NCBI RefSeq assembly: GCF_947492535.1 | Contig: NZ_CANLNH010000008.1 | Span: 120,518-184,517, forward strand | DNA from: an uncultured Dokdonia sp. | GTDB taxonomy: Bacteria; Bacteroidota; Bacteroidia; Flavobacteriales; Flavobacteriaceae | Direction: 5' to 3' | Length of the DNA: 64,000 nucleotides | In this document: positions 1-64,000 of the stretch, in pieces | Numbering within the stretch: position 1 is the first letter of the stretch | How the letters are laid out: each line of letters begins with the position of its first letter | The notes under the pieces: generated by a model | The model's database searches: none | Told to the model about the DNA's origin: nothing | Seen by the model: only the letters and a program-made list of their open reading frames with translations | Position numbers and translations under genes: made by a program

Positions 1-179
1 GTAACAGTAGATGTGTCATTATTTCCAGAAAGCGCATATTTAGGAACAAGAACACCACCATTTGTGGTATTAGAAATTTCTAAGGCTGCTCTAGGTGAAG
101 TTGTTCCCACACCAACTTGCCCATAAAATACTCCAGTATGGATTAAAATAAAAAGTAATATATAGCTGAGCTTTTTCAT
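1..179 (-). CDS. 5' part of a secreted protein with QVGVGTTSP motif (runs off the left edge; not in ORF track)
   Basis: Manual translation from ATG at 179: MKKLSYILLFILIHTGVFYGQVGVGTTSPRAALEISNTTNGGVLVPKYAL..., open to the window edge; signal peptide; TACCTTTG promoter upstream. Confidence 0.85.
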   Translation of the reverse strand, partial: MKKLSYILLFILIHTGVFYGQVGVGTTSPRAALEISNTTNGGVLVPKYALSGNNDTSTV

Positions 180-198
180 TTTTATTAAAATTTACGTT

Positions 199-206
199 CA
201 AAGGTA
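199..206 (-). promoter_or_regulatory. Bacteroidota sigma-70 -7 element
   Basis: TACCTTTG on minus strand, about 20 nt before ATG 179; matches TAnnTTTG. Confidence 0.65.
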
Positions 207-381
207 GCTACGTAGATCTTCAAAAAAAATAATTAACAATAGGTATTCGTTGAAATGATTGAATTCATCTATAAACAACTTAAATTTCAATACTATTTAC
301 GTAAAAACCATTGATAGATTAAGGTTAATATGTTAAATTAATGAATGTTATAATTAATGAGAGAGAGTCAAAACTAGTTAT

Positions 382-425
382 ATATAGTAAAAGTCCGAAA
401 TTTTCATTTCGGACTTTTACTATAT
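382..425 (-). terminator. 19-bp perfect hairpin, probable terminator
   Basis: ATATAGTAAAAGTCCGAAA-ttttca-TTTCGGACTTTTACTATAT downstream of the 529-1765 genes. Confidence 0.7.
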
Positions 426-446
426 GTTTTTATAAAAGAATGTTCT

Positions 447-515
447 CTATTTAAGACCTTCAATAAGGCTTTCTAATTTTTTAAGATGTGCTTCTAGTGC
501 ATCAATTTTTTTCAT
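447..515 (-). CDS. Possible 22-aa coiled-coil small ORF
   Basis: MKKIDALEAHLKKLESLIEGLK*; ATG 13 nt after the stop of the upstream gene and before the terminator; heptad pattern. Confidence 0.4.
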   Translation of the reverse strand: MKKIDALEAHLKKLESLIEGLK

Positions 516-528
516 TTTGACTTTCAAA

Positions 529-1149
529 TCAATTGTTTTGACGCCATTTTACCCGAATGTCTATAATTAGATTTTCAATATCATTCACGTCACTCTCCAT
601 TTCAAACCGTAGGACATCGCCTGCTTCAAAATCCAGATTAAAGTTGTTGTTTACATAACGCAAAGTTGATTGATCTAAATTAAATACCCCATCAATATTA
701 TTGTTTATATCATTATTAGGCACTACTGTTTCATTTATGAACAATAAGATTTCTCTTGAGTTGTCATTTGTAGCACTCATAGAAATTCCGACGATGGTAC
801 CATCAAAAGGCATTATAGGACTCCTTCGTGTGTCTCCTCCTGCATATTCTACCTCTGCAGGGTCAGATCCTTGCCCCAGACGACCAAAACCTAGTGAAGT
901 GCTTTCTAAACTCAACCATTTCCCTCTTACAGCATCAAACATATACAGTATTCCATTTATTACAGTTAACTGTCCTGTTTGTGTTCCAGTAGGATTATTT
1001 TGAGGATTCAATCTCATAGATGCTATACCATTATCAATAGTATTTACATCCAAAGCAGCACTTGGATCTGTAGTTCCAATACCCATCTGAGCATGTACAG
1101 ATATACTAAATAAGAAAAGCACGATAAACTTTACTATAATCGTTTTCAT
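529..1149 (-). CDS. Secreted hypothetical protein with QMGIGTTDP motif; paralog of 1181-1765
   Basis: Start moved from 1242 to 1149 (MKTIIVKF... signal peptide), which removes the overlap; shares LNPQ.NP.GT..GQ..VI...L...DA.R.KWLS.E with its neighbour. Confidence 0.8.
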   Translation of the reverse strand: MKTIIVKFIVLFLFSISVHAQMGIGTTDPSAALDVNTIDNGIASMRLNPQNNPTGTQTGQLTVINGILYMFDAVRGKWLSLESTSLGFGRLGQGSDPAEVEYAGGDTRRSPIMPFDGTIVGISMSATNDNSREILLFINETVVPNNDINNNIDGVFNLDQSTLRYVNNNFNLDFEAGDVLRFEMESDVNDIENLIIDIRVKWRQNN

Positions 1150-1180
1150 ATTGTTTAAGATTATTCTTTGTTTTCTAAAA

Positions 1181-1765
1181 TTAGTTACGAAATTTAGTCC
1201 AAATAGTTGCAGATAAACCTCTAATAGGCCCTCCACCATCAACAGCGCTTATTTGAATAAAATCCCCGCTTTCTACCTCTATATCGAGATTTTCAAGGAT
1301 AAGACTGCCATTTACTAATTGAAACTCATGTTCTGTCACCGTTCCACTAGCATCAGTAATATTGATAGAAATTCTTTTGTCTTGATTTCCAGAAGTAGAA
1401 TTCATGGTTAAATATACAATACTGGCTTTTTCTGTAATGCGAGGACCACTATCTCTTATATCACCAGCATATTCAAGGTTACCTGAATTAATATTACCTT
1501 CATCACCAAAACTAAAAATAGAAGTCTCTATACTAAGCCATTTATTCCTTGTGGCATCATAAAGAAATAATCGGTCGCCTATTACAGAAATCTGACCAGC
1601 TGCCGTTCCTATAGGATTCGATTGTGGATTTAGTTTTAATGCTGGAAGATCATCAGATGGAGATTGAATATCCAACGCTGCATTAGGTGTTGTTGTTCCG
1701 ATACCAACTTGCGCAGTAGCAATTGAGCATACTAGTAGGATAGCAATAAGCAGTAATTTTTTCAT
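1181..1765 (-). CDS. Secreted hypothetical protein with QVGIGTTTP motif
   Basis: Signal peptide MKKLLLIAILLVCSIATA-Q; paralogy with 529-1149. Confidence 0.85.
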   Translation of the reverse strand: MKKLLLIAILLVCSIATAQVGIGTTTPNAALDIQSPSDDLPALKLNPQSNPIGTAAGQISVIGDRLFLYDATRNKWLSIETSIFSFGDEGNINSGNLEYAGDIRDSGPRITEKASIVYLTMNSTSGNQDKRISINITDASGTVTEHEFQLVNGSLILENLDIEVESGDFIQISAVDGGGPIRGLSATIWTKFRN

Positions 1766-1787
1766 TATTCAATACGATTTGGGACTA

Positions 1788-1795
1788 CAAACATA
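1788..1795 (-). promoter_or_regulatory. -7 promoter element
   Basis: TATGTTTG on minus strand, 22 nt before ATG 1765. Confidence 0.6.
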
Positions 1796-2015
1796 TAGAT
1801 ATTAAACACACTAATAATTAGATAAATACACTTTTCGTTAACTTGTCAAAAAGAATCGATGAAAGTCACAAAAAATGACAGTTTTAACGTCATTTTACTA
1901 TAATTACGCACAGAATTTATGGCAAAACCGTAAAAATATTCTTGTTTTATCTTGTCTTTCGCTATATCATATTTTATATAAAATGGTTACATTGTGAGTC
2001 TAAAATTTAGATCAT

Positions 2016-3500
2016 ATGGATAGTCAAAGACAAGACACTCAAAATGAAAAAATAGTAGAGAATAAAGAGCTCAATATTTGGGAAGCACTTATTCCTGTTT
2101 TTGCATTGGTTGGAATGCTTGCTTTTAATGTTTTTGTGTTTGGAGATGATGCATTATCTGGATCTAATCAATTTGTTTTATTATTAGGAGCAGCTGTTGC
2201 AGCTATTGTAGGTCATTTTAATAAAGTGAGTTATAAGCAAATGGTAGAAGAAGTTGCTCAAAATGTAAAGTCAACTACAGGGGCTCTTTTAATTTTATTA
2301 ATGGTTGGAGCATTGGCTGGAACTTGGCTACTTAGTGGTATTATCCCTACGATGATTTATTATGGATTACAAATATTGAATCCAACAATTTTTCTCGCTG
2401 CTTGTGTTATTATTTGTGCTGTGATATCAATAGCTACAGGAAGTAGCTGGACAACATCTGCAACCGTAGGTATTGCGCTTATAGGTATTGCAAGTGCCTT
2501 AGATATTTCTTTAGGAATGACAGCTGGAGCTGTACTATCTGGAGCTTATTTTGGAGATAAATTGTCACCTATGAGTGATACAACAAACTTAGCACCAGCA
2601 ATGGCAGGAACTGATTTGTTTACACATATTAAATATATGACCATTACCACAGTACCTACTATTATTATTACCCTTATCGTATTTATTATTATTGGATTCA
2701 CTTTAGATACTTCAGGTACTGCAAATACAGAAGCGATATTGACAGATATAGAAAAGACATTCAATATTTCGCCATGGTTATTTCTTGTGCCTATTATTGT
2801 GATTATTTTGATTGTAAAGAAAACACCACCATTAATAGCGCTTTTACTAGGGACATTATTAGGAGCTGTTGCTGCCTTAATCTTTCAGCCAGATCTTGTT
2901 GTTTTAGCTGCGGGTGGAGAAAAATTAGACTTTATAACAGGCTATAAAGGAATTATGAATGCAATAACAGTGAAAACAACAATACCCACTGAAAATGCGA
3001 TATTAGCAGATCTTTTTTCAGCCAAAGGTATGGCTGGTATGTTGGGTACAATATGGCTAATTATTTGTGCTATGGTATTTGGAGGTGTGATGGATGCTAT
3101 AGGTGCATTAGCACGTATAAGTAAAGCACTATTATCTCTTTTTCATACAACATTTGGTCTTTTTGCCAGTACAGTAGCTAGCTGTTTAGCATTGAATGTT
3201 ACAGCTAGTGATCAGTATTTAGCAATAGTCGTACCTGGTAAAATGTACAGTAAAGCATTTAAAGATAAAGGACTAGCTCCAGAAAATTTATCTAGAACGT
3301 TAGAAGATTCAGGAACGGTAACCTCAGTCTTGGTACCTTGGAATACTTGTGGTGCCTACCAAAGCGGTGTGCTAGGAGTATCAGTATTAGACTATTTTGT
3401 GTTTGCCATCTTTAACTGGTTAAGCCCATTTATGACTTTATTATTTGCAGCTTTCAATATTAAAATACGTCAATTGAAAGATGCAGGAAAAGAAGCATAA
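2016..3500 (+). CDS. nhaC: Na+/H+ antiporter NhaC family
   Basis: Polytopic membrane protein with ATGSSWTT, GAYFGDKLSPMSDTTNLA and LSRTLEDSGT motifs. Confidence 0.9.
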   Translation: MDSQRQDTQNEKIVENKELNIWEALIPVFALVGMLAFNVFVFGDDALSGSNQFVLLLGAAVAAIVGHFNKVSYKQMVEEVAQNVKSTTGALLILLMVGALAGTWLLSGIIPTMIYYGLQILNPTIFLAACVIICAVISIATGSSWTTSATVGIALIGIASALDISLGMTAGAVLSGAYFGDKLSPMSDTTNLAPAMAGTDLFTHIKYMTITTVPTIIITLIVFIIIGFTLDTSGTANTEAILTDIEKTFNISPWLFLVPIIVIILIVKKTPPLIALLLGTLLGAVAALIFQPDLVVLAAGGEKLDFITGYKGIMNAITVKTTIPTENAILADLFSAKGMAGMLGTIWLIICAMVFGGVMDAIGALARISKALLSLFHTTFGLFASTVASCLALNVTASDQYLAIVVPGKMYSKAFKDKGLAPENLSRTLEDSGTVTSVLVPWNTCGAYQSGVLGVSVLDYFVFAIFNWLSPFMTLLFAAFNIKIRQLKDAGKEA

Positions 3501-3525
3501 CACACACTATTATATAATTACTTTT

Positions 3526-3561
3526 ACAGCTCTTTTAACCTTTTAAAAGAGCTGTTTTTTT
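3526..3561 (+). terminator. Rho-independent terminator after nhaC
   Basis: ACAGCTCTTTTAA-cctt-TTAAAAGAGCTGT followed by a T run. Confidence 0.8.
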
Positions 3562-3742
3562 ATGCTAAAATGAAAGAAATTACCTTTGTGATTTAGAAGT
3601 GTCAACCTACTTAAACGAGCGATTAAATGAATAAGCTTCGATCATAAATTTTAAGAAAGCCTTGTGATTTTACAGGGCTTTTTCTTTGAAATATAGACGG
3701 TATTTTCTCATAGATTTTTTACATTTACAAAAATACTTTTTT

Positions 3743-4243
3743 ATGGCATCAGTAACCTTAGGGGGAACCCCAGTAAATACAATAAGCAACCTTCCTGAAG
3801 TAGGAAGTCCAGCACCAGCTTTTACGCTTTCGCGAAATGATCTTTCTTCTGTAACCCTTAATGATTATAGAGGTAAGAGATTAGTGTTAAATATCTTTCC
3901 AAGTGTAGATACGGGTGTTTGTGCTCAATCTATAAGAACATTTAATGAAAGAGCGAGTGCACTAGAAAATACAGAAGTTCTATGCATTTCTCGTGATCTA
4001 CCATTTGCGCAAGCTCGTTTTTGTGGTGCAGAAGGGATTGAGAATGTAAGTACACTTTCCGATTTTAAACGTGGTGAATTTGGAAAAGATTACGGAGTAG
4101 AACTTATAGATGGTGGTTTTGAAGGATTACATTCAAGAGCTATTGTCGTGGTAGATGATAAAGGAAAAGTAATTCATACAGAACAAGTTTCAGAGATAGG
4201 ACACGAGCCTAATTATGATGCTGCCCTTAATGCATTGTCATAG
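3743..4243 (+). CDS. tpx: Thiol peroxidase (atypical 2-Cys peroxiredoxin)
   Basis: FPSVDTGVCA and ISRDLPFAQARFCGAEG motifs; start set at ATG 3743 (MASVTLGG) rather than TTG 3686. Confidence 0.93.
   Translation: MASVTLGGTPVNTISNLPEVGSPAPAFTLSRNDLSSVTLNDYRGKRLVLNIFPSVDTGVCAQSIRTFNERASALENTEVLCISRDLPFAQARFCGAEGIENVSTLSDFKRGEFGKDYGVELIDGGFEGLHSRAIVVVDDKGKVIHTEQVSEIGHEPNYDAALNALS
3823..3837. repeat. Palindrome-family copy inside tpx (read as TLSRN)
   Basis: TACGCTTTCGCGAAA. Confidence 0.8.
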
Positions 4244-4245
4244 AG

Positions 4246-4608
4246 ATGCCAACTAGTTTTATAAAAGGACGTCTTAAAGGGTGTGTATACGCATTTAAAG
4301 GTGGAATACTCTTATTAAAATCGGAAGCGAGTATTCAAGTGCAATTTGGAATAGCAATACTTATTACAATTGCAGGTTTTTATTTTAAAATTTCACCTAC
4401 AGAATGGATGATACAAACCATATGCATCGGTATGGTAATGAGTATTGAAGGTTTAAATACAGCGGTTGAAGAAATTGCAGATTTTATACATCCTGATTTT
4501 CATAATAAAATAGGGAAAATTAAAGATATTGCTGCTGGTGCTGTAGGCATTGCAGCGCTTATTGCTGTAATTGTGGCAGGTATTATTTATGTCCCTAAGA
4601 TATTTTGA
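4246..4608 (+). CDS. dgkA: Diacylglycerol/undecaprenol kinase family
   Basis: E.LNTAVEEIADFIHPDFH..IG.IKDIAAGAV motif; three hydrophobic segments. Confidence 0.88.
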   Translation: MPTSFIKGRLKGCVYAFKGGILLLKSEASIQVQFGIAILITIAGFYFKISPTEWMIQTICIGMVMSIEGLNTAVEEIADFIHPDFHNKIGKIKDIAAGAVGIAALIAVIVAGIIYVPKIF

Positions 4609-4806
4609 TACTAAAATAATCATATAGAACACCTTACTTTAAGAAGTTATAAGCAATAAATAATAAAACCTAGGCTTATTGAAGATATCTCTGTGTATAA
4701 AAAGCTGTAATTGGGCACCAAATCCCCTATATTTCCGTTTCATATTTGTATTTTTAACCTGAATAATGCAGGTTTAACCTAACAACACAATCCAATCACT
4801 AGCTTA

Positions 4807-7299
4807 ATGGCTAAAAAGAAAACAACGACTAAAAGTAAACCTAAAAAAACAAAGACACCCAGAAAACCCATAAGCTTTAAACTTTCTAGACAGCAACAAA
4901 TTATATTAGGAAGTTTTTTGTTTTTTCTTGGAATCGCTTTGTTCTTCTCCTTTGTTTCCTACTTATTTACTTGGAAAGTAGACCAAAGTGTACTTACAGA
5001 TATTACAGATAGAGATGCTCAAACAAAGAACTGGCTAAGTAACTTTGGAGCAGGAATGAGTAATTTCTTTATCTATAAAGGGTTTGGGGTTTCTGCATTT
5101 ATTATATCGATATTACTTACGATATCAGGCGTATATTATTTCTTTGATTATACAAAAGCAAAATTAAGACAGTTTTGGTTTTGGGGTATTTTAGTGATGC
5201 TATGGCTTTCGGTATTTTTCGGATTCTTTCATAAACAGAATGATCTCCTTGGCGGTCGTGTGGGGTACGAGATTAATGATTACCTACAAGATTACTTAGG
5301 CCTTATAGGAGCTGCTTTTATTTTGGCATTTTTAGCAATAGCATATGCGGTAGTACGACTTAAAATGACACCCGATAAAGTAGGAACCTTCTTTAAAAGT
5401 ACAAAAGACCAATTATCTGATGAGTTTAAAGAAACTCCTGCAGATACTATTGAAACCACCGAAACAGTTCAAGCTCCAGAAGCTGACCAAATAGTAGAAG
5501 ATACGTCAGCTATTGTAGAAGAAGTTGTTAAAAATACAGAAGAGGAGAATACATCTGGAAAATCTACATTTGAAATGAATGTAGAAAACCTACAACCTAC
5601 CATTGGTAAAAAGAAAAAGAAGGATGAGCTTGTAGACCCACCTATGGAGATTACAACGCCCGACCCTGAACCAGAATTAGTCATTACTACAGATGCTTCT
5701 GAAGAAATTGATATCGAAATTAAAGCCCCTGTAGAAGAAAAAGAAGTTAAGAAGAACCTTAGTGACCAACTGGTAGATGATTTTGGAGAATTTGATCCTA
5801 CCTTAGAATTGGGACATTATAAATTCCCACCTATTGATTTATTAAAGGATTACACAAAGGGTCAAGGAATCACAATTAATCAACAAGAATTAGAAGAAAA
5901 TAAAAATAGAATTGTTGAGACCCTAAATAATTATAAGATTGGGATTGCAAATATTAAAGCAACCGTTGGTCCTACAGTGACCTTATATGAGATTGTACCT
6001 GAAGCTGGAGTACGTATTTCTAAGATTAAAAACTTAGAAGATGATATTGCATTATCGTTAAGTGCACTTGGAATTCGTATCATAGCACCTATTCCCGGCA
6101 AAGGAACGATAGGGATTGAAGTGCCAAATAAAAACCCAAGAATCGTGTCAATGCGATCTGCTGTAGCTTCTCCTAAGTTTCAAGAAGCCGAAATGGAACT
6201 ACCATTAACATTAGGAAAAACGATCTCTAATGAAACCTTTGTAGTAGATCTTGCAAAAATGCCACACTTATTAATGGCAGGAGCCACCGGGCAAGGAAAA
6301 TCTGTTGGGTTAAATGCCATATTAGCATCTTTATTATATAAGAAACACCCTGCAGAAGTAAAGTTTGTACTTGTTGATCCTAAAAAAGTAGAACTCACAC
6401 TCTTTAATAAAATAGAACGTCACTATCTAGCGAAGCTTCCAGATACAGAAGAAGCTATTATTACAGATAATTCTAAAGTAATCAACACACTAAACTCTCT
6501 TTGTATAGAGATGGATGCACGTTATGATCTGCTTAAAAATGCCATGTGTCGTAATATAAAAGAGTATAATGTGAAGTTTAAAGCCCGTAAACTCAATCCT
6601 AATAATGGGCATAAGTTTTTACCTTATATCGTATTAGTAGTGGATGAATTTGCAGACTTAATCATGACCTCTGGCAAGGAAGTCGAGACACCTATTGCAC
6701 GTTTGGCGCAGCTAGCACGTGCTATTGGAATTCACCTTATTATTGCGACACAAAGACCCTCTGTAAATGTAATTACGGGTATTATTAAAGCAAACTTTCC
6801 TGCACGTATTGCATTTAGAGTAACATCAAAGATAGATAGCCGTACGATTTTGGATACCTCTGGCGCAGACCAATTAATAGGTCGAGGGGATATGCTATAT
6901 ACACAAGGAAATGACGTCGTACGTATTCAATGTGCTTTTGTAGATACACCAGAAGTAGAACGTATCGTAGATTATATAGGCGGTCAAAAAGCCTATCCAG
7001 ATGCGCATCTTCTACCAGAATACGTAGGAGAAGAAAGTGGCACGAGTCTTGATATAGATGCCAGTGATAGAGATAAGCTCTTCCGAGAAGCCGCCGAAGT
7101 ACTGGTAATTGCACAACAAGGAAGTGCCTCTTTATTACAACGAAAACTCAAACTAGGATATAATAGAGCTGGGCGTCTTATAGATCAGCTGGAAGCAGCA
7201 GGCATTGTAGGACCTTTTGAAGGGAGTAAAGCACGTCAAGTACTTGTACCTGATATTATGGCTCTAGATCAACTTTTAAATAATGAAGGAAATGAATAA
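4807..7299 (+). CDS. ftsK: DNA translocase FtsK
   Basis: N-terminal 4 TM, linker, Walker A GATGQGKS, Walker B VVDEFAD, C-terminal gamma domain LQRKLKLGYNRAGRLIDQLE. Confidence 0.97.
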   Translation: MAKKKTTTKSKPKKTKTPRKPISFKLSRQQQIILGSFLFFLGIALFFSFVSYLFTWKVDQSVLTDITDRDAQTKNWLSNFGAGMSNFFIYKGFGVSAFIISILLTISGVYYFFDYTKAKLRQFWFWGILVMLWLSVFFGFFHKQNDLLGGRVGYEINDYLQDYLGLIGAAFILAFLAIAYAVVRLKMTPDKVGTFFKSTKDQLSDEFKETPADTIETTETVQAPEADQIVEDTSAIVEEVVKNTEEENTSGKSTFEMNVENLQPTIGKKKKKDELVDPPMEITTPDPEPELVITTDASEEIDIEIKAPVEEKEVKKNLSDQLVDDFGEFDPTLELGHYKFPPIDLLKDYTKGQGITINQQELEENKNRIVETLNNYKIGIANIKATVGPTVTLYEIVPEAGVRISKIKNLEDDIALSLSALGIRIIAPIPGKGTIGIEVPNKNPRIVSMRSAVASPKFQEAEMELPLTLGKTISNETFVVDLAKMPHLLMAGATGQGKSVGLNAILASLLYKKHPAEVKFVLVDPKKVELTLFNKIERHYLAKLPDTEEAIITDNSKVINTLNSLCIEMDARYDLLKNAMCRNIKEYNVKFKARKLNPNNGHKFLPYIVLVVDEFADLIMTSGKEVETPIARLAQLARAIGIHLIIATQRPSVNVITGIIKANFPARIAFRVTSKIDSRTILDTSGADQLIGRGDMLYTQGNDVVRIQCAFVDTPEVERIVDYIGGQKAYPDAHLLPEYVGEESGTSLDIDASDRDKLFREAAEVLVIAQQGSASLLQRKLKLGYNRAGRLIDQLEAAGIVGPFEGSKARQVLVPDIMALDQLLNNEGNE

Positions 7300-7939
7300 A
7301 GTGAGTATGCGATTTTTAATGAGTATGCTATTAATTTTGGGAGGTTACGCTTTCGCGAAAGCGCAATCAGCTCAATCATTACTCAAAGAAGTAGACAGTA
7401 AAGTAAAGAGCTATGAAAATATAGCCATCGACTTTAAATATGCATTAACCAATGAAGCTGAAGGTGTAAATCAAGAAACGAAAGGGAATGTTGTTTTAAA
7501 GGGAGATTTGTATGCACTTAATTTATTAGGAACGAAACAAATTTTTGACGGCGCTAGTATTTATACAATAGTTCCTGAAGATGAAGAAGTTACTATAAGT
7601 ACGGTAAGTGATCAGGATGAAAATGCAATCACACCATCCAAAATGCTTTCGTTCTTTAATGATGGGTATACCCAAAAAATGGATATTACTCAAAAAGTAA
7701 ATGGACGTACCATACAATATGTGAAATTAACCCCTATGGATTCTAATAGTGAAGTAAAACACACATTATTAGGTGTTGATACTACCACAAAACATATCTA
7801 TAGATTGATTATTGTACAAAAAAACGATACTAAAATTACAATTACAGTAAACTCATTTAAACCTAATCAGCCTATATCTGCAAAAGCATTTGTATTTGAT
7901 GAAAGTAAGTACACAGATTATTATATTAACAAAATATAA
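7292..7939 (+). CDS. lolA: Outer-membrane lipoprotein carrier LolA family
   Basis: Signal peptide ending AFAKA-Q; IFDGASIYTIVPEDEEVTIS and TPSKMLSF motifs; follows ftsK as is usual; start could be 7283, 7292 or 7307. Confidence 0.8.
   Translation: MNKVSMRFLMSMLLILGGYAFAKAQSAQSLLKEVDSKVKSYENIAIDFKYALTNEAEGVNQETKGNVVLKGDLYALNLLGTKQIFDGASIYTIVPEDEEVTISTVSDQDENAITPSKMLSFFNDGYTQKMDITQKVNGRTIQYVKLTPMDSNSEVKHTLLGVDTTTKHIYRLIIVQKNDTKITITVNSFKPNQPISAKAFVFDESKYTDYYINKI
7346..7363. repeat. Palindrome-family copy in lolA signal peptide (YAFAKA)
   Basis: TACGCTTTCGCGAAAGCG. Confidence 0.9.
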
Positions 7940-7999
7940 CAAGCACAGTACTGTAGGAATGAAGAAGGTATTGTATTTTTGTTTTCGATTTCCTAATTA

Positions 8000-10000
8000 A
8001 TGAAAATACTAGATCGTTATATACTTTTCACATACGTGAAAACATTCTTGAGCATCTTTATCATATTGATGTTCATTTTTGTTTTACAAAGTGTCTGGCT
8101 CTATATACAAGAGCTTGCAGGACGAGACCTTGATTTTAGTGTTATCCTTAAGTTTTTATTATTTGTAACCCCAAGCCTTGTAACTCTAGTACTACCTTTA
8201 TCTGTACTACTTACCAGTATTATGACATTTGGAAACTTTGCCGAAAACTACGAGTTTGCAGCAATGAAATCTACAGGAATATCATTACAACGAGCTATGA
8301 AAAGTCTCATTGTATTTATCGTTTTCTTAGGGATTACTTCATTTTTATTTGCAAACTATGTAATTCCTGCATCTCAATTTGAATTTAGAAACCTTCGTAA
8401 TAATATTGGAAAACTAAAACCAGCAATGATCATACGCTCTGGGCAATTTAATGCCATAGGAGAAGATATCAATATCCGAGTAGCAGAAAAACACGGTGAA
8501 CGTGATCAATACTTGACAGATGTTATTATACATCAAAAAGAACCTGGACGTATAGGAAATTATACGGTGATTAAAGCAAAAGAAGGAGAGTTAATTAGTT
8601 CGTTAGAATCTCCTATACTTTCTCTAAAACTCTCTGATGGTAACTATTATAGTGAAGTAAAACAGTCTGACTATAAAAAACAAAAAAGAGAACCTTTTGC
8701 AAAAAGTTATTTCGAAACCTATACACTTAATATTGATTTAGGGGCCCTTAATGGCGATGTAGATTTAGATAATAAAGGGATTGATAATTCTTATCAAATG
8801 CTGAATGTAAAAGAACTAGATTCGTCATTAACAGGATTAGCTAAAAAATATGATAAGAGTCGAACGGATTTTGGAAATACATTTATAAAAAAAGCCAATT
8901 TCAAACCTATAAAAGATTTTAAATTACCATTGGTAGATACGATACAGGAAGTACTTTTGGATAATTATAATCTTACAGATAAAGTAGCTATTTTACAATC
9001 TGTAAAATCGAGTATAGGAAATTCACTTACCTCCATAGATAGAAGAAAGAAGATACATGCAGTAGATGTAAAACGTCTTAATAAATTTGAGATAGCGATC
9101 CATGAAAAATATGTGCTAGGGTTTAGTTGTATTGTCTTATTCTTTGTAGGAGCACCCTTAGGCGCGATTATTCGTAAAGGAGGATTAGGATTACCTATTG
9201 TAGTAGGCGTTGTCTTATTTCTTACGTTTCACTTTATAGGAATCTTTGCAAAAAACAGTGCAGAAGATGGAACTATTTCTGCATTTACAGCAAGTTGGTT
9301 AAGTACATTTATTACCCTACCCATAGGCGTATATCTTACCTACAGGGCCACAACAGACCAAGGACTCATAGATTTAGACCCTATTCGTTTATTCCTTCAG
9401 AAAATCTTCGAAAAGAAGAAAAAAGTAGTTGAAGAAATAGTAGAAGAAAAAGTAGCATATACCTTAACTAAAGAAGAAGAGGCCATATTAGATGCACGGT
9501 CTATTAATCAATTGAAAGAAATAGTAAAAAACTATAAGCAATATGAGTATAGTGATGCATTGCGATATGGAGCATTAGACCGATTAGATGCATTAGGGAT
9601 CACAAAAGAGAACCTTAAAGTACAAGGGTTTTATGAAAATGTCACCTATAATAAAGCAGAAAAATATTATACTGACTATAAGAAATATAACAAGTATACA
9701 TTAATAAATTACCTGATTTATATTGCACTTTTTGCAGTAGCAATTTTTACCCCACAGCTTATAGGAAAGAACCCTGCTATTGTACTTACTTATCAAATAT
9801 CGCAAATAGCTTTTCTTGTTATATTTTATATTCTATTTATACTTACGCTCGTTTCTATTTCTAAATATTACACCACGATAGGAAAGAAGCAGACTAATGG
9901 GTTATTTATTCTTTTTTTCCTACTAGGCATTCCTGGGTATCTGATTATTTATTTTTATTTTAAAAATAGGATGAAAGAAGATTTAGGAATGATTAGATAG
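8000..10000 (+). CDS. LptF/LptG-family LPS export permease with C-terminal extension
   Basis: MKILDRYI start, GNFAENYEFAAMKSTGISLQR, GAPLGAIIRKGGLGLP; about 190 extra C-terminal residues with 3 TM. Confidence 0.88.
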   Translation: MKILDRYILFTYVKTFLSIFIILMFIFVLQSVWLYIQELAGRDLDFSVILKFLLFVTPSLVTLVLPLSVLLTSIMTFGNFAENYEFAAMKSTGISLQRAMKSLIVFIVFLGITSFLFANYVIPASQFEFRNLRNNIGKLKPAMIIRSGQFNAIGEDINIRVAEKHGERDQYLTDVIIHQKEPGRIGNYTVIKAKEGELISSLESPILSLKLSDGNYYSEVKQSDYKKQKREPFAKSYFETYTLNIDLGALNGDVDLDNKGIDNSYQMLNVKELDSSLTGLAKKYDKSRTDFGNTFIKKANFKPIKDFKLPLVDTIQEVLLDNYNLTDKVAILQSVKSSIGNSLTSIDRRKKIHAVDVKRLNKFEIAIHEKYVLGFSCIVLFFVGAPLGAIIRKGGLGLPIVVGVVLFLTFHFIGIFAKNSAEDGTISAFTASWLSTFITLPIGVYLTYRATTDQGLIDLDPIRLFLQKIFEKKKKVVEEIVEEKVAYTLTKEEEAILDARSINQLKEIVKNYKQYEYSDALRYGALDRLDALGITKENLKVQGFYENVTYNKAEKYYTDYKKYNKYTLINYLIYIALFAVAIFTPQLIGKNPAIVLTYQISQIAFLVIFYILFILTLVSISKYYTTIGKKQTNGLFILFFLLGIPGYLIIYFYFKNRMKEDLGMIR

Positions 10001-10037
10001 TTCATGTATTCTATTCCGACAAACACACCATAATTCG

Positions 10038-10045
10038 TATCTTTG
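10038..10045 (+). promoter_or_regulatory. -7 promoter element for ribB
   Basis: TATCTTTG, 18 nt before ATG 10064. Confidence 0.7.
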
Positions 10046-10063
10046 TAACCAAAATAGCAACCT

Positions 10064-11206
10064 ATGCAAATGACTGTAGAACGTACTACGCAACTCCATA
10101 CCATTGAAGAAGCAATAGAAGACATTAGACAAGGTAAAGTGATCATTGTGGTAGATGATGAAGACCGTGAAAATGAAGGTGATTTTGTAGCTGCAGCTGG
10201 TGCTGCCACTCCAGAAATGATCAACTTTATGGCAACACATGGTCGCGGACTCATCTGCGCTCCGATTACAGAAGAACGTTGTGATGATCTTCAATTGAAT
10301 ATGATGGTGACAAGCAATACCGATCCTATGGAAACTGCATTTACCGTTTCTATAGATTTAAAAGGTCAAGGAGTGACTACAGGAATTTCTGCAAGTGACC
10401 GCGCTAAAACGGTTATCGCACTTACAGACTCAGCAACCAAACCACTCGATTTAAGCAGGCCTGGACATATTTTTCCGCTTAAAGCGAAAGAAGGAGGTGT
10501 GTTACGCCGTACGGGACATACAGAAGCTGCTATCGATTTTGCAAGACTTGCCGGATTTGAACCTGCTGGAGTGATTGTAGAAATCATGAATGAAGATGGT
10601 ACTATGGCACGCTTGCCACAACTATTGGAAGTAGCCGAAAAATTTGATCTAAAGATTGTTTCTATAGAAGACCTTGTTGCCTACCGTATGGAGCATGACA
10701 GTCTAATAGAGAAAAAAGAAGATTTTGATATCCAAACGCGTTTTGGTGATTATAGATTACGTGCCTATAAACAAACAACTAATGATCAAGTACATATTGC
10801 GCTTACGAAAGGAAGTTGGACAAAAGAAGAACCTGTCCTAGTTCGCGTTAACTCTACGCAGATCAACAATGATATCTTAGGAACCCTCACTAATAATGCC
10901 GATAAGAAACTAGACGATATGTTTAGAGCTATTAATGAAGCAGGAAAAGGAGCCATTGTGTTTATCAATCAAGATAATAATGCAGCCAATCTTTTAGGAC
11001 GATTAAGTGAGCTGAAAAAGAATCAAAAAGAAGGCATCATGAAAGCACCTAATATTGTGATGGATGCTAAAGACTTTGGAATAGGGGCACAAATACTTCA
11101 TGACCTTTCTATTACTAAGATTAAATTACTATCTAATACCGACGGAACAAAACGTGTAGGAATGATAGGATATGGCTTAGAAATCGTAGATCGCGTGCAA
11201 TACTAA
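10064..11206 (+). CDS. ribB: 3,4-dihydroxy-2-butanone-4-phosphate synthase fused to a degenerate GTP cyclohydrolase II-like domain
   Basis: [27 protein letters not shown] motifs; C-terminal domain reads [10 protein letters not shown] with no Cys. Confidence 0.92.
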
Positions 11207-11235
11207 AATAAATATTTCTATAGAGGCTAATTTTC

Positions 11236-11312
11236 GTCAAGCTGAACTTGTTTCAGCTTCTCATCAAATTGATAAGTAACAGAATGAGATTCTGAAATAA
11301 ATTCAGAATGAC
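11236..11312. repeat. REP/MITE-like double-hairpin element with GTCA...TGAC ends
   Basis: GTC-AAGCTGAA-cttgt-TTCAGCTT-CTC ... GAG-ATTCTGAA-ataaa-TTCAGAAT-GAC. Confidence 0.7.
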
Positions 11313-11334
11313 ATTTCAAGATGTTTTTTTTGTA

Positions 11335-11354
11335 TACGCTTTCGCGAAAGCGTA
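11335..11354. repeat. Perfect 20-bp palindrome, intergenic
   Basis: TACGCTTTCGCGAAAGCGTA. Confidence 0.95.
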
Positions 11355-11452
11355 TGATATAAAGATTTTGATTTCTGCACTAAGTATGTTTGAAACATAG
11401 GATCAAATCAAAAACAATTAAGGATAAACTTTTAAACTCAAGTAACGGTTCG

Positions 11453-11460
11453 TACCTTTG
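11453..11460 (+). promoter_or_regulatory. -7 promoter element for lpdA
   Basis: TACCTTTG, 23 nt before ATG 11484. Confidence 0.7.
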
Positions 11461-11483
11461 TACGACTATATTAAAAAAAACTT

Positions 11484-12884
11484 ATGAGTTCATATGATGT
11501 AGCCGTTATAGGCTCTGGACCTGGTGGATATGTAGCAGCGATACGTTGTGCACAACTAGGAATGAAAACTGCCCTTATAGAGAAGTATAACACCTTAGGA
11601 GGGACCTGCCTTAATGTAGGATGTATCCCTTCTAAAGCCTTACTAGATTCTTCTCACCATTATGAAGATGCGATCAAGCATTTTGATGAACATGGTATAG
11701 AAGTAGGTGACGTAAAGTTCAATCTTGAAAAAATGATTGCTCGTAAGCAAGGCGTTGTCGATATGACCACAAAAGGAATTGAATTCCTTATGGGTAAAAA
11801 TAATATAGATGTATATCAAGGTGTGGGATCTTTTAAAGATGCAACACATATTCATATAGACGGAGAGAAAAAGGAAACCATCGAAGCAAAACATACCATT
11901 ATTGCTACGGGATCAAAACCAAGTACGCTTCCTTTTATCACCTTAGATAAAGAACGTATTATTACATCTACCGAAGCATTAAAACTGAAAGAAGTTCCTA
12001 AGCACATGATTGTGATAGGAGGTGGAGTGATAGGTTTGGAACTTGGTCAAGTATATAAAAGACTTGGAGCTGAGGTAACTGTGGTTGAATATATGGATCG
12101 TATCATTGCAGGAATGGATGGTGCGCAGAGTAAAGAAATGCTCAAAGTATTCAAAAAACAAAAAATGAAGTTTGCATTATCTCATGGAGTAACAGCTGTA
12201 GAGCGTAATGGAGATGAGATTACTGTAAAAGCTACCAATAATAAGAAAAATACCGAAGTAGAATTTAAAGGTGATTATGTATTAGTGGCTGTAGGACGTC
12301 ATGCGTATACAGATGGACTAAATCTTGAAGCCGTAGGAATTCCTACAGATACGCGTGGTAAGATTGAAGTCAACGAGCATTTACAAACCAATGTTCCTAA
12401 TATCTACGCGATAGGGGATGTGATTAAAGGTGCAATGCTTGCCCATAAAGCTGAAGAAGAAGGCGTATTTGTTGCAGAGACATTAGCAGGACAAAAACCG
12501 CATATCAATTATAATTTAATCCCTGGAGTTGTGTATACATGGCCAGAAGTGGCTTCTGTTGGTAAAACAGAAGAGCAATTAAAAGAAGCTGGTGTCGAAT
12601 ATAAATCAGGGCAATTCCCAATGCGTGCTTTAGGACGTAGTCGTGCCAGTGGAGATATAGATGGATTTGTGAAAGTCTTAGCTGATAAAACAACAGATGA
12701 AGTATTAGGAGTACATATGGTAGGCGCACGTGTAGCTGATTTAATTTCAGAAGGAGTAACCGCTATGGAATTCAGAGCAAGTGCAGAAGATATTGCTCGT
12801 ATGAGTCATGCACACCCTACATATGCAGAGGCTGTAAAAGAAGCCGCACTTGCAGCTACAGAAGACAGACCCTTACATATTTAA
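11484..12884 (+). CDS. lpdA: Dihydrolipoamide dehydrogenase
   Basis: GSGPGGY, GGTCLNVGCIPSK redox disulfide, GGGVIGLE, HAHPTYAE. Confidence 0.97.
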   Translation: MSSYDVAVIGSGPGGYVAAIRCAQLGMKTALIEKYNTLGGTCLNVGCIPSKALLDSSHHYEDAIKHFDEHGIEVGDVKFNLEKMIARKQGVVDMTTKGIEFLMGKNNIDVYQGVGSFKDATHIHIDGEKKETIEAKHTIIATGSKPSTLPFITLDKERIITSTEALKLKEVPKHMIVIGGGVIGLELGQVYKRLGAEVTVVEYMDRIIAGMDGAQSKEMLKVFKKQKMKFALSHGVTAVERNGDEITVKATNNKKNTEVEFKGDYVLVAVGRHAYTDGLNLEAVGIPTDTRGKIEVNEHLQTNVPNIYAIGDVIKGAMLAHKAEEEGVFVAETLAGQKPHINYNLIPGVVYTWPEVASVGKTEEQLKEAGVEYKSGQFPMRALGRSRASGDIDGFVKVLADKTTDEVLGVHMVGARVADLISEGVTAMEFRASAEDIARMSHAHPTYAEAVKEAALAATEDRPLHI

Positions 12885-12935
12885 AGAAACGATGTTTTAA
12901 GAAGTGTAGCGCACTTAAAACATATAACTCAATAT

Positions 12936-12964
12936 ATCCCGCGCTTGTCGCGGGATTTTTTTTG
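12936..12964 (+). terminator. Rho-independent terminator after lpdA
   Basis: ATCCCGCG-cttgt-CGCGGGAT followed by a T run. Confidence 0.88.
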
Positions 12965-12993
12965 AACGCTATTGTACTTTAATCTAACTATCC

Positions 12994-14085
12994 ATGTACA
13001 GAACAACGCTTAAAATTTCTATCATATTCTTATATCTTATTATCATTGCTGGTGCTATTGTTAGGATGACAGGAAGTGGTATGGGATGTCCCGATTGGCC
13101 AAAATGTTTTGGGTATTATATACCACCTACAGAAGAAGCTCAAATTCAATGGGAACCTAATAAAGCGTATAAGAAGGGATATATTATCATTGTAGAAGAA
13201 TCACTGCGTATTGCACCCAAAGATTTTACATCTGCAGCTACGTATTCAGAAAGTAACTGGTCTACGTATGATAAGCATGATTATGCTACGTTTAATGTAT
13301 GGCAAACTTGGATAGAGTATATTAATCGACAAGTAACCGTACTAGCAGGAATCCCAATACTCTTAATGATTATTAGTGCTTTTTGGTATTGGAAACGTCG
13401 TCCGTGGCTTATTTTTGGTTCTTTCTTTGTACTACCGCTTATGGGGTTTGAAGCATGGTTAGGAAAACAAGTGGTAGATTCTAATTTACTTCCTGTAAAG
13501 ATCACCATTCATTTGATTGCAGCCTTAGTTATTGTTGCACTCTTATTATATCTATGGTATAAATCTCAGGAGAAGGAGGGGAGTACGCTTTCGCGAAATC
13601 GAACTCGTGAGATTCAAGATCATAGAGAGAGTGAAGCGTTAAAGCTTAAAAAGCATGACCCACTATTTAAAAACTTAGTGCTATTAGCTGGCGTATTGAC
13701 GTTAGTTCAAGTTGTGTTTGGAACTCAAGTACGTCAATATGTAGATGAACAAGTCATCGCTCTAGGATATGATGCTAAAGACCAATGGTTGAATCCGCCA
13801 ACAGTTATGTTTTATGTACATAGATCATTTTCTATACTTGTAACCCTACTGAATGTATACCTATTCTGGCGCAACCGAAAATACCTATTAGGACACGCCA
13901 ACTTAATGTTATGGATATTGATTCTTATTGCACTAGAAGTTGTGACAGGCATTGCGATGTATTATATAGATTTTCCATTTGGAACACAGCCCTTACATCT
14001 CGTAGTAGCTTCTCTATTATTTGGGGTACAGTTTTATGTGTATTTGGAGAGTATGAGGAGTAGAGAAGAAGTACGTACAGCGTAA
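12994..14085 (+). CDS. Heme A synthase (COX15/CtaA family)
   Basis: VRMTGSGMGCPDWPKCFG, WIEYINR, TIHL, VHRS, QPLHL motifs; 8 TM; carries an in-frame repeat at 13584-13648. Confidence 0.9.
   Translation: MYRTTLKISIIFLYLIIIAGAIVRMTGSGMGCPDWPKCFGYYIPPTEEAQIQWEPNKAYKKGYIIIVEESLRIAPKDFTSAATYSESNWSTYDKHDYATFNVWQTWIEYINRQVTVLAGIPILLMIISAFWYWKRRPWLIFGSFFVLPLMGFEAWLGKQVVDSNLLPVKITIHLIAALVIVALLLYLWYKSQEKEGSTLSRNRTREIQDHRESEALKLKKHDPLFKNLVLLAGVLTLVQVVFGTQVRQYVDEQVIALGYDAKDQWLNPPTVMFYVHRSFSILVTLLNVYLFWRNRKYLLGHANLMLWILILIALEVVTGIAMYYIDFPFGTQPLHLVVASLLFGVQFYVYLESMRSREEVRTA
13584..13648 (+). repeat. 65-bp composite palindrome element inside heme A synthase CDS
   Basis: 50/65 ungapped identity (manual count) to the reverse complement of 24625-24689. 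Confidence 0.85.
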
Positions 14086-14090
14086 AGACA

Positions 14091-14173
14091 TTCCCTCCTA
14101 GAAAGGAGGGTTAGGGAGGTGTTTTTTAATAATAATACTATTTATACACCCCAAATCCCTCTGCTATAGGGAA
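14091..14173. repeat. Inverted pair of REP-like units between convergent genes
   Basis: TTCCCTCCTAGAAAGGAGGGTTAGGGAGGTGT versus the reverse complement of 14146-14173, TTCCCTATAGCAGAGGGATTTGGGGTGT. Confidence 0.55.
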
Positions 14174-14241
14174 ACATTTGCTCTTAGAGTATTGGAATAT
14201 GAGGAAGGTTTTTAGAACCCTACTTGTAGTAATCAATATTC

Positions 14242-14829
14242 TTATTGTTTTCTCAACCAACCTAAAATTCGATCATTATCAATGCTCCATTTTCCGTTGA
14301 TTTTTTTTAATTGGTAAGTTTCTCTAGAATTTCCGAAAGGCCCAGGGTTTTGTTGGATGATTTCAACTTCATTTTTAGTAACATTAGCTATAATTGAAAC
14401 ATGACCATATTTGTTTAATAATGTTTCAGAGTAAATAAGGAGGTCTTTAATTTTAGGTTTAGAGACACTTGGATTGGTATATTGAATTAAATCTCGCTGT
14501 TTGTTTATACCTGTATCTTTTATACTATGGTTAAAGAAATCTTTTGCATGACCATAACTATCAGGCATTTTATGATGCAATTCTTCATAATAATATCGTT
14601 TTACAAATTCAACACATTGATATTTTAACCCAAGGTTGTATCCATCTTTAGAAATTTCCCTTCCATTAATATTTCCGACACCTCCATTGTAATAAACATA
14701 TACTCCGTGTAAACTATCTATCTTTTGTCCAATGGAGTAACTCGGATTTAAATTAGTTCTTTTAGCTATAAAAATACCTGTAGTTATTAAAACTACTATT
14801 CCAAATATGAGCAATCTCTTTTTATTCAT
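14242..14829 (-). CDS. CHAP-domain amidase with N-terminal signal/anchor
   Basis: GLKYQCVEFVKRYY and YGHVSII catalytic Cys/His; IIQQN. Confidence 0.85.
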   Translation of the reverse strand: MNKKRLLIFGIVVLITTGIFIAKRTNLNPSYSIGQKIDSLHGVYVYYNGGVGNINGREISKDGYNLGLKYQCVEFVKRYYYEELHHKMPDSYGHAKDFFNHSIKDTGINKQRDLIQYTNPSVSKPKIKDLLIYSETLLNKYGHVSIIANVTKNEVEIIQQNPGPFGNSRETYQLKKINGKWSIDNDRILGWLRKQ

Positions 14830-15618
14830 TTATATATTCTTTTTTCCCACAATAAATACATAATCTCCCAAGTCATTCTCATACGATTTCATCACCTGAT
14901 GAATACCTCCAGAATCAATGTCTTTTCTAAGGTTAGTGAGTCCTTGTGCTACTTCTTCTTTATTAGCTAAAGCAGAAAAAGATGAAATACCATTTCTAAT
15001 CTGTGTATTAAAATAGACTTCTGGGGTATGTTTACCGCAATATAAAAAGTGATCTTGTAAATCAGGTTGTATACAATAAGTTTCTGTCGCTAGTAGTTCA
15101 ATACCTGTGTTTTCAAACGCGTTAGTGATAGATGCTAAAGAAGGCATTTGCGAGATAGAGTCCGCAAGCATTTTTGGGAAGTAATGACATAGCCAATACT
15201 GTTTCATTTGTTTAGGAGTTGAAGTAAAAATAACAAGGTGTCCTTCTTTCTTTAATGTATTTGCTAGTTCTATAATTCCTTTAGTAATATTTGGCCAATG
15301 GTGTATTGTTAAAAAAGCGGTAATCCCATCAATACTTTCAGTGTTTAAGCTTGTTTTTTCTGCAGTACCTATCCGCCAATCTATAGTCGTATTTCTCTTT
15401 TTTGCTTTTTCAAGCATTGTTATAGAGGGATCAATGCCTATGTACTGAAATTTGGTCTTTTGAAATTCATGGGTGTAATTTCCGGAGCCACACCCAATAT
15501 CTAGATATACGCCTTCTACGGTTGGTTGCAGATGATATAACATACGCTCCGTAAGGTATGGATCTGCTTTTCTAGTCAGATCATAATCAATCCCTATCTT
15601 GTCGTATTTGGCTTTCAT
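14830..15618 (-). CDS. Class I SAM-dependent methyltransferase
   Basis: YLDIGCGSG, GIDPS..ML, FLTIHHW. Confidence 0.88.
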   Translation of the reverse strand: MKAKYDKIGIDYDLTRKADPYLTERMLYHLQPTVEGVYLDIGCGSGNYTHEFQKTKFQYIGIDPSITMLEKAKKRNTTIDWRIGTAEKTSLNTESIDGITAFLTIHHWPNITKGIIELANTLKKEGHLVIFTSTPKQMKQYWLCHYFPKMLADSISQMPSLASITNAFENTGIELLATETYCIQPDLQDHFLYCGKHTPEVYFNTQIRNGISSFSALANKEEVAQGLTNLRKDIDSGGIHQVMKSYENDLGDYVFIVGKKNI

Positions 15619-16151
15619 TGAAAGAACTTCCCATAATAGTTTAAATCGACTAATCGTCCATCTGTAGTACGATAGTCACGCCTAACAGTACCTTCAAATT
15701 CAAAACCACACGCCAGCGCAACTTGAATACTTCTCTTGTTCTCCTTGGCAATTCTGCATAAGAGTTTTTTAAATCCGTGTTCTTGTACAATTGTGTTTAT
15801 AAGAGAAGTGAGATGATGTGTAATAATCCCTTTGCCTTCATAGTCTGCATCAATAAAAGCACCTAGTTCTGCTTTAGGGACATCCCAATCTATATTTTTT
15901 ATATCTATAAATCCAATCAATTTTTGGGATGCTTTTTCTTTAATGATGTATGGGAAATAGGAACGATGCTTTATACGTATTGAAATTTCTTTACAATATT
16001 CTTGTGTCGCTTCAAGCGTTGTTGTTTTTGCAACGGTTCCAGCAAAAAAATCGTTTAAGCGTTTTTTGTTCTCTTGTATGAGTGTAAAAAAAGAAAGACT
16101 GTCTTCTTCTTGTAAGAGTGTACATTGATAAGGAGTAAAATCAAAAGGCAT
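15615..16151 (-). CDS. GNAT acetyltransferase (RimJ/RimL type)
   Basis: AELGAFIDADYEGKGI, ENKRSIQVALACGFEFEG. Confidence 0.85.
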   Translation of the reverse strand: MPFDFTPYQCTLLQEEDSLSFFTLIQENKKRLNDFFAGTVAKTTTLEATQEYCKEISIRIKHRSYFPYIIKEKASQKLIGFIDIKNIDWDVPKAELGAFIDADYEGKGIITHHLTSLINTIVQEHGFKKLLCRIAKENKRSIQVALACGFEFEGTVRRDYRTTDGRLVDLNYYGKFFQ

Positions 16152-16211
16152 AGATTACTGAATTGGTATCACAATGTTACAACGAATTTAATCTCAAAAC
16201 CTTGATTGAAA

Positions 16212-16757
16212 TCAAGATTTCTGAATTCTTGATAAGGTTTCAGGACTCATTCGTAGATAAGAAGCAATATATCGATGTGGGATTTCTTGAAATAATCTAG
16301 GATGCGTTTCTAAAGCCTGTTGGTATCTAGCGAATGGCGAATTGAGTAATAGACTTTTTTCTCGATCAACTTGCATCAATAAAAGCTGCGAAAGGACTTC
16401 CTGCCAAAGCGTTAATGTAGTTTTCTCTTTTTGAATAAAATCTAGAAATCTTTTTTTAGAGATCACTCTAACTTTGGTTTTTTTGATGGTTTTAATACAT
16501 AATGTAGAAGCTGTATCTGTCAAAAAAGAATCGATAGCAGATATCAATGATCCTTTATATCCAAAGTATACGATATGTTCTTTAGCATCTTCTGTAAAAT
16601 ACACACGTACACTTCCTTCTTCTAAAAAATACAAATGTGTATCTATAGTATCTGCTTCTTTGATATAGGTATCTCTTTTAAAATCAAGTTCATATTCCCA
16701 TAAGTCAGCTTCGGCAATAGTGCTTTTTAATATATGAACAGCATTTTCTATCAACAT
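16212..16757 (-). CDS. Crp/Fnr-family regulator
   Basis: LYFLEEGSVRVY cNMP-binding strand; C-terminal IASYLRMSPETLSRI. Confidence 0.88.
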   Translation of the reverse strand: MLIENAVHILKSTIAEADLWEYELDFKRDTYIKEADTIDTHLYFLEEGSVRVYFTEDAKEHIVYFGYKGSLISAIDSFLTDTASTLCIKTIKKTKVRVISKKRFLDFIQKEKTTLTLWQEVLSQLLLMQVDREKSLLLNSPFARYQQALETHPRLFQEIPHRYIASYLRMSPETLSRIQKS

Positions 16758-16768
16758 ACATCTCTATT

Positions 16769-18343
16769 TTACGAACTACAGGAGAGCATAGAGCATCCTA
16801 CTTTATGACGTGCCCATTCGGGACGTTTGGCAAACCAACGTTCATGTTTAGGTTGCTCATCGTATGGGTTTTTAAGAAGCGCATGAATCTCATCGAGAAG
16901 GTCATAATTCCCTTTATCGGCTTCATCGATGACGAGTTGCGAGATATAGTTACGTAATACATACTTAGGATTTACGGCATTCATCTGTTGCGCACGTTCA
17001 GCATCAGTTAATCGTTCTTGTGAAAGACGTTTGAGATAGTGTTGAAACCATGTTTCCCAGTTGGTATAGATAGCTCCTGTGATCTCTTCTGGTGTGTAGA
17101 AGGCCGCTTTCGCGAAAGCGTAAAAAACATCTTTCAAATTTTCAGTAGTGTCCTTAGATACCTGAGATAGATTCCTAAAGAAAATAGTCATATCGGTTTC
17201 TGAAGCTTGGAGGTTTTTTTCCAGATCAGCAATCAATTGAATATCTGTTTCTAGCGCTAATTGTAGCCCTAGTTTTTCTCGCATCATGGCGATATACTTT
17301 TTAGGGTACTCCGTATGGTAGCTCTGTAAAATTGCTTCTAATTGCGTGGTTTCTCCAATTAATGGAACCAATGCATTAGCAAGCTGTAAAAGATTCCAAA
17401 GTCCTATTTGCGGTTGATTTCCAAAACGATACCGTTTGTTTTGGCGATCGGTGGTATTTGGAGTCCATCCTGGATCATAGCCCTCTAGCCATCCATACGG
17501 ACCATAATCTATCGTAAGACCAAGAATAGACATATTATCAGTATTCATGACTCCGTGTACAAAACCAACACGTTGCCAATGCACAATCATGTTGAGCGTG
17601 TTTTGTACGACTTCATTGAAGAATCCAAGATACCCTTCTTTAGTGCCTTGTTCATAGTGTGGGTAGAAGTGTTTGATGGTATAATCAACGAGTGTTTTAA
17701 GTGTTTCTGTATCTTGGCGGCTTGCAAAGATTTCAAAATTTCCAAAGCGTATAAAACTTGGTGCCACACGACATACAATGGCACCTTTTTCATAAGCAGC
17801 ATTTCCGTCATATAAGACATCTCTTAATACTTGGTCTCCAGATAATGCGAGTGAAAGTGATCGTGTCGTAGGCACGCCCAAATGATACATAGCCTCACTA
17901 CATAAATGCTCTCGAATAGAAGACCTAAGTACTGCAAGTCCATCTGCCGTACGAGAATAGGGAGTTTCACCAGCGCCTTTAAGTTGTATTGCCCAACGCT
18001 TATTATGATGTGTGATTTCTGCTAGGTTAATAGCTCTACCATCCCCTAATTGCCCTGCCCAATGTCCAAATTGATGTCCGCCATAACACATTGCATACGG
18101 CGAAGTGCCTTCTTCTACATTGGCTCCTGTGACCATTTCAAGAAACGCTTTCGATTGCACATCGTCTTCTGAGAATCCAAGAGTCTCTGCCATCTCTTTA
18201 GATACTTGAAGTAGAGAAGGAGTTGATGGTATTCTAGGAGTTACATAAGAAAAACAAGCTTTGGCTACCTGTCGTCTTGTATTTGCGGTAGTAGGATCGG
18301 CAGGTAATTCTTGACTAAACGTGTTTTCTATAGATAATTGCAT
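16769..18343 (-). CDS. selO: SelO/YdiU protein adenylyltransferase
   Basis: YGGHQFG.WAGQLGDGRA, QLKGAG.TPYSR.ADG.AVLRSSIRE, HGVMNTDNMS, C-terminal SCSS; start 18343 supported by a -7 element. Confidence 0.93.
   Translation of the reverse strand: MQLSIENTFSQELPADPTTANTRRQVAKACFSYVTPRIPSTPSLLQVSKEMAETLGFSEDDVQSKAFLEMVTGANVEEGTSPYAMCYGGHQFGHWAGQLGDGRAINLAEITHHNKRWAIQLKGAGETPYSRTADGLAVLRSSIREHLCSEAMYHLGVPTTRSLSLALSGDQVLRDVLYDGNAAYEKGAIVCRVAPSFIRFGNFEIFASRQDTETLKTLVDYTIKHFYPHYEQGTKEGYLGFFNEVVQNTLNMIVHWQRVGFVHGVMNTDNMSILGLTIDYGPYGWLEGYDPGWTPNTTDRQNKRYRFGNQPQIGLWNLLQLANALVPLIGETTQLEAILQSYHTEYPKKYIAMMREKLGLQLALETDIQLIADLEKNLQASETDMTIFFRNLSQVSKDTTENLKDVFYAFAKAAFYTPEEITGAIYTNWETWFQHYLKRLSQERLTDAERAQQMNAVNPKYVLRNYISQLVIDEADKGNYDLLDEIHALLKNPYDEQPKHERWFAKRPEWARHKVGCSMLSCSS
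17105..17122. repeat. Palindrome-family copy inside selO (YAFAKA)
   Basis: CGCTTTCGCGAAAGCGTA. Confidence 0.9.
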
Positions 18344-18367
18344 AGCGCTTTTTTGAATAGGATATAT

Positions 18368-18375
18368 CAAAGTTA
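18368..18375 (-). promoter_or_regulatory. -7 promoter element for selO
   Basis: TAACTTTG on minus strand, 24 nt before ATG 18343. Confidence 0.7.
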
Positions 18376-18405
18376 CGAAGACAAATGTGACTTATTGCTA
18401 TTTAC

Positions 18406-18796
18406 TGAAACTACTGATCTGATCTTTAAAATAGCCTATGATTTACAGCCTGAAGGTATATTTTTGAAGCGTACGTTGTAATGAAGGAAATCAAGAGAAC
18501 GGAGTGTCAATAATACGAGAAAGTAAGACATAAATATATCATTGAAATGGCGCTTTATAAGAAACACTGAAGCTATTGATCTGATCTTGAAATAATAGTG
18601 CGATTCTTGATTTCCTCATGTACTTTTGACATCGGTTTAAAAATAAAAGTGAACTGAAACCTATAGGATTGATATAAAAATGAATGTCATCATATAGTTT
18701 TGAAATAGTGATAAAGTAGAATGTTAAAGAAGAGCTGAAACTACGGATCTGATTGACAAAACGTAGTGTGACTTTAAAAATAGGAAGTTACTTTTG
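18406..18796 (+). promoter_or_regulatory. Three tandem box + (-7) promoter modules
   Basis: CTGAARCTAYKGATCTGAT at 18406, 18567 and 18735; TAnnTTTG at 18460, 18621 and 18789 (each +54). Confidence 0.6.
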
Positions 18797-18844
18797 ACAA
18801 ACATTTGAACAAGGAATTAACTTGGGAAATGATAAAATAGTATT

Positions 18845-19567
18845 ATGAGAGAACAAAGAGAAGCATTAAAGGCATATTTTGAAAATGGAGATCGACCTAC
18901 TGAAACTCAGTTTGCACAACTTATAGATTCTTATGTGCATTTAAATGAACTGAATTTTGGATTGAAATTACGCCCTTCTGGGGCTTTAAAAACAAAGTTT
19001 TATCATTTCTATAATTCTCAAGAACCGTTTTCTCCTATCGGTCATAAAATCATAGAAGCTCCGTTTGGTAGTGAAGCACCACCTATGCCAAATTACAGGA
19101 CTCTTTTTAGCAGAGTTGTAAATTATAAACAATTAGTATGTTATATTCAAGGCCCTATAGATCTTGTAAAGCATCAGCCTAAAATTATTATAGAACGCTA
19201 TAAACAGAAAAAGAAACTAACAAGTGGATATGTGAAACCATCAGGTTTTTATAAAGAAGAGATGCGAGATGCAATTCTTTGGAATAGGAAATCAGAGTAT
19301 GATGTAACTGCCAGAGAAATGATCTTAGATATCGAACCTATTCATTATTTTAAGCCAAGTAGTTTATATCGTGATTTTAGACCTTCAGGTAGTAAATATG
19401 ATCCAGGTTCTTTTAAATATTCAGTGCATAGAAAACCATATGTTCCTATTCAAATGAAGTTACAGATCACTATAGATAATACAAATTATACTTCACACCC
19501 TATAGACTTAAAAATAGTGCTTGGAGGAGGAGATATTAACGATGCCATAAATTTTGCTTTTGATTAA
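18845..19567 (+). CDS. Hypothetical protein with tail-fibre-type N-terminal motif
   Basis: REALKAYFENGDRPTETQFAQLIDSYVH; no signal peptide; remainder unrecognised. Confidence 0.75.
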   Translation: MREQREALKAYFENGDRPTETQFAQLIDSYVHLNELNFGLKLRPSGALKTKFYHFYNSQEPFSPIGHKIIEAPFGSEAPPMPNYRTLFSRVVNYKQLVCYIQGPIDLVKHQPKIIIERYKQKKKLTSGYVKPSGFYKEEMRDAILWNRKSEYDVTAREMILDIEPIHYFKPSSLYRDFRPSGSKYDPGSFKYSVHRKPYVPIQMKLQITIDNTNYTSHPIDLKIVLGGGDINDAINFAFD

Positions 19568-19704
19568 GCAATATGTTCATAATATAGATTGAAATACCCT
19601 TAATTAGTAGGATGCCCCTTAGGCGAGATACCTTTATTAAGATAATCAGGAGACTGATATTGATATGTGTATAGCTTATTGAGATAAGTTACAATTTACA
19701 GTAA

Positions 19705-19897
19705 TTCTGAAGAGGTTCTTTAGCAAGGCGTGAGTTTACTTCGGTAGGCCATGAACTCTAACCCCTCAGAAGAAATACTTATAGAAATAACGTGCTTGTC
19801 TTTAGGAGTGAAGATATACAATACAATTATAATGATTATTAGTAGGAATCTGTATTGAGAGAAACTCTATCGCAAGGGGTACTTTGGTATTCCTTTT
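19705..19897 (+). other. Structured non-coding segment (candidate RNA)
   Basis: C(UUCG)G-capped stem 19729-19753 inside outer pairing 19705-19771; second related stem 19875-19894 followed by T residues. Confidence 0.35.
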
Positions 19898-19952
19898 GAG
19901 ATTTTCCTTACATAGACCAAGCAACCTTTAATTGAGATTCAATCTTTAAAAT

Positions 19953-19987
19953 GAAAGCGCGTTACTCTTTATGAGTGACGCGCTTTC
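19953..19987. terminator. Hairpin terminator between convergent genes
   Basis: GAAAGCGCGTTACTC-tttat-GAGTGACGCGCTTTC. Confidence 0.8.
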
Positions 19988-20020
19988 TATTTTTCGTATT
20001 TTGTATAAAAATATTAGAAA

Positions 20021-21628
20021 CTATCCTTTAACTCCAGGTTGCTTAATTTCAAATCCGCCTTCGTCTGCTTTTGCCTTATCTACCATTGCTTTTACATCAC
20101 GTAATAGCTGTTTAGCATCATAGATAATACCATCTTTAATGGTGTATTTTACACCTCCTGCACGAATCACTTCATTATCTTCAGTGAGTTTGATAGCACC
20201 AGTTCCATACAGTACTTTTAAATTTTGAAGCGGGTTTTCATCTACAATCACAAAATCGGCTAGTTTACCTACTTGTACAGATCCTATTTTATCATCCATA
20301 CGTAGAGCTTCAGCACCATTAAGCGTTGCAGCTCTGATCACTTCCATAGGATGGAAACCAGCTTCTCTTAATAATTCTAATTCGCGTATATAGGCAAATC
20401 CATAGAGTTGAAAGATAAATCCAGAGTCAGATCCAGCAGTGACACGCCCTCCTCTGTTTTTATACTCGTTGATAAAGGTCATCCATAGACGGTAATTTTC
20501 GCGCCAAGCAACTTCTTCTTCCGTTCCCCAGAAATGCCAGTAGGATCCATGCGAAATTTTACTAGGTTGGTAGAAACGCCATAAAGAGGGTAGTGTATAG
20601 TCTTCATGCCACTCTGCACGGCGCGCTCTCATCAAATCACGACTTGCTTCATAGATATTAAAAGTAGGATCTAATGTAAAATCTAAGGCTAATAATTCTT
20701 CCATGACAGCATTCCAATGATCAGAATAAGGAGCTGCTGCTTGTTGCCATAATCTACCCGCTTCTCCAAAACGATGTTGCTCATTGTTATAATTATAATC
20801 TAAAGGATAATCCTGTACCGTACGATCTGTAAATAAGGCTTCAGGCAATCCATACCAATGTTCCATAGAAGTAAGTCCAGCTCTCGCCGAATTTAATACA
20901 TTCCATCTCGCTACACTTAATTGTGCGTGATGCATGGATGAGGTAAGACCTAATTTTTTATTTTCTTCCAATGCCGCCTGCATGATATGAGGTTCTGCGC
21001 CAAAAAACTTAATCCCATCTGCGCCTTTTTTTGCATTATCACGTACCCATTGTCTTGCTTGTTCTGCAGTAGTGATAGGCGTTTTACTTCCTTGCCCAAA
21101 ACCTGTATGTGCGACAATACGCGGTGCGATAATTTCATTTTTTGCAGATCTACGTTTTAAATCTAAGGCATAATCGATACCTCTTCCTGATGGTTCGCGC
21201 ACCGTTGTTACCCCATGTGCCATCCATAACTTAAACACATATTCCCAATCTGCGCCTTGAGCTACACCTCCAATATGTCCATGCATATCTACAAAACCAG
21301 GCAGCAGATACATCCCATTGGCATCAAGTTCTTTTCCTCCATTTTTAAGTTGCGGGCGTTTGGTAGCATCAATGGGTACGCCTGGATATCCTACTACCTT
21401 AATTTCTTTGATGATATTATTTTCTACGACAATATCTACGGGACCAATAGGCGGTGCGCCATCACCATTTATAACGGTGACACCTCGTATGATTAATTGA
21501 TTAAATGGACCTTGCTGTGTTTGCGCTCCTGCCTGTCGTGCTATATTTTGAGCCCTTGCGGCAGACAGGTTCGCGAAAGCGTATACAGTAAAAATAATAG
21601 TGAGTGTGAGAAGTAGTTGTTTTTTCAT
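20021..21628 (-). CDS. Exported amidohydrolase-superfamily metalloenzyme
   Basis: PGFVDMHGH, VTAGSD, GSVQVGKLADFVIV; signal peptide. Confidence 0.88.
   Translation of the reverse strand: MKKQLLLTLTIIFTVYAFANLSAARAQNIARQAGAQTQQGPFNQLIIRGVTVINGDGAPPIGPVDIVVENNIIKEIKVVGYPGVPIDATKRPQLKNGGKELDANGMYLLPGFVDMHGHIGGVAQGADWEYVFKLWMAHGVTTVREPSGRGIDYALDLKRRSAKNEIIAPRIVAHTGFGQGSKTPITTAEQARQWVRDNAKKGADGIKFFGAEPHIMQAALEENKKLGLTSSMHHAQLSVARWNVLNSARAGLTSMEHWYGLPEALFTDRTVQDYPLDYNYNNEQHRFGEAGRLWQQAAAPYSDHWNAVMEELLALDFTLDPTFNIYEASRDLMRARRAEWHEDYTLPSLWRFYQPSKISHGSYWHFWGTEEEVAWRENYRLWMTFINEYKNRGGRVTAGSDSGFIFQLYGFAYIRELELLREAGFHPMEVIRAATLNGAEALRMDDKIGSVQVGKLADFVIVDENPLQNLKVLYGTGAIKLTEDNEVIRAGGVKYTIKDGIIYDAKQLLRDVKAMVDKAKADEGGFEIKQPGVKG
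21570..21583. repeat. Partial palindrome copy in amidohydrolase signal peptide (YAFA)
   Basis: TTCGCGAAAGCGTA. Confidence 0.7.
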
Positions 21629-21668
21629 AGGTGATGGTTTGTATTCTATGGAAGAGTTTTTGATAAGG

Positions 21669-22154
21669 CTAATATATTAACCTAAAACTTTGTGCTATTT
21701 TTTCGCCAGCAATCACATCATTATCATAACAATAAATAGTTGATTCGTATATGATTTTCTTTTCTGGGTGATACATAACGACTACAAATACGGGATTTTT
21801 AGTATCACCATCTATATCTGTTGCTCGTACATAATAGCCTTTAGCAACGGTTGTTAACTTTTGAGCTGTTTGTACTTCGTATAGGCTTAATTGAGAAGCT
21901 ACTACTTCGGTGGTTCTAGCAAGATTAACAAAGTAATCTTTGCTAACTTCATTTACATAAAAAATCTCTGTATCTACGGCTAGATCATCATTTTCATAAC
22001 CTACCACACGTACAGATTCTGTATCGTAGAGTTTTAATTCTACAGGGGTTTCAAATGAAAAAGAATATTTTTCTGATGTATTCAAGATTTGTGCTAATCC
22101 TATTTGACAGAATCCCAAAAGGAAAAGGATAGTGTACATAACTTTGTTATTCAT
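21669..22154 (-). CDS. Exported hypothetical protein
   Basis: 161 aa ORF with signal peptide. Confidence 0.7.
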   Translation of the reverse strand: MNNKVMYTILFLLGFCQIGLAQILNTSEKYSFSFETPVELKLYDTESVRVVGYENDDLAVDTEIFYVNEVSKDYFVNLARTTEVVASQLSLYEVQTAQKLTTVAKGYYVRATDIDGDTKNPVFVVVMYHPEKKIIYESTIYCYDNDVIAGEKIAQSFRLIY

Positions 22155-22251
22155 AGATTGTAGGAGTTGTTAGTGTTTTTAAATTGAATGTTCAGTGTTA
22201 AAGATACGTATTGTGACTGAAATGTAGTTATTGAACTTTAGGGTAGTTCTA

Positions 22252-22271
22252 TACGCTTTCGCGAAAGCGTA
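22252..22271. repeat. Perfect 20-bp palindrome, intergenic
   Basis: TACGCTTTCGCGAAAGCGTA. Confidence 0.95.
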
Positions 22272-22297
22272 TTCATTTATTTAGCAATAGTATTTTA

Positions 22298-23389
22298 TTA
22301 CTTCCATGGACCATGTATAGTGACAGCGGCAAAATTGTTTTCATTCTTTAGAAAGAGTCCTTTCCAGCCTCCTGCCCAAATCTTTCCTTCTTGATCTTGA
22401 TATACGGTTTGTACCCCATTGGTAGTAAGCCCTTGATCATTGTAAAAATTTGTAAATGTGGTACCATCATAGCGATATACGCCATAATTCTCTGCGGGAA
22501 ACCAAATATATCCGTTTTGATCTTCATATACGCTCCATACTTCATCACCAGCTATAATGCCATCTTTGGTATAATTCGTAAAAGTAGCTCCATCGTATTT
22601 ACTAATCCCTTTGAAGTGAGTAGCAAACCAGAAATTTCCTTGAGTGTCTTCTAAAATATCATTGACAGAATTATTACTTAAACCATCTTTTTCAGAGAGA
22701 TTCGTTAGCGATTTTCCGTCGTAGATATATGCACCACCATTGGTGCCAAACCACATACGATTTTTACTATCCTGCATGATACTATGCACAATTTTTTTGC
22801 TTGTCACACCTCTTCTATGATCTTCTTTTGTTTCAGGAAGCGTAAAAGGAGTAAATGAAGTACCGTCAAATAAGCTTATTCCTTGATAAGTGCCTACCCA
22901 TAGAATTCCTTCTTTATCTATCGTCATACTCCATACATTGTTATCTGCCAATCCTTCTTTTTCTGTGTAATTTGTAAATGTAGTACCATCATATTTTGTG
23001 ATTCCTCCATTAGTGCCAAACCAGATATTTTTGTTGCGATCTTCTAAAATACTTCGTACCGCTCCTCCTCCAAATCCCTCTTTAAATGTAAAATATTCTA
23101 TATTTTTTCCATTATAACGAGCCACGCCATCTCCATTTGTACCAAGCCATAAGTTTCCTTGTGAGTCTTGAAATATCCTACGTACAAAGTCACTTATTCT
23201 TGGAGACAAGAATTCGGTAGGACTATACTCAGAAGGAGGGAGCGGAGTTGTCTGTTTTTTTTTAGATAACGTACCTGTTATAGATTCTTCTTCCTTTTTT
23301 AAGGCGTCTTGTCCATTACAGGAAGCGATACAAATAGAAAATAGTATGATGTAATATTTTACTATATATGCGGGAATTCTATTTTTCAT
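22298..23389 (-). CDS. Lipoprotein made of two-component-regulator propeller repeats, with no kinase domain
   Basis: Lipobox IASC; repeated I.ED..GN.WFGT..G...YDG..FTNY...GL..N.V units. Confidence 0.85.
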   Translation of the reverse strand: MKNRIPAYIVKYYIILFSICIASCNGQDALKKEEESITGTLSKKKQTTPLPPSEYSPTEFLSPRISDFVRRIFQDSQGNLWLGTNGDGVARYNGKNIEYFTFKEGFGGGAVRSILEDRNKNIWFGTNGGITKYDGTTFTNYTEKEGLADNNVWSMTIDKEGILWVGTYQGISLFDGTSFTPFTLPETKEDHRRGVTSKKIVHSIMQDSKNRMWFGTNGGAYIYDGKSLTNLSEKDGLSNNSVNDILEDTQGNFWFATHFKGISKYDGATFTNYTKDGIIAGDEVWSVYEDQNGYIWFPAENYGVYRYDGTTFTNFYNDQGLTTNGVQTVYQDQEGKIWAGGWKGLFLKNENNFAAVTIHGPWK

Positions 23390-23417
23390 AAAGGTTATAT
23401 TTTATGATTATGAATTT

Positions 23418-24002
23418 TTATTTTGGCATAAATCTTTTAGGATCTTCTTTGTCTATAATTTCTGCTTCTTGTTGTTTACTACTCTTCTCTTCTGTTTTTG
23501 GAGATGCGCTACTGCTTTGTTTTTGATCTGGCTTAGGGTTATTTCTTTCTTTGTGTATTGATGTAGGTTTTACTTTAGAATAAATAGGTTCTACGAGCAC
23601 TTTCCAAGGTTTTTGTAATTTCCAACATTTAATTAAATAAGGGATTAAAAAGAGAATTTCAATTCTAAGATTGATTTCATAAGTACCATCGCCGACTAAT
23701 TCAAAAATAGGGTAGAATATAGTCATCATGACACAAATTATAAGTCCAATGATTGCATCTATAATACCTAGTGTCATTGCAATATTTTTCTCTGTCCACA
23801 TCGTGTAGGCGGTAAATGCTTTGAAGAAGATAATAGAATGGATTAATAAACCCATTAGTGAGAAGCTATCATCAGTACTCATACCATAGATCGATACATC
23901 AAATAAAAAACCAAAATTTAGGCTATATCGTATGGCTTCCCAAAATAGAACACCTACACTATAGATTGCTGGTAAAAAATAGATCCAAATAAAAAAAATC
24001 AT
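23418..24002 (-). CDS. Hypothetical membrane protein (true start probably further upstream)
   Basis: 4 hydrophobic segments; frame stays open upstream through RRRKLLPWW. Confidence 0.7.
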   Translation of the reverse strand: MIFFIWIYFLPAIYSVGVLFWEAIRYSLNFGFLFDVSIYGMSTDDSFSLMGLLIHSIIFFKAFTAYTMWTEKNIAMTLGIIDAIIGLIICVMMTIFYPIFELVGDGTYEINLRIEILFLIPYLIKCWKLQKPWKVLVEPIYSKVKPTSIHKERNNPKPDQKQSSSASPKTEEKSSKQQEAEIIDKEDPKRFMPK

Positions 24003-24127
24003 CCACCAAGGAAGTAGTTTTCTTCTTCTATGTAAAATTTGACGATATATACTGTTTTGCTTTGTGATAATTTGACCGTTTTCTGGATTTATACTGTTTA
24101 ATGCATATTTTTTTGATAAAGTATAGA

Positions 24128-24550
24128 TTAACTTGAATCCAACATTCCTTTTCTAGTGATCAAGTTAATTATAATTCTTGTTATAAAATAAATACCTAGG
24201 ATAATAAAGAAACTACTAAAACGAAAGTTGAAATTCAGCGTACCAAATGGCCAAAGTATTTTTGCTAAAAGGGGTCCTATAATGGTTAGATATAAAATAA
24301 GCCATATTCCTATGGCTGTTACTTCTATAAGTACGTTTTTGATTTTTGTTATTTTCTCAATATACTTTTTAGCAAAAAAAGTAATTAAGATAAGAGATGT
24401 TGTTGCAGCACTAGAAAAGAATAACCAATACCAAGGATGTTCTTCAAAAATAGCGTCTTTTCTACTAATATGTTCGTAATAATCGTAAGCAGAGTAGATT
24501 ATTACGATTACTACAAAGTAGTATAATGGATTTTTAGGTATTTTATTCAA
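24128..24550 (-). CDS. Hypothetical membrane protein
   Basis: 4 hydrophobic segments. Confidence 0.7.
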   Translation of the reverse strand: MNKIPKNPLYYFVVIVIIYSAYDYYEHISRKDAIFEEHPWYWLFFSSAATTSLILITFFAKKYIEKITKIKNVLIEVTAIGIWLILYLTIIGPLLAKILWPFGTLNFNFRFSSFFIILGIYFITRIIINLITRKGMLDSS

Positions 24551-24624
24551 AATGATATAGAATACTCATTAAATATAAAAGATATAACCTTAGTTAGCTC
24601 TTATTAACTTGTGAAGATTCTGAG

Positions 24625-24689
24625 TACGCTTTACCGCTAAGCTCTCCCTCTGGTCGTGAATCTCGTAAACTCGCTTTCGCGAAAGCGTA
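24625..24689 (-). repeat. 65-bp composite palindrome element, intergenic
   Basis: TACGCTTT + 45 nt + CGCGAAAGCGTA; homologous to 13584-13648. Confidence 0.85.
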
Positions 24690-24712
24690 TATGTATTAAT
24701 AAATATCCGTTA

Positions 24713-25390
24713 TCATTTTTGAGGAAGCAATGTCCATTCTTTATCTACTGGTTGATGTGTTTTTATAAACGCTGACGGTTGCATTAAGAAGAATGAATTA
24801 TCATAATCAAATTCAAATAGTTCTGTGGTTACATCTGTAAAACCACTAGACCAGGTGGCATCGCATAGATACCATTTTCCATTGAGTTTAATGACATTCC
24901 AAGAGTGATTAGGCATCTCTAAATTTTTAGATTTCATACTTCCATCTAAGCCATACCCATTTATGATTTTGCACTCTAAACCAGCCAATCGGGATAATTC
25001 TTGGACTAAATAGGCATAACCTGTACAAAGTGTTTCTTTATCATTAAGTAATTTTTTAAATACCTGTCTTTTAAATTGATGGTTCCAAATGTGTAATGCT
25101 TCTGGATCGTCTTTTAGCTTTTGACGTTTACGATCATTTTTTAGCATCAGTCCGTACTCTCCTTTTATATTATGGCACACCCAATAATAGATAGCTCTAA
25201 AACGCTCCACATCCGTATCTAACGTATAGGTTAGTTGATGAGCGAGCATTGGTAAATTAGTAAGTGCTTCACCTTTATGTCTATCTGCAATATTCTCAGC
25301 TTTTGTAAAATCGATGGTTTTAAAATCGCTTTGTTGTGCATGTAAGAACGGCATAAAGATGAAGCATACTAAAAGAAGATATCTTCTCAT
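24713..25390 (-). CDS. Exported transglutaminase-like domain protein
   Basis: LCTGYAYL, HSWNVIKLNGKWYLCDATW (Cys-His-Asp triad). Confidence 0.85.
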   Translation of the reverse strand: MRRYLLLVCFIFMPFLHAQQSDFKTIDFTKAENIADRHKGEALTNLPMLAHQLTYTLDTDVERFRAIYYWVCHNIKGEYGLMLKNDRKRQKLKDDPEALHIWNHQFKRQVFKKLLNDKETLCTGYAYLVQELSRLAGLECKIINGYGLDGSMKSKNLEMPNHSWNVIKLNGKWYLCDATWSSGFTDVTTELFEFDYDNSFFLMQPSAFIKTHQPVDKEWTLLPQK

Positions 25391-25400
25391 ATCAAAAGCG

Positions 25401-25811
25401 TTATTTCTTTTCTATATCTAATGGTGCCGTAGTAGCTTTTGTGCGTAAAGCAGCAGTAATAATGATTGGAATATCCTCTAGAAATGGTTCGATATAGGTA
25501 GTATCTCCTGTGATCTTGATCTCTCTATCTTTAAATCCTAGAGAAGTCACGACTAATACATCGTTTTCTTTTAATTTTTGAGGAAATGTAAACTTTCCAT
25601 CATCATCGCATACCACTCCAATATACGTTCCCTTTAAGAGTACGGTTGCAGAGGGTACAATACCATAATTAGAAGTAACTTGACCAGTAACAGTTCGTTC
25701 CGTTTCTTGTGCATTTACGGTAGTCGTGAAAAGTGAAATCATCAGGAAAATACCAAAGGCAATACCTGTTTTTAATACGTTTTGTTGTTTTGGAATACAT
25801 AGTGTTTTCAT
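25401..25811 (-). CDS. Carboxypeptidase-regulatory-like (CarboxypepD_reg-like) domain protein
   Basis: TVTGQV, ATVLLKGT..GVVCDDDGKF, LVVTSLGF. Confidence 0.8.
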   Translation of the reverse strand: MKTLCIPKQQNVLKTGIAFGIFLMISLFTTTVNAQETERTVTGQVTSNYGIVPSATVLLKGTYIGVVCDDDGKFTFPQKLKENDVLVVTSLGFKDREIKITGDTTYIEPFLEDIPIIITAALRTKATTAPLDIEKK

Positions 25812-25986
25812 AATATATCTGTTTTGTTTCTCTCAAACATAGATATATCATAGGTGTATAGAAAGCTATAATGAGTTAACGGGACGATTGCTTGAGTGAA
25901 ACAACTATTATGACGAGTATTCCAATAACTAGTTAAAAAGAAGGTTTTGAACTATTAAAAATATTACTTGAGTAAGTCTAAGGGTA

Positions 25987-26358
25987 TTATATGTATACTT
26001 TTCGAAGTATTTTTTCCATTTTTCTTCCTCTAGCAAGTTCTTCTATGAGTTTATCTAAATAGCGGCATTGTTTGGTTAATGGAGTTTCAATTTCTTCTAT
26101 TTTATAGCCACATATGGTTCCTTTAATTAAGGAAGCATTTGGATGTAATGTAGCCCTTTCAAAGAAGGTGGCAAATGTTACTTTTTCGTCAATGAGTTGT
26201 TGTATGTCACTTTCATTAAAGCCTGTAAGCCATTCTATAACTTGATGTAATTCTTCTTTAGTTCTCCCTTTTTTTTCCACTTTTGTTACGTAATGAGGGT
26301 AGACAGAAAAAAACTTCATATTGGCTACACGAGCATCGTGTTCTGGAGTTGTTGCCAT
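25987..26358 (-). CDS. DUF2200-family protein
   Basis: FFSVYPHYVTKVEKKGRTKEEL, IKGTICGYKIEEIE, RYLDKLIEELARG. Confidence 0.85.
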   Translation of the reverse strand: MATTPEHDARVANMKFFSVYPHYVTKVEKKGRTKEELHQVIEWLTGFNESDIQQLIDEKVTFATFFERATLHPNASLIKGTICGYKIEEIETPLTKQCRYLDKLIEELARGRKMEKILRKVYI

Positions 26359-26401
26359 GGTTTTGATTTATTTTATAACCTATACAATATATAAAAATAA
26401 T

Positions 26402-26421
26402 TACGCTTTCGCGAAAGCGTA
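26402..26421. repeat. Perfect 20-bp palindrome, intergenic
   Basis: TACGCTTTCGCGAAAGCGTA. Confidence 0.95.
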
Positions 26422-26573
26422 CGCAGCATCCTATGTATTAAAATGATAGTATTCATATTATATGGGCTTTCACATATACGTGAGAAAAAGAATCTTTATC
26501 ATTCATTGGTGGTCGCTAAATTAACAGAAAAAGAAGTATTCAGATCATTGATTCCTTTTTTATGATCTTATAT

Positions 26574-27083
26574 TCATTTAGTATACTCATCACGTATTAT
26601 ATAGTACCTGTGTTCGTCATAAATTTTTTCATTCTTGATGATTGCTTTTTTAAAAATCCCATCCTTCATATACCCATTTTTTTCAAGTGCTTTCATAGAA
26701 GAAATATTGTATTCAAATACCCCAGCATGAATTCTTATTAGTTCTAGTTGTTCAAAACCATAGTGTGTTATTAATGCTATTGCTTTTGTGGCAATACCCT
26801 TACCCCAATAGGGCTCACCAATCCAGTAACCAATTTCAGCGGTTTTTCTATACACATCATTTTGAGTTATAACACCAATAACGCCACAAAGATTCCCTTT
26901 ATATTCAATACCAAAATTTTGTTTGGGATCCTCTTGTTTGGTTTGCGTTATAAATGATTTTGCATCATTTTCATTGTATGGAAAAGGGATATAGTCTCTT
27001 AAGTTATTCCATATATTCTTATTATTAGCAAGGGTAGCTAATTGTGATGCATCTGATAATTCAAGAGGTCTCAATGTGATCAT
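26574..27083 (-). CDS. GNAT acetyltransferase (RimJ/RimL type)
   Basis: AEIGYWIGEPYWGKGIAT, NISSMKALEKNGY. Confidence 0.9.
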   Translation of the reverse strand: MITLRPLELSDASQLATLANNKNIWNNLRDYIPFPYNENDAKSFITQTKQEDPKQNFGIEYKGNLCGVIGVITQNDVYRKTAEIGYWIGEPYWGKGIATKAIALITHYGFEQLELIRIHAGVFEYNISSMKALEKNGYMKDGIFKKAIIKNEKIYDEHRYYIIRDEYTK

Positions 27084-27113
27084 ATAATGGAACTAAACAT
27101 TAATGGTATAAGT

Positions 27114-27605
27114 TTATGGATGCTTTTTTAAATATTTTATAATGATGCCTAACTGTCCTAAATGATAGAGGTCATGGTGAAGCATTCCGTTAATAATAAA
27201 CCGATATTCATAATTGTCTTTAAAGTCGGTATCATAATATTTTGTATTCAGAAAATCATCATCCTTAGATGCTAATAAATTAATCAATTGAGTAAGTGTC
27301 TTATCATATTCTGATTTGATATGATGCCAGCCTATTAGTTCCAGTTTGTCATTCGTCAACCAGTTTTCTTCACAATCGTCTGTTTTACTTCCTGTACCTG
27401 TTTGAATTTTTAAGATGGTCTCTTTTCTCCATAATGTTAAATGAGAAATGATCTCAGCAATACTATGCAATCCTTCAATGGGTCTCTTAAAAACCATAGA
27501 TTCATCTACCTGATTTAACTTACTAGTAAATGTACTACCTATCCATAATGTTCCATTTTGAACTTCTTTGTATTGTTGAATGATATGTTGAATTACATGA
27601 TTCAT
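27114..27605 (-). CDS. DinB-family protein
   Basis: HSIAEIISHL and HHDLYHLGQ; start set at MNHVIQ. Confidence 0.85.
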   Translation of the reverse strand: MNHVIQHIIQQYKEVQNGTLWIGSTFTSKLNQVDESMVFKRPIEGLHSIAEIISHLTLWRKETILKIQTGTGSKTDDCEENWLTNDKLELIGWHHIKSEYDKTLTQLINLLASKDDDFLNTKYYDTDFKDNYEYRFIINGMLHHDLYHLGQLGIIIKYLKKHP

Positions 27606-27627
27606 ATTATAGATAGATTTGTAATTA

Positions 27628-27963
27628 TTAATATGGTATAAAACCATACTTTAAGCTTAATATAACAAGAATAATAGTGACTAATAAGAGTAATACTTTG
27701 TACATATTTCGTAACGAAAATTCACCAAAAAGAGCACTACCATCGTGATTGATAGTTTTTGGTTGCATCAAAATATCATAATTCTCTATACTGTATTTTT
27801 CTATTGTATGTACATCTGTCAATGTAGTTGATCGTTGTTTCTTCAACTTAAAATAGGTTATGAATAAACATACAATCACTAGAATAACGAAGGGTACATC
27901 TGAATTATCTAAAAACCTAGGGTCGATGTATGGACCACTAGAAATAACTTTTAAGCATAACAT
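27628..27963 (-). CDS. Small hypothetical membrane protein
   Basis: Two hydrophobic segments; start uncertain. Confidence 0.5.
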   Translation of the reverse strand: MLCLKVISSGPYIDPRFLDNSDVPFVILVIVCLFITYFKLKKQRSTTLTDVHTIEKYSIENYDILMQPKTINHDGSALFGEFSLRNMYKVLLLLVTIILVILSLKYGFIPY

Positions 27964-28033
27964 AATTTACTTACTTTAATGATGAATCGGACTTTCAAAA
28001 ACAAAACGTTTAAAAATAACGTATTCGGAAGCT

Positions 28034-28315
28034 AGTTACGGAAAGTACGTCTTTTTTTGTGCTTTGCATATTACAAAAAAGGACGTACAACCACCAACAT
28101 TACGTTGGCATACAATTTTACTTTAGTTAATCAAACTTCCAAAGAACAAGGCATTAAAAAATAACTTATTTAGAATTGAGTTACGGAAAGTACGTTCTTT
28201 TTTGTGCTTCGCATATTACAAAAAAGGACGTACAACCACCAACACTACGTTGGCATACAATTTTACTTTAGTTAATCAAACTTCCAAAGAACAAGGCATT
28301 AAAAAATAATTTATT
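28034..28315. repeat. 145-bp tandem duplication covering the M14 gene 3' end and its terminator
   Basis: 28034-28170 versus 28179-28315, about 5 differences; each copy holds a GTACGT...ACGTAC hairpin (28045-28088, 28190-28233). Confidence 0.92.
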
Positions 28316-30781
28316 CGTACCATACCAACTCCCTCTAAAGTTAGGATTATCAGCAAAAAGGACGACACGACCACTCCCTTGTGGACTTACCACTAAAGAA
28401 GCCGATGGTTTTAAATTATCTTCCAAATTTTCTTCAGAAATAAAACCATCTATATGTGGGTCTTTCGTATACTTAGCTACTGTGTTATATTCATTTTTAC
28501 TAGGCGCTAACCATACATTATTATTCTTATAAACAGGCAAATCGCGGTAACGATATCCAAATCCAAGCGGGTGAGTGATATCTAAATCTACTTTGAAAAT
28601 AGCACCTCCTAAACGTTGTTTTCCTCTATTATTACGTGCATCTACATAGTTTTTACGTTCAGTTACTTTGGTTGTATCCTTTTTCTTTTCTGTTAGTTTT
28701 CCAGTAGCTATTTTTCGGTTAACTGCCCATGAAGTTGCACGCCCTATCGTAATGAGTGTATTCCCTTGAGATACCCATGTTTTAAGTTTTTGTACATCTC
28801 CATCAGAAAGCCGACTATAATTTCCAGAGACCATTACTAGGGTGTTGTACTTGCTAAGATCTGCAAATCGGAAGTTATTCATCAGAATCTTCGTAATAGG
28901 CATATGTACACGTGTATCGAGTAGATGCCATACCTCTCCCGCTTCATACGAACTCGTGCCATCCCCAATAAGCATGGCTGCTTTGGGCGTGTCAATTTTT
29001 GCAAAGTTACTACTCCCTAGATCAATTCCTTTAACACTAAAACCTGTATTTGTAGCATGAATAGGTACTTGAAAACGTTGCTGGGCTTCAGAAACAATGG
29101 TAAATACTTCATTTGCATCTAGTGACTGTCTACTCACAGGAACCAGAAGTGCTCCATAATTAAAATCTACGGTTCCATTTTGTGTTTTTGCAGTAAAGGA
29201 TTTAAAAGCCGTAGATACTGTAATTCCTTTTTGTTGAAGGTGATATAGTAATGCTGTAGCATTATAATCATCATAATCTATGAGATACGCATAGTTTGTT
29301 TTTGAAACTGGAGTCACTGTAGCGATACCATCTGTACTGGTTACTTCATTACTCAAACGAGGCACACTATTTAACCCTTTGTAGCGCATATTATAAAAAT
29401 TGGCGACACTCCATGCGCTGGCATCATAATACACACTATCGCGGTATTTGCTATACGTCTCAAAAAAAGATTGCACCATACGTTTTTGTGGTTGTGCTAC
29501 AGGCACTACATAGGTGCCATCTCCTTTTTTGTAGGTTTTAATTCGATGTAATAGAAGTTTGTCTATAAATGCTTTGGTACGATTTCGGTCGTTAGGATCT
29601 CCAAATTCATAAGCAACGGCTTGATCTGTTTTTGCTTTCGCGAAAGCGGATACAAAGAAATCTTGCTGGTATTTACGTAAACGAGCTTTATTCTCAACAG
29701 CTGCTTTAACCGTAGCAAAGCTAGAAGTATACTGATTACGAATCGTAAACGGAAAAGAAATCGTTCCAAAATCGGTGTCTTGTAAATGCCCTCGACTACT
29801 GGCTTGTTCAAAAAGCAATGCGAGTGCTCCTTGTAAGTCGGGATACGAACTTCCATAGCCAGGATAGGTGCCATCAAAGGCTTCTTTTGTAAAATAGAAA
29901 GACCCAATCTGATCTAATGCATCTGAAAAGTAAGGAGCAAAAAGGTTGTTGAGGTCTTCGTAGTTTTCTTTAGGCATGATAGGATTTAAACTCCCTATAG
30001 GTAACATAGGTTCAAAGAAGTGAGTGCTATTAGTGCCCATTTCGTGAAAATCGGTGACTACATTTGGATACCACTCGTGATACCAATTTAATTTCCCACG
30101 ACTCTCTGGATGAATCCCAAGTAACCAATCTCGGTTTAAGTCAAACCAATAATGATTGGTACGTCCTCGTGGCCACATTTCTGTATGTTCTGCATCAATA
30201 TTATCAGAGACAAGCGGTGATCCTTTAAAGCTATTTGCCCATTGCGTATGACGATCACGTCCGTCAGGATTAATGGTAGGATCTATAAAAATAATAGCAT
30301 TTTTACGGTAGTTGGCGATAGCTGCATGCTCTGAAGCAACGAGTGTGTAGGCTGTTAATAGAGCAGCTTCAGAACTAGAAGGCTCATTACCATGTACATT
30401 ATATCCTAATTGTATAAAAACTGGAACTTGATCATAATTTGTTGCTTTTTGCGAGGTATTAGAAAAAGCAAGATGCTGTTTTTTAATAGTTTCTAAGTTG
30501 GTGTGATTTTCTGGAGTAGCGATTGTAAGCATGACTAATTTTCTGCCTTCATGAGTACGACCGTATTCTGAAATAGTTGCTCGGTCAGATACTTCGGCAA
30601 GTTTTTCTAAATAAGAAACAATTTGATCATGTCGTGTATGCTGCTCTCCAATACCGTAGCCTAGAAATTCTTCAGGTGTTGGAATGCTTTGTTGAAAAGG
30701 AGTATATTTTGCAAAATAATAGTCTTGCGCTTTCGCGAAAGCGGATAAAAAGAGAATAATAATGAGTAAAGAACGTTTCAT
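28268..30781 (-). CDS. Exported M14 zinc carboxypeptidase-family protein
   Basis: NVHGNEPS, NPDGR, DLNRDW, DFHEMG; signal peptide. Confidence 0.9.
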   Translation of the reverse strand: MKRSLLIIILFLSAFAKAQDYYFAKYTPFQQSIPTPEEFLGYGIGEQHTRHDQIVSYLEKLAEVSDRATISEYGRTHEGRKLVMLTIATPENHTNLETIKKQHLAFSNTSQKATNYDQVPVFIQLGYNVHGNEPSSSEAALLTAYTLVASEHAAIANYRKNAIIFIDPTINPDGRDRHTQWANSFKGSPLVSDNIDAEHTEMWPRGRTNHYWFDLNRDWLLGIHPESRGKLNWYHEWYPNVVTDFHEMGTNSTHFFEPMLPIGSLNPIMPKENYEDLNNLFAPYFSDALDQIGSFYFTKEAFDGTYPGYGSSYPDLQGALALLFEQASSRGHLQDTDFGTISFPFTIRNQYTSSFATVKAAVENKARLRKYQQDFFVSAFAKAKTDQAVAYEFGDPNDRNRTKAFIDKLLLHRIKTYKKGDGTYVVPVAQPQKRMVQSFFETYSKYRDSVYYDASAWSVANFYNMRYKGLNSVPRLSNEVTSTDGIATVTPVSKTNYAYLIDYDDYNATALLYHLQQKGITVSTAFKSFTAKTQNGTVDFNYGALLVPVSRQSLDANEVFTIVSEAQQRFQVPIHATNTGFSVKGIDLGSSNFAKIDTPKAAMLIGDGTSSYEAGEVWHLLDTRVHMPITKILMNNFRFADLSKYNTLVMVSGNYSRLSDGDVQKLKTWVSQGNTLITIGRATSWAVNRKIATGKLTEKKKDTTKVTERKNYVDARNNRGKQRLGGAIFKVDLDITHPLGFGYRYRDLPVYKNNNVWLAPSKNEYNTVAKYTKDPHIDGFISEENLEDNLKPSASLVVSPQGSGRVVLFADNPNFRGSWYGTNKLFFNALFFGSLIN
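29634..29648. repeat. Palindrome-family copy inside M14 gene (AFAKA)
   Basis: GCTTTCGCGAAAGCG. Confidence 0.88.
30728..30743. repeat. Palindrome-family copy in M14 signal peptide (SAFAKAQ)
   Basis: CGCTTTCGCGAAAGCG. Confidence 0.9.
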
Positions 30782-30912
30782 ACACAAAGTTTTAGTAGAT
30801 TAAAAATAGGCAAAAAATAAGAGGATGATCATGCATATAAGTTCATTTATTTTTTTATTAAAGAATTTCTTGCACGATATTTGATATAATTGTTGAAAAT
30901 TTAAAATTGTAT

Positions 30913-32289
30913 ATGCGCTATATAATACTCTTTCTCTTTGTAACTCTTCCTGCTTTAAGTCAAGACATTGTTCCCGGTACTATTATTTCTTCAATTGCTT
31001 TAGATGATACTCAAAATGACACCTACGCCTTATATCTCCCTAGAGGATATGATGAGAATGAGAGTTATCCGATTGTCTTTGTTTTTGATGAAACCAATGC
31101 AGGAGATCGGGCCGTACAACAATTTACCATCGGAGCAGAGCTTACCCGTAGTATTATAGTGGGAGCCAATTTTGCAATTAAAGATTCGTTACAAACAGGC
31201 TTAAAACGAACAGAAAAACTAATTAATACGGTGTATCAACGGTATGCAATAGACGCTGCTAAAATTATATTTGCAGGTCGAGGAGATGGGGCATTGGTAG
31301 CAACAGCGGGCGCATATAAAACACAAAAAATTAAAGGAGTTATTGCTATAAATGATATTTATATAGACAAAAATATTTTTAGTAAAAACTCAGGGATTAA
31401 ATTGACGCTTATATCGGGCGATGAGAATCCTAATTCGTATAAGTTACGCGCTTACCAAAATGTATTGCGTAGTAGTTCAAGTTTTGCAGGGTATTACGAG
31501 TATGATGGAGGAAAAGATTGGCCAGAAGCTGGATTTTTATCGGCGGCTATGGTTGATATTCTAATGACTAGAGCAACTCCAGTAGAAGATGTACAACGTT
31601 ATTATGATAGTGACCTTGCTTTTGGAGAATTATTATATAGACAGCAAAAACACTTACCCGCATTTAGTTTTGTACAAGACTTAAAGAAGCAATATAAAGA
31701 TCGCGTTGATACAGATTCACAGAAAAAGCTATTAAAAACCATACGAGGAAATACTACTTTTAAAGCAAAACGATCTAGAAAAACAACTGTAAAATATGCG
31801 GAGCTTTTACTAGCAGAAGATTTTCAATACTACCTTACTGAAGATGCTAAGAATTCTTACTTTGATAACCTAGGTTGGTGGAATTTTCAAATGAATGATT
31901 TAGATGCAAAAATTGATAGTACAGCAAGTAATAATCAAGAACGTAAAGCTTCTATTCGTTTAAAAGGATTTGCAAAAACACTTGTAGAAGACAAATACAA
32001 AGAGGTTTTAGAAAAAAAGCCTAAGATAGAACAACTACTATTTATGAATATTTTACGTACGTTGGTAGACCCTAACAATCAACAAGCCTTTATAAATGCA
32101 ATTTCTTTAAGTGCAAAAGAAGGTGATGTAAATGCAAGTTTGTTTTATTTGGAAGAACTACTTAAAAGTGGTTTTACAAATTATGAACTTCTCTATAATA
32201 TAGATGGTACAACTGCATTACGTATAGGAGAAGAATGGAATGCCATTGTAAAAGCCTATCTCGGAAAATCTAAGTTTTATGATGATTAA
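30913..32289 (+). CDS. Exported alpha/beta-hydrolase-like protein with helical C-terminus; catalytic residues apparently lost
   Basis: YALYLP..YD...YPIVFVFD, IIFAGRGDGA, YDGGKDWP; signal peptide. Confidence 0.65.
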   Translation: MRYIILFLFVTLPALSQDIVPGTIISSIALDDTQNDTYALYLPRGYDENESYPIVFVFDETNAGDRAVQQFTIGAELTRSIIVGANFAIKDSLQTGLKRTEKLINTVYQRYAIDAAKIIFAGRGDGALVATAGAYKTQKIKGVIAINDIYIDKNIFSKNSGIKLTLISGDENPNSYKLRAYQNVLRSSSSFAGYYEYDGGKDWPEAGFLSAAMVDILMTRATPVEDVQRYYDSDLAFGELLYRQQKHLPAFSFVQDLKKQYKDRVDTDSQKKLLKTIRGNTTFKAKRSRKTTVKYAELLLAEDFQYYLTEDAKNSYFDNLGWWNFQMNDLDAKIDSTASNNQERKASIRLKGFAKTLVEDKYKEVLEKKPKIEQLLFMNILRTLVDPNNQQAFINAISLSAKEGDVNASLFYLEELLKSGFTNYELLYNIDGTTALRIGEEWNAIVKAYLGKSKFYDD

Positions 32290-32402
32290 TAAGACCTTTT
32301 AACTAGGTTTTATTGATTGGTTATTACATTATCAAACACGTATTTATACTTATAAGTGTTTGTATAAATTATACTATTTTCATAGCACGTAAACTAACCA
32401 TC

Positions 32403-33533
32403 ATGAAGCATAGAATTTTATGGAGTAGCTTTATAGCGCTCATTTTAGTAGGTAGTTGTAAAAACAATACAGAAACACCTATTCAAGAGACTACTGAAGA
32501 AGAATTAGGAGTAATTTCTAAAAAACAAGCAACACCTGTTTTTAGTTTTTCTTTTGTAGGATGTAACCGTATTGATAGACATAATCAATCATCTTCAAAC
32601 CCTTCTACAGCAAATACATATGCTCTAGAACGTATTTATCAGGATATGGATAGCTTATCACTAAAGCCTGAATTATTCTTTTTTCTAGGAGATTTAGTAC
32701 TTGCGGAGAGTACACTCCCTAATTTAGATTCACAACTTAAAGCTTGGGAGAAATTGTACGATGCAAACCCTATTAGCAAATCTAGAATTGAACTCGTCGC
32801 TGTACCAGGAAATCACGAAATGTTAACATATACACCAAATGGAGAAATTCCCCTTAAAGGGAGTACAGATGTCTGGTTAAAGTATATGAAAAAGTACATG
32901 CCAACGGGTAGAAAAACAGCTCCAGATACCTTAGGACTAGATAATCGATTGACGTTTGCTTTTACAAAACATAATGTAGGTTTTGTAGTCATGAATACCG
33001 ATACCTATAACCCTAATGGATTAGAAGGCCAATTACCTGTGTCTTGGGTAAATAATCAAGTAGAAGCCTATAAGAAAGACAGCGCTATAGATCATATTTT
33101 TGTGTTAGGACATCGTCCTTATTATGTAAATGGACAACCAGACACAACGCATGGAGGATTACCTCAAGGAGGGCAATTATGGCCAACATTTGAGAAAAAT
33201 GGAGTAATAGCCATGCTTTCTGCACATCAACATAATTATGAACGTTCGCAACCTATTAATAACGCTCTGGGTGGAGGAACCTACCAAATTGTCGCTGGTC
33301 ATGGAGGAAGTGTTAATAATCGTCATGTATCTCACTCACCGCCATTTTTTGGCTATAGTTTGATTACCGTAATGAGTGATGGGTCTGTAGAATTAGATAC
33401 GCGTGGATATTGTACGGGTGATACATATTTAACTCCAGTGTCTAGCAATCCTATGACATCTAGAGATAAGACAACTTTGACGTGGGCAAAGAACCCTAAT
33501 ACATTTACAAATCCTTATACAGGATGTCAATAG
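32403..33533 (+). CDS. Metallophosphoesterase lipoprotein
   Basis: Lipobox VGSC; GDLV, PGNHE, GHRP, AHQHNY motifs; start set at MKHRIL. Confidence 0.85.
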   Translation: MKHRILWSSFIALILVGSCKNNTETPIQETTEEELGVISKKQATPVFSFSFVGCNRIDRHNQSSSNPSTANTYALERIYQDMDSLSLKPELFFFLGDLVLAESTLPNLDSQLKAWEKLYDANPISKSRIELVAVPGNHEMLTYTPNGEIPLKGSTDVWLKYMKKYMPTGRKTAPDTLGLDNRLTFAFTKHNVGFVVMNTDTYNPNGLEGQLPVSWVNNQVEAYKKDSAIDHIFVLGHRPYYVNGQPDTTHGGLPQGGQLWPTFEKNGVIAMLSAHQHNYERSQPINNALGGGTYQIVAGHGGSVNNRHVSHSPPFFGYSLITVMSDGSVELDTRGYCTGDTYLTPVSSNPMTSRDKTTLTWAKNPNTFTNPYTGCQ

Positions 33534-33549
33534 TATACAAATGAATAGG

Positions 33550-33589
33550 TATGCTTTCGCGCTTGCCTGCTGGTAGGTAGGAAAACGTA
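33550..33589. repeat. Palindrome copy split by a second, degenerate 20-bp palindrome
   Basis: TATGCTTTCGCG [CTTGCCTGCTGGTAGGTAGG] AAAACGTA. Confidence 0.65.
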
Positions 33590-33661
33590 CTTTTTGAGAC
33601 CAGCCTGCTTGTAGGTCCACAACCGCAGGGAAAGTAAGACTATAAAACGTATACAATTGTA

Positions 33662-33707
33662 AAACTCATCTTGATTTTTTAGAAAACTAAAAGACCAAGA
33701 TGAGTTT
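33662..33707. terminator. Bidirectional terminator
   Basis: AAACTCATCTTG ... CAAGATGAGTTT between convergent genes. Confidence 0.7.
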
Positions 33708-33740
33708 ATTATTTAATAGGATATTAATTGTTTTGGCTAA

Positions 33741-34982
33741 TTACTGTTTTAAAATCTTAAAGGTACCTTCCTGTCCATTAATGGTAGTTTTCATCAGATA
33801 GATTCCTGAACTAAGTGCTGTCATATCAAGTTGTGTTGTTGTGGTAGTATTTGTTTGCTCGATCACTTTTTGACCAGATAGCGTATAGAGGCTTATTTTT
33901 TCTATAGGCGTTTGTGCATTAAGGGTAAGTGTGTTTTGAACCGGATTAGGAAAATATTCAAAACCATCAAATGCTTGCTCATCAATACTTAAATTGTTAT
34001 CAAATTCTATAACAACATCAGAGGCAGTATCCAAATTGATCACTAATAGATAGTAGGTTTGTCCTGGTACAGTTTCTATACTGGAAGTAATGAAACTCGC
34101 ACATTCATTTGTTCCGGAATCTTCAAAGAGCAAGTCACCAACTGTTGCATTTTCATCAGGAGCATTATAAAAAACAACAAGGGCACTAGAAGCATCAGAT
34201 GCAGGGGTAGTAATGGTGGCCGTGGCTGTACCTTCTTCTGTAGCTGTAAACTTATACCATACGGCTGGTACTGGGTTACCACCTGTACCACAGTTTGTAT
34301 CATTAGGAATAACATCTCCTGTAGCCGTTAGGAAATTAACAGCAGCATCGGTAAACGGAAACCCTGCTTCATCTACATCTATGGCATTTTCAATAAGGTC
34401 ATTTGATGGTGGGATGGGATTACAAAATACAATACCAGCAAATGCAACGGCTCCAGTATCAAGGTCTGTAGTATCACAGATTCTCAGTTGCCAGGTACCA
34501 GTTATAGACTCCCCATCAAATACATCTGCAAAATTTCCACCTTGAGGTTGAAAAATTGAGCCTGTGTATGGAGGCGTGGCTGTAGTGATATCCTCTCCAC
34601 CATCTCCAAAAGTGGTAACGAAATAGGCATCAACTGTATTTCCGCTATTATTATCTGTAAGGACAATACTTGTTCCTGCAGGAGATACTAAAGAAATTTC
34701 TAAATCTCCAGAATAGGTATGTTCTATTTCAAAGACTACCTGACTAAGGCTTGTCGTTGAACCTATAATCCCTGTTTCGGCAATGTCAAATGCGATAATA
34801 TTAGGTTCATTTTCACAGTCTATAGTAATAAAATCTTCACCATCAAGCTCTAAGGGTAGTGGAGTGGAGGTCTCTTGGGCTAGGAGAGTTCCTGCGTCAC
34901 AAACACCTGGTACTGTTTGTGCATTGGACAATGCTCCAAATACTAAAAATAAAATAGTAAGGGGTAGGGTAATTTTTTTCAT
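33741..34982 (-). CDS. T9SS type A cargo with proprotein-convertase P-like domain
   Basis: IEHTYSGDLEISLVSPAGT, FDGESITGTWQLRICD; CTD FEYFPNPVQ...SGIYLMK...FKILKQ. Confidence 0.88.
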   Translation of the reverse strand: MKKITLPLTILFLVFGALSNAQTVPGVCDAGTLLAQETSTPLPLELDGEDFITIDCENEPNIIAFDIAETGIIGSTTSLSQVVFEIEHTYSGDLEISLVSPAGTSIVLTDNNSGNTVDAYFVTTFGDGGEDITTATPPYTGSIFQPQGGNFADVFDGESITGTWQLRICDTTDLDTGAVAFAGIVFCNPIPPSNDLIENAIDVDEAGFPFTDAAVNFLTATGDVIPNDTNCGTGGNPVPAVWYKFTATEEGTATATITTPASDASSALVVFYNAPDENATVGDLLFEDSGTNECASFITSSIETVPGQTYYLLVINLDTASDVVIEFDNNLSIDEQAFDGFEYFPNPVQNTLTLNAQTPIEKISLYTLSGQKVIEQTNTTTTTQLDMTALSSGIYLMKTTINGQEGTFKILKQ

Positions 34983-35134
34983 AATAATTATTGTTTTGTT
35001 AACTTGTTTAAAGTTTTAATTAGAAAATATATAAAATACTTTTTCTAATAATTGAATGGTCAAATTTCTTACTATTAGTCAAGGATGTCTAGCACGACGT
35101 TTTCAATTTATAGCAGAATACGTACTGTAAAATA

Positions 35135-35163
35135 TGTGCTATCTTGAGAAAGATTTGTGCTAT
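35135..35163. promoter_or_regulatory. Candidate HTCS operator (direct repeat, 21-bp period)
   Basis: TGTGCTAT at 35135 and 35156, between the divergent HTCS and T9SS genes. Confidence 0.4.
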
Positions 35164-35222
35164 TCAAATTCTTATAACTTTAATATATTACTATCCTTAA
35201 TTTTGAGAACTTCTTTATTTTG

Positions 35223-38200
35223 ATGAAACGGCAATTATTACGCTACGCTAGCCTTCTAGTTTTTTTTTTGATTAGAGATTCTTGTATTGCACAAGAAAAT
35301 TACTTGGCTTCCTATTTAACTGAAGAAGAGCGTGCCAATTTTGGAAATGTGTACAGTTTGTACGAAGACCCTGTTGGTATTATATGGATGGGAGTCTATG
35401 GAAAGGGACTGGCTTATTATGATGGCGAAAAAGTAAAGCGTTTTCCCTTGCCTAATGAACAAAATTTTGCCAGTCGTGATATTGTTTTTGAAGGATTTGA
35501 AGACAAACTCTATCTCAATGATGGGGATGGTATTCGTATTTTCGACCCTATTGTTCAGGACAACCCTAAAACCATTGCCCTAAATAGCGAGCAGATCCAA
35601 TTGGGATCCCTTTCCGGAATTGCCGTTACAAAAAATGGGGGAGACACCTATGTATGGGGCGCTTTGCAACTTAATACTCAAGATACAAATCCCGAATATC
35701 ATATATTGATCTCTAAAAACCATGGGCCTTTCCAACAACTTACTACCAAGCCTATACGCACACATGGGAGTGTGCTTATTAAACGTGTAGGAGAAACTAT
35801 TTTTGCGAAAGCAGAAACTGACTTCGAAATCTGGTCTGTAAATGGAAAAGTAGCTAGTATAGCGATACCTCAAGTACCTGCGTCTGTTATCACAACGTTT
35901 AACTTTCGGGTAGAAAAAGATGGCACAGTCTGGCTGGGAGGTGCATGTAAACAAAATCTTGCATATAAAGAAGGACAGTATATCAACTCCTGTACGATAT
36001 GGAAAAAATCTCCCAATAGTAATCAATTTACATTGACTAAAGATGTGGTTTCAACAGGACGTGGAACCATCTCTTCTACTGTGGATACCAATAATTACCT
36101 ACAACGGATAACCATTATTAATGAGCGTTATTTTTCATTTGCTGATGCCAGAAATCTGGATGAAGCACTTGACAATCCTATTCAAATTATTAATACCTCG
36201 GAAAATTTTTTAACAAAGCACCCTTTTACAACCCTCAAAACAAAATCTGGAATTATCTGGTGGGGTAGTATAGATGGGCTTCATAAATTAACGCCACAAC
36301 CTCCTGCCTTTAAATTATTACCACCTTTAGGATTGCGTTCTTTTATAGAGGATAGGGAAGGATATGTCTATGGAAGTGTCGACTTGTATAACAAATATGA
36401 GCAAGGCTCTTCGATAAATCGGTATGACCCTGATACCGATAAGGTGGTTTCTCTGGCAAAAAGAAACCTTGCTGGAAGTTATTGGTATCATGTAAATTCT
36501 TATAAGGACAAAATGTATGCCGGTAACGGAATTGTGAACCCCGTTGAAGGATATACCAAACACTTTGATGATGTGGAATTGGATTTTAATCTTGGACCTT
36601 ATTTATCTCTTATTACTACAAAGGGCGAATTATGGAAAGCTCATTGGGGCGTTCCCTATATAGGCATTTATGACCCTGATACAGGCAAACGCATTAAGCG
36701 TATTCCTATTAAAGCCTTACAATCGGCGGTAGTCAGTCTTAATGACTGGTACCAACGTCCTTCTGATGGTACGATCTGGCTAGGTACCTATGGCGTAGGC
36801 ATCTTTGTTTTTGATGAAGATGGAACTTTGTTACATCATCTAGATCGAAAAGATAATGGTGCTATCTCTCTACCAAACAATGTAGTGTCTGCTTTTTACG
36901 AAGATAGTCAAGGACGTATGTGGATTGGGCATGGGTCGGGATTGAGTCGTATTGATCTTGGCTTTTCAGACATTACACATTATACCTTTGATCCCGACAA
37001 TCCAGAATCCCGTTTGGTATATGGTATTCTCCCAGAAGATGATGATCGCTTTTTATGGCTCAGTACTAGCAAGGGTATTTTTCGTTTCGATTCAGAAACT
37101 GGGCAGTTTATGGACTTTCCGCTTCATCCCAATGTGATGGGCTATGAATACAACAGAGCTTCGTATTACAAAAGTAAAAAAGGACAGTTCTTCTTTGGGA
37201 CAGATCGAACTGATCGTCCAACTATTAGTTTTTTTCCAGAGGATGTGTTGCGTTATTACAATCAGGTTTCGTCTGAAAAATCACAAATCATCCTTACTTC
37301 TTATGCGCAATATAATGGAGAAGAAGAAAAAGTCATAAGTCAAAAAAAAGGAATTCAGAACATAGATAGCATCGTATTGCAGCCCGGAGATCGCTTTTTT
37401 GAGTTGTCTTTCCTCGTTACTGATTTTAGAAGTACTGGGAGTAACAGTTATAGCTATTACCTTGAAAATTATGAAGCGGACTGGAATTCTATTGCACGAA
37501 ATAACAATAAGGTACGCTACGAAAATCTCCCTCCTGGAATATATACACTTAAAATGAGAGGTGGACTCGTTCCAGAAACTGCTTCTCAAAACCAACGCGA
37601 TATTACTGTAATTGTGCGACCATATTGGTATCAAACACTATGGGCTAAAATTGTAGGTGTTTTACTCATTTTTGGCCTTGGATTCCTTATTTATAGATTT
37701 AATTTAAAACGTCAATATGAAAAACAAGAGACAAAACGCTTAAAGGAAGTAGACGATTTGAAAACACGTTTGTATACTAATATTACTCATGAATTCCGAA
37801 CCCCACTTACTGTGATTATGGGCATGAATGATACCATCAAAGGATTTGATAAAGAACGTGATTTAATAAAACGAAATGCTAAAAACTTATTACGTCTTAT
37901 CAATCAATTATTAGATTTATCAAAACTGGATTCAGGAACTTTGAAGATGGATACAACTAAAGGGGACATCATTTTGTATTTAAAATATTTGACAGAGTCT
38001 TTTTATTCTATGGCTTCAGATAAGAAAGTACATTTGAGTTTCCATTCTGATATGAAAGGATTGGTTATGGACTATGATGAAATCAAACTACAACATGTAA
38101 TCTATAACCTTTTATCTAACGCAATCAAATTTACACGACCTGGAGGAAAAGTAAATCTTACGTTAAAGACCATATCATATAAAGGCAGACCGCATATTGA

Positions 38201-39293
38201 AATTACTGTTAAGGATACAGGTACAGGTATTGATGCTAAAGATTTGCCTCATATTTTTGAGCGTTTTTATCAAGTTAGTAATACTAACGAGGCTCAGCAT
38301 AGAAGTAAAACTTTTGAAGGTACAGGAATAGGACTAGCCTTAACAAAAGAATTGATAGAATTAATGAAAGGTTCTATTAGCGTTCAGAGTGAAAAGTCTT
38401 GGGGCTCACGTTTTATAGTATGTTTACCTATAGAAAATGAAGAATTTGAAAGAGAGGTAGATAAAACACTAGCCACTATTTTTACCGAGAACGAATTTCA
38501 AACAACTATTGACGAAATTAATAATCTTACTGATCACACTACAGCAGATAAACCATTACTCTTGCTTATAGAGGATAATAGTGGTGTTGTGACATATATA
38601 CGAGCTATCCTAGAAGCTAGTTATGAGATCAATGTAGCTATTAATGGTCATGAAGGAATAGAAATGGCGTTAGAACGTATTCCAGATATTGTGATAACGG
38701 ATATTATGATGCCTGAAAAAAATGGTTATGAAGTTTGTGATTTTTTAAAGAACGATAGTCGAACCAGTCATATTCCCATTATCATCTTAACAGCTAAAGC
38801 TGATATTTCTTCCAAACTAGAAGGATTAGGCATAGGTGCCGATGTCTATTTATCTAAACCTTTTGAGAAAGAGGAGTTATTAGTCCAACTCAAAAACTTA
38901 TTGACTACCAGAGAGAAACTGCAAGCCTATTATTCAGGTACTGTCAAAACAATTCCTGAGCCTTTAGTTAAACGAGAAAATATATTTATAGATAAATTAC
39001 GCTCTTATGTAGACGACCATATTCAAGATAGTGATTTGTCAGTCAATACAATCTCTGAATTTATGGGGTTAAGTCATATTCAATTGTATCGAAAATTAAA
39101 AGCACTTACAGGACAAACACCTTCTCAATTTATTAGATCAATACGTTTAAAAAAAGCATCTGTTTTATTGGAAACAACAGAGATGAATATTTCTGAAATT
39201 GCCTATGAGGTAGGTTTTAATGATCCTAATTATTTTACACGTGTTTTTAAACAGGAATATGGTAAAGTTCCAGGTGAAGCACGCAAACAGTAA
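35223..39293 (+). CDS. Hybrid two-component system (propeller-Y_Y_Y-HisKA-HATPase-REC-AraC)
   Basis: NITHEFRTPL, NLLSNAIKFT, GTGIGLAL, DIMMPEKNG, IAYEVGFNDPNYF. Confidence 0.95.
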   Translation: MKRQLLRYASLLVFFLIRDSCIAQENYLASYLTEEERANFGNVYSLYEDPVGIIWMGVYGKGLAYYDGEKVKRFPLPNEQNFASRDIVFEGFEDKLYLNDGDGIRIFDPIVQDNPKTIALNSEQIQLGSLSGIAVTKNGGDTYVWGALQLNTQDTNPEYHILISKNHGPFQQLTTKPIRTHGSVLIKRVGETIFAKAETDFEIWSVNGKVASIAIPQVPASVITTFNFRVEKDGTVWLGGACKQNLAYKEGQYINSCTIWKKSPNSNQFTLTKDVVSTGRGTISSTVDTNNYLQRITIINERYFSFADARNLDEALDNPIQIINTSENFLTKHPFTTLKTKSGIIWWGSIDGLHKLTPQPPAFKLLPPLGLRSFIEDREGYVYGSVDLYNKYEQGSSINRYDPDTDKVVSLAKRNLAGSYWYHVNSYKDKMYAGNGIVNPVEGYTKHFDDVELDFNLGPYLSLITTKGELWKAHWGVPYIGIYDPDTGKRIKRIPIKALQSAVVSLNDWYQRPSDGTIWLGTYGVGIFVFDEDGTLLHHLDRKDNGAISLPNNVVSAFYEDSQGRMWIGHGSGLSRIDLGFSDITHYTFDPDNPESRLVYGILPEDDDRFLWLSTSKGIFRFDSETGQFMDFPLHPNVMGYEYNRASYYKSKKGQFFFGTDRTDRPTISFFPEDVLRYYNQVSSEKSQIILTSYAQYNGEEEKVISQKKGIQNIDSIVLQPGDRFFELSFLVTDFRSTGSNSYSYYLENYEADWNSIARNNNKVRYENLPPGIYTLKMRGGLVPETASQNQRDITVIVRPYWYQTLWAKIVGVLLIFGLGFLIYRFNLKRQYEKQETKRLKEVDDLKTRLYTNITHEFRTPLTVIMGMNDTIKGFDKERDLIKRNAKNLLRLINQLLDLSKLDSGTLKMDTTKGDIILYLKYLTESFYSMASDKKVHLSFHSDMKGLVMDYDEIKLQHVIYNLLSNAIKFTRPGGKVNLTLKTISYKGRPHIEITVKDTGTGIDAKDLPHIFERFYQVSNTNEAQHRSKTFEGTGIGLALTKELIELMKGSISVQSEKSWGSRFIVCLPIENEEFEREVDKTLATIFTENEFQTTIDEINNLTDHTTADKPLLLLIEDNSGVVTYIRAILEASYEINVAINGHEGIEMALERIPDIVITDIMMPEKNGYEVCDFLKNDSRTSHIPIIILTAKADISSKLEGLGIGADVYLSKPFEKEELLVQLKNLLTTREKLQAYYSGTVKTIPEPLVKRENIFIDKLRSYVDDHIQDSDLSVNTISEFMGLSHIQLYRKLKALTGQTPSQFIRSIRLKKASVLLETTEMNISEIAYEVGFNDPNYFTRVFKQEYGKVPGEARKQ

Positions 39294-39302
39294 AAGATAT
39301 AC

Positions 39303-40070
39303 CTATTCAATAATCAGATGGGGTACTTTATCCAATTTCCAATCTATAACAAGTCCTCCAGCAAGAGAACGCGCAATTTCTGCTCCATATAAATGCTCTG
39401 CTAGGTAGAGTGCTGCTTCAAAACTTTTGGCACCACCTGCTGAGGTTATGTACTTGTCATCGTGAACAAATAATACTTCCTTACGAATATCAAGCTGTGG
39501 AAATGTTTCACGCATCTTGTCTATGTCACTAGGGAAAGTAGTGGATACTTTTCCATCCAATAATCCTGCTTTTGCTAGAACAAATGCACCATCACAATGT
39601 GAGGTGATAAATTGTGCATTTTGATCTACCTTTTTGACAAAATCAATCATTACTTGGTCATCTAAATCAGTATCTAGATGGTGTTCTGCGCTTGGTACTA
39701 CCAGAATATCGATGTTAGGTAGGTCTGGTGCTGTATAATCAAAGTCGGGTAGGAGGTACATGCCTTCAAATGTTCGGATTGGGTCTAGGGTATTTGCTAC
39801 CGTAAATACATTCATCTGCTTGATGTTTTCGCGATACTGTGTATGTTGAAAGATATCAAAAGGCGCTGTGAGTTCTGTGTTATAGGTTCCGTCCATGATT
39901 AGAAAGGCGACATTATATCGCCCTTCTTTTAGTTCTGGTTTTGCTTTCGCGAAAGCGTTATTAGACGTAGTAATTTCTGTATTAGGCACCTCTGTTTCTA
40001 TCTGTTTTCCTTCTTTAGTCTCGCAAGAGTAGAGTGCTAGTACCGCTATTAGAATAAATAGATGCTTCAT
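39303..40070 (-). CDS. DJ-1/PfpI-family lipoprotein
   Basis: Lipobox LYSC; ELTAPFD, SHCDGAFVLAKAGLLDG, TSAGG. Confidence 0.87.
   Translation of the reverse strand: MKHLFILIAVLALYSCETKEGKQIETEVPNTEITTSNNAFAKAKPELKEGRYNVAFLIMDGTYNTELTAPFDIFQHTQYRENIKQMNVFTVANTLDPIRTFEGMYLLPDFDYTAPDLPNIDILVVPSAEHHLDTDLDDQVMIDFVKKVDQNAQFITSHCDGAFVLAKAGLLDGKVSTTFPSDIDKMRETFPQLDIRKEVLFVHDDKYITSAGGAKSFEAALYLAEHLYGAEIARSLAGGLVIDWKLDKVPHLIIE
39943..39958. repeat. Palindrome-family copy in DJ-1 protein linker (AFAKA)
   Basis: GCTTTCGCGAAAGCGT. Confidence 0.88.
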
Positions 40071-40075
40071 GTATA

Positions 40076-41311
40076 TTATTTAGATTTTAAAGATAGGTTT
40101 TTTGTCGCTGTTTCTTCCATTACTTTTCGTCTAGATAAGTACATAAAAAAACATGCAATGACTGTGAGGCCGAATATAAATAACCAAACAATTTTAAATC
40201 CATATTTTGCCGTTATTTGCATACCTGCATTATGAGAAAAGATATTAGCTATAGCAAATGCCATAGAATACAATCCCATAAAAGCGCCTTGTTTCCCTAT
40301 TTTAGAACGATCTAATGCAAATTTATTACTAAAAGGAAACCCTATCATTTCCCCAAAAGTCATAAGTATAATAGAAATAAATAAAACACCTATCCACGCT
40401 TCCCATACAAGTACAATATAACTAAGTCCTGTAAACGCAATCCCTATAATAGTGAGTTGGATATTATCATACTTCTTTTTTAACAACCAAGCTACTAAAG
40501 GCATTTCTAGTAGCACGATCATTATTGGATTGATTCCCATAAGTAATCCAATATTAGGTTTACTTATTTCATAAACAGTTGTATAATAAAGGGGTACTAC
40601 CGTAAATAATGGAAGAAAAGCCATAGCAAATAGTACGAGTCCTATAAGAAAGTAAACATAGGAGATGTCTTTTTCTGGTGCTATAGGATTTTCTACAATC
40701 ACTTCCGTATCTACTTCTTTTACCGTTTTTGGATTTAAAACATACATCATTAATAAGCCTGCTAACAAACAGGTAAACCCATCGGTATAAAAGAGTGCAT
40801 GATAACCTACGGTTCCTATTAAAAGCCCACCAATCATAGGTCCAGCACCCATTCCTAAGTTAATGGCAAGTCGCAAGAGCGTGAGCGATCGTGTTTTATT
40901 TTCTGGTTTTGAGTATGCGCTTAGTGCCACAAAAAAAGCAGGGCGTCCCATATCAGCAAGTGTGATGAGAATAAAAAATGAGAAACATAATCCCCAAAAA
41001 TCAGAAATATGCATTACCCATAGGAAGTTAATTCCTGTAAAAAAGAGACTCATAAGGATTACCTTATAATAACCTATACGATCTGTTAATTTACCTCCAA
41101 TATAAGAGCCTACCACAGATCCTAAACCATAAGCAGACATAATCCAACCTACATCACTGATTGTAATTCCGATACTTTCATTGAGATAAATAGATAGAAA
41201 TGGAATCACCATCGCCCCAAAACGGTTTACAAAAGTAATAAGTGATAACCACCAAACCTCTTTAGAGAGGCCTTCAAATGTTTTTATATAATTGCGTATT
41301 ATGAGTTTCAT
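40076..41311 (-). CDS. MFS transporter (efflux-like)
   Basis: GGKLTDRIG motif A; 12 TM. Confidence 0.92.
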   Translation of the reverse strand: MKLIIRNYIKTFEGLSKEVWWLSLITFVNRFGAMVIPFLSIYLNESIGITISDVGWIMSAYGLGSVVGSYIGGKLTDRIGYYKVILMSLFFTGINFLWVMHISDFWGLCFSFFILITLADMGRPAFFVALSAYSKPENKTRSLTLLRLAINLGMGAGPMIGGLLIGTVGYHALFYTDGFTCLLAGLLMMYVLNPKTVKEVDTEVIVENPIAPEKDISYVYFLIGLVLFAMAFLPLFTVVPLYYTTVYEISKPNIGLLMGINPIMIVLLEMPLVAWLLKKKYDNIQLTIIGIAFTGLSYIVLVWEAWIGVLFISIILMTFGEMIGFPFSNKFALDRSKIGKQGAFMGLYSMAFAIANIFSHNAGMQITAKYGFKIVWLFIFGLTVIACFFMYLSRRKVMEETATKNLSLKSK

Positions 41312-41312
41312 T

Positions 41313-41389
41313 ACACAGGTGTTTAAGAGTTATATATTCCTGTGTCGACTCTATAAAAGTATAAAGTCCGACACAGAGCGTCGGACTTT
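41313..41389 (-). promoter_or_regulatory. Attenuator-like alternative hairpins in the MFS leader
   Basis: AAAGTCCGAC/GTCGGACTTT stem 41363-41389; ACACAGG/CCTGTGT stem 41313-41345 next to the ATG; the arms overlap. Confidence 0.65.
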
Positions 41390-41413
41390 AGTATTTGTTA
41401 CTTTATAAATATA

Positions 41414-41494
41414 TTATATAGAGACAATACATAGCATCCGACAGTGGAAAGAATTCCACTTCTGAGATCGGTAACATGTATTGACTTGTTTCAT
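41414..41494 (-). CDS. Putative leader peptide (26 aa)
   Basis: MKQVNTCYRSQKWNSFHCRMLCIVSI*; TAGTTTTG -7 element at 41514-41521; stop 24 nt before the terminator stem. Confidence 0.55.
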   Translation of the reverse strand: MKQVNTCYRSQKWNSFHCRMLCIVSI

Positions 41495-41562
41495 TTTTCT
41501 TTATTTGATACTTCAAAACTAAGTAAAAAATGTGTTACTTGTACATTCTTAAATGAAGAAAA

Positions 41563-42204
41563 ATGAAAATTTATATTTTTTTAGTTGTTTTTGCTTTCGC
41601 GAAAATTGCTATTTGTCAGACAGATACAGCGTTAACTGATCATCATAAATTATTAATAGAACACGCTCAGAAACATCAAGATTCACTTTCGGAAGTATAT
41701 AAAAACCCAGAAACGTCTATTCTAAGTAAGAAGCAATTAAAAAAATTTCATGGATTAGAATTCTATCCCATCGACTTAAAATTTCGCGTAAGCGCAACCT
41801 TTACTAGAACACCAAATTCAACACCATTTCCTATGGCTACTTCTACAGGTATTCCTAGAACGTATGTGAAATATGGAGAAGTAACTTTTGATCTATTAGG
41901 AAAAACACATACACTTTCCATTTATCAAAACCCAACATTTACAGCGACACCTAATCATAAATATGCAGATCATCTCATGCTAGGTTTTACAGATTATACG
42001 AGTGGAGACGGTTCTTATGGAGGGGGACGATATGTAGATATAGGCATATCAGATATAAGAGACAACCAGTTAATCATTGATTTTAATAAAGCCTATAATC
42101 CCTATTGCGCATATACTGAAGGGTATTCCTGTGCCATTCCTCCTGATGATAATGATGTTACCATTAGAATAGAAGCGGGTGTGAAGGATTATGGAAAGCA
42201 TTAA
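41563..42204 (+). CDS. DUF1684-family protein
   Basis: FTDYTSGDGSYGGGRYVD, IDFNKAYNPYCAY...YSCAIPP. Confidence 0.9.
   Translation: MKIYIFLVVFAFAKIAICQTDTALTDHHKLLIEHAQKHQDSLSEVYKNPETSILSKKQLKKFHGLEFYPIDLKFRVSATFTRTPNSTPFPMATSTGIPRTYVKYGEVTFDLLGKTHTLSIYQNPTFTATPNHKYADHLMLGFTDYTSGDGSYGGGRYVDIGISDIRDNQLIIDFNKAYNPYCAYTEGYSCAIPPDDNDVTIRIEAGVKDYGKH
41593..41604. repeat. Palindrome-family copy in DUF1684 signal peptide (AFAK)
   Basis: GCTTTCGCGAAA. Confidence 0.8.
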
Positions 42205-42222
42205 ACTATACTAAAAAAAGGA

Positions 42223-42253
42223 CATCCCCATTTTAATACGTAAAATGAGGATG
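42223..42253. terminator. Hairpin between convergent DUF1684 and GH17 genes
   Basis: CATCCCCATTTTA-atacg-TAAAATGAGGATG. Confidence 0.65.
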
Positions 42254-42332
42254 CATTGTTTAAAAGGGGTTCAAGTTACCTATATAAATTCTTCACAATC
42301 ATATGGTATACGTATACTATGATGTATTATTT

Positions 42333-43241
42333 TTAAAATTTTAATTTCTCGCGTTTATCCCATAGTCCCCAATAGGCACCTACATCGCCTTCTGGACCTA
42401 CTTTCCAAGATTCATCAAAGGATGAAAAATAGAATAATTCTATATTTTCTTTTGCAGACCAAGCTTGTGCATTGATAAAATATTTCATGGCATTTTCTTT
42501 TGAAGGATATGCTCCTTTTAGATTCGTTCCATGACTAGGCCAACCTGTTTCTGTAATAATTACTTTTTTCCCATTTGCAGCATGCGTCGCTTGTCCAAAC
42601 ATTTGCTGCATGTGATTCAAAGAGTTTTCTTGATCACATCCTTCCCAATAGGGATAACAATTAGATAAGATCACATCACAAGCTTCTGTAATTTTTGGTC
42701 TATGAGAAAATTCGTAATAAGCATCTACATACCCTACTGTAATATCAGGTAAGGCTTCTTTAACGATATGCATATAATCTAACAATTGTTCTTCTGTAAG
42801 ATCACCACGATACATTACTTCATTTCCTACGGCAGCAATATCAACACAGCCTTCTTTTGCTAACGCTATAAGAGCCTCAATTTCATCTTCATTTTTTTGT
42901 AGATCATCTCCTAACCAAGCACCGACCATTGTTTTGAGTCCATGTTTATGAGCTATACGAGGGATGTATTCATTCCCTTCAATACAAGAGAAAGAGCGTA
43001 CCCATTTTGTATAGGGTTTTATGATGTTTATTCTTCGTTCTACCTGTGCTTCGGTAATAATATCACCAGGTTCCTGTCCATCTTCGTACATACTAAAACA
43101 CAATCCGTGCATTCCAGCTTTTACTGTTTTTCGCCAAAGCTTTTTCAGTTCTTTGTCAGTATACTTACTAAAATCAAGACCTTTATGGTTTGTAAAGTCT
43201 GTGTTTTCAAGTAGAAAGTTATGGTCTCCTCTATATGACAT
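42333..43241 (-). CDS. Cytoplasmic GH17 beta-1,3-glucan hydrolase
   Basis: AVGNE acid/base and ITETGWP nucleophile, FSSFDESWK; no signal peptide. Confidence 0.88.
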   Translation of the reverse strand: MSYRGDHNFLLENTDFTNHKGLDFSKYTDKELKKLWRKTVKAGMHGLCFSMYEDGQEPGDIITEAQVERRINIIKPYTKWVRSFSCIEGNEYIPRIAHKHGLKTMVGAWLGDDLQKNEDEIEALIALAKEGCVDIAAVGNEVMYRGDLTEEQLLDYMHIVKEALPDITVGYVDAYYEFSHRPKITEACDVILSNCYPYWEGCDQENSLNHMQQMFGQATHAANGKKVIITETGWPSHGTNLKGAYPSKENAMKYFINAQAWSAKENIELFYFSSFDESWKVGPEGDVGAYWGLWDKREKLKF

Positions 43242-43246
43242 ATATA

Positions 43247-45577
43247 TTAGTATTTTAATTTTTCACTAGTATTCCATAATCCCCAGCGTGCTCCTACATC
43301 ACCTTCCTGATGTACTTTCCATGATTCATCAAAAGATGAAAAATAGAATAGGGGTATAGAACTCTTTTTAGACATATTACTAGCCGAAATGAAATATTTC
43401 ATGGCATTTTCTGTAGTTGGTGTAGCACCTTCTACGCTATCTCCTTGATTTGGCCATCCGGTTTCTGTGATAATTACAGGTTTCCCTTTTGAAATGTTTT
43501 TAGTAACTGTATACATTTGTCGTAGGTAACGAGTAGCTTCTTCTATACTACTTCCTTCCCAGAATGGATAACAGTTTACTAAAATGACATCACAAACTTC
43601 TATAAGCTCAGGATGCTCATGAAACTGGTAATACGCATCTACATACCCTACTGGAATTCCCGGTAGTTCTTTTTTAACTTTATTGATATGTATAATAATT
43701 TCTTGCACACTCAAGTCACCTCTCATAAGCACTTCGTTACCAACAACAGCAATATCTGCAAGTTTGTTTTTTGCAAGCTGAATAAGTGAATCAATCTCTT
43801 TCCCATTTTGAACTTTATCACTTCCAATCCAAGCACCTACCATGGTTTTTAGTCCATTGTTACGAGCTGCTTTAGGGATAAATTCATTTCCGTGTGTAGA
43901 AGAGAATGAACGTACCCATTTGGTATGAGGAGCGATCACATCCATACGGCGTTGTATTTGTACTTCTGATAATTGATCACCAATATTTTGACCTTCTGTA
44001 TATGGACTAAAACATATCCCGTGTAATCCACCATTTAATGATTTTGTAAATAGTGATTTGAGTTCATCGGTAGACATCCCACTAAAATCTATATCGTACT
44101 TTGAATTAGCAGCTACTGAAGCACCCATTAATGTTGCTAGTTTACCCGTTTCATAAAAAGAGGTAGGTTTTTTACGTCTTTCTAATTCTGCACTTATTTC
44201 TAAAGCACGTTCTTCTGTAAGGTCATAATCTCGCATGAGGTAAATAGCAATTAATGTACCTATAATAGGGAATGCAGAAAAGAAAATGCGTAATCCAGTA
44301 ACAGCTCCATCTGGTTGTGTTGGTAGTTCAGGATCAAATCCAACGGCAAACATTATGAGTGCACTTAATCCACCTGCAATAGCAAAACCAAATTTTACCA
44401 TCCACCAATAAATGGCTCCAAAAATACCTTCGCGGCGTTGTCCAAAATTGAGTTCATCTAAATCACAAACATCTGCTGTCATAGACATCATTAACGTAAA
44501 TAGCGCCCCTATTCCAAAAGAGAAAAAAGGTAATGCAAATAAAACGACATATGGTTTTCCTGGAATAAATAAAAACCACAACAAGATATATCCTATTATT
44601 GAAATACTTTGTGATACTATAAATGCTTTCTTTTTACCCATTGCTTTGGACATTCTAGCAACGATAGGAATTACTAAAAAAGTAGTAACTAAAGCTCCTA
44701 CACTTCCGAATAGCGTTGGCCATATCCATGCTCCATCATCACCAGTGACTCCATCAAATAAATAGTATACAATGATGAAAAAGGAAAAACCAGCAACAGT
44801 ATTAAAAGCGTTAAAAATGAAAAAGGTGGAGATACATAGTTTTTTAAACTGTTTAATTTTAAATGCTTCCTTAAAACCTTTTCGTATCTCTTTTAAACTA
44901 CTTCCTATAGTCTTTAAATTTAATGGCGCATAATCTTCATGTAAAGTTGATTCGCCTTTAATGAAAATAGCAGGCACCATCGCACAAATCATAAAAATTA
45001 TACCGACCCAAATCGCTAACTCCCTAACAGCGACTTCTGCAGATTCAAACCAACTTTCATCATACATAATTACCCAAAACCATGGAGCTATAACCCAAGC
45101 CCATTGCCCTATCCATTGTGCAACGGCCATGATGTTAGTTCGTTCATGAAAATCATCACTCATTTCATAACCCATAGCAACATAGGGGACACTAAAAATG
45201 GTCAGTCCTAAATAAAATACAAATGACCATAATAAATAATAAATGAAATTATATTCTAAACCACTGTCTTTATGTAATTGCCACATTAATATATAAGACA
45301 CTCCCATAATTATTGCACCTGCAAATACATAATGACGACGTCTTCCCCATTTAGATTTTGTATTATCAGAAATGAAACCCATAATAGGATCAGTAAAAGC
45401 ATCGAGTATTCTGGGTAAGAAAAACAAGATTGAATACATCCAAGTTGGAAATCCTAAGTTTTGAATTAATACCACCATAAATATTCCTAATGCGGCAGGA
45501 AACATTTGATTAGCGAGCATTCCAATACCGAAAGCTACTTTCTGACCAAATGGTACTTTTTGAGTAGTTGTGGACAT
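43247..45577 (-). CDS. MFS sugar transporter (GPH/MelB-like) fused to C-terminal GH17
   Basis: DAFTDPIMGFISDNTKSKWGRRR, RREGIFGA; then VVGNE and ITETGWP. Confidence 0.9.
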   Translation of the reverse strand: MSTTTQKVPFGQKVAFGIGMLANQMFPAALGIFMVVLIQNLGFPTWMYSILFFLPRILDAFTDPIMGFISDNTKSKWGRRRHYVFAGAIIMGVSYILMWQLHKDSGLEYNFIYYLLWSFVFYLGLTIFSVPYVAMGYEMSDDFHERTNIMAVAQWIGQWAWVIAPWFWVIMYDESWFESAEVAVRELAIWVGIIFMICAMVPAIFIKGESTLHEDYAPLNLKTIGSSLKEIRKGFKEAFKIKQFKKLCISTFFIFNAFNTVAGFSFFIIVYYLFDGVTGDDGAWIWPTLFGSVGALVTTFLVIPIVARMSKAMGKKKAFIVSQSISIIGYILLWFLFIPGKPYVVLFALPFFSFGIGALFTLMMSMTADVCDLDELNFGQRREGIFGAIYWWMVKFGFAIAGGLSALIMFAVGFDPELPTQPDGAVTGLRIFFSAFPIIGTLIAIYLMRDYDLTEERALEISAELERRKKPTSFYETGKLATLMGASVAANSKYDIDFSGMSTDELKSLFTKSLNGGLHGICFSPYTEGQNIGDQLSEVQIQRRMDVIAPHTKWVRSFSSTHGNEFIPKAARNNGLKTMVGAWIGSDKVQNGKEIDSLIQLAKNKLADIAVVGNEVLMRGDLSVQEIIIHINKVKKELPGIPVGYVDAYYQFHEHPELIEVCDVILVNCYPFWEGSSIEEATRYLRQMYTVTKNISKGKPVIITETGWPNQGDSVEGATPTTENAMKYFISASNMSKKSSIPLFYFSSFDESWKVHQEGDVGARWGLWNTSEKLKY

Positions 45578-45635
45578 AATTTTTTAGAGTTTTGGTTAGT
45601 AATTAGTTGATTAATACCGGTAATAATTCTAAGTC

Positions 45636-45653
45636 CGCTTTCGCGAAAGCGTA
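45636..45653. repeat. Palindrome-family copy, intergenic
   Basis: CGCTTTCGCGAAAGCGTA. Confidence 0.92.
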
Positions 45654-45712
45654 TAAAGACCCCATCTTATTGCGAGCTATCGTAGTATTCATTATGTATA
45701 TGCTATATATTA

Positions 45713-47209
45713 TCATTTACGACTTGGAATCATAATCGTTTGCAATGCTTGTCCTTCAATATGAAGGTTTACAGTTTCTTCTTTAAGTGTTAAGCTAAAA
45801 TCTCTTGCTTGTGGTTCTTCATTAAAAACAACCACAGCAATAGAGCCATCAGGATTTTTGGCAGCAGTCACCATAAACTTTTTATCTGCGGGACTTTCAA
45901 GAGCAATCACTTTTGCTCCTGGACGGATGTATTTGCTAAAATGTGCCATGGTGTAATAGAGTGGTGTAAAGTATACTTCGTCTTTGTCTGGATCTACAAT
46001 GACAGGTGCGGCACACCAGTTTTTAAACCAGTTAGGACCTCCTTGGGTGTCTAATACCATATTCCAATCTACCCAACCATCTACCCAGTTATTAAGGCAA
46101 CCTATAATATCTCTGGCATACCTGTTTACAGGGGCATATTTTGGGTGTAAGTATTTCTTTTCTTCTTCACGCCAATCGAACCCCCAATCTGTAGCTTCTT
46201 TACTCCAATACCACGTATCATCTTTCCACGCAGGCACTTCAGAATCAATGCAACCTTCTGTTTCTATAAGTAATTTGTTTGGGGCTTTGTTATGCGCATA
46301 TTGTAATTCTTCTGGGAATACTGCATACGTACTTTCATACCAATGTATGGCTGTACCATCAAAATATTTGGAGGACTCTTCTGTAGCATACATAGAATCT
46401 ACCCATTCTTTTAAGCCTTCTCTATTCTGATCATATCCTAAAATGATTTTATCACCATGACCATCTGCTTCTAGTTTTGGACCTAAATGATTTTGCACAA
46501 AATTGGTCATTTCATCAGGTGTATAGTGCATACTTTCCCAGTTATTCCCATTTCCATGTGGTTCATTTTCTACGGTGAACCCCCAAAGGTCAATTCCTTC
46601 AGCTTTGTATGCGTCTATATATTTTGAGAAGAATAAAGCCCAAGTGTCATAGTATTCAGGAAGTAGTTTTCCGCCTACCCATTCCTTATTATCTTTCATC
46701 CATGGCGGGGCAGTCCAAGGGGATACGAAAATTTCAAATCCATCTTCAGAAGCAGCCATGGCATCTTTAATCATTGGGATTAAATCGTCCTTATCTTCTT
46801 TAACCGAAAAGTGCTCCAATTGCATATCATCTTCAACAGGCGCATATGAATATTGTGATAAAGAGAAATCACAAGAGTTCATATGGGTTCTGGTAAGTGA
46901 ATAGTTAGCACCTTCTTTACTGAAATACGCTTGGATAATCGTATCTCTATTTTTTTTACTTAATCGATTGAGTAAATAAGCAGAAGATTCTGTAAAAGCA
47001 CCTCCAAAACCAGTAATGGTTTGTAATTCTTTTTCTGGAAATAAAGTAATTTTTTCTAAGGTGTCTGCCTTAGATATTGCATTTACAGCAGTTAATTTAT
47101 TTCCGCTTGCTGAAGTTTCATATACTTCAACTTGAAGTGATTGTTCTTTTGTGCATGCCATGAGTACTGTTGCGAGCATTAATAAACCATATATTTTTAA
47201 ATATTTCAT
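45713..47209 (-). CDS. GH30 glycoside hydrolase lipoprotein (probably beta-1,6-glucan side-chain debranching)
   Basis: GFGGAFT, SPWTAPPWMK, TVENEP, IETEGC, WVDWNMVLD; lipobox LMAC. Confidence 0.88.
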   Translation of the reverse strand: MKYLKIYGLLMLATVLMACTKEQSLQVEVYETSASGNKLTAVNAISKADTLEKITLFPEKELQTITGFGGAFTESSAYLLNRLSKKNRDTIIQAYFSKEGANYSLTRTHMNSCDFSLSQYSYAPVEDDMQLEHFSVKEDKDDLIPMIKDAMAASEDGFEIFVSPWTAPPWMKDNKEWVGGKLLPEYYDTWALFFSKYIDAYKAEGIDLWGFTVENEPHGNGNNWESMHYTPDEMTNFVQNHLGPKLEADGHGDKIILGYDQNREGLKEWVDSMYATEESSKYFDGTAIHWYESTYAVFPEELQYAHNKAPNKLLIETEGCIDSEVPAWKDDTWYWSKEATDWGFDWREEEKKYLHPKYAPVNRYARDIIGCLNNWVDGWVDWNMVLDTQGGPNWFKNWCAAPVIVDPDKDEVYFTPLYYTMAHFSKYIRPGAKVIALESPADKKFMVTAAKNPDGSIAVVVFNEEPQARDFSLTLKEETVNLHIEGQALQTIMIPSRK

Positions 47210-47274
47210 GTATTTAAAATTTTATAAAACCTATTATCTTAACTATTAATTATTTCGATTGCTATTCATTGATA

Positions 47275-48564
47275 TTAATTCAATACAACCTTTCCTTTTG
47301 CTGGCGGGGATAATACATCAGCAAGTAATGCTTCTTTATCTCCGTTATAGGTTTTGGTTATTGTGTTTCCGTTGCGTGTTAAGCCTTTAAAAACTCCTTG
47401 GTCTACGAGTTTCCAAAGCGCATATTTTGCTTTTCCATCTACTGTAAATAATCCAAAATGATTTTCTGACCCTCCACTGTTATGAGCATCTTTCCAAGGT
47501 TCGTCAAAGGCTTCAAAATAGAAGCAAGACATTCCATTTTCATTGGTCCAATTGCGCATATGCTCATAGTATAAGGCTTCTTTATATTCATCGGTTGCTT
47601 TAGAACCATTGGGTCCGTAGAGTCCATTGGAAGCACTTGCCCATCCAGTTTCTCCAATATGAATAGGTTTGCTTATTCCTAAGCTTTTCATATACCTAGC
47701 AACGCTGTCTTTTTGTGCAATGGCATAGTTTTTAGCACGTAGCATAGCCGCGTCTATTTTTTCTAAATGTGTTTGCTCATTTTCTTGGCCAAATACACCC
47801 CAAAATGTAGGGTTGTAATGCGTATCATGCATGGGGTAGGTATGCACTGAAAGATAATCTACAGCTGCCATCAGTTCTTCTAATGCTTTTACGTGATATT
47901 GGTTTTCACCACCTCCCCAAGAGGCAAAATTATCAGAACTCGTAATCCATAAATCTTTTGAAAGTGTTCCTTTGTTTTTAAGAGCTTGTAAATGCTGTAC
48001 CCATTTTAAAATAACATCAGGTTGTACATAATAGGAGGTCGCCCATTTTACCATAGCTTCATTCCCTACTGCAATTACTTTTACAATACCTGGATACTGT
48101 TGTGCAAGTGCTACTGCGCGATCAATTTCGGCAGCATTATCAGGACTTTCTATATCGTGATTTGGTTCTTGATCGGTCCAAGCATTTAGGCAATCTATCC
48201 ATGCACCTAGCATGACATACATCTCAAAATTAACATCTTCTTCTTTAAGTTCTTTAATGGCTTTTAGAATATTAGGTGCTTGCGCTAACTGAACATTATA
48301 GGTTCTAAGTATCTTAATATCCATGGCGTGAAGCAATTTCAAATCTTCTTTTAATTGCGGTATTGTAGGCTGACTATCACGAGAAGTCATGCGGTATCCA
48401 CCATAAGAGATGGCTACATAGTCTGGATTTCCTAATATATCTTTAGCAGTCACTTTTTTTACTATTTGTTCTTTGGGAGTTTCTGGGGCTTTCATAGATT
48501 CTTTACAAGACAAGACACCTAAAGCGAGTGATAATCCTACTAAGATGTGCTTTGTTATTTTCAT
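47275..48564 (-). CDS. GH17-family lipoprotein
   Basis: Lipobox VLSC; AVGNEA, IGETGWAS, FEAFDEPWK. Confidence 0.85.
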   Translation of the reverse strand: MKITKHILVGLSLALGVLSCKESMKAPETPKEQIVKKVTAKDILGNPDYVAISYGGYRMTSRDSQPTIPQLKEDLKLLHAMDIKILRTYNVQLAQAPNILKAIKELKEEDVNFEMYVMLGAWIDCLNAWTDQEPNHDIESPDNAAEIDRAVALAQQYPGIVKVIAVGNEAMVKWATSYYVQPDVILKWVQHLQALKNKGTLSKDLWITSSDNFASWGGGENQYHVKALEELMAAVDYLSVHTYPMHDTHYNPTFWGVFGQENEQTHLEKIDAAMLRAKNYAIAQKDSVARYMKSLGISKPIHIGETGWASASNGLYGPNGSKATDEYKEALYYEHMRNWTNENGMSCFYFEAFDEPWKDAHNSGGSENHFGLFTVDGKAKYALWKLVDQGVFKGLTRNGNTITKTYNGDKEALLADVLSPPAKGKVVLN

Positions 48565-48598
48565 GAGTCTTGTTTATTACTATTGTTTTTCTTTAGTG

Positions 48599-48618
48599 TA
48601 CGCTTTCGCGAAAGCGTA
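48599..48618. repeat. Perfect 20-bp palindrome, intergenic
   Basis: TACGCTTTCGCGAAAGCGTA. Confidence 0.95.
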
Positions 48619-48624
48619 TATATA

Positions 48625-51600
48625 TTATTTTAAATAGTCACTGGTGATTGAAACGTTGATTTGAACGATATCTCCAGTTCTATTAAATAGCTGCTGACTT
48701 ACTATTTCATCAAGGCTGAGTCCTTCAAAAATCTGTGATGTCCCTTTTTTAGAATGTACCTCTACACTCGATTTTTCAGAAATGGTATACATAACGGGCA
48801 CTTGACAATAGGTAAAGCACATCGCCTCTTTTGGAATAGTAATCGTTTGTTTATTTTGGTTTATATCTATGTAATCAAATGATTGTGGGGTCTTTAAAAA
48901 TTCTGATTTACGAAGCATGTCTGGACTAAATTGGAGTTTGCCTTCTCGTACAAAGACACCTAATTCTCCAAAACGACTTAGAATATCTTCTTTTACTTGT
49001 CCCGTCATTCCTGGTTGTTGCGCTCCTTTACCCGCAGGTGTATGCGAGTAGGGGTCTGTTGGAAATGCTCCATATAATTTAGGAGATTTATGAACACCAA
49101 TCCCTTCATTGATTTCATAATAGTGTTCTAACAATCGGCCAATAATAGCGTCACTTTCATTTTCTTTGATGGCTTTTAAACAACATTCTTGAACTGCCAG
49201 TAATAGTTTAGATACCATATGCCAGTAAATAGAACCAAGTCCTTCATAACCAAAAAAGGTACCTGATCTTCCTGTAAATGCCTTGTGATTAAATACCATT
49301 TCATAGGTGTCTAATATATGTTGGCGCTCTTTCGTGATAAGTGATTGATATGCTGGGCCTAATGTGTCTAAGGCTTCGTTGAGCATTTTGGCATTATTAA
49401 AGGTACCATTGAAATGGTAGTTCCCCTTGATATCCTTTTGTATGATTTGCGTATTGCCATCCGTAAGAAGTTGCTGTAATAATTGAGATGCAGTAACTGC
49501 TTTTTCAGGGATATTATTTTTATCTAAAAACTTTAATAACTCTTTATTTGGATAGAGGATATAACTGTATTGATCTTCTCTAAATAAAGCACTGTTTTTT
49601 AATGCATCTAGCACCGCTAGGTTTTCTTTAGAACTTAAATATCCTGAACTTAGCACGGCTACTTGTCCTTCTAACATTTCGTCTAAATAGCTTATAGAAA
49701 CTTCTTTATCGCCTTCTTGCGTCATTAAGTTATAGGCGTGATATAAGTTGTCTTCTCTTGTATTTGCATCAATAGTATGTTCTATATATGCTAGGGTAGT
49801 AGTAACAAAATCAGCAATGTTAGCCAAAGAAATGTCTTTCTTTTTTCCAGAAAAGGCATGTTGATATACGCGGGTTCTATAGGTGCTTGCAGGTGTTGCT
49901 AGACCATCTAAAATAGCTTTGCGTGCACTGTCAGATATAGCGCCGTTTAGTACATTTTTATGAGCGCTTAGTGTCAATGTAACACTATTATAAAATTCTA
50001 GTAACTCTTCAGATATTTGAGATTCTTTTACAGAAGCATTTGCTATAATCTCTCCAAAGAATGTAAGAAAACGTCTTAAGTAATACAGTGTTACCATAGA
50101 TACACCATTACCTACGAGTGCATTGTTTGCATCATTCCATTCCGGACGTTGTGTATTTAACCAGATTCCAGCTTCAGGAATAAAGTTAGAGACTTTAGCC
50201 AAGACCGTAGCCAGTATTTTTTCTATGAAATTTACAGTATAAATACGACCATTTGCATCTTGTATAAGTGCACCGTCTACACCCAAAGTAGCTCTTCTTT
50301 CGTTGATCTTATGATCAAGATCAAAGTCAAAATTTATAGTGTCTTTTGGGTTTTTTAAGATGTCTGAGTAGCTTTTAATTTTATAAGGAACATTTGCATA
50401 TACAAAGAGGTCTTTATCAAAATAACTAGCTAATTTCCCAGGAGTATGGTTTTCAATAATCTCTAAAAACTTCTGTAAATAGATAATTTGATGATCACCC
50501 CAGTACCCAATATACGCCCATGGATTGTCTTCTTCAATCACTTCCCAGTCAAATCCGCCTTTTGTAACTCGGTATGGGTTATATCCATCAAAAGTGGTTG
50601 CATTTAGAAATTTATGAATCATGCTCTCGATAAACTCAGGGTAGGAGAGGGCTAGTGCTTCCCAATTTTGGAAAATATCTCTCCAGTTTCCTTCGTAATC
50701 TAATACCTTAGAACCATCGATCTCGCTTCGTGTATTGATTGAAAATTTATTCCAAGGCCTACTTGGATCCCCATGCCTTCTACTAAACTTTAAGGGCATG
50801 TATTCTAAGCAAAGTCTTTTAAAATGAGGATCGTCACTTTGAGATGCGAGTTCCTTAAGATCTGAAAGTGTAAATAGATCAGGTAGTTTATTAATAGTCG
50901 CTTTCTCTTGTTTATAAACGGTTGTATTTGCTTTCGCTAAATAGTGCTCGAAATCCCATTTTTCTATTTGATAGTTTTTATCAAAAATGCCACCTCTCAT
51001 AATATTGAAAAGTGTATTTGCAAAATGCCGTGTATTTCGAAGTTCGTTAGCACTTAGCTGCATCGCATCAGATGCGCCTGCAAGTTCTAAAAGATGTGTT
51101 GTTCCTTTATCAATATCTTCTTGTACTAACTCCATAAGATTTGGAGTTGTTTGTATTTTTTCAGAGATCGCTGTGATGGAACTTATGGTATAGTTTACAT
51201 CAATAATGAGCATCCATTGTTTTTGCTGTTTACTACCTAATTCAAGGTCTGTAGTTACAAAATAAGCACCTCGCTCTGCTTTTACATCTGTTTCTTGATG
51301 AAGGGTGCCTCCGCGTCTAAATGTATCTAGTTGTAGTGATGATACTAGATATGTAGGTTGTTCAATCCCTAATGACCAAGCAATGTTACTTTTTAATGCT
51401 TCACTAGGTTCTGCTTTATCAACTATGGTGGCACTAAGTGCATACATACCTACACCAGAATCAGTGATAAGTTCATTGCGTTTATAGGCATCTACCAAAT
51501 TGCTACTCGCTTTTTGTAGATCTTCACCTACACTATATGGAATGATATTTTGTAGCCCGTCAAGTACGGTTACTTTGATAGGAGTATCAAGATCATTTAC

Positions 51601-52095
51601 CAAGGTCGATTTTTTGACAAAACCATAGGCATCACTAGTACTCCATTGGTATCTATAAGTCAGCCCTAAATCAGTATTATGTTCTTCAAAAACCACTTTA
51701 TTGCCATACTCATTTTTATACAAGTTTAGAGTGATTTTGTACACTCCTTTATATGTATTTGAAAAAGGCTCCCATAAATACGTTTTACCATCTTTATGAA
51801 CATGATACATTGTTTTGCTTCCTGTTACATTTGCAGATTCGGTAATTTTATCGTCTGTATAATAGGGAAATAATGCATTGTCAGAATCTTTTCTCCCAGC
51901 CGATAATCCTCCATTACTAGCAATAAACATCCAATGGTTTGAGTTGCTAATAAGACTCATAAAGAAGGGCCTCATTTGGTCACTATTAGATATTTTATAA
52001 TAGACTTCGTTATCTAATGTGATAAGTTCACCTTTAATTTCTTGATCATTAAAAGTGGCTTGTTTATTTCCTATGTAAATAGATTGTTCTGTCAT
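48625..52095 (-). CDS. Probable GH149 beta-1,3-glucan phosphorylase
   Basis: 1156 aa, no signal peptide; RRHGDPSRPWN, YEGNWRDIFQNWE, GYWGDHQ, PEWNDANNALVG, FPTDPYSHTP; GH16/17/30 context (recognised from memory, not searched). Confidence 0.75.
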   Translation of the reverse strand: MTEQSIYIGNKQATFNDQEIKGELITLDNEVYYKISNSDQMRPFFMSLISNSNHWMFIASNGGLSAGRKDSDNALFPYYTDDKITESANVTGSKTMYHVHKDGKTYLWEPFSNTYKGVYKITLNLYKNEYGNKVVFEEHNTDLGLTYRYQWSTSDAYGFVKKSTLVNDLDTPIKVTVLDGLQNIIPYSVGEDLQKASSNLVDAYKRNELITDSGVGMYALSATIVDKAEPSEALKSNIAWSLGIEQPTYLVSSLQLDTFRRGGTLHQETDVKAERGAYFVTTDLELGSKQQKQWMLIIDVNYTISSITAISEKIQTTPNLMELVQEDIDKGTTHLLELAGASDAMQLSANELRNTRHFANTLFNIMRGGIFDKNYQIEKWDFEHYLAKANTTVYKQEKATINKLPDLFTLSDLKELASQSDDPHFKRLCLEYMPLKFSRRHGDPSRPWNKFSINTRSEIDGSKVLDYEGNWRDIFQNWEALALSYPEFIESMIHKFLNATTFDGYNPYRVTKGGFDWEVIEEDNPWAYIGYWGDHQIIYLQKFLEIIENHTPGKLASYFDKDLFVYANVPYKIKSYSDILKNPKDTINFDFDLDHKINERRATLGVDGALIQDANGRIYTVNFIEKILATVLAKVSNFIPEAGIWLNTQRPEWNDANNALVGNGVSMVTLYYLRRFLTFFGEIIANASVKESQISEELLEFYNSVTLTLSAHKNVLNGAISDSARKAILDGLATPASTYRTRVYQHAFSGKKKDISLANIADFVTTTLAYIEHTIDANTREDNLYHAYNLMTQEGDKEVSISYLDEMLEGQVAVLSSGYLSSKENLAVLDALKNSALFREDQYSYILYPNKELLKFLDKNNIPEKAVTASQLLQQLLTDGNTQIIQKDIKGNYHFNGTFNNAKMLNEALDTLGPAYQSLITKERQHILDTYEMVFNHKAFTGRSGTFFGYEGLGSIYWHMVSKLLLAVQECCLKAIKENESDAIIGRLLEHYYEINEGIGVHKSPKLYGAFPTDPYSHTPAGKGAQQPGMTGQVKEDILSRFGELGVFVREGKLQFSPDMLRKSEFLKTPQSFDYIDINQNKQTITIPKEAMCFTYCQVPVMYTISEKSSVEVHSKKGTSQIFEGLSLDEIVSQQLFNRTGDIVQINVSITSDYLK

Positions 52096-52206
52096 TTGTC
52101 ATTTTTCATAATAATGGTCATATGTAGCGTCCATTATTAGTAATACATTTTATTTTACTTGATATATCAAATAAAACAATAGCTCAATTAGATTGTATAT
52201 TAATAT

Positions 52207-52245
52207 CTATAGCATCAAACTCGATATATTGTTTTGATGCTATAG
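52207..52245. terminator. Intergenic stem-loop between GH16 and GH149
   Basis: CTATAGCATCAAA ... TTTGATGCTATAG. Confidence 0.6.
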
Positions 52246-52272
52246 AGGATAGTCTCTTGTTATGCGTTTTGA

Positions 52273-53139
52273 TTAGTTTCCTATCTCATATATACGCACA
52301 TAGTCTACGATCATTTGTTGAGGTAGCGGTGTTGCATCTACAGGGAAACCAACAAAAGTTCCACCTACAGCAACATTTAATAACATAAAGAATGGTTGAT
52401 CATCAAAAACCCAGTCGGTTCCATTTGGAATATCGCTTTTGTTTATTCTATTAAAACGAACACCATCAATAAAGTAGTCTATAAAATCAGGGCTCCACTC
52501 AATAGCAAACTCATGAAATTCTGCATCAAAACGCTCATCAATAAGATCCAACTCGCCAGAGATAGCACCACCTCCAGAATATCCAGGACCGTGTATGCTA
52601 CCAATCGTTCTAAAAGGCTCTTGACCTCTCATTTCGGTGATATCTATTTCACCTACAAAGGGCCATGCAATCGTAGCTGGGTCATCATCTGGTTCGGTTT
52701 CAATATTACTCCCTAGCATCCAGAAAGCGGGCCATACACCACGACCTCCTGGCATTTGAATACGTGCTTCAAAACGACCATATTGCTGCTCTACTTTGTC
52801 TCTTGTATTTATTCTAGCAGATGTAAAAGCAGCTCCTTGAAAGTTTTCTCTGCGCGCAGTAATCACCATATTTCCTTCACCGTCTAGAGAAACATTTTCA
52901 GGACGGTCTGTGTAGTATTGTAGTTCTTGATTTCCCCATCCGTTATTACCAGTACCGATATCAAAATTCCAAAATTCGGTATTGATAGATGCACCAGCTT
53001 CTCCATCAAAGTCATCTTCAAAAACTAGGTTGAGATTAGTCAAACCGATCGTACTTCCTTCGTCTTCATTACAACTTAGCACAGCCATACAGATCAAGCT
53101 GTATGCGATGCCTTTTAAGATTACATTTTTTATTTTCAT
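52273..53139 (-). CDS. GH16 laminarinase-type lipoprotein
   Basis: WGNQELQYY, WPAFWMLG, EIDITE (ExDxxE); lipobox VLSC. Confidence 0.92.
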   Translation of the reverse strand: MKIKNVILKGIAYSLICMAVLSCNEDEGSTIGLTNLNLVFEDDFDGEAGASINTEFWNFDIGTGNNGWGNQELQYYTDRPENVSLDGEGNMVITARRENFQGAAFTSARINTRDKVEQQYGRFEARIQMPGGRGVWPAFWMLGSNIETEPDDDPATIAWPFVGEIDITEMRGQEPFRTIGSIHGPGYSGGGAISGELDLIDERFDAEFHEFAIEWSPDFIDYFIDGVRFNRINKSDIPNGTDWVFDDQPFFMLLNVAVGGTFVGFPVDATPLPQQMIVDYVRIYEIGN

Positions 53140-53202
53140 TTTTCTTTTTTTATGAGAAACAAAAGATATCGGATCAAGGAGTACTGTAGTACTGTTTCTG
53201 AG

Positions 53203-53222
53203 TACGCTTTCGCGAAAGCGTA
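53203..53222. repeat. Perfect 20-bp palindrome, intergenic
   Basis: TACGCTTTCGCGAAAGCGTA. Confidence 0.95.
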
Positions 53223-53267
53223 TATTGACACCATATCTTTTATCACATTATTTATAATTCCTTATTA

Positions 53268-54119
53268 TTAGTTTTGAACTAATGATACATTGTCTAATAC
53301 TAAGACACCGCCATCTGCTCCTAAATCAAATAACGCACGACTATTTGTACTACCCGAAGGAGGTGTAAGGGTAAGTGTATAGGTTTGTGTTTCTGAAGTA
53401 ATAGTGACAACTTCAGTGGCTGCTGCGAAATCACCTTCGTTAAGACCAATCCCTGCAATAATCGTTCTACTACCGTCTTCCATTGAAGTAGAAGCATCAA
53501 AACTTAGCGTATACGTTACGCCAGCTTCTAGAGTTACAGGGTGACTTAAGTTTACATCAAAAGGATTTCCAGAAACTTCATTATCTGAAAGATTGAAGCT
53601 GTTTCCACCATCTTCTTGTACATTAAACGCATTTCCAAACCAGGTAATCATTCCTTGTTCAAAATCTCCATTAGTGAGTAATTCAGTCTCTTCATTCATT
53701 GTTTCTTCTGTGGTGAGCACTACATTATCCAATACTAAAACACCACCATCTGATCCTAAATCAAATAATACACGACTATTTGTACTACCTGCAGGAGGTG
53801 TTAATGTAAGCGTATAGGTTTGTGTTTCTGAAGTAACGGTTACAATCTCAGTAGCTGAGGCGAAATCACCTTCATTAAGACCAATTCCTGCAATAATTGT
53901 TCTACTACCGTCTTCCATTGAAGTAGATGCATCAAAACTTAGTGTATAGGTTATGCCAGCTTCTAGTGCTACAGGATGGCTTAGGTTTACATCAAAAGGA
54001 TTTCCAGAAACTTCATTGTCAGATAAATTGAAGCTATTTCCTCCATCTTCTTGTACATTAAACGCATTTCCAAACCAGGTAACCATTCCTTGTTCAAAAT
54101 CTCCATTCTCAAGTAGATT
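53268..54119 (-). repeat. Two tandem CBM modules (435-nt period)
   Basis: Module starts at 54119 and 53684; near-identical to the modules at 62343-63617. Confidence 0.9.
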
Positions 54120-55544
54120 ATCTCCTTCATTTCCACCGCCACCGCCGCCATCGCCGTCGGTTAATTGGATGTCATCTATAAAGTATACAGAATCATCTCC
54201 TGCGGTTCCGTTATTATATATAAGTACCAGTCTGTTATAGTCTGTAGCAGTGTTTGTTGTTCCTGTATAATCAAAAGTAAGTTCTTGCCATTCATTGGCA
54301 ACAGTAGTGGTTGCTGTAGCTGCAACTTGAGATGCTTGTCCAATAGCACCGTCTTCAAACCCTAATAATACCGTAGTGCCTGCTGCTGGAGCAAATACGA
54401 GTGCCGAAACTTGTTCTGATTCTGAGAAATCTACAGAAACATCTAGATCCATAATTATCCCTGCAAAAGTTTCAGACCCTGTCACTTTTTGTGTACGTAA
54501 GACATTACCACTGTTATTTAACCCTCCTACTTGTGGATTTCCACTTACTGCCGAAGGAGCTCCTCCAAATTCTACAGGATTATACCCTAAAGTTGCAGAT
54601 TCAAAACCTAGCGGAAGCATGATTTCAGTATTTTCAGAATCATCTACATTGCCAGAAGCATCTACGTCCATCAGTGTGATAGACCCATTGGCATCAAGAC
54701 CATTTAGTGTAGCGCTTATCACAGAAGAACCATCATCGCTTAGTACAGATACGACTCCAAACTCATTTACAGTAGCAACAGATTCATTTGATGAGGTATA
54801 GTCAAAATAAGCAGCCGTTGTTGTAAGACTTTGTAAAATACCTGAAGGAAGGTTGTATGTTGCTGATGTTCCATCTATTGTAATAGTATTTCCTGCTGAT
54901 GCCCCTGTTACTTGATCTACTCCATTAAGGATTTCAGCACTTTCTTGAATAATTGTATTTAAATTTTCAAACTTTACTTCATCTATCCATAATTGGTATG
55001 AAGATCCGTCGTCTGCAGCTTCTGCTATCCAAAGCATCCCTCTTTCTTGTGTAAGTCTTGCTGAATTAGGAATAGGAATAAAATATTTTTGCCATGCAGT
55101 TCCTACTTGAATACCATTCACTTGTGTTCTGAAAACTTCTCCTTCAAAGGTTAATCCAAATCCTATTTGATTTATAGTTTCTCCTTTAGAAGCTCTTGCA
55201 TAAAAAGTTAACACATTATAATCGGTAAGATTTCTACCTACTCCTGTAGTAAATACACCTCCTGCAAAGCCACCTTCTGGATCACTTGTATTAGGGATGT
55301 CAAATCGCATAGCAGCGGTTCCTTCAAATGTAATATCTGTATCTACATCAAATGCAGTTACTTTAGAAGTACCAAAAGCCGCATATTGTAATCCTGCGCT
55401 AAACGTATCTATAAATACCTCTGCTATATCTGGAAAAGTTGCCTCTGGTAAGTTTTCATCATCTGGCTGACAGCTGTAACTAATAACTAAAAATAGCGCA
55501 GCTATGAAGTAGCTTAATTTTCTTGTTGTGAATATCTTGTTCAT
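53268..55544 (-). CDS. Surface glycan-binding lipoprotein (CBM-like, Ig-like Big_2, CBM-like, 2 x CBM4_9-like)
   Basis: Lipobox SYSC; YTSSNESVATVN Ig motif; two LL.NGDFEQG modules at the C-terminus. Confidence 0.8.
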   Translation of the reverse strand: MNKIFTTRKLSYFIAALFLVISYSCQPDDENLPEATFPDIAEVFIDTFSAGLQYAAFGTSKVTAFDVDTDITFEGTAAMRFDIPNTSDPEGGFAGGVFTTGVGRNLTDYNVLTFYARASKGETINQIGFGLTFEGEVFRTQVNGIQVGTAWQKYFIPIPNSARLTQERGMLWIAEAADDGSSYQLWIDEVKFENLNTIIQESAEILNGVDQVTGASAGNTITIDGTSATYNLPSGILQSLTTTAAYFDYTSSNESVATVNEFGVVSVLSDDGSSVISATLNGLDANGSITLMDVDASGNVDDSENTEIMLPLGFESATLGYNPVEFGGAPSAVSGNPQVGGLNNSGNVLRTQKVTGSETFAGIIMDLDVSVDFSESEQVSALVFAPAAGTTVLLGFEDGAIGQASQVAATATTTVANEWQELTFDYTGTTNTATDYNRLVLIYNNGTAGDDSVYFIDDIQLTDGDGGGGGGNEGDNLLENGDFEQGMVTWFGNAFNVQEDGGNSFNLSDNEVSGNPFDVNLSHPVALEAGITYTLSFDASTSMEDGSRTIIAGIGLNEGDFASATEIVTVTSETQTYTLTLTPPAGSTNSRVLFDLGSDGGVLVLDNVVLTTEETMNEETELLTNGDFEQGMITWFGNAFNVQEDGGNSFNLSDNEVSGNPFDVNLSHPVTLEAGVTYTLSFDASTSMEDGSRTIIAGIGLNEGDFAAATEVVTITSETQTYTLTLTPPSGSTNSRALFDLGADGGVLVLDNVSLVQN

Positions 55545-55550
55545 GACTTT

Positions 55551-58500
55551 TTATTTTCCAATGTTAATGTGTAAATATGTTCTAATCTCCCATTCATTTC
55601 CGTTAGGGAATCCCATATCGATAGGGTCTTGGAATTGAAATCTAGGTGAGAAATTATCTAAAGAACGCCAAGTATAACGTATACCAATGCGTGTATTAGG
55701 TAATATGAACCAATCTGGTTTTCCTACGGTAGTAGAAAGATCTACTTTAAATTGTAATGGGAATGTAAGGTTGAAATCTCTATGGAAATCAAAAGGTCCC
55801 CAATCATCTACTTTTACTTCAGTTATTAACTTAAGTTTGTTATAGATCACACGTACATCAGTACCATATCTATTAATAACTCTCTCATCGCTTCCGTTTG
55901 CTTGGCCATTGCCTCCAAAGAAGTTAGCAATAAGGCCAAAATCTGGATTGAATTTAGAAACAATTCTACCGTTTATTTCCCATAAGTCTTGTGCGGACGG
56001 CGCAGCTTCAAATGCAACAGGAACACGACTATTTCCAAAGAATCCAATAGCAGCATCTTGTGTTGTTGGAAGATGGCGATATACAAAACCTAAATTAGCT
56101 GCAAATGGTGCATCCTCAGCTCTGTCGTTATCCCATTCATAAAACCAAGATCCAGGTGTAGGATCATACGTTAATAAGATTTCACCTGCTGTTGTTCTTC
56201 TGTTTGATCTAACTACAAAAGGATCTGCAAGAATATTTCTGGCTCTGGCAGGTGCAGGAGATCCTATTGGAATAGGGTCTACTATAGGTTCTTGCCATAA
56301 GAAATTAGGTGCTATTTGAAGATTTCCTATTGTATATGTGAAACCTGTTAAGAAATTATATTGATTACCGCTTCCGCTGTCTTTAAGTCTCCAACCTGTG
56401 AATGTCTTAGTATAATCTGCGCCTCCGCCAGCGACAAGTCCTTGCGCAGCAGCTTGTGCATACCAGTTGAATTTACCTCCAGTATATTTAACTTTTAGTT
56501 TACCTCCCCAGTTATCATCAGAATCTATAGTGTTTACTAAAACATTTGTGTTTCCATTTTCATCATTCTGAACGATTTGATATTCTCTTCCATTTAAAGG
56601 TTGTCCTGCCCAAATACCCCCTAATTCTACATCAAACTTACCAAATTTACGTTGCGCATATCCTGTAAACCTTCGTGTTCTTGGTTGAGGAATTGCTCCA
56701 GATGTCACACCAGCCCCTCCTTGTTGTGCAATATCTTCGTGAAAAATTCCTGCAACTTTATATTTGCCAAATTGCTTTTCATATTTAACAAGCACAGCAG
56801 GATTGGCTCCCCACCATAGTTCTGGACCAAATGCTACTTTAAGTCCTTTAAATTCTTTTTTTCCTTCAAATTCAAAACCAAAAGGCGCTAAACCATTATA
56901 TAAGTCAATGTTTGGACCGTAGTTTGCTTCAGGATATAATCCAAAGAAATCACCTTCATATCCCCAGTGATAATGTCCTGTACGATAGAATCCTTTTACA
57001 TTTGCATATTTGGTGTTCCAATCAAATTCAGCTTGATATATCTGAACTCTATTATTATCGGTGATAGGTACAATTCCATTATCGGTTTCAACATTTACGG
57101 GACGGCCTCTATTTTCAAAGAAAATCTCATCAATAGGATTTCTAGCTACATTTCCTAAGATATTAGTAACAACGTTTGCTCTCAATCCTGGCATTGGACT
57201 TGCTTCAACTCCAATGTAATAAGATTCCATATTATCAAACCCTAGTTGATCAGGAAATGTATTTGCATTTGGATCTCTATCCTCTGGTGTTGTGATACGA
57301 TCACCTCCTGTATTAAATGTAGTAAACTCTGCTCTTAAAGAACTTATTTTTATTTTATTACCACCTGCAGTTCCTGAAGCTGCTTTATCACCACGAGCTC
57401 TTAATACAGCATCGATGATTTGAATATCATTAAAATGATTTTCAACTGTAGCTGCAGTAGTTCCTAATGTATATGGATTTAATTCATGAGCTTCTTTTAA
57501 CGCATAATATGCGGCTCTTGGATATAAAGTATAAAGGCCTTTTGCATTTGTAGGGCCTTTTGCACAGATACCAAACCACTCTTCATTCATATTATTTTCA
57601 CCCTCAACAAAATCTTTTTGATACCCACCATTAGGCCAAGAGGCATTGTTATCGTGAATATCTAGATTTGTAGTTTGTCCATATTTCCACCATCCGTCAC
57701 TAAATTGGAAGGTGAATCCTCCTATTGAATTTCCTGCTTTTCCAAGACCAGCAGCATTTGCATAGATATCTTTCCAATTTCCAACCATGTAATAAGCTTG
57801 AGCTTGTTGATCTTCTTGATTTTGAATAGCATTAAATGCATCTGATCCAAATTCAGTAAACATGATTGGTTTTCCGTACTCATTTTTTACTCTTTCAAAG
57901 GCGTCACCAAAAGAAATACCTCGATACATGTTTGTACCATAGATATCAATATCTTTACATTCTTGCGCGATAATATCTAAGAAGAGTAAATCTCCATTAC
58001 AAATAGCAACAGGTTGTGAAGTGATGATTTTTTTCATTTCAACTGTAGCTTCATTGAAGAGCTTATACATTGCTCTAGCTCTAGGTTTTGTTTTACTATC
58101 TTCTTCTGGAATATCTTCTGTTTCTGCTCCGTCCCAAAAAAGTCCATAGTTATTTTCATTACCTAATAGGAATAATAATATACCTGGAGTGTCCTTAAAT
58201 TCTCTAGCCATGGCAGCCGTTTCTTTAAGTAATATTTCTCTTACTCTGGGATCTGCATAATCTGTATTAGGTTCCCATGCTCCATCTATGGTTAGGCCAT
58301 AACGTCCAAACGAATGATTTATCATTGTATAAATACCATAATTCTCATAGATGTATTGTACCCATTTTGGTTTAACACCTACATATTGTCTTATAGTATT
58401 TACTCCCATATTCTTTAGGAGAGACATTTCTGCATCTAATGCTTCTTTAATAATATCATCAGATTGATTCCAAAATTGATAGGATGTCGTTGCTACGGTT

Positions 58501-58667
58501 TGGCCAATTGGGATGTAATCCCAATTCATACCATTAATCATAAAATCTTTTCCGTCTACCATTAATTTCATACCATCATTAGCATTTTCAACAGTAACTT
58601 TATTTGCTTGCGCTACTATTGAAGTTGAGGCTAGAAATAGAAATAGTCTTAATAAATAATGTTTCAT
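55551..58667 (-). CDS. GH2-like TIM-barrel domain fused to a predicted outer-membrane beta-barrel
   Basis: Signal peptide; MGVNTIRQY, LGNENNY, FTEFGSD; about 600 C-terminal aa of amphipathic strands (FTGYAQRKF, WGGKLKVKY, FAANLGFVY, WEIRTYLHINI). Confidence 0.75.
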   Translation of the reverse strand: MKHYLLRLFLFLASTSIVAQANKVTVENANDGMKLMVDGKDFMINGMNWDYIPIGQTVATTSYQFWNQSDDIIKEALDAEMSLLKNMGVNTIRQYVGVKPKWVQYIYENYGIYTMINHSFGRYGLTIDGAWEPNTDYADPRVREILLKETAAMAREFKDTPGILLFLLGNENNYGLFWDGAETEDIPEEDSKTKPRARAMYKLFNEATVEMKKIITSQPVAICNGDLLFLDIIAQECKDIDIYGTNMYRGISFGDAFERVKNEYGKPIMFTEFGSDAFNAIQNQEDQQAQAYYMVGNWKDIYANAAGLGKAGNSIGGFTFQFSDGWWKYGQTTNLDIHDNNASWPNGGYQKDFVEGENNMNEEWFGICAKGPTNAKGLYTLYPRAAYYALKEAHELNPYTLGTTAATVENHFNDIQIIDAVLRARGDKAASGTAGGNKIKISSLRAEFTTFNTGGDRITTPEDRDPNANTFPDQLGFDNMESYYIGVEASPMPGLRANVVTNILGNVARNPIDEIFFENRGRPVNVETDNGIVPITDNNRVQIYQAEFDWNTKYANVKGFYRTGHYHWGYEGDFFGLYPEANYGPNIDLYNGLAPFGFEFEGKKEFKGLKVAFGPELWWGANPAVLVKYEKQFGKYKVAGIFHEDIAQQGGAGVTSGAIPQPRTRRFTGYAQRKFGKFDVELGGIWAGQPLNGREYQIVQNDENGNTNVLVNTIDSDDNWGGKLKVKYTGGKFNWYAQAAAQGLVAGGGADYTKTFTGWRLKDSGSGNQYNFLTGFTYTIGNLQIAPNFLWQEPIVDPIPIGSPAPARARNILADPFVVRSNRRTTAGEILLTYDPTPGSWFYEWDNDRAEDAPFAANLGFVYRHLPTTQDAAIGFFGNSRVPVAFEAAPSAQDLWEINGRIVSKFNPDFGLIANFFGGNGQANGSDERVINRYGTDVRVIYNKLKLITEVKVDDWGPFDFHRDFNLTFPLQFKVDLSTTVGKPDWFILPNTRIGIRYTWRSLDNFSPRFQFQDPIDMGFPNGNEWEIRTYLHINIGK

Positions 58668-58937
58668 TGAATCATTGGTTTTAGTAAGTATGTTAACATC
58701 ATTTTATAATTATGATGAGTTATAATTCTTCTGTGTCTAGTAAATATATAATTATGAAATATTAATATCATTAAATATAAATGCACAAAAACTATACATT
58801 TAGCTTATTTATGTTTGTTTTTTTGAGAATTTGATGGTTTTTGCTTGCTAATATTGAGAATATTGATATTTGGAGTGTTTTTATTTTAACATTAAAAAAT
58901 CACTGCTGTATAGCTATTTTTTGTTAATTTTTTGTTA

Positions 58938-58959
58938 ATGCTGTAGTAATGTTGTAGTG
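58938..58959 (-). promoter_or_regulatory. Candidate operator (11-bp direct repeat)
   Basis: ATGCTGTAGTA-ATGTTGTAGTG; matches 61926-61947 in inverted orientation at 17/22. Confidence 0.5.
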
Positions 58960-59097
58960 ATTTCATTTCTTGTATAGGCGTTATTGCCTCTGAGTATGAG
59001 TTAAAAATGTGATTTAATAACTCATTTAGATAAATATAGAATCTGTAAACGATCTAAATCTGCTTCTTTTAGTCACTATTTAAGCAAAAAAAGCTAT

Positions 59098-61902
59098 ATG
59101 ATAAAGTATATTATACGTTTACTCTTTTTACTATTTTCTTCTGTTTTTCTAAAAGCTCAAGAACTTCCTCCTGTAATAAACTATCCTCCTAGTGTATATG
59201 ATGCTGATAATCAAAATTGGATGCTTACTCAGGGTCCTGATAAAACAATATATGTAGCTAATAATAGAGGTTTGTTAGTCTTTAATGGGGCACAATGGGA
59301 TTTATATCCTTCTCCTAATAAAACGATTGTTAGAGGTGTTAAAGCTGTTGCTGATAATATATATACAGGCGCCTACATGGATTTTGGTGTATGGGAAAAG
59401 GATAGTACAGGTGTCTTGAAATACACTTCTATTGTTGCAAGTCTGAAAATAGAAATGATTGAAGATGAACATATTTGGAACATAGAAAGTTATGGTCAAT
59501 ATGTTCTTTTTCAATCTCTAGATCGGATTTATATATATGATTCTTTAGACCATCAGATTCAAATGATTACTCCAGATCAACAAGTGGTACGATTATTTTT
59601 AGTAGGTGATGATTTGTTTTTCCAAGTTAAAGAAAGAGGATTATATTCTATAGAGAGTGGGGAAGCCATTCTCTTTAGTTCAAATCCTGTGCTTCTTCAG
59701 GAACGTTTAATTAATCTCTTTAGAATTGATGGTGAATTAATAGGCGTTACAGCAAATAATGGTTTTTATAGTATAGAAGAGGAACAGTCCGTACCTTGGA
59801 ATGTAGTAAGTAATGAATCAATTAAAGAATATACGGTTTATAGTGCTATTCAACGCAAAAATGAGTCAATAGTATTAGGAACTATTGAAAATGGAATTGT
59901 TCAGCTTTCAAAAACAGGGGCATTTGAATACCAGATAAAGCAAGGTAACGGTCTGAATAATAATACAGCACTTGCATTGTTAGAAGACAAAGACCAAAAC
60001 TTATGGATTGGTTTAGATGCAGGAATAGATTGTGTAAATAATCAAAGTGCTTTTTATCATTATATAGATGTGAGTGGAAGATTAGGGACAATATATGCTT
60101 CTGCAGTTGTAAATGGTTATATGTATTTAGGAACAAATCAAGGGCTCTTTTATAAACCTGAAAATTCGCAATCAGAGTTTATTAGAATGCCTGGTACTGA
60201 GGGGCAAGTGTGGAATTTACGAATTATAGATGGTACGCTGTTTTGTGGACATAATAATGGAACTTATATTATAGAAGGTGCTAAGAATAAATTAATTGCA
60301 GGTATTGAAGGTACCTGGGATATTAAAAAAATAGAAGGAAAAGAAAACCTTTTATTACAAGGGAATTATGATGGTCTTTATGTTTTGGAAAAGTCTCCAC
60401 AAGGATGGGAAATAAGAAATAAAATTGAAAACTTCGTTAATTCATCAAAACACTTTGAGGTTACAAGCAATACTAAAATCCTTGTTAATCACGAGTATAA
60501 AGGTGTTTTTGAAATAACTGTAGATGATGAATACCAACAAGCTTTAAAGGTATTTAAAAATACAAGTGTGAATATTGGTGATCATTCTAGTTTAGCAAGA
60601 TTGAATGAAACTATTTTTTATGCAAATCAAGAAGGAGTGTTTGTATATGAAATTAATAGTGCAGAATTTAAACGAGAAGAAAAGCTCAGTCTTATATTTA
60701 ATGATAAAACCTTTGTTACTGGAAAACTTGTAGAAGATCGAAATAGGTTGTGGGCATTTACAAAAGATAATCTTATATGTATTTCTAGAGATAAATTAGA
60801 CGGTGCTTTTACGATACAAAAAATATTTATACCCATTAGTTTACGTAATACTGTAGAGGGATATGAAAGTTTTGTTCGTTTTAGTGAAAATGAATACTTA
60901 TTAGGTACTTCAAATGGTTATATAGTTGTCAATACGAATGATGCTGATAATGTTATTGAAGAGTATAAAATAAAATTAAATTCTGCCAGTGTTCATAGTT
61001 TAGGAAAGTCACCAAGATTAGTTCCTTACAGTGATGAAATAGAGTTTTCATCAAGAGACAATAACGTAAGTTTCTCCTATAGTGTTCCTGAATATGATAA
61101 GTTCCTTACTACTGAATATTCATACTTATTAGAAGGCCTGTATGATGTATGGAGTCCTTGGACTACGAATCCGAGTATACATTTTGAAAATTTGCCACAT
61201 AGTTCTTATACTTTTAAAGCAAAAGCGCGTGTAGGAGGGAAGGAAACAACTAATGAAATAACATATTCTTTTGTAATTAATAGGCCTTGGTATCTGTCTA
61301 ATTTAAGTATCGTTTTATATGTTATTCTAACGGTGCTATTATTTATCTTATTGAATTGGTTTTATAAACGGTATTATAGAAAACAGCAACAATTAGCGCT
61401 TGATAGAACAAAAAGAGATATGGAATTGAAAGCTTTAGAGAGTGAAAAACAAATTGTAGAATTAAATAATGCCAATTTAAAACAAGATATAGATGCTCGT
61501 AATAGAGAATTAGCAGTTTCTACCATGAATATGGTTAATAAGAATAAAACCCTCAACGCTATTAAAAATGCATTATTAAAGGCTGAAAGAGTTGAAGATA
61601 TAAATAAGATTATATCATTAGTTGATAAGACTATAGAGAATGAAGAAGATTGGAACTTTTTTGAAGAAGCCTTTAATCATGCTGATAAAGATTTTTTTAG
61701 AAAAGTGAAAGAGAAGCATGCTTCTTTAACAGCCAATGATTTGAAATTATGTGTCTATTTACGATTAAATATGTCTTCTAAAGAAATAGCACCATTATTA
61801 AATATCTCCTCACGTAGTGTTGAAATAAAACGCTACAGACTTCGTAAGAAATTAGACTTATCAAGGGATATCAACCTAAATGATTACTTCATTAACCTTT
61901 AA
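59098..61902 (+). CDS. Membrane-spanning regulator: periplasmic propeller + Y_Y_Y + TM + LuxR-type HTH
   Basis: TEYSYLLEG...WSPW...F.NLP...YTFKAKAR; C-terminal LTANDLKLCVYLRLNMSSKEIAPLLNISSRSVEIKRYRLRKKL; no kinase domain. Confidence 0.9.
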   Translation: MIKYIIRLLFLLFSSVFLKAQELPPVINYPPSVYDADNQNWMLTQGPDKTIYVANNRGLLVFNGAQWDLYPSPNKTIVRGVKAVADNIYTGAYMDFGVWEKDSTGVLKYTSIVASLKIEMIEDEHIWNIESYGQYVLFQSLDRIYIYDSLDHQIQMITPDQQVVRLFLVGDDLFFQVKERGLYSIESGEAILFSSNPVLLQERLINLFRIDGELIGVTANNGFYSIEEEQSVPWNVVSNESIKEYTVYSAIQRKNESIVLGTIENGIVQLSKTGAFEYQIKQGNGLNNNTALALLEDKDQNLWIGLDAGIDCVNNQSAFYHYIDVSGRLGTIYASAVVNGYMYLGTNQGLFYKPENSQSEFIRMPGTEGQVWNLRIIDGTLFCGHNNGTYIIEGAKNKLIAGIEGTWDIKKIEGKENLLLQGNYDGLYVLEKSPQGWEIRNKIENFVNSSKHFEVTSNTKILVNHEYKGVFEITVDDEYQQALKVFKNTSVNIGDHSSLARLNETIFYANQEGVFVYEINSAEFKREEKLSLIFNDKTFVTGKLVEDRNRLWAFTKDNLICISRDKLDGAFTIQKIFIPISLRNTVEGYESFVRFSENEYLLGTSNGYIVVNTNDADNVIEEYKIKLNSASVHSLGKSPRLVPYSDEIEFSSRDNNVSFSYSVPEYDKFLTTEYSYLLEGLYDVWSPWTTNPSIHFENLPHSSYTFKAKARVGGKETTNEITYSFVINRPWYLSNLSIVLYVILTVLLFILLNWFYKRYYRKQQQLALDRTKRDMELKALESEKQIVELNNANLKQDIDARNRELAVSTMNMVNKNKTLNAIKNALLKAERVEDINKIISLVDKTIENEEDWNFFEEAFNHADKDFFRKVKEKHASLTANDLKLCVYLRLNMSSKEIAPLLNISSRSVEIKRYRLRKKLDLSRDINLNDYFINL

Positions 61903-61906
61903 CTAG

Positions 61907-61947
61907 TACAACATGTTGTTTTTTTAATACAACATTACCACAACAAC
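61907..61947 (+). promoter_or_regulatory. Candidate operator upstream of the CBM-repeat gene
   Basis: TACAACATGTTGT and TACAACATTACCACAACAAC. Confidence 0.5.
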
Positions 61948-62279
61948 TGTATATTTTGTTTAAAGATCACTTGCTTTAAACAAAATCTAAAATATAGTTG
62001 AATCCCTTACATCTATTGGACTTTTTGCTAATTTTTAATATGCTTTATAGTAAACAAAATATTAAATCGTGTTGTATGTTTTTTGTATAGGTCTTCTTTA
62101 GGGATTCATCAAAAAATAGCCCTTAAATTTGAGTAATTCGAAATTACAGTTGGATAGATTTATCAATTTCTTATTGTTTGTTGGTTTTAGTTTCATAATC
62201 AATAACAAGTCGGTCAATTATATGTTATCTGTATTTCAATGATCTTAGAATTTAATGAATGCTTAATACACACACTATT

Positions 62280-64000
62280 ATGAAAAAAATTACTTTTTTA
62301 GTTTTTATGTTTCTCGGAGCAATTGTTCTTCAGGCCCAAGAAAATTTATTGTCAAACGGCGATTTTGAACAAGGAATGGTTACTTGGTTTGGAAACGCTT
62401 TTAATGTGCAAGAAGATGGAGGAAATAGTTTCAATTTATCGGATAATGAAATTTCAGGAAATCCATTTGATGTAAATTTAAGTCACCCAGTAGAACTAAC
62501 AGCTGGATTAACGTATACATTAAGTTTTGATGCATCAACTTCTATGGAAAATGGAAGCAGAACGATTATTGCGGGTATTGGTCTTAATGAAGGTGATTTT
62601 GCAGCAGCTACTGAAGTAGTTACAGTAACTTCAGACTTCCAAACATATACACTTACATTAACGCCGCCAGCAGGAAGTATGAATAGTCGTGCTTTATTTG
62701 ATTTAGGTGCAGATGGTGGTGTCCTAGTAATTGATAACGTCGTTCTAACAGTCGAGGAAACAATGAATGAGGACAATTTATTATCAAATGGAGATTTTGA
62801 AGAAGGAATGGTTACATGGTTTGGTAATGCATTTAATGTACAGGAAGATGGAGGAAATAGTTTTAATTTATCTGATAATGAAGTTTCTGGAAATCCTTTT
62901 GATGTAAATTTAAGTCATCCAGTAGCATTAGAAGGAGGAGTAACATACACTTTTAGTTTTGATGCTTCCACTTCAATGGAAGATGGTAGTAGAACGATTA
63001 TAGCAGGTATAGGTCTGAATGAAGGAGACTTCTCAGCAGCTACTGAAGTAGTTACAGTAACTTCAGAAATACAAACATATACACTTACATTAACACCTCC
63101 AGCAGGTAGTGCAAATAGTCGTGCATTATTTGACTTAGGAGCAGACGGTGGTGTTTTAGTACTAGATAATGTAGTTCTAACTGTTGAAGATACAATGACA
63201 GAGGGAGAATTATTAGAGAATGGTGATTTTGAACAAGGAATGGTTACATGGTTTGGAAATGCATTTAATGTACAGGAAGATGGAGGTAACAGTTTTAACC
63301 TATCTGATAATGAAATTTCAGGAAACCCATTTGATGTAAATTTAAGTCATCCAGTAGCATTAGAAGCTGGAGTTGAATATACTTTTAGTTTTGATGCATC
63401 TACTTCAATGGAAGATGGTAGCAGAACAATCATCGCTGGAATTGGTCTTAATGAAGGTGATTTTGCTGCAGCTACTGAAGTAGTTACAGTAACTTCAGAT
63501 TTGCAAACATATACATTCACGTTAACACCTCCAGCAGGTAGTGCAAATAGTCGTGTATTATTTGACTTAGGAGCAGATGGTGGTGTTTTAGTATTAGATA
63601 ATGTATCGTTGATGGTAGCAGATGGCGGTGGAGATCCTGTAGTGCCATTAGTAGCTGCACCAACACCTCCAGCAAGAGCAGAAGATGCTGTATTCTCTAT
63701 TTTTAGTAATGCATACAACAATCAACCTAATGTAGTTTTTGGAGCTTTTGATGTAGGTACTACAGATATTGAAACTATTCAAATTGAAGGCGATGATACA
63801 CAACAAATCAATTTAAACCAACCAGCAGCAGAATTCTTGCTAGTAGATTGGGGAGAAGTTGTAGACAATACAGCTATGACGCATTTCCATATGGATTACT
63901 GGATTGATACTCCTTTATCTGCTGGTTTAATAGCAAATCCATTATGGTCTAACCACGTTGGGGATGCTGGTGAAACATCTTCATTTGGATTAACAAACCC
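62280..64000 (+). CDS. Secreted protein with 3 tandem CBM4_9-like modules (3' end beyond the window; not in ORF track)
   Basis: Manual translation MKKITFLVFMFLGAIVLQAQENLLSNGDFEQG..., open to the window end; then AAPTPPARAEDAVFSIFSNAY. Confidence 0.9.
   Translation, partial: MKKITFLVFMFLGAIVLQAQENLLSNGDFEQGMVTWFGNAFNVQEDGGNSFNLSDNEISGNPFDVNLSHPVELTAGLTYTLSFDASTSMENGSRTIIAGIGLNEGDFAAATEVVTVTSDFQTYTLTLTPPAGSMNSRALFDLGADGGVLVIDNVVLTVEETMNEDNLLSNGDFEEGMVTWFGNAFNVQEDGGNSFNLSDNEVSGNPFDVNLSHPVALEGGVTYTFSFDASTSMEDGSRTIIAGIGLNEGDFSAATEVVTVTSEIQTYTLTLTPPAGSANSRALFDLGADGGVLVLDNVVLTVEDTMTEGELLENGDFEQGMVTWFGNAFNVQEDGGNSFNLSDNEISGNPFDVNLSHPVALEAGVEYTFSFDASTSMEDGSRTIIAGIGLNEGDFAAATEVVTVTSDLQTYTFTLTPPAGSANSRVLFDLGADGGVLVLDNVSLMVADGGGDPVVPLVAAPTPPARAEDAVFSIFSNAYNNQPNVVFGAFDVGTTDIETIQIEGDDTQQINLNQPAAEFLLVDWGEVVDNTAMTHFHMDYWIDTPLSAGLIANPLWSNHVGDAGETSSFGLTN
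62343..63617 (+). repeat. Three tandem CBM modules (432-nt period)
   Basis: Module starts at 62343, 62775 and 63207. Confidence 0.92.

Follow-up and report, generated by a model that had tools for sequence, protein, structure and literature searches.

Why should a 64-kb stretch of Dokdonia DNA (the window, by which we mean all 64,000 nucleotides that were analysed) carry the core of one palindrome at 16 sites, in genes as well as between them, when only 0.01 would be expected by chance? The source of the window is a relative of Dokdonia pacifica. A preliminary description had claimed an abundant palindrome here and offered two readings of it, a minimal mobile palindrome that also colonises open reading frames (ORFs) and a genome-wide recognition code. 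The abundance is borne out, since the 12-mer GCTTTCGCGAAA has 27 strand matches at 15 sites against an expectation of 0.01 from 100 dinucleotide-preserving shuffles, and the GC content of roughly 35% that had been assumed was right (0.31-0.37 when measured). There are 13 20-mers within three mismatches of TACGCTTTCGCGAAAGCGTA, and the five that are perfect (at 11335, 22252, 26402, 48599 and 53203) are intergenic as described, in agreement with the ORF map made here. Also, the nine coding copies were confirmed, seven of them reading xAFAKx and two TLSRN, and the palindrome is indeed stop-free in all three reading frames; the observation is real, some coordinates being off by an immaterial 1-3 nt. 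The sites in the window are as follows.

3823-3842: half copy TACGCTTTCGCGAAATGATC in tpx (thiol peroxidase), read FTLSRND
7346-7365: copy TACGCTTTCGCGAAAGCGCA in the signal peptide cleavage region of LolA1, read YAFAKA|Q
11335-11354: perfect 20-mer, intergenic, 128 nt past the ribBA stop codon
13584-13648: composite in a CtaA/COX15 loop, TACGCTTTCGCG + 45-nt in-frame insertion + AAAGCTTA
17103-17122: copy GCCGCTTTCGCGAAAGCGTA within selO/ydiU, the minus strand reading YAFAKAA
21529-21583: split copy in an amidohydrolase, close to the N-terminus; the intact (partial) arm TTCGCGAAAGCGTA at 21570-21583 adjoins a 41-nt GC-rich hairpin module (CCTGTCTGCCG...CGACAGGCAGG, minus strand)
22252-22271: perfect 20-mer, intergenic, 26 nt past the stop of a PorZ-like gene
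24625-24689: composite, intergenic, 23 nt past a stop codon, with an extra left arm TACGCTTT + 37 nt + CTCGCTTTCGCGAAAGCGTA
26402-26421: perfect 20-mer, intergenic
29631-29650: copy TTTGCTTTCGCGAAAGCGGA in an M14 peptidase-like ORF, read SAFAKAK
30726-30745: copy TGCGCTTTCGCGAAAGCGGA in the signal-peptide cleavage region of the same M14 peptidase-like ORF, read SAFAKA|Q
33550-33589: split copy, intergenic, TATGCTTTCGCG + 20 nt (CTTGCCTGCTGGTAGGTAGG) + AAAACGTA
39940-39959: copy TTTGCTTTCGCGAAAGCGTT in a DJ-1/PfpI lipoprotein (N-terminal linker), read NAFAKAK
41590-41609: half copy TTTGCTTTCGCGAAAATTGC in a DUF1684 protein (signal peptide), read FAFAKIA
45634-45653: copy TCCGCTTTCGCGAAAGCGTA between a GH30 glucanase and a GPH transporter
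48599-48618: perfect 20-mer, 6 nt past a stop codon, between genes of a polysaccharide-utilisation locus
53203-53222: perfect 20-mer, 45 nt past a stop codon, between GH16 and CBM4_9 genes

The copies form a family set apart from the background: in 209.6 kb of sequence from 8 genomes the number of mismatches has a bimodal distribution, with 57 copies at 0-5 and the background at 9-15. The family has an invariant core of 14 bp, GCTTTCGCGAAAGC, with a weaker preference out to 20 bp and neither conservation of the flanks past 20 bp nor a target-site duplication. Half-sites lacking the central CGCG do not occur, and the motif is a perfect palindrome rather than an asymmetric oligomer that happens to be found in either orientation. 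It is over-represented more than 15-fold in both coding and non-coding DNA: coding copies account for nine of 16 in the window and about 55% in an unbiased sample, with a preference among frames of AFAKA over LSRK over RFRES, while the intergenic copies lie at a median of 39 nt downstream of stop codons and 34 of 145 sit between divergent gene starts. As had been claimed, the window ORFs that were scanned (the main non-nested ones, from 100 aa upwards) include no transposase or integrase; nor was a RAYT (HUH/Y1) gene seen in the window, and Rfam returned no match for either the window or the composite element. An exact-protein lookup for the window gave no match either, and no sequencing run contains it at high identity, nor is any of the runs RNA.

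The preliminary description had made a genome-wide role depend on abundance elsewhere, and abundance was found beyond the window in two unbiased samples of orthologous loci, where all Dokdonia-clade and Nonlabens genomes have a copy about every 3.7-5 kb. Loci fetched with FtsK contained 57 copies in 209.6 kb (1 per 3.7 kb), with the motif in seven of seven Dokdonia-clade loci and no copy in 73 loci from other genera; those fetched with GH30 contained 31 copies in 124 kb of Dokdonia DNA (1 per 4.0 kb), 19 in 99 kb of Nonlabens DNA (1 per 5.2 kb) and a single copy across 69 loci of other genera. The two samples together thus hold one copy in some 140 loci of other Flavobacteriaceae, and the exact 20-mers are spread along contigs of 3.3-3.4 Mb, so the motif is genome-wide in Dokdonia and Nonlabens and specific to that lineage. 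Its spacing is more even than random (coefficient of variation 0.60 in the window, P=0.03, and 0.53 over 8 loci). We found no paper that contains the sequence or that links Dokdonia to palindromes, uptake sequences or transformation, and the motif would appear to be a recognition signal, so far undescribed, in the class of the DNA-uptake sequences or the HIP1 palindrome of cyanobacteria. As a side observation, contigs assembled from RNA runs of a Dokdonia strain cover everything and break at the palindromes, which makes them uninformative about transcript ends, and the motif disrupts short-read assemblies.

How the copies come into being can be read from orthologues. Four conserved proteins, namely Tpx, LolA (in its signal peptide), a TonB-dependent receptor and a phage terminase set against that of Peternella_1, show the motif in place of outgroup sequence of the same length with no indel; these copies therefore arose by substitution and not by insertion. 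The tpx copy is identical in L118, L120 and L125, while L121-L123 have FTLSKND or a related peptide, 4-6 nt different and again with no indel; similarly, GCT TTC GCG AAA GC is kept in LolA in eight of eight Dokdonia-clade genomes although the remaining signal peptide is variable, and the outgroups have peptides of equal length of the type xxxxA|Q. Not one of 198 pairs shows a synonymous difference within the core, as opposed to identity in 293 of 566 pairs (52%) in the flanking codons, and a copy in the FtsK linker is conserved amid sequence that is otherwise unalignable. Free synonymous variation under an unchanged peptide, which the preliminary description had named as the observation that would speak against selection on the DNA, was not seen in orthologues save for one lineage, which lost the motif via two synonymous changes; in the DUF1684 protein of D. 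pacifica the peptide AFAK is retained with the codons GCT TTT GCA AAA. Intergenic copies likewise hold the same gene junctions across two genera within spacers that cannot be aligned: the junction at 48599 has a copy in 6 Dokdonia-clade and 5 Nonlabens loci, the GH16/CBM4_9 junction (53203) in 6 Dokdonia-clade loci, and the GH30-GPH junction in six of six Dokdonia-clade loci. Copies arise in place, then, by point substitution at near-matching positions that tolerate mutation (signal-peptide cleavage regions reading AFAKA|Q, linkers, loops and the DNA just past stop codons) and, once formed, are kept for genus-level times. The motif imposes specific codons on signal peptides and protein loops.

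What is being kept is very probably a sequence-specific signal on duplex DNA that is neither mobile nor read as RNA. Among 124 imperfect copies there is no compensatory covariation, the half-sites varying independently, and folding is weak (-7.3 kcal/mol for the 20-mer as RNA and -2.1 kcal/mol for the 14-mer as DNA). For the 20-mer an 8-bp stem closed by a CGCG loop is possible, and no T-run follows it; one of three intergenic copies was flagged as terminator-like, on the wrong strand, and a genuine terminator stands ahead of the palindrome in L122 and L123. A hairpin function was accordingly rejected on the lack of compensatory covariation, the weak folding energy and the placement past true terminators, as was an intrinsic terminator on the energy, the missing T-run and the placement in L122 and L123. 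Two half-sites of 7-10 bp are the pattern that a homodimeric DNA-binding protein would read, and the motif would be maintained by selection acting site by site or else by a transmission bias. Genome-wide lineage-specific presence, conservation of synonymous codons and of junctions, and the lack of compensatory changes all support the recognition code that was proposed at the outset.

The phages and the neighbouring genera extend the picture. The motif is found 7 times in the 27.9 kb of a Mu-like myophage and 2-4 times in other phage contigs; a related Winogradskyella phage has none, nor does the Nonlabens phage P12024S (0 copies in 35.7 kb), which is of lytic type and encodes its own Erf and exonuclease, and among 50,697 records of cultured phages none has at least 17 nt of the motif, chance matches aside. 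In the sister genera (Patiriisocius, Altibacter and relatives) a different motif, ATTTCCGAAG, is hyper-abundant, and TTTCCGAAG occurs there 5-17 times per 22 kb, in both orientations, versus 0.15 expected. This sister-genus motif is a non-palindromic 9-10-mer with no strand bias over 22 kb.

The function that we tentatively favour, by analogy with known signals, is DNA uptake or kin recognition. Motif-bearing fragments would be preferentially taken up or recombined during natural transformation, and this preference would let the motif accumulate and even out along the chromosome and along long-resident prophages, with ATTTCCGAAG of the sister genera being perhaps another dialect. The precedents are the USS of Haemophilus and the DUS of Neisseria, and there are points that run counter to the analogy: known uptake sequences are asymmetric 9-12-mers and the motif here is a perfect palindrome of 14-20 bp; the Mu-like prophage of H. 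influenzae Rd is not known to carry USS and the Mu-like phages here have the motif at host-like density; a role in chromosome organisation predicts even spacing and conservation equally well; and some length-changing events have taken place at motif sites, as the rare composite and split copies show. HIP1 has lately been proposed as an uptake signal as well (bioRxiv 10.64898/2026.06.24.733823). The literature search found no competence phenotype in Dokdonia or Nonlabens, and no candidate for a receptor or a co-distributed protein emerged from the genes beside intergenic copies or from a methyltransferase scan of clade DNA. A binder that regulates its own gene was considered and rejected, because clustering of the 110 genes that start within 150 nt downstream of intergenic copies gave no recurrent family; the repeats were only orthologous ones, an Lrp/AsnC regulator beside a met gene, and AhpC.

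One might go further and picture marine Flavobacteriaceae with a family of genus-specific signals for DNA self-recognition, in which GCTTTCGCGAAAGC and ATTTCCGAAG would be dialects, a putative receptor would bias uptake or recombination towards kin, and a small hairpin module, going in exactly at the centre of the palindrome and keeping the frame even in genes, would be a parasite of the signal; we regard this as speculative. If true, Bacteroidota would have its first uptake-sequence system, one that uses a palindromic site of the dimer type.

The alternative that fares best, which we think possible and less probable than uptake, is that an abundant protein which associates with the nucleoid or organises the chromosome binds the palindromes as a dimer, structuring, segregating or protecting the chromosome from about 900 evenly spaced positions, much as in Noc-NBS, SlmA-SBS or MatP-matS but with many more sites, or as in the nucleoid role suggested for HIP1. 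A palindrome with independently varying half-sites suits a dimer on duplex DNA, the even spacing and the long-term conservation of sites in and outside genes fit as well, and so does the presence of the motif in chromosome-resident temperate phages and its absence from a lytic-type phage; Xu et al. (2018) argue for a role of HIP1 in nucleoid structure (PMC5861425). However, the known systems have 10-100 regionally biased sites rather than some 900 uniform ones, the candidate protein was not found among genes near intergenic copies, and the proposal leaves unexplained why the sister genera have a non-palindromic 9-10-mer in its place.

It is rather improbable that the motif reflects methylation or repair in the manner of HIP1, with TTCGCGAA/TCGCGA as the target of an orphan methyltransferase and enrichment through methyl- or sequence-directed repair or recombination. 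The palindrome does embed a restriction-like core of 6-8 bp, TCGCGA, which is scarce outside palindromes (1 observed versus about 6 expected under an independent-base model), and in the HIP1 precedent methyltransferases are co-distributed with the motif (PMC4390886). However, the conserved 14-20 bp are far longer than a methyltransferase site, biased repair would yield a modest enrichment and not one of more than 10^3-fold, in about 1.1 Mb of clade DNA a weak regex motif scan turned up scattered, unrelated candidates and no clade-wide methyltransferase, and the TCGCGA deficit loses significance after correction for CpG depletion. Restriction avoidance around TCGCGA/CGCG was set aside on the same ground, not being significant given CpG depletion.

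More doubtful still is a MITE- or REP-like remnant of a mobile element, in which the 20-mer would be two abutting terminal repeats whose interior was lost and which a transposase moved in trans. Its material is a subfamily of composite and split copies, 5 of 355 sites (about 1.4%), with 20-65 nt inserted at the palindrome centre and, at non-orthologous sites, a common internal module of 37-65 nt and a repeated 8-nt right arm, AAAGCGTA; the CtaA copy in the window has its 45-nt in-frame insertion where the closest relative, L118, has a plain copy (TACGCTTTCGCGAAAGCTCA), and the GH30-GPH spacer is 110-190 nt long with the motif in Dokdonia versus 5-50 nt without it in Nonlabens and outgroups. 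Against this stand the four coding sites that are substitutions with zero indels, the roughly 55% of copies within ORFs, the unconserved flanks without target-site duplication, the absence of a transposase among the ORFs scanned in the window, and sites that are stable across genera and not polymorphic, the composites being so small a share. The idea of a mobile palindrome that colonises ORFs is thus not supported for most copies, and what survives of it is the small residue with centre insertions.

Marginally less credible is a Chi-like or 'self' signal that a nuclease or recombination complex would read, shielding DNA with the motif, and that temperate phages dependent on host recombination would acquire. 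One copy per 3.7 kb resembles the density of Chi in E. coli, and the motif is in temperate phage contigs and absent from the Nonlabens phage with its own Erf and exonuclease, but Chi sites are asymmetric sequences of 5-8 nt co-oriented with replication, the motif is a palindrome of 14-20 bp, and the sister motif has no strand bias over 22 kb. Finally, it is very unlikely that the palindrome acts as a hairpin in RNA, whether to terminate transcription, to stabilise the 3' end of an mRNA or to pause translation, for although intergenic copies tend to follow stop codons closely and the stem and loop described above are possible, the hairpin is weak and has neither T-run nor compensatory changes, half of the copies are in ORFs, those of essential genes included, a real terminator precedes the palindrome in L122 and L123, and 34 of the 145 intergenic copies lie between divergent gene starts.

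It is rare for a hyper-abundant oligomer to be kept by selection or transmission bias, and every class known so far has brought to light a process that acts across the genome: Chi is tied to recombination and USS/DUS to DNA uptake, while HIP1 is still debated after 30 years. The present motif would add a new case from a different phylum, in ecologically important marine bacteria that can be cultured, Dokdonia sp. MED134 serving as a laboratory model, and it is tractable, since a long perfect palindrome eases the pull-down of a binder, the sister genera provide a natural comparison of dialects and there are phages with and without the motif. It could also be used as a taxonomic marker for the DNA of Dokdonia, Nonlabens and their temperate phages in metagenomes, and if it does promote uptake it would open a path to genetic tools for both genera.

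Set beside the systems already described, the motif differs from Chi, which is short, asymmetric and co-oriented with replication, in being palindromic, and the 20-mers differ from MITEs in having no internal sequence and no target-site duplication, while the 5 composites in 355 sites do show a common internal module and a repeated 8-nt arm. REP/REPIN-RAYT elements are likewise short palindromic repeats in hundreds of copies, often just past genes, and a few copies here have nested hairpin modules; yet REPs are strictly extragenic, imperfect, 20-40 bp long, headed by a conserved GTAG and propagated by insertion, whereas about half of the copies here are in ORFs, the origin is by substitution, insertions are confined to the rare composites and no RAYT was seen in the window. 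The binding sites of Noc (NBS) and SlmA (SBS), and parS, are likewise palindromes of 14-16 bp along the chromosome with TTTC...GAAA arms, and are read by dimers on duplex DNA, but the arms are separated by N4 in parS and NBS as opposed to TTTC-N2-GAAA here, and Noc-NBS, SlmA-SBS, parS and systems of the MatP-matS type have 10-100 regionally biased sites.

Closer are USS and DUS, which share with the motif a density of about 1 per 1-4 kb, even spacing, enrichment just past genes, restriction to tolerated frames and peptides in ORFs, an origin by substitution and lineage dialects (here ATTTCCGAAG in Patiriisocius, Altibacter and relatives), and which differ as asymmetric 9-12-mers with a competence pilus or receptor and proven competence, where our motif is a perfect palindrome found in temperate phages at host-like density. 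HIP1 of cyanobacteria (GCGATCGC) is also a hyper-abundant, lineage-specific and non-mobile palindrome found in and between genes, with conservation at orthologous sites within and between ORFs and non-random, quasi-periodic spacing (PMC5861425), and with a long-obscure role now tied by proposal to DNA uptake or nucleoid structure (PMC5861425, PMC4390886, bioRxiv 10.64898/2026.06.24.733823). The two differ in sequence and phylum, in span (8 bp in HIP1, 14-20 bp here), in density (300-2700 per Mb versus about 270 per Mb), in range (phylum-level versus genus-level) and in the methyltransferases for GATC and CGATCG that are co-distributed with HIP1, none having been found here in a weak scan. Of the systems compared, HIP1 is the nearest analogue of the palindrome of Dokdonia and Nonlabens, which is not itself a member of that class.

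Within the 64-kb window, 15 sites carry the 12-mer GCTTTCGCGAAA (27 strand matches, with 0.01 expected from 100 dinucleotide-preserving shuffles), confirming the 15 palindrome sites of the preliminary description with coordinates shifted by 1-3 nt in some cases, and the 20-mer TACGCTTTCGCGAAAGCGTA matches 13 times at three or fewer mismatches, five of these being perfect. All 16 sites of the 8-mer TTCGCGAA lie within palindrome context, among them the partial copy reported at 21570, and the split copy at 33550 is indeed two arms, TATGCTTTCGCG and AAAACGTA, 20 nt apart and without the 8-mer. The window is ordinary flavobacterial chromosome (GC 0.31-0.37) carrying tpx, dgkA, ftsK, lolA, lptF/G-like, ribBA, lpdA, ctaA and selO together with genes for an amidohydrolase, an M14 peptidase and a hybrid two-component regulator; it holds no tRNA gene, no Rfam match and, as had been remarked, no transposase or integrase among the main ORFs of 100 aa or more. 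Its closest relatives are Dokdonia pacifica for GH30 (92% amino-acid identity) and an uncultured Flavobacteriaceae MAG for FtsK (88% identity). A laminarin-type polysaccharide-utilisation locus at 42333-58667 (two GH17, a GPH transporter, GH30, GH16, a CBM4_9 protein and large ORFs that lack annotation), whose gene order is shared by Dokdonia, Nonlabens and numerous further genera, contains three intergenic palindromes, two of them perfect 20-mers. Separately, CCGG is depleted about 4-fold in the window (14 seen, ~60 expected from base composition), a hint that the organism has a restriction-modification system specific for CCGG; GATC stands at expectation.

The abundance is not confined to the window: public genomes have at least 117 stretches with the exact 20-mer, and the matches listed are nearly all from Dokdonia or Nonlabens and are scattered over contigs of 3.3-3.4 Mb. 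Two samples of loci were picked through a neighbouring protein, and hence without bias for the motif. Around FtsK, all seven Dokdonia-clade loci carry 3-8 copies each and the 73 loci from other Flavobacteriaceae carry none; around GH30, the motif is present in 6/6 Dokdonia-clade loci (31 copies in 124 kb) and 5/5 Nonlabens loci (19 in 99 kb), and the 69 other loci hold a single copy, in Algibacter. Across eight genomes 57 copies were counted in 209.6 kb, or one per 3.7 kb, which implies ~900 per genome, and since the mismatch distribution there is bimodal (copies 0-5, background 9-15), the palindromes form a discrete family. Its invariant core in this sample is the 14-mer GCTTTCGCGAAAGC; 77% of copies have C at position 3 and 81% have T at position 1, with no conservation past 20 bp among the 57. 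Copies are spaced more regularly than under random placement, with an interval CV of 0.60 in the window (P=0.03) and 0.53 over eight, partly orthologous, loci (P<0.001).

The constraint acts at the level of the DNA. At orthologous coding sites, codon pairs with no amino-acid difference match exactly in 198/198 cases within the core and in 293/566 (52%) in flanking codons, the LolA set in this comparison being unselected (8/8 genomes with the motif). Free synonymous variation under an unchanged peptide, which the preliminary description named as refuting DNA-level selection, is thus absent from these core codons, although the DUF1684 protein of D. pacifica keeps the peptide AFAK as GCT TTT GCA AAA, the motif having been lost by synonymous point mutation. 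Sequence of the FtsK linker cannot be aligned except at the motif, which stays identical. The window copies at 45640, 48605 and 53209 are kept at matching junctions of the polysaccharide-utilisation locus in all six Dokdonia-clade loci, and that matching 48605 also in all five Nonlabens loci, where the surrounding spacers cannot be aligned. The genome-wide recognition code first proposed is therefore supported in its range and its constraint at the DNA level; it would be read by a protein.

Nine window copies are coding and seven intergenic. Four of the former encode the N-terminal signal-peptide cleavage region (Y/S/F)AFAKA|Q (LolA1, amidohydrolase, M14 peptidase, DUF1684 protein), one the linker of a lipoprotein, and the other four lie within Tpx, SelO, M14 peptidase and a loop of CtaA; over all copies the frames rank AFAKA > LSR(K/N) > RFRES. 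Copies between genes come closest to perfection; in a sample biased to perfect copies their median distance is 39 nt to a stop codon and 104 nt to a start codon, and they fall between 95 co-directional, 34 divergent and 16 convergent gene pairs, so that terminator contexts are not their only setting. A hairpin device in RNA or DNA can be dismissed, for 124 imperfect copies with intact core show no excess of complementary pairs at outer positions, folding is weak (-7.3 kcal/mol for the 20-mer as RNA, -2.1 for the invariant 14-mer as DNA), and downstream of ribBA in two public stretches (L122, L123) the palindrome stands past a canonical hairpin-plus-T-run terminator. Between 40 and 56 kb of the window, a terminator consensus scan flagged only one of the three intergenic copies as terminator-like, and this on the strand that does not encode the genes.

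About 150-300 nt past ribBA, L119-L125 carry on the reverse strand a conserved structured segment, GGCAAGCTACCTACATCACAC..CCCTGGGGGATTC..GCCGCTGCAAA, which looks like the SRP RNA gene; the window and the related stretch L118 have lpdA there instead, which places a synteny break exactly at the window's intergenic palindrome 11335. In L122 (6001-18500), assembled Dokdonia RNA contigs from public runs X16-X19 end exactly at palindromes, where thousands of ~40-nt pieces pile up; the repeat fragments short-read assemblies of Dokdonia genomes.

The alternative of a mobile palindrome that colonises ORFs is not supported for most copies once ortholog alignments separate insertion from substitution, because copies in four proteins replace sequence of the same length. 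LolA has GCT TTC GCG AAA GC(G/T) in 8/8 Dokdonia-clade genomes, with the hydrophobic region upstream free to vary, and same-length signal peptides ending VTLVQA|Q, ATASA|Q or AAANA|Q in outgroups. In Tpx, four genomes carry TTTACGCTTTCGCGAAATGA (FTLSRND) and three carry FTLSKND, FSLSKND or FTLTKND, 4-6 nt different, in an outgroup alignment free of gaps; SAFAKANY of a TonB-dependent receptor pairs with SANLNATY of the outgroup, and IAFAKAV of a phage terminase with LKAAKQT of Winogradskyella phage Peternella_1. Signal-peptide cleavage regions of the form A-x-A|Q are natural near-matches to the motif, as in L128, a public stretch where GCAGCTGCGAACGCT stands at the place of GCTTTCGCGAAAGCG. The palindrome arises by point mutation at positions that lie only a few tolerable changes away from it, and is then retained either by selection or by a transmission bias.

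Length-changing events at the palindrome centre do occur, but are rare and secondary.

Composite and split copies (20-65 nt inserted at or beside the centre)
Window, 13584-13648
Window, 21529-21583
Window, 24625-24689
Window, 33550-33589
L242 (public stretch), 11558-11642
Also in public stretches L027, L110, L076 and L106

Composites, at 5/355 core sites plus two degenerate ones, read TACGCTTTCGCG-AAA(T/G)CG(A/T)A, a shared module of 37-57 nt (CTCGTGAGACCTGTCTGCC GGCAGGCAGGTTCACGAC TAGAGGGAGAATGAAATGGT; no Rfam match) and a second arm AAAGCGTA; across the subfamily the insertions share CTCGTGAGACCTGTCTGCC..GGCAGGCAGGTTCACGAC..GGGAGA..GGT and a repeated arm AAAGCGTA. Compared with L118, where the copy is plain, the window's ctaA carries 45 extra nt inserted in frame; the amidohydrolase copy likewise has a 41-nt hairpin module at its centre, and small CTGCC...GGCAG hairpins occupy the centre of other split copies. 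Composites occur at non-orthologous places in D. pacifica, Dokdonia sp. 746 and the window. This subfamily may represent a very small element directed at the palindrome.

Phages extend the picture. The 16-mer matches 42 IMG/VR stretches; chance can account for the single matches in high-GC contigs, but ~15 contigs carry 2-7 copies each. One of them, IMGVR_UViG_3300040781_000495 (L219, L236 and L239; GC 0.42-0.48), is a true Mu-like myophage: it has genes for portal, terminase (54% identity to that of Peternella_1), protease, capsid, sheath and baseplate, and 7 copies in 27.9 kb; all six copies compared with ORFs (L219, L236) lie within genes, in all three frames. Others have a gene for a tape-measure protein, or genes for an HK97-type portal and capsid. 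Together with L215 and L225, this contig represents uncultured Mu-like flavobacterial myophages related to Peternella_1, with GC of 0.42-0.48 against 0.35-0.38 in the presumed hosts and a host-like palindrome density in portal, terminase and tail genes. By contrast, Peternella_1, whose Winogradskyella host lacks the motif, has none, and Nonlabens phage P12024S, with its own Erf and exonuclease and no integrase annotated, has no copy in 35.7 kb; the motif therefore seems to track long residence in the host chromosome rather than mere replication in the cell. No cultured phage record had 17 nt or more of it beyond chance matches.

The closest outgroups have another hyper-abundant motif, (A)TTTCCGAAG, non-palindromic and in both orientations, which may be a dialect of such a signal. 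Patiriisocius has 17 copies per 22 kb (10 intergenic), two Altibacter loci have 9 apiece and three related MAGs 5-7 (0.15 expected); the motif is absent from the Dokdonia clade save for two copies in L123. In L134 (Patiriisocius), L126, L136, L141, L144 and L148 it often forms nearby inverted pairs (copies in L134 include those at 3938, 3980, 14678, 14751, 14812, 22162 and 22237) and reads x-S-E-x in ORFs on either strand.

These patterns agree with a signal in double-stranded DNA that is recognised by its sequence and kept by selection or transmission bias. We found no publication describing the motif. Uptake sequences and HIP1 are known classes with comparable behaviour, and for this reason a DNA-uptake or kin-recognition signal is tentatively placed first, at somewhat short of an even chance. 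A chromosome-organising binding site comes second and seems rather unlikely. Below it rank a link to methylation or repair, a self signal like Chi, an origin from a mobile element and a hairpin in RNA. HIP1 shares with the palindrome its palindromy, its conservation within and between ORFs and its non-random spacing (PMC5861425), and has lately been tied to transformation (bioRxiv 10.1101/2024.09.10.611283 and 10.64898/2026.06.24.733823).

Follow-up and report, generated by a model that had tools for sequence, protein, structure and literature searches.

A 20-bp palindrome as a probable landing pad for very small repeat cassettes in Dokdonia, one of them read in frame within heme A synthase

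Short repeats of other bacteria and the Dokdonia element

Rickettsia palindromic elements (RPEs) are small, non-autonomous repeats that lie in frame in unrelated housekeeping genes and also between genes, with no known transposase (Ogata et al. 2000, 2002, as summarised in PMC10969869). That selfish repeats colonise housekeeping proteins in frame has been treated as a peculiarity of Rickettsia (PMC10969869). In cyanobacteria, the highly iterated palindrome HIP1 is found in and between genes and is the insertion site for tiny, nesting repeats, the SDRs (Elhai et al. 2008, as cited in PMC3116915 and PMC5861425). BOX elements have terminal inverted repeats like those of ISSpn2 and show target-site duplications; they are built as boxA-boxB(n)-boxC, both of their strands have open frames, and now and then they lengthen an ORF or create one (PMC3049150). 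REPs and REPINs are short, abundant, hairpin-forming palindromes, believed to be processed as single-stranded DNA with no duplication of the target (PMC3116915, PMC6006769), and the Bacteroidetes-specific TnpA_REP subclasses 2.6 and 2.4 have atypical secondary structures on their flanks (PMC6006769).

A perfect palindrome of 20 bp, TACGCTTTCGCGAAAGCGTA, here called P1, occurs many times over in the genomes of Dokdonia and Nonlabens. The sequence analysed (the window) is a stretch of 64,000 nt from an uncultured Dokdonia sp., in which two P1 copies hold a 45-nt unit, module A, between their halves; one of these 65-bp elements lies inside ctaA, the heme A synthase gene. Judged by analogy, the closest analogues are the Rickettsia RPEs, the cyanobacterial HIP1/SDR pair and pneumococcal BOX.

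As RPEs do, module A adds peptides in frame, at fold-compatible places, and also sits between genes, so that the Rickettsia 'protein-coding palindromes' appear to have a free-living counterpart in the Dokdonia cassettes. The likeness is one of behaviour and implies no sequence relationship; the RPE precedent invoked in the preliminary description of this DNA is apt as an analogy but not as a family assignment. RPEs are about 100–150 bp long, palindromic throughout, and belong to an obligate intracellular alphaproteobacterium, whereas the Dokdonia element is 65 bp, pairs only in its outer 8 bp, and consists of a tandem-capable 45-nt unit within a separate 20-bp palindrome in a free-living marine member of the Bacteroidota.

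P1 resembles HIP1 in being iterated in and between genes, in hosting tiny repeats, in nesting (of a second palindrome, P2), and in its filled and empty sites, which were found in ctaA (twice), in SelO and at one intergenic site. HIP1 is reportedly 8 bp and the SDRs 21–27 nt in length, whereas the Dokdonia palindrome is 20 bp and its cassettes, of about 36–46 nt, form arrays; the phylum is also a different one, and in-frame additions to enzymes are prominent. With BOX, where architecture alone was compared, the Dokdonia elements share pairing terminal parts around 0 to n tandem internal modules. Pneumococcal boxB is 45 nt, the length of module A. The termini of BOX are about 50–60 nt long versus 8–12 nt in Dokdonia, and the swapping of internal modules at one orthologous site, as seen in Dokdonia, is not described for BOX. 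REPs differ more clearly, being extragenic by definition and imperfect hairpins with a conserved 5′ tetranucleotide, whereas P1 is perfect and without a spacer, 5 of its 13 copies in the window lie within genes with Pfam matches, and module A occurs in seven genes. One feature resembles the target-adjacent insertion of the IS200/IS605 family: P2, a 20-nt palindrome nested in module A and in P1 in other sequences, always adjoins TTCRCGA.

Dokdonia thus shows an RPE-like outcome with a clearer anatomy, comprising a probable docking palindrome, interchangeable cassettes of about 45 nt, and pairs of filled and empty sites (ctaA, SelO). It is a tractable system for learning how tiny non-coding repeats move, and how often new protein segments result.

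The insert in heme A synthase

The features of the two filled copies in the window are as follows.

12994–14085 (+), ctaA, heme A synthase (COX15/CtaA), 363 aa, intact, PF02628
13584–13595 (+), left part of P1 (TACGCTTTCGCG), read (S)TLSR, shared with relatives that have P1 only
13596–13640 (+), module A, 'type-T', read NRTREIQDHRESEAL (15 aa), nhmmer E = 2.7e-11 against the family profile
13641–13648 (+), right arm of P1, slightly decayed (AAAGCTTA), matching the bare P1 of L048 at its right end (GAAAGCTTAAAAAG)
24625–24689 (−), intergenic sister copy, P1 (12 nt) followed by module A and the P1 right arm
24633–24677 (−), module A, 'type-G', starting AAAGCG, nhmmer E = 1.2e-12 against the family profile

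The preliminary description had aligned 13584–13648 (+) without gaps to the reverse complement of 24625–24689 at 50 of 65 positions, and both the coordinates and the count are exact. It had also read both copies as the 20-bp palindrome plus a 45-nt insert, and this holds: each 65-mer begins with the first 12 nt of P1 and finishes with its last 8 nt (AAAGCGTA, given as AAAGCTTA in the ctaA copy), with a 45-nt unit between them. The left side reads TACGCTTTCGCG in both copies and the right side AAAGC(G/T)TA, the boundaries by which the family is defined. The proposed duplication of CGCTTT (AAAGCG) is exact in the intergenic copy, but the ctaA copy has AAATCG and AAAGCT instead. This repeat need not be a target-site duplication, because most family members carry AAATCG on the left; an exact pair of AAAGCG is seen in a minority of copies, and the empty site of the cassette is an intact P1. 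The neighbours of the sister copy are minus-strand genes at 24128–24550 and 24713–25390.

The ctaA product matches PF02628 with E = 8.1e-45 (153.7 bits, gathering score 29.9) over profile positions 4–321 of 322, and so is a full-length COX15/CtaA protein; the element is read in frame within it as S197–L218 (STLSRNRTREIQDHRESEALKL), as had been proposed. Sequence similarity to the heme A synthase of B. subtilis (6A2J) is weak. One database protein (P0001) is 100% identical to the window CtaA, and Dokdonia orthologues are 65–93% identical. The paired cysteines in the first outer loop that are expected of this family are present, in a CPDWPKC motif that is invariant in the CtaA alignment. An AlphaFold model (pTM 0.78) predicts eight helices (2–25, 102–132, 137–162, 167–205, 223–257, 271–296, 302–324 and 331–362), arranged as two four-helix halves joined by a linker. 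The insert, which had been placed in a loop between transmembrane helices from the letters alone, sits in the model between helices 4 and 5 (167–205 and 223–257). Values of pLDDT below 50 at residues 199–203 and 205–217 mark a low-confidence linker, and the segment holding the 15 extra residues is, by this model, probably disordered; the published CtaA topology and the K/R-rich flanks suggest that it is probably cytoplasmic.

The reading frame and the substitution pattern suggest that the insert is translated, and a peptide spanning EIQDHRESEALK (or EIHDHRESEALK) would demonstrate it. The single metatranscriptome contig found over ctaA spans 13896–14061, outside the insert. The effect of the 15 residues on heme A synthase is most likely neutral. 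In metagenomes, contig depth rises 10–40-fold across 13584–13645 and contigs break there, which speaks for many copies of the element in nature; such repeats break metagenome assemblies and yield length variants in otherwise conserved marker proteins.

Comparison of ctaA orthologues shows a short, repeat-free loop in other genera and in some Dokdonia (L054–L057), a P1 without cassette, read TLSRK(R), in L047–L052, L087 and L243, and P1 plus exactly 45 nt (15 aa) in the window, L058, L043 and L045, which form one subclade. The P1-only genes have the same left-part bases as the window at the identical position in ctaA. An equally long homologous loop in repeat-free orthologues had been named beforehand as evidence against an added peptide; the W/Y-anchored loop is instead much shorter in them, at 13–16 residues compared with 34 in the window, and the nearest P1-only relatives are shorter by exactly 15 residues (45 nt). 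A second lineage displays the same pair of states, with L243 empty and reading ...gagTACGCTTTCGCGAAAGCGTAatac..., and L242 having the same flanks plus 45 nt. The unit of L043 shares 91% identity with that of L242, and 14 of 15 third positions are equal, while the rest of the gene shares 47% of third positions, and a neighbour-joining (NJ) tree sets the two module A lineages apart by P1-only lineages. As judged from these alignments, module A was gained independently by two ctaA lineages, and this, together with the loop lengths and the filled and empty pairs, supports the earlier proposal that a mobile element has added a peptide to the enzyme. The ctaA of L046 groups inside the module A clade and has no module A, carrying a P1 remnant and a different 20-nt palindrome; its placement calls for one or more precise losses, or else an additional gain, in a part of the NJ tree that is weakly resolved. 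Across the four ctaA copies of module A, 8 of the 10 variable columns are third codon positions, so that, on the alignment, the insert is read in frame and has changed by a coding-type pattern of substitution.

P1 sites and the module A family

The window contains 13 copies of P1 at ≤3 mismatches, or about one per 5 kb, versus none in 100 shuffles. P1 has no stop codon in any frame, which explains its presence within genes as well as between them. Apart from the two filled copies, it is found at these positions.

7346–7365, bare P1, read YAFAKAQ, in a LolA-like gene, where an apparent N-terminal signal sequence ends; conserved at the orthologous site in L028
11335–11354, bare P1, perfect, upstream of a dihydrolipoyl dehydrogenase-like ORF
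17103–17122, bare P1 in SelO, read YAFAKAA; DNA of the site also at L049:3654
22252–22271, bare P1, perfect, intergenic
26402–26421, bare P1, perfect, intergenic
29631–29650, P1 with 3 outer-position mismatches in an M14 carboxypeptidase gene, read SAFAKAK
30726–30745, P1 variant at the 5′ edge of ORF 28268–30787
39940–39959, P1 variant in a DJ-1/PfpI gene, read NAFAKAK
45634–45653, bare P1, intergenic
48599–48618, bare P1, perfect, between two minus-strand genes that are 60 bp apart
53203–53222, bare P1, perfect, intergenic

A flanking-sequence BLAST of 244 loci revealed no P1-free empty site, and all orthologous pairs found share P1. Metagenome contigs covering 20 kb of the window (about 93% identity, syntenic) likewise gave no P1-empty allele among the matches listed. 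In the SelO alignment, P1 takes the place of an equal-length segment in other genera and the length of the protein is unchanged, suggesting that P1 may arise by short-patch replacement and not by insertion. Insertion of P1 as 16 bp with a TA duplication (an 18-bp in-frame addition) was considered and rejected, as SelO shows no length change at P1.

Two other P1 sites are occupied differently in different species. At the site orthologous to 24625–24689, P1 is bare in Dokdonia isolate 746 (L091) and holds module B in D. pacifica (L092). The P1 of SelO is bare in most Dokdonia and filled in D. ponticola (+90 nt, 30 aa) and in a relative, P0131 (+12 aa), by modules other than A, and these additions are placed exactly between AF(A) and KAA.

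Module A, as defined here, is a 45-nt unit with the core GAGATTCACGACCAKAGGGAGAG, flanked by the halves of P1. The search for this core that the preliminary description had suggested depends on how the core is written: the 13-mer CTCCCTCTGGTCG has one exact match in the window, the rest being at chance level, while a degenerate core pattern found 42 loci in D. pacifica, D. ponticola and Dokdonia metagenome-assembled genomes, and a profile search of the retrieved sequence yielded 73 units. They occur singly or in tandem arrays of up to 10 (3 in L001, 10 in L042), the unit counts seen within P1 being 0 (bare), 1, 2, 3 and 10. The longer, autonomous versions that had been anticipated did not appear in the sequences searched, where multi-unit forms are tandem 45-nt arrays or composites with other modules of about 45 nt, such as those with B followed by A units in L001, L039, L016 and L230. 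The cassettes as a whole comprise module A, module B and further types; module B and P2 are absent from the window. Module A lies in frame in at least six genes besides ctaA, with Pfam domains on both sides of or beside the insert. Every gene-borne copy is a variant open in the frame used, and two reading frames are conserved across the seven genes. A search with the 65-mer gave no match in plasmid and phage collections.

Origin and movement of the cassettes

P1 is probably a landing pad for very small cassettes, and the ctaA and intergenic copies are cassettes lodged in it; family membership, the filled and empty sites, the independent gain, the reading frame and the coding-type substitutions are documented at the level of sequence comparison. 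The preliminary description had left it open whether the palindrome is the target or the terminus of a larger element. The evidence favours a target, because P1 is already present in the ctaA of many Dokdonia lineages with the unit lying inside it in two separate lineages, and because at two further P1 sites the cassette differs from one species to another.

Non-coding cassettes of roughly 36–46 nt lie exactly within P1, beside its centre, each ending with a copy of the P1 right arm; by this account they can stack into tandem arrays and be lost again precisely. The ctaA linker between helices 4 and 5 would have held P1, as TLSRK(R), before any cassette was gained. In the ancestor of the subclade, one module A (45 nt, 15 codons, no stop in frame) would have been added between CGCG and AAAGC, keeping the CtaA frame, and the insert would since have evolved as ordinary coding sequence. 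Such an insertion may have been tolerated because the linker is variable in length, and probably disordered and cytoplasmic. The copy at 24625–24689 would represent the same kind of event at another P1.

For the movement itself, our preferred guess is the copying of cassettes between P1 sites on single-stranded DNA, with a hairpin-recognising enzyme of the HUH/RAYT type as a candidate agent; alternatively, replication may switch templates via the arm-like repeats that bound each cassette. No HUH Y1 ORF was detected among 4,891 ORFs in 1.57 Mb of Dokdonia and Nonlabens fragments, using an HUH/Y motif pattern and phmmer with IS200 and RAYT queries. Nor was an autonomous IS with P1-like termini seen on the Dokdonia genome fragments examined. 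A bolder reading, which we put forward tentatively and consider doubtful, is that Dokdonia and Nonlabens possess an undescribed cassette system, in which P1 has spread length-neutrally and docks cassettes of 36–46 nt that are copied seamlessly in and out by a mechanism distinct from known DDE and RAYT transposition, such as hairpin-guided template switching or a new enzyme acting on single-stranded DNA. Each cassette would then regenerate one P1 arm. If this were true, the system would be a natural generator of 12–30-residue insertions in soluble and membrane enzymes, since most cassettes have a length divisible by three and one or two open frames.

An alternative history relies on deletion only, a multi-module composite having been inserted once per site long ago, with bare P1, P1 plus A and P1 plus B as products of slippage and nothing having entered P1 afterwards. 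The modules are all bounded by arm-like direct repeats (AAATCG/AAAGCG, CGAAGTA/CGAAAGCG), which favours precise deletion, composites of B then A do exist, and L046 seems to have lost module A. However, the widespread state of ctaA is P1 only, none of the ctaA or SelO orthologues seen has a complete multi-module composite, and between the two ctaA lineages the units resemble each other much more closely than the genes around them do, which is incompatible with a common insertion at the root of the genus unless the units were later homogenised. Deletion as the sole process is unlikely.

It is distinctly improbable that the 65-mer is a classical MITE with terminal inverted repeats of 8–12 bp, moved whole by a DDE transposase encoded elsewhere, perhaps at TA, with bare P1 as an internally deleted form. 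The termini (TACGCTTT...AAAGCGTA) are indeed inverted repeats, perfect over the 8 bp that are the P1 arms, TA is found on both sides of many copies, and most units begin with AAATCG and not with the AAAGCG of a resident P1, as copying of the whole 65-mer would produce. A MITE would not be expected to keep P1 constant while the interior varies (nothing, A, B or other modules), as it does at three orthologous sites, or to leave the length of SelO unchanged, and the sequences examined contain neither a P1-free empty site nor a related IS.

That the 65-mer acts as a structured regulatory RNA (terminator, attenuator or sRNA) or as a binding site for a protein, and overlaps ctaA by chance, is very unlikely. 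P1 can fold as an 8-bp hairpin (−7.3 kcal/mol), and its copies are kept at orthologous sites between species, which could reflect function, but the hairpin has no following U-run, a central cassette would destroy a dimeric binding site, and the ctaA copy drifts from the family consensus at synonymous positions. No Rfam family was matched by the window (at the gathering threshold) or by the 10-unit array (E ≤ 1). Within the 65-mer, the interior has no more folding tendency than shuffled sequence (z = −0.3 to −2.1), and the structured-RNA idea was dropped once single-sequence folding and RNAalifold of a 25-copy alignment gave only the P1 stem, with no compensatory pairs (covariation term −0.08).

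Finally, a local origin of the 15 residues, by duplication or slippage in ctaA or as a selected linker with the likeness to other loci being secondary, is barely credible: linker length does vary across the CtaA family and the insert has a coding-type substitution pattern, but its 37-nt core lacks a counterpart in P1-only ctaA and recurs in dozens of copies between genes and in tandem arrays across several genomes, and in other genes the unit is read in a different frame from that used in ctaA.

The insert within heme A synthase

The preliminary description placed two 65 bp copies of a composite element in the window, one of them translated within heme A synthase. Both lie where it put them and align without gaps at 50 of 65 positions.

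12994–14085 (+): ctaA, the heme A synthase gene
13584–13648 (+): copy within ctaA, TACGCTTTCGCGAAATCGAACTCGTGAGATTCAAGATCATAGAGAGAGTGAAGCGTTAAAGCTTA
24625–24689 (−): intergenic copy, reverse complement TACGCTTTCGCGAAAGCGAGTTTACGAGATTCACGACCAGAGGGAGAGCTTAGCGGTAAAGCGTA
24713–25390: transglutaminase-like gene, with the intergenic copy just downstream of it

Each copy consists of a perfect 20 bp palindrome (P1, TACGCTTTCGCGAAAGCGTA) with 45 nt (module A) inserted behind its base 12. Thirteen copies of P1 (≤3 mismatches) occur in the window, and none was found in 100 shuffles of it. The ORF encodes a full-length COX15/CtaA heme A synthase (PF02628, E = 8e-45) and reads through the element in frame, residues 197–218 being STLSRNRTREIQDHRESEALKL. 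The initial observation is confirmed: a respiratory enzyme carries a repeat inserted in frame, and the case is well documented. In metagenomes with related strains, contig depth rises 10–40-fold across 13584–13645 and contigs stop there, as expected of a multi-copy repeat.

Across the 66 nt region of four orthologous ctaA copies, 8 of the 10 variable columns are third codon positions (chance about 0.003 if changes were spread evenly), and most departures of the window copy from the family consensus are synonymous, with one replacement (H to Q). An AlphaFold model of CtaA (mean pLDDT 80, pTM 0.78) has eight long helices, and the insert falls in the loop between those at 167–205 and 223–257, in agreement with the loop position first proposed; pLDDT is below 50 only at 29–46, 199–203, 205–217 and 360–363. 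We take this loop to be the linker that joins the two four-helix halves of CtaA on the cytoplasmic side (structure 6A2J). Given this topology and the K/R-rich flanks, the insert-bearing linker probably faces the cytoplasm. Linker length varies widely in the CtaA family alignment. The sole RNA contig found stops short of the insert.

States of the ctaA loop and a second gain

A CtaA protein alignment and loop DNA from 20 genomes reveal a graded series of loop states, including one with a second 20 nt palindrome (P2) distinct from P1.

Loop states among ctaA orthologues (L numbers are DNA loci compared, from Dokdonia and relatives)
No repeat, loop of 13–23 residues: Sungkyunkwania, Kordia, Aquimarina, Winogradskyella and some Dokdonia (L054–L057)
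P1 only, read TLSRK(R): many Dokdonia (perfect in L050, L087 and L052; slightly altered in L047–L049)
P1 plus exactly 45 nt, adding 15 residues (NRTREIHDHRESEAL): window, L058, L043, L045
Module A preceded by a further module in place of the P1 left arm: L044
P2 (CCTGCCTGCCGGTAGGCAGG) within a P1 remnant: L046

No repeat-free orthologue has an equally long homologous loop (13–23 residues), consistent with the earlier proposal of an added peptide. The extra module of L044 (GGACTACTTCGACAAGCTCAGCATGACA, at L044:2090-2135) lies upstream of module A and is read GLLRQAQHDI; MAGs labelled Aquimarina (L018, L021) have similar CTGAGC…GTCGAAGT motifs flanking module A. The P2 of L046 is read LPAGRQ. 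In Dokdonia isolate 1128 (L053:2085-2112) the loop carries GGTTTGCTTTTGCATAAGCAAACC, a P1 changed symmetrically and still palindromic. The changes hit both arms and the centre, most being CpG to TpG/CpA on both arms, and these could represent methyl-cytosine decay rather than selection for pairing.

The unit is also present in protein P0012, which shares 72% identity with the window protein, and absent from P0012's close relative P0023. The loop DNA of L243 reads ...atgagTACGCTTTCGCGAAAGCGTAatac..., and that of L242, ...atgagTACGCTTTCGCGAAAGCG[AACTAGTGAGCTTCACGACCATAGGGAGAGCGAAGCGATAAAGCG]TAatac..., is exactly 45 nt longer. L043 and L242 have units that share 91% identity and agree at 14 of 15 third codon positions, against just 47% of third positions in the rest of ctaA; at that background, 14 or more matches have a binomial probability of about 2e-4. 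As the units are far more alike than the surrounding gene, they were gained separately by both lineages, after their split. In a neighbour-joining tree built with the loop masked, the two module A lineages occupy separate parts of the genus, amid P1-only lineages, and L046 is nested in the clade with module A, so that one or more precise losses or additional gains are needed.

P1 as the probable target, and the module A family

At the orthologous site of the intergenic copy, Dokdonia isolate 746 has a bare P1, the window has module A, and in D. pacifica P1 is split by a module of about 46 nt (module B, AAGGAGCAGAGTGACGTAGAAGTTTATGCTGAGCTCAGTCGAAGTA). Likewise, most Dokdonia SelO proteins (524 aa) have their P1 (window 17103–17122) bare, while those of D. 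ponticola (554 aa) and P0131 (536 aa) have 30 and 12 extra residues, which split the P1-encoded YAFAKAA precisely at the join of AF(A) and KAA; a 90 nt insertion is seen in the DNA of L049 (L049:3654). Each module is followed by a copy of the P1 right arm, exact or degenerate. The palindrome had been proposed as either target or terminus of a larger element; that the same P1 is bare or holds different cassettes across species supports the former, and so bears out and sharpens the original interpretation.

Among proteins P0131–P0133, the D. ponticola P1 holds two other modules (+30 aa, e.g., EAEVHTERSRSAKAETESHTKHIEVPTKSL) and that of P0131 a single 12-aa module, EAEVPSERSRRV. Module B (…GACGTAGAAGTTTATRCTGAGC…GTCGAAGTA) occurs alone in the P1 centre or before module A units in composite arrays (L092:2198-2262, L002:759, L173:1717, L001, L039, L016 and L230); none was found in the window.

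Among the matches listed, many Dokdonia and Nonlabens genomes have exact copies of P1. At the loci compared, P1 is common to orthologous sites across species (flanks 82–94% identical), and no P1-free allele was found at these sites. Of the 13 window copies, five fall within genes that match Pfam families: the four in the LolA-like, SelO, M14 peptidase and DJ-1/PfpI genes use the AFAKA frame, and the one in ctaA the TLSRK frame. The SelO segment equals its counterpart in other genera in length, so P1 there took the place of existing sequence and lengthened nothing; in this it resembles a highly iterated palindrome more than an insertion of the classical type. About 20 codons past the ATG of the LolA-like gene (MRFLMSMLLILGGYAFAKAQ...) and of ORF 41563–42204 (MKIYIFLVVFAFAK...), P1 is read (Y)AFAK(A), so that an A-x-A motif falls at the place expected of a signal-peptidase site; P1 may have been recruited as a piece of signal peptides (window 7346–7365, 41584–41604, 11335–11354). 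Partial copies (left 16 nt at 3823–3838; right 14 nt at 21570, within 21567–21586) and a degenerate one (50921–50941) extend the family beyond 13 full copies.

The module A core is also found beyond the window: the degenerate pattern GAGATTCAMGAYCAKAGRGAGAG matched 42 loci in bacterial assemblies (one genome per species), nearly all from Dokdonia (D. pacifica DSM 25597, D. ponticola, several MAGs) and a few from MAGs labelled Aquimarina. The family consensus is TACGCTTTCGCG-[AAATCGAACTTGTGAGATTCACGACCATAGGGAGAGCGAAGCGTT]-AAAGCGTA. A search of the sequences compared, with a profile made from the units at these loci, gave 73 units, the window holding only the two at 13584–13648 and 24625–24689. 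Units are often in tandem (three in L001, two each in L003 and L022), and intergenic arrays with a 45/46 nt period reach 10 units (L042:2011-2466) or 3–4 units (L015:1427-1551 and 5448-5618). The L042 and L015 arrays start with the left half of P1, and their right ends are degenerate. The arrays imply an architecture of left part of P1, n units and P1 right arm, with bare P1 as the n = 0 form.

Long ORFs span module A in six further genes, encoding a PD40/amidohydrolase protein (1,118 aa), a 3-hydroxyacyl-CoA dehydrogenase (two species), a LuxC-like reductase, a thiamine-phosphate-synthase-like protein, a DUF4920 protein and a small ORF whose cytochrome c match is below threshold (21.0 bits; cut-off 21.3). 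All read AFAKSSLRDSRPEGExSxKA in frame and carry a type-G variant (CCAGAGGG, CTTGCGAG), open in the AFAKSS frame. In the type-T variant (CCATAGGG, CTTGTGAG) that frame is interrupted by TGA and TAG; ctaA holds type T, read in the other open frame. Selection against insertions that break the frame would leave just such a pairing.

P2 is a perfect 20 nt palindrome, CCTGCCTGCCGGCAGGCAGG, nested within module A (junction GAGA^TTCACGA) or P1 (ACGCT^TTCGCGA). It adjoins TTCRCGA in five of six copies found (≤3 mismatches), with no duplication, and both junctions recur at loose ends of metagenome contigs. Occurrences are at L092:3456, L151:6497, L230:7342, L032:148, L046:2103, L192:6643 and L200:7013; none was found in the window.

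Possible routes of movement and comparable systems

Cassettes come and go precisely inside P1, the cassettes held at one P1 site vary from species to species, units line up in tandem, every unit has arm-like direct repeats at its borders, and the sequence neighbouring P2 is strict (five of six copies). We infer that cassettes would be copied between P1 sites on single-stranded DNA, either by a hairpin-recognising enzyme of HUH/RAYT type or by replication template switching via the 8–12 nt arm homologies; the two are roughly equally likely. Bacteroidetes-specific HUH/RAYT-type subclasses are bordered by unusual secondary structures (PMC6006769); no HUH-type transposase ORF was found in 1.57 Mb of Dokdonia/Nonlabens genome fragments, a weak negative. 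Slippage between arm-like repeats would readily account for precise loss and for arrays of altered length. Both the enzyme and the template-switching route are likelier than a classical DDE-type MITE. The module A repeat had no match in Rfam or in plasmid and phage collections, the 65-mer folded no better than shuffles beyond the 8 bp P1 stem, and no compensatory changes were seen in 25 aligned copies.

Going by the account in one review (PMC10969869), Rickettsia palindromic elements have the same outcome, but their defining length and whole-element palindromy are absent from the Dokdonia element. HIP1 and SDR5 of Nostocaceae, as outlined in PMC5861425 and PMC3116915, offer a parallel in an iterated palindrome with tiny nested insertions, and the A-B(n)-C-like modular build of pneumococcal BOX elements parallels the Dokdonia element (PMC3049150). 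Full-text literature searches on Dokdonia or Flavobacteriaceae turned up no relevant account of palindromic or miniature repeats; the finding leads on to a palindrome-and-cassette system, so far undescribed, of marine flavobacteria.

The window has four other sets of repeats, unrelated to the P1 family, which resemble either intergenic repeats or protein domains in several copies.

62340–63503: three tandem copies, 432 nt period, 85% identity
53286–54020: two tandem copies, 435 nt period, in ORF 53268–55544
27997–28286: two tandem copies, 145 nt period
18404–18760: three short repeats about 165 nt apart
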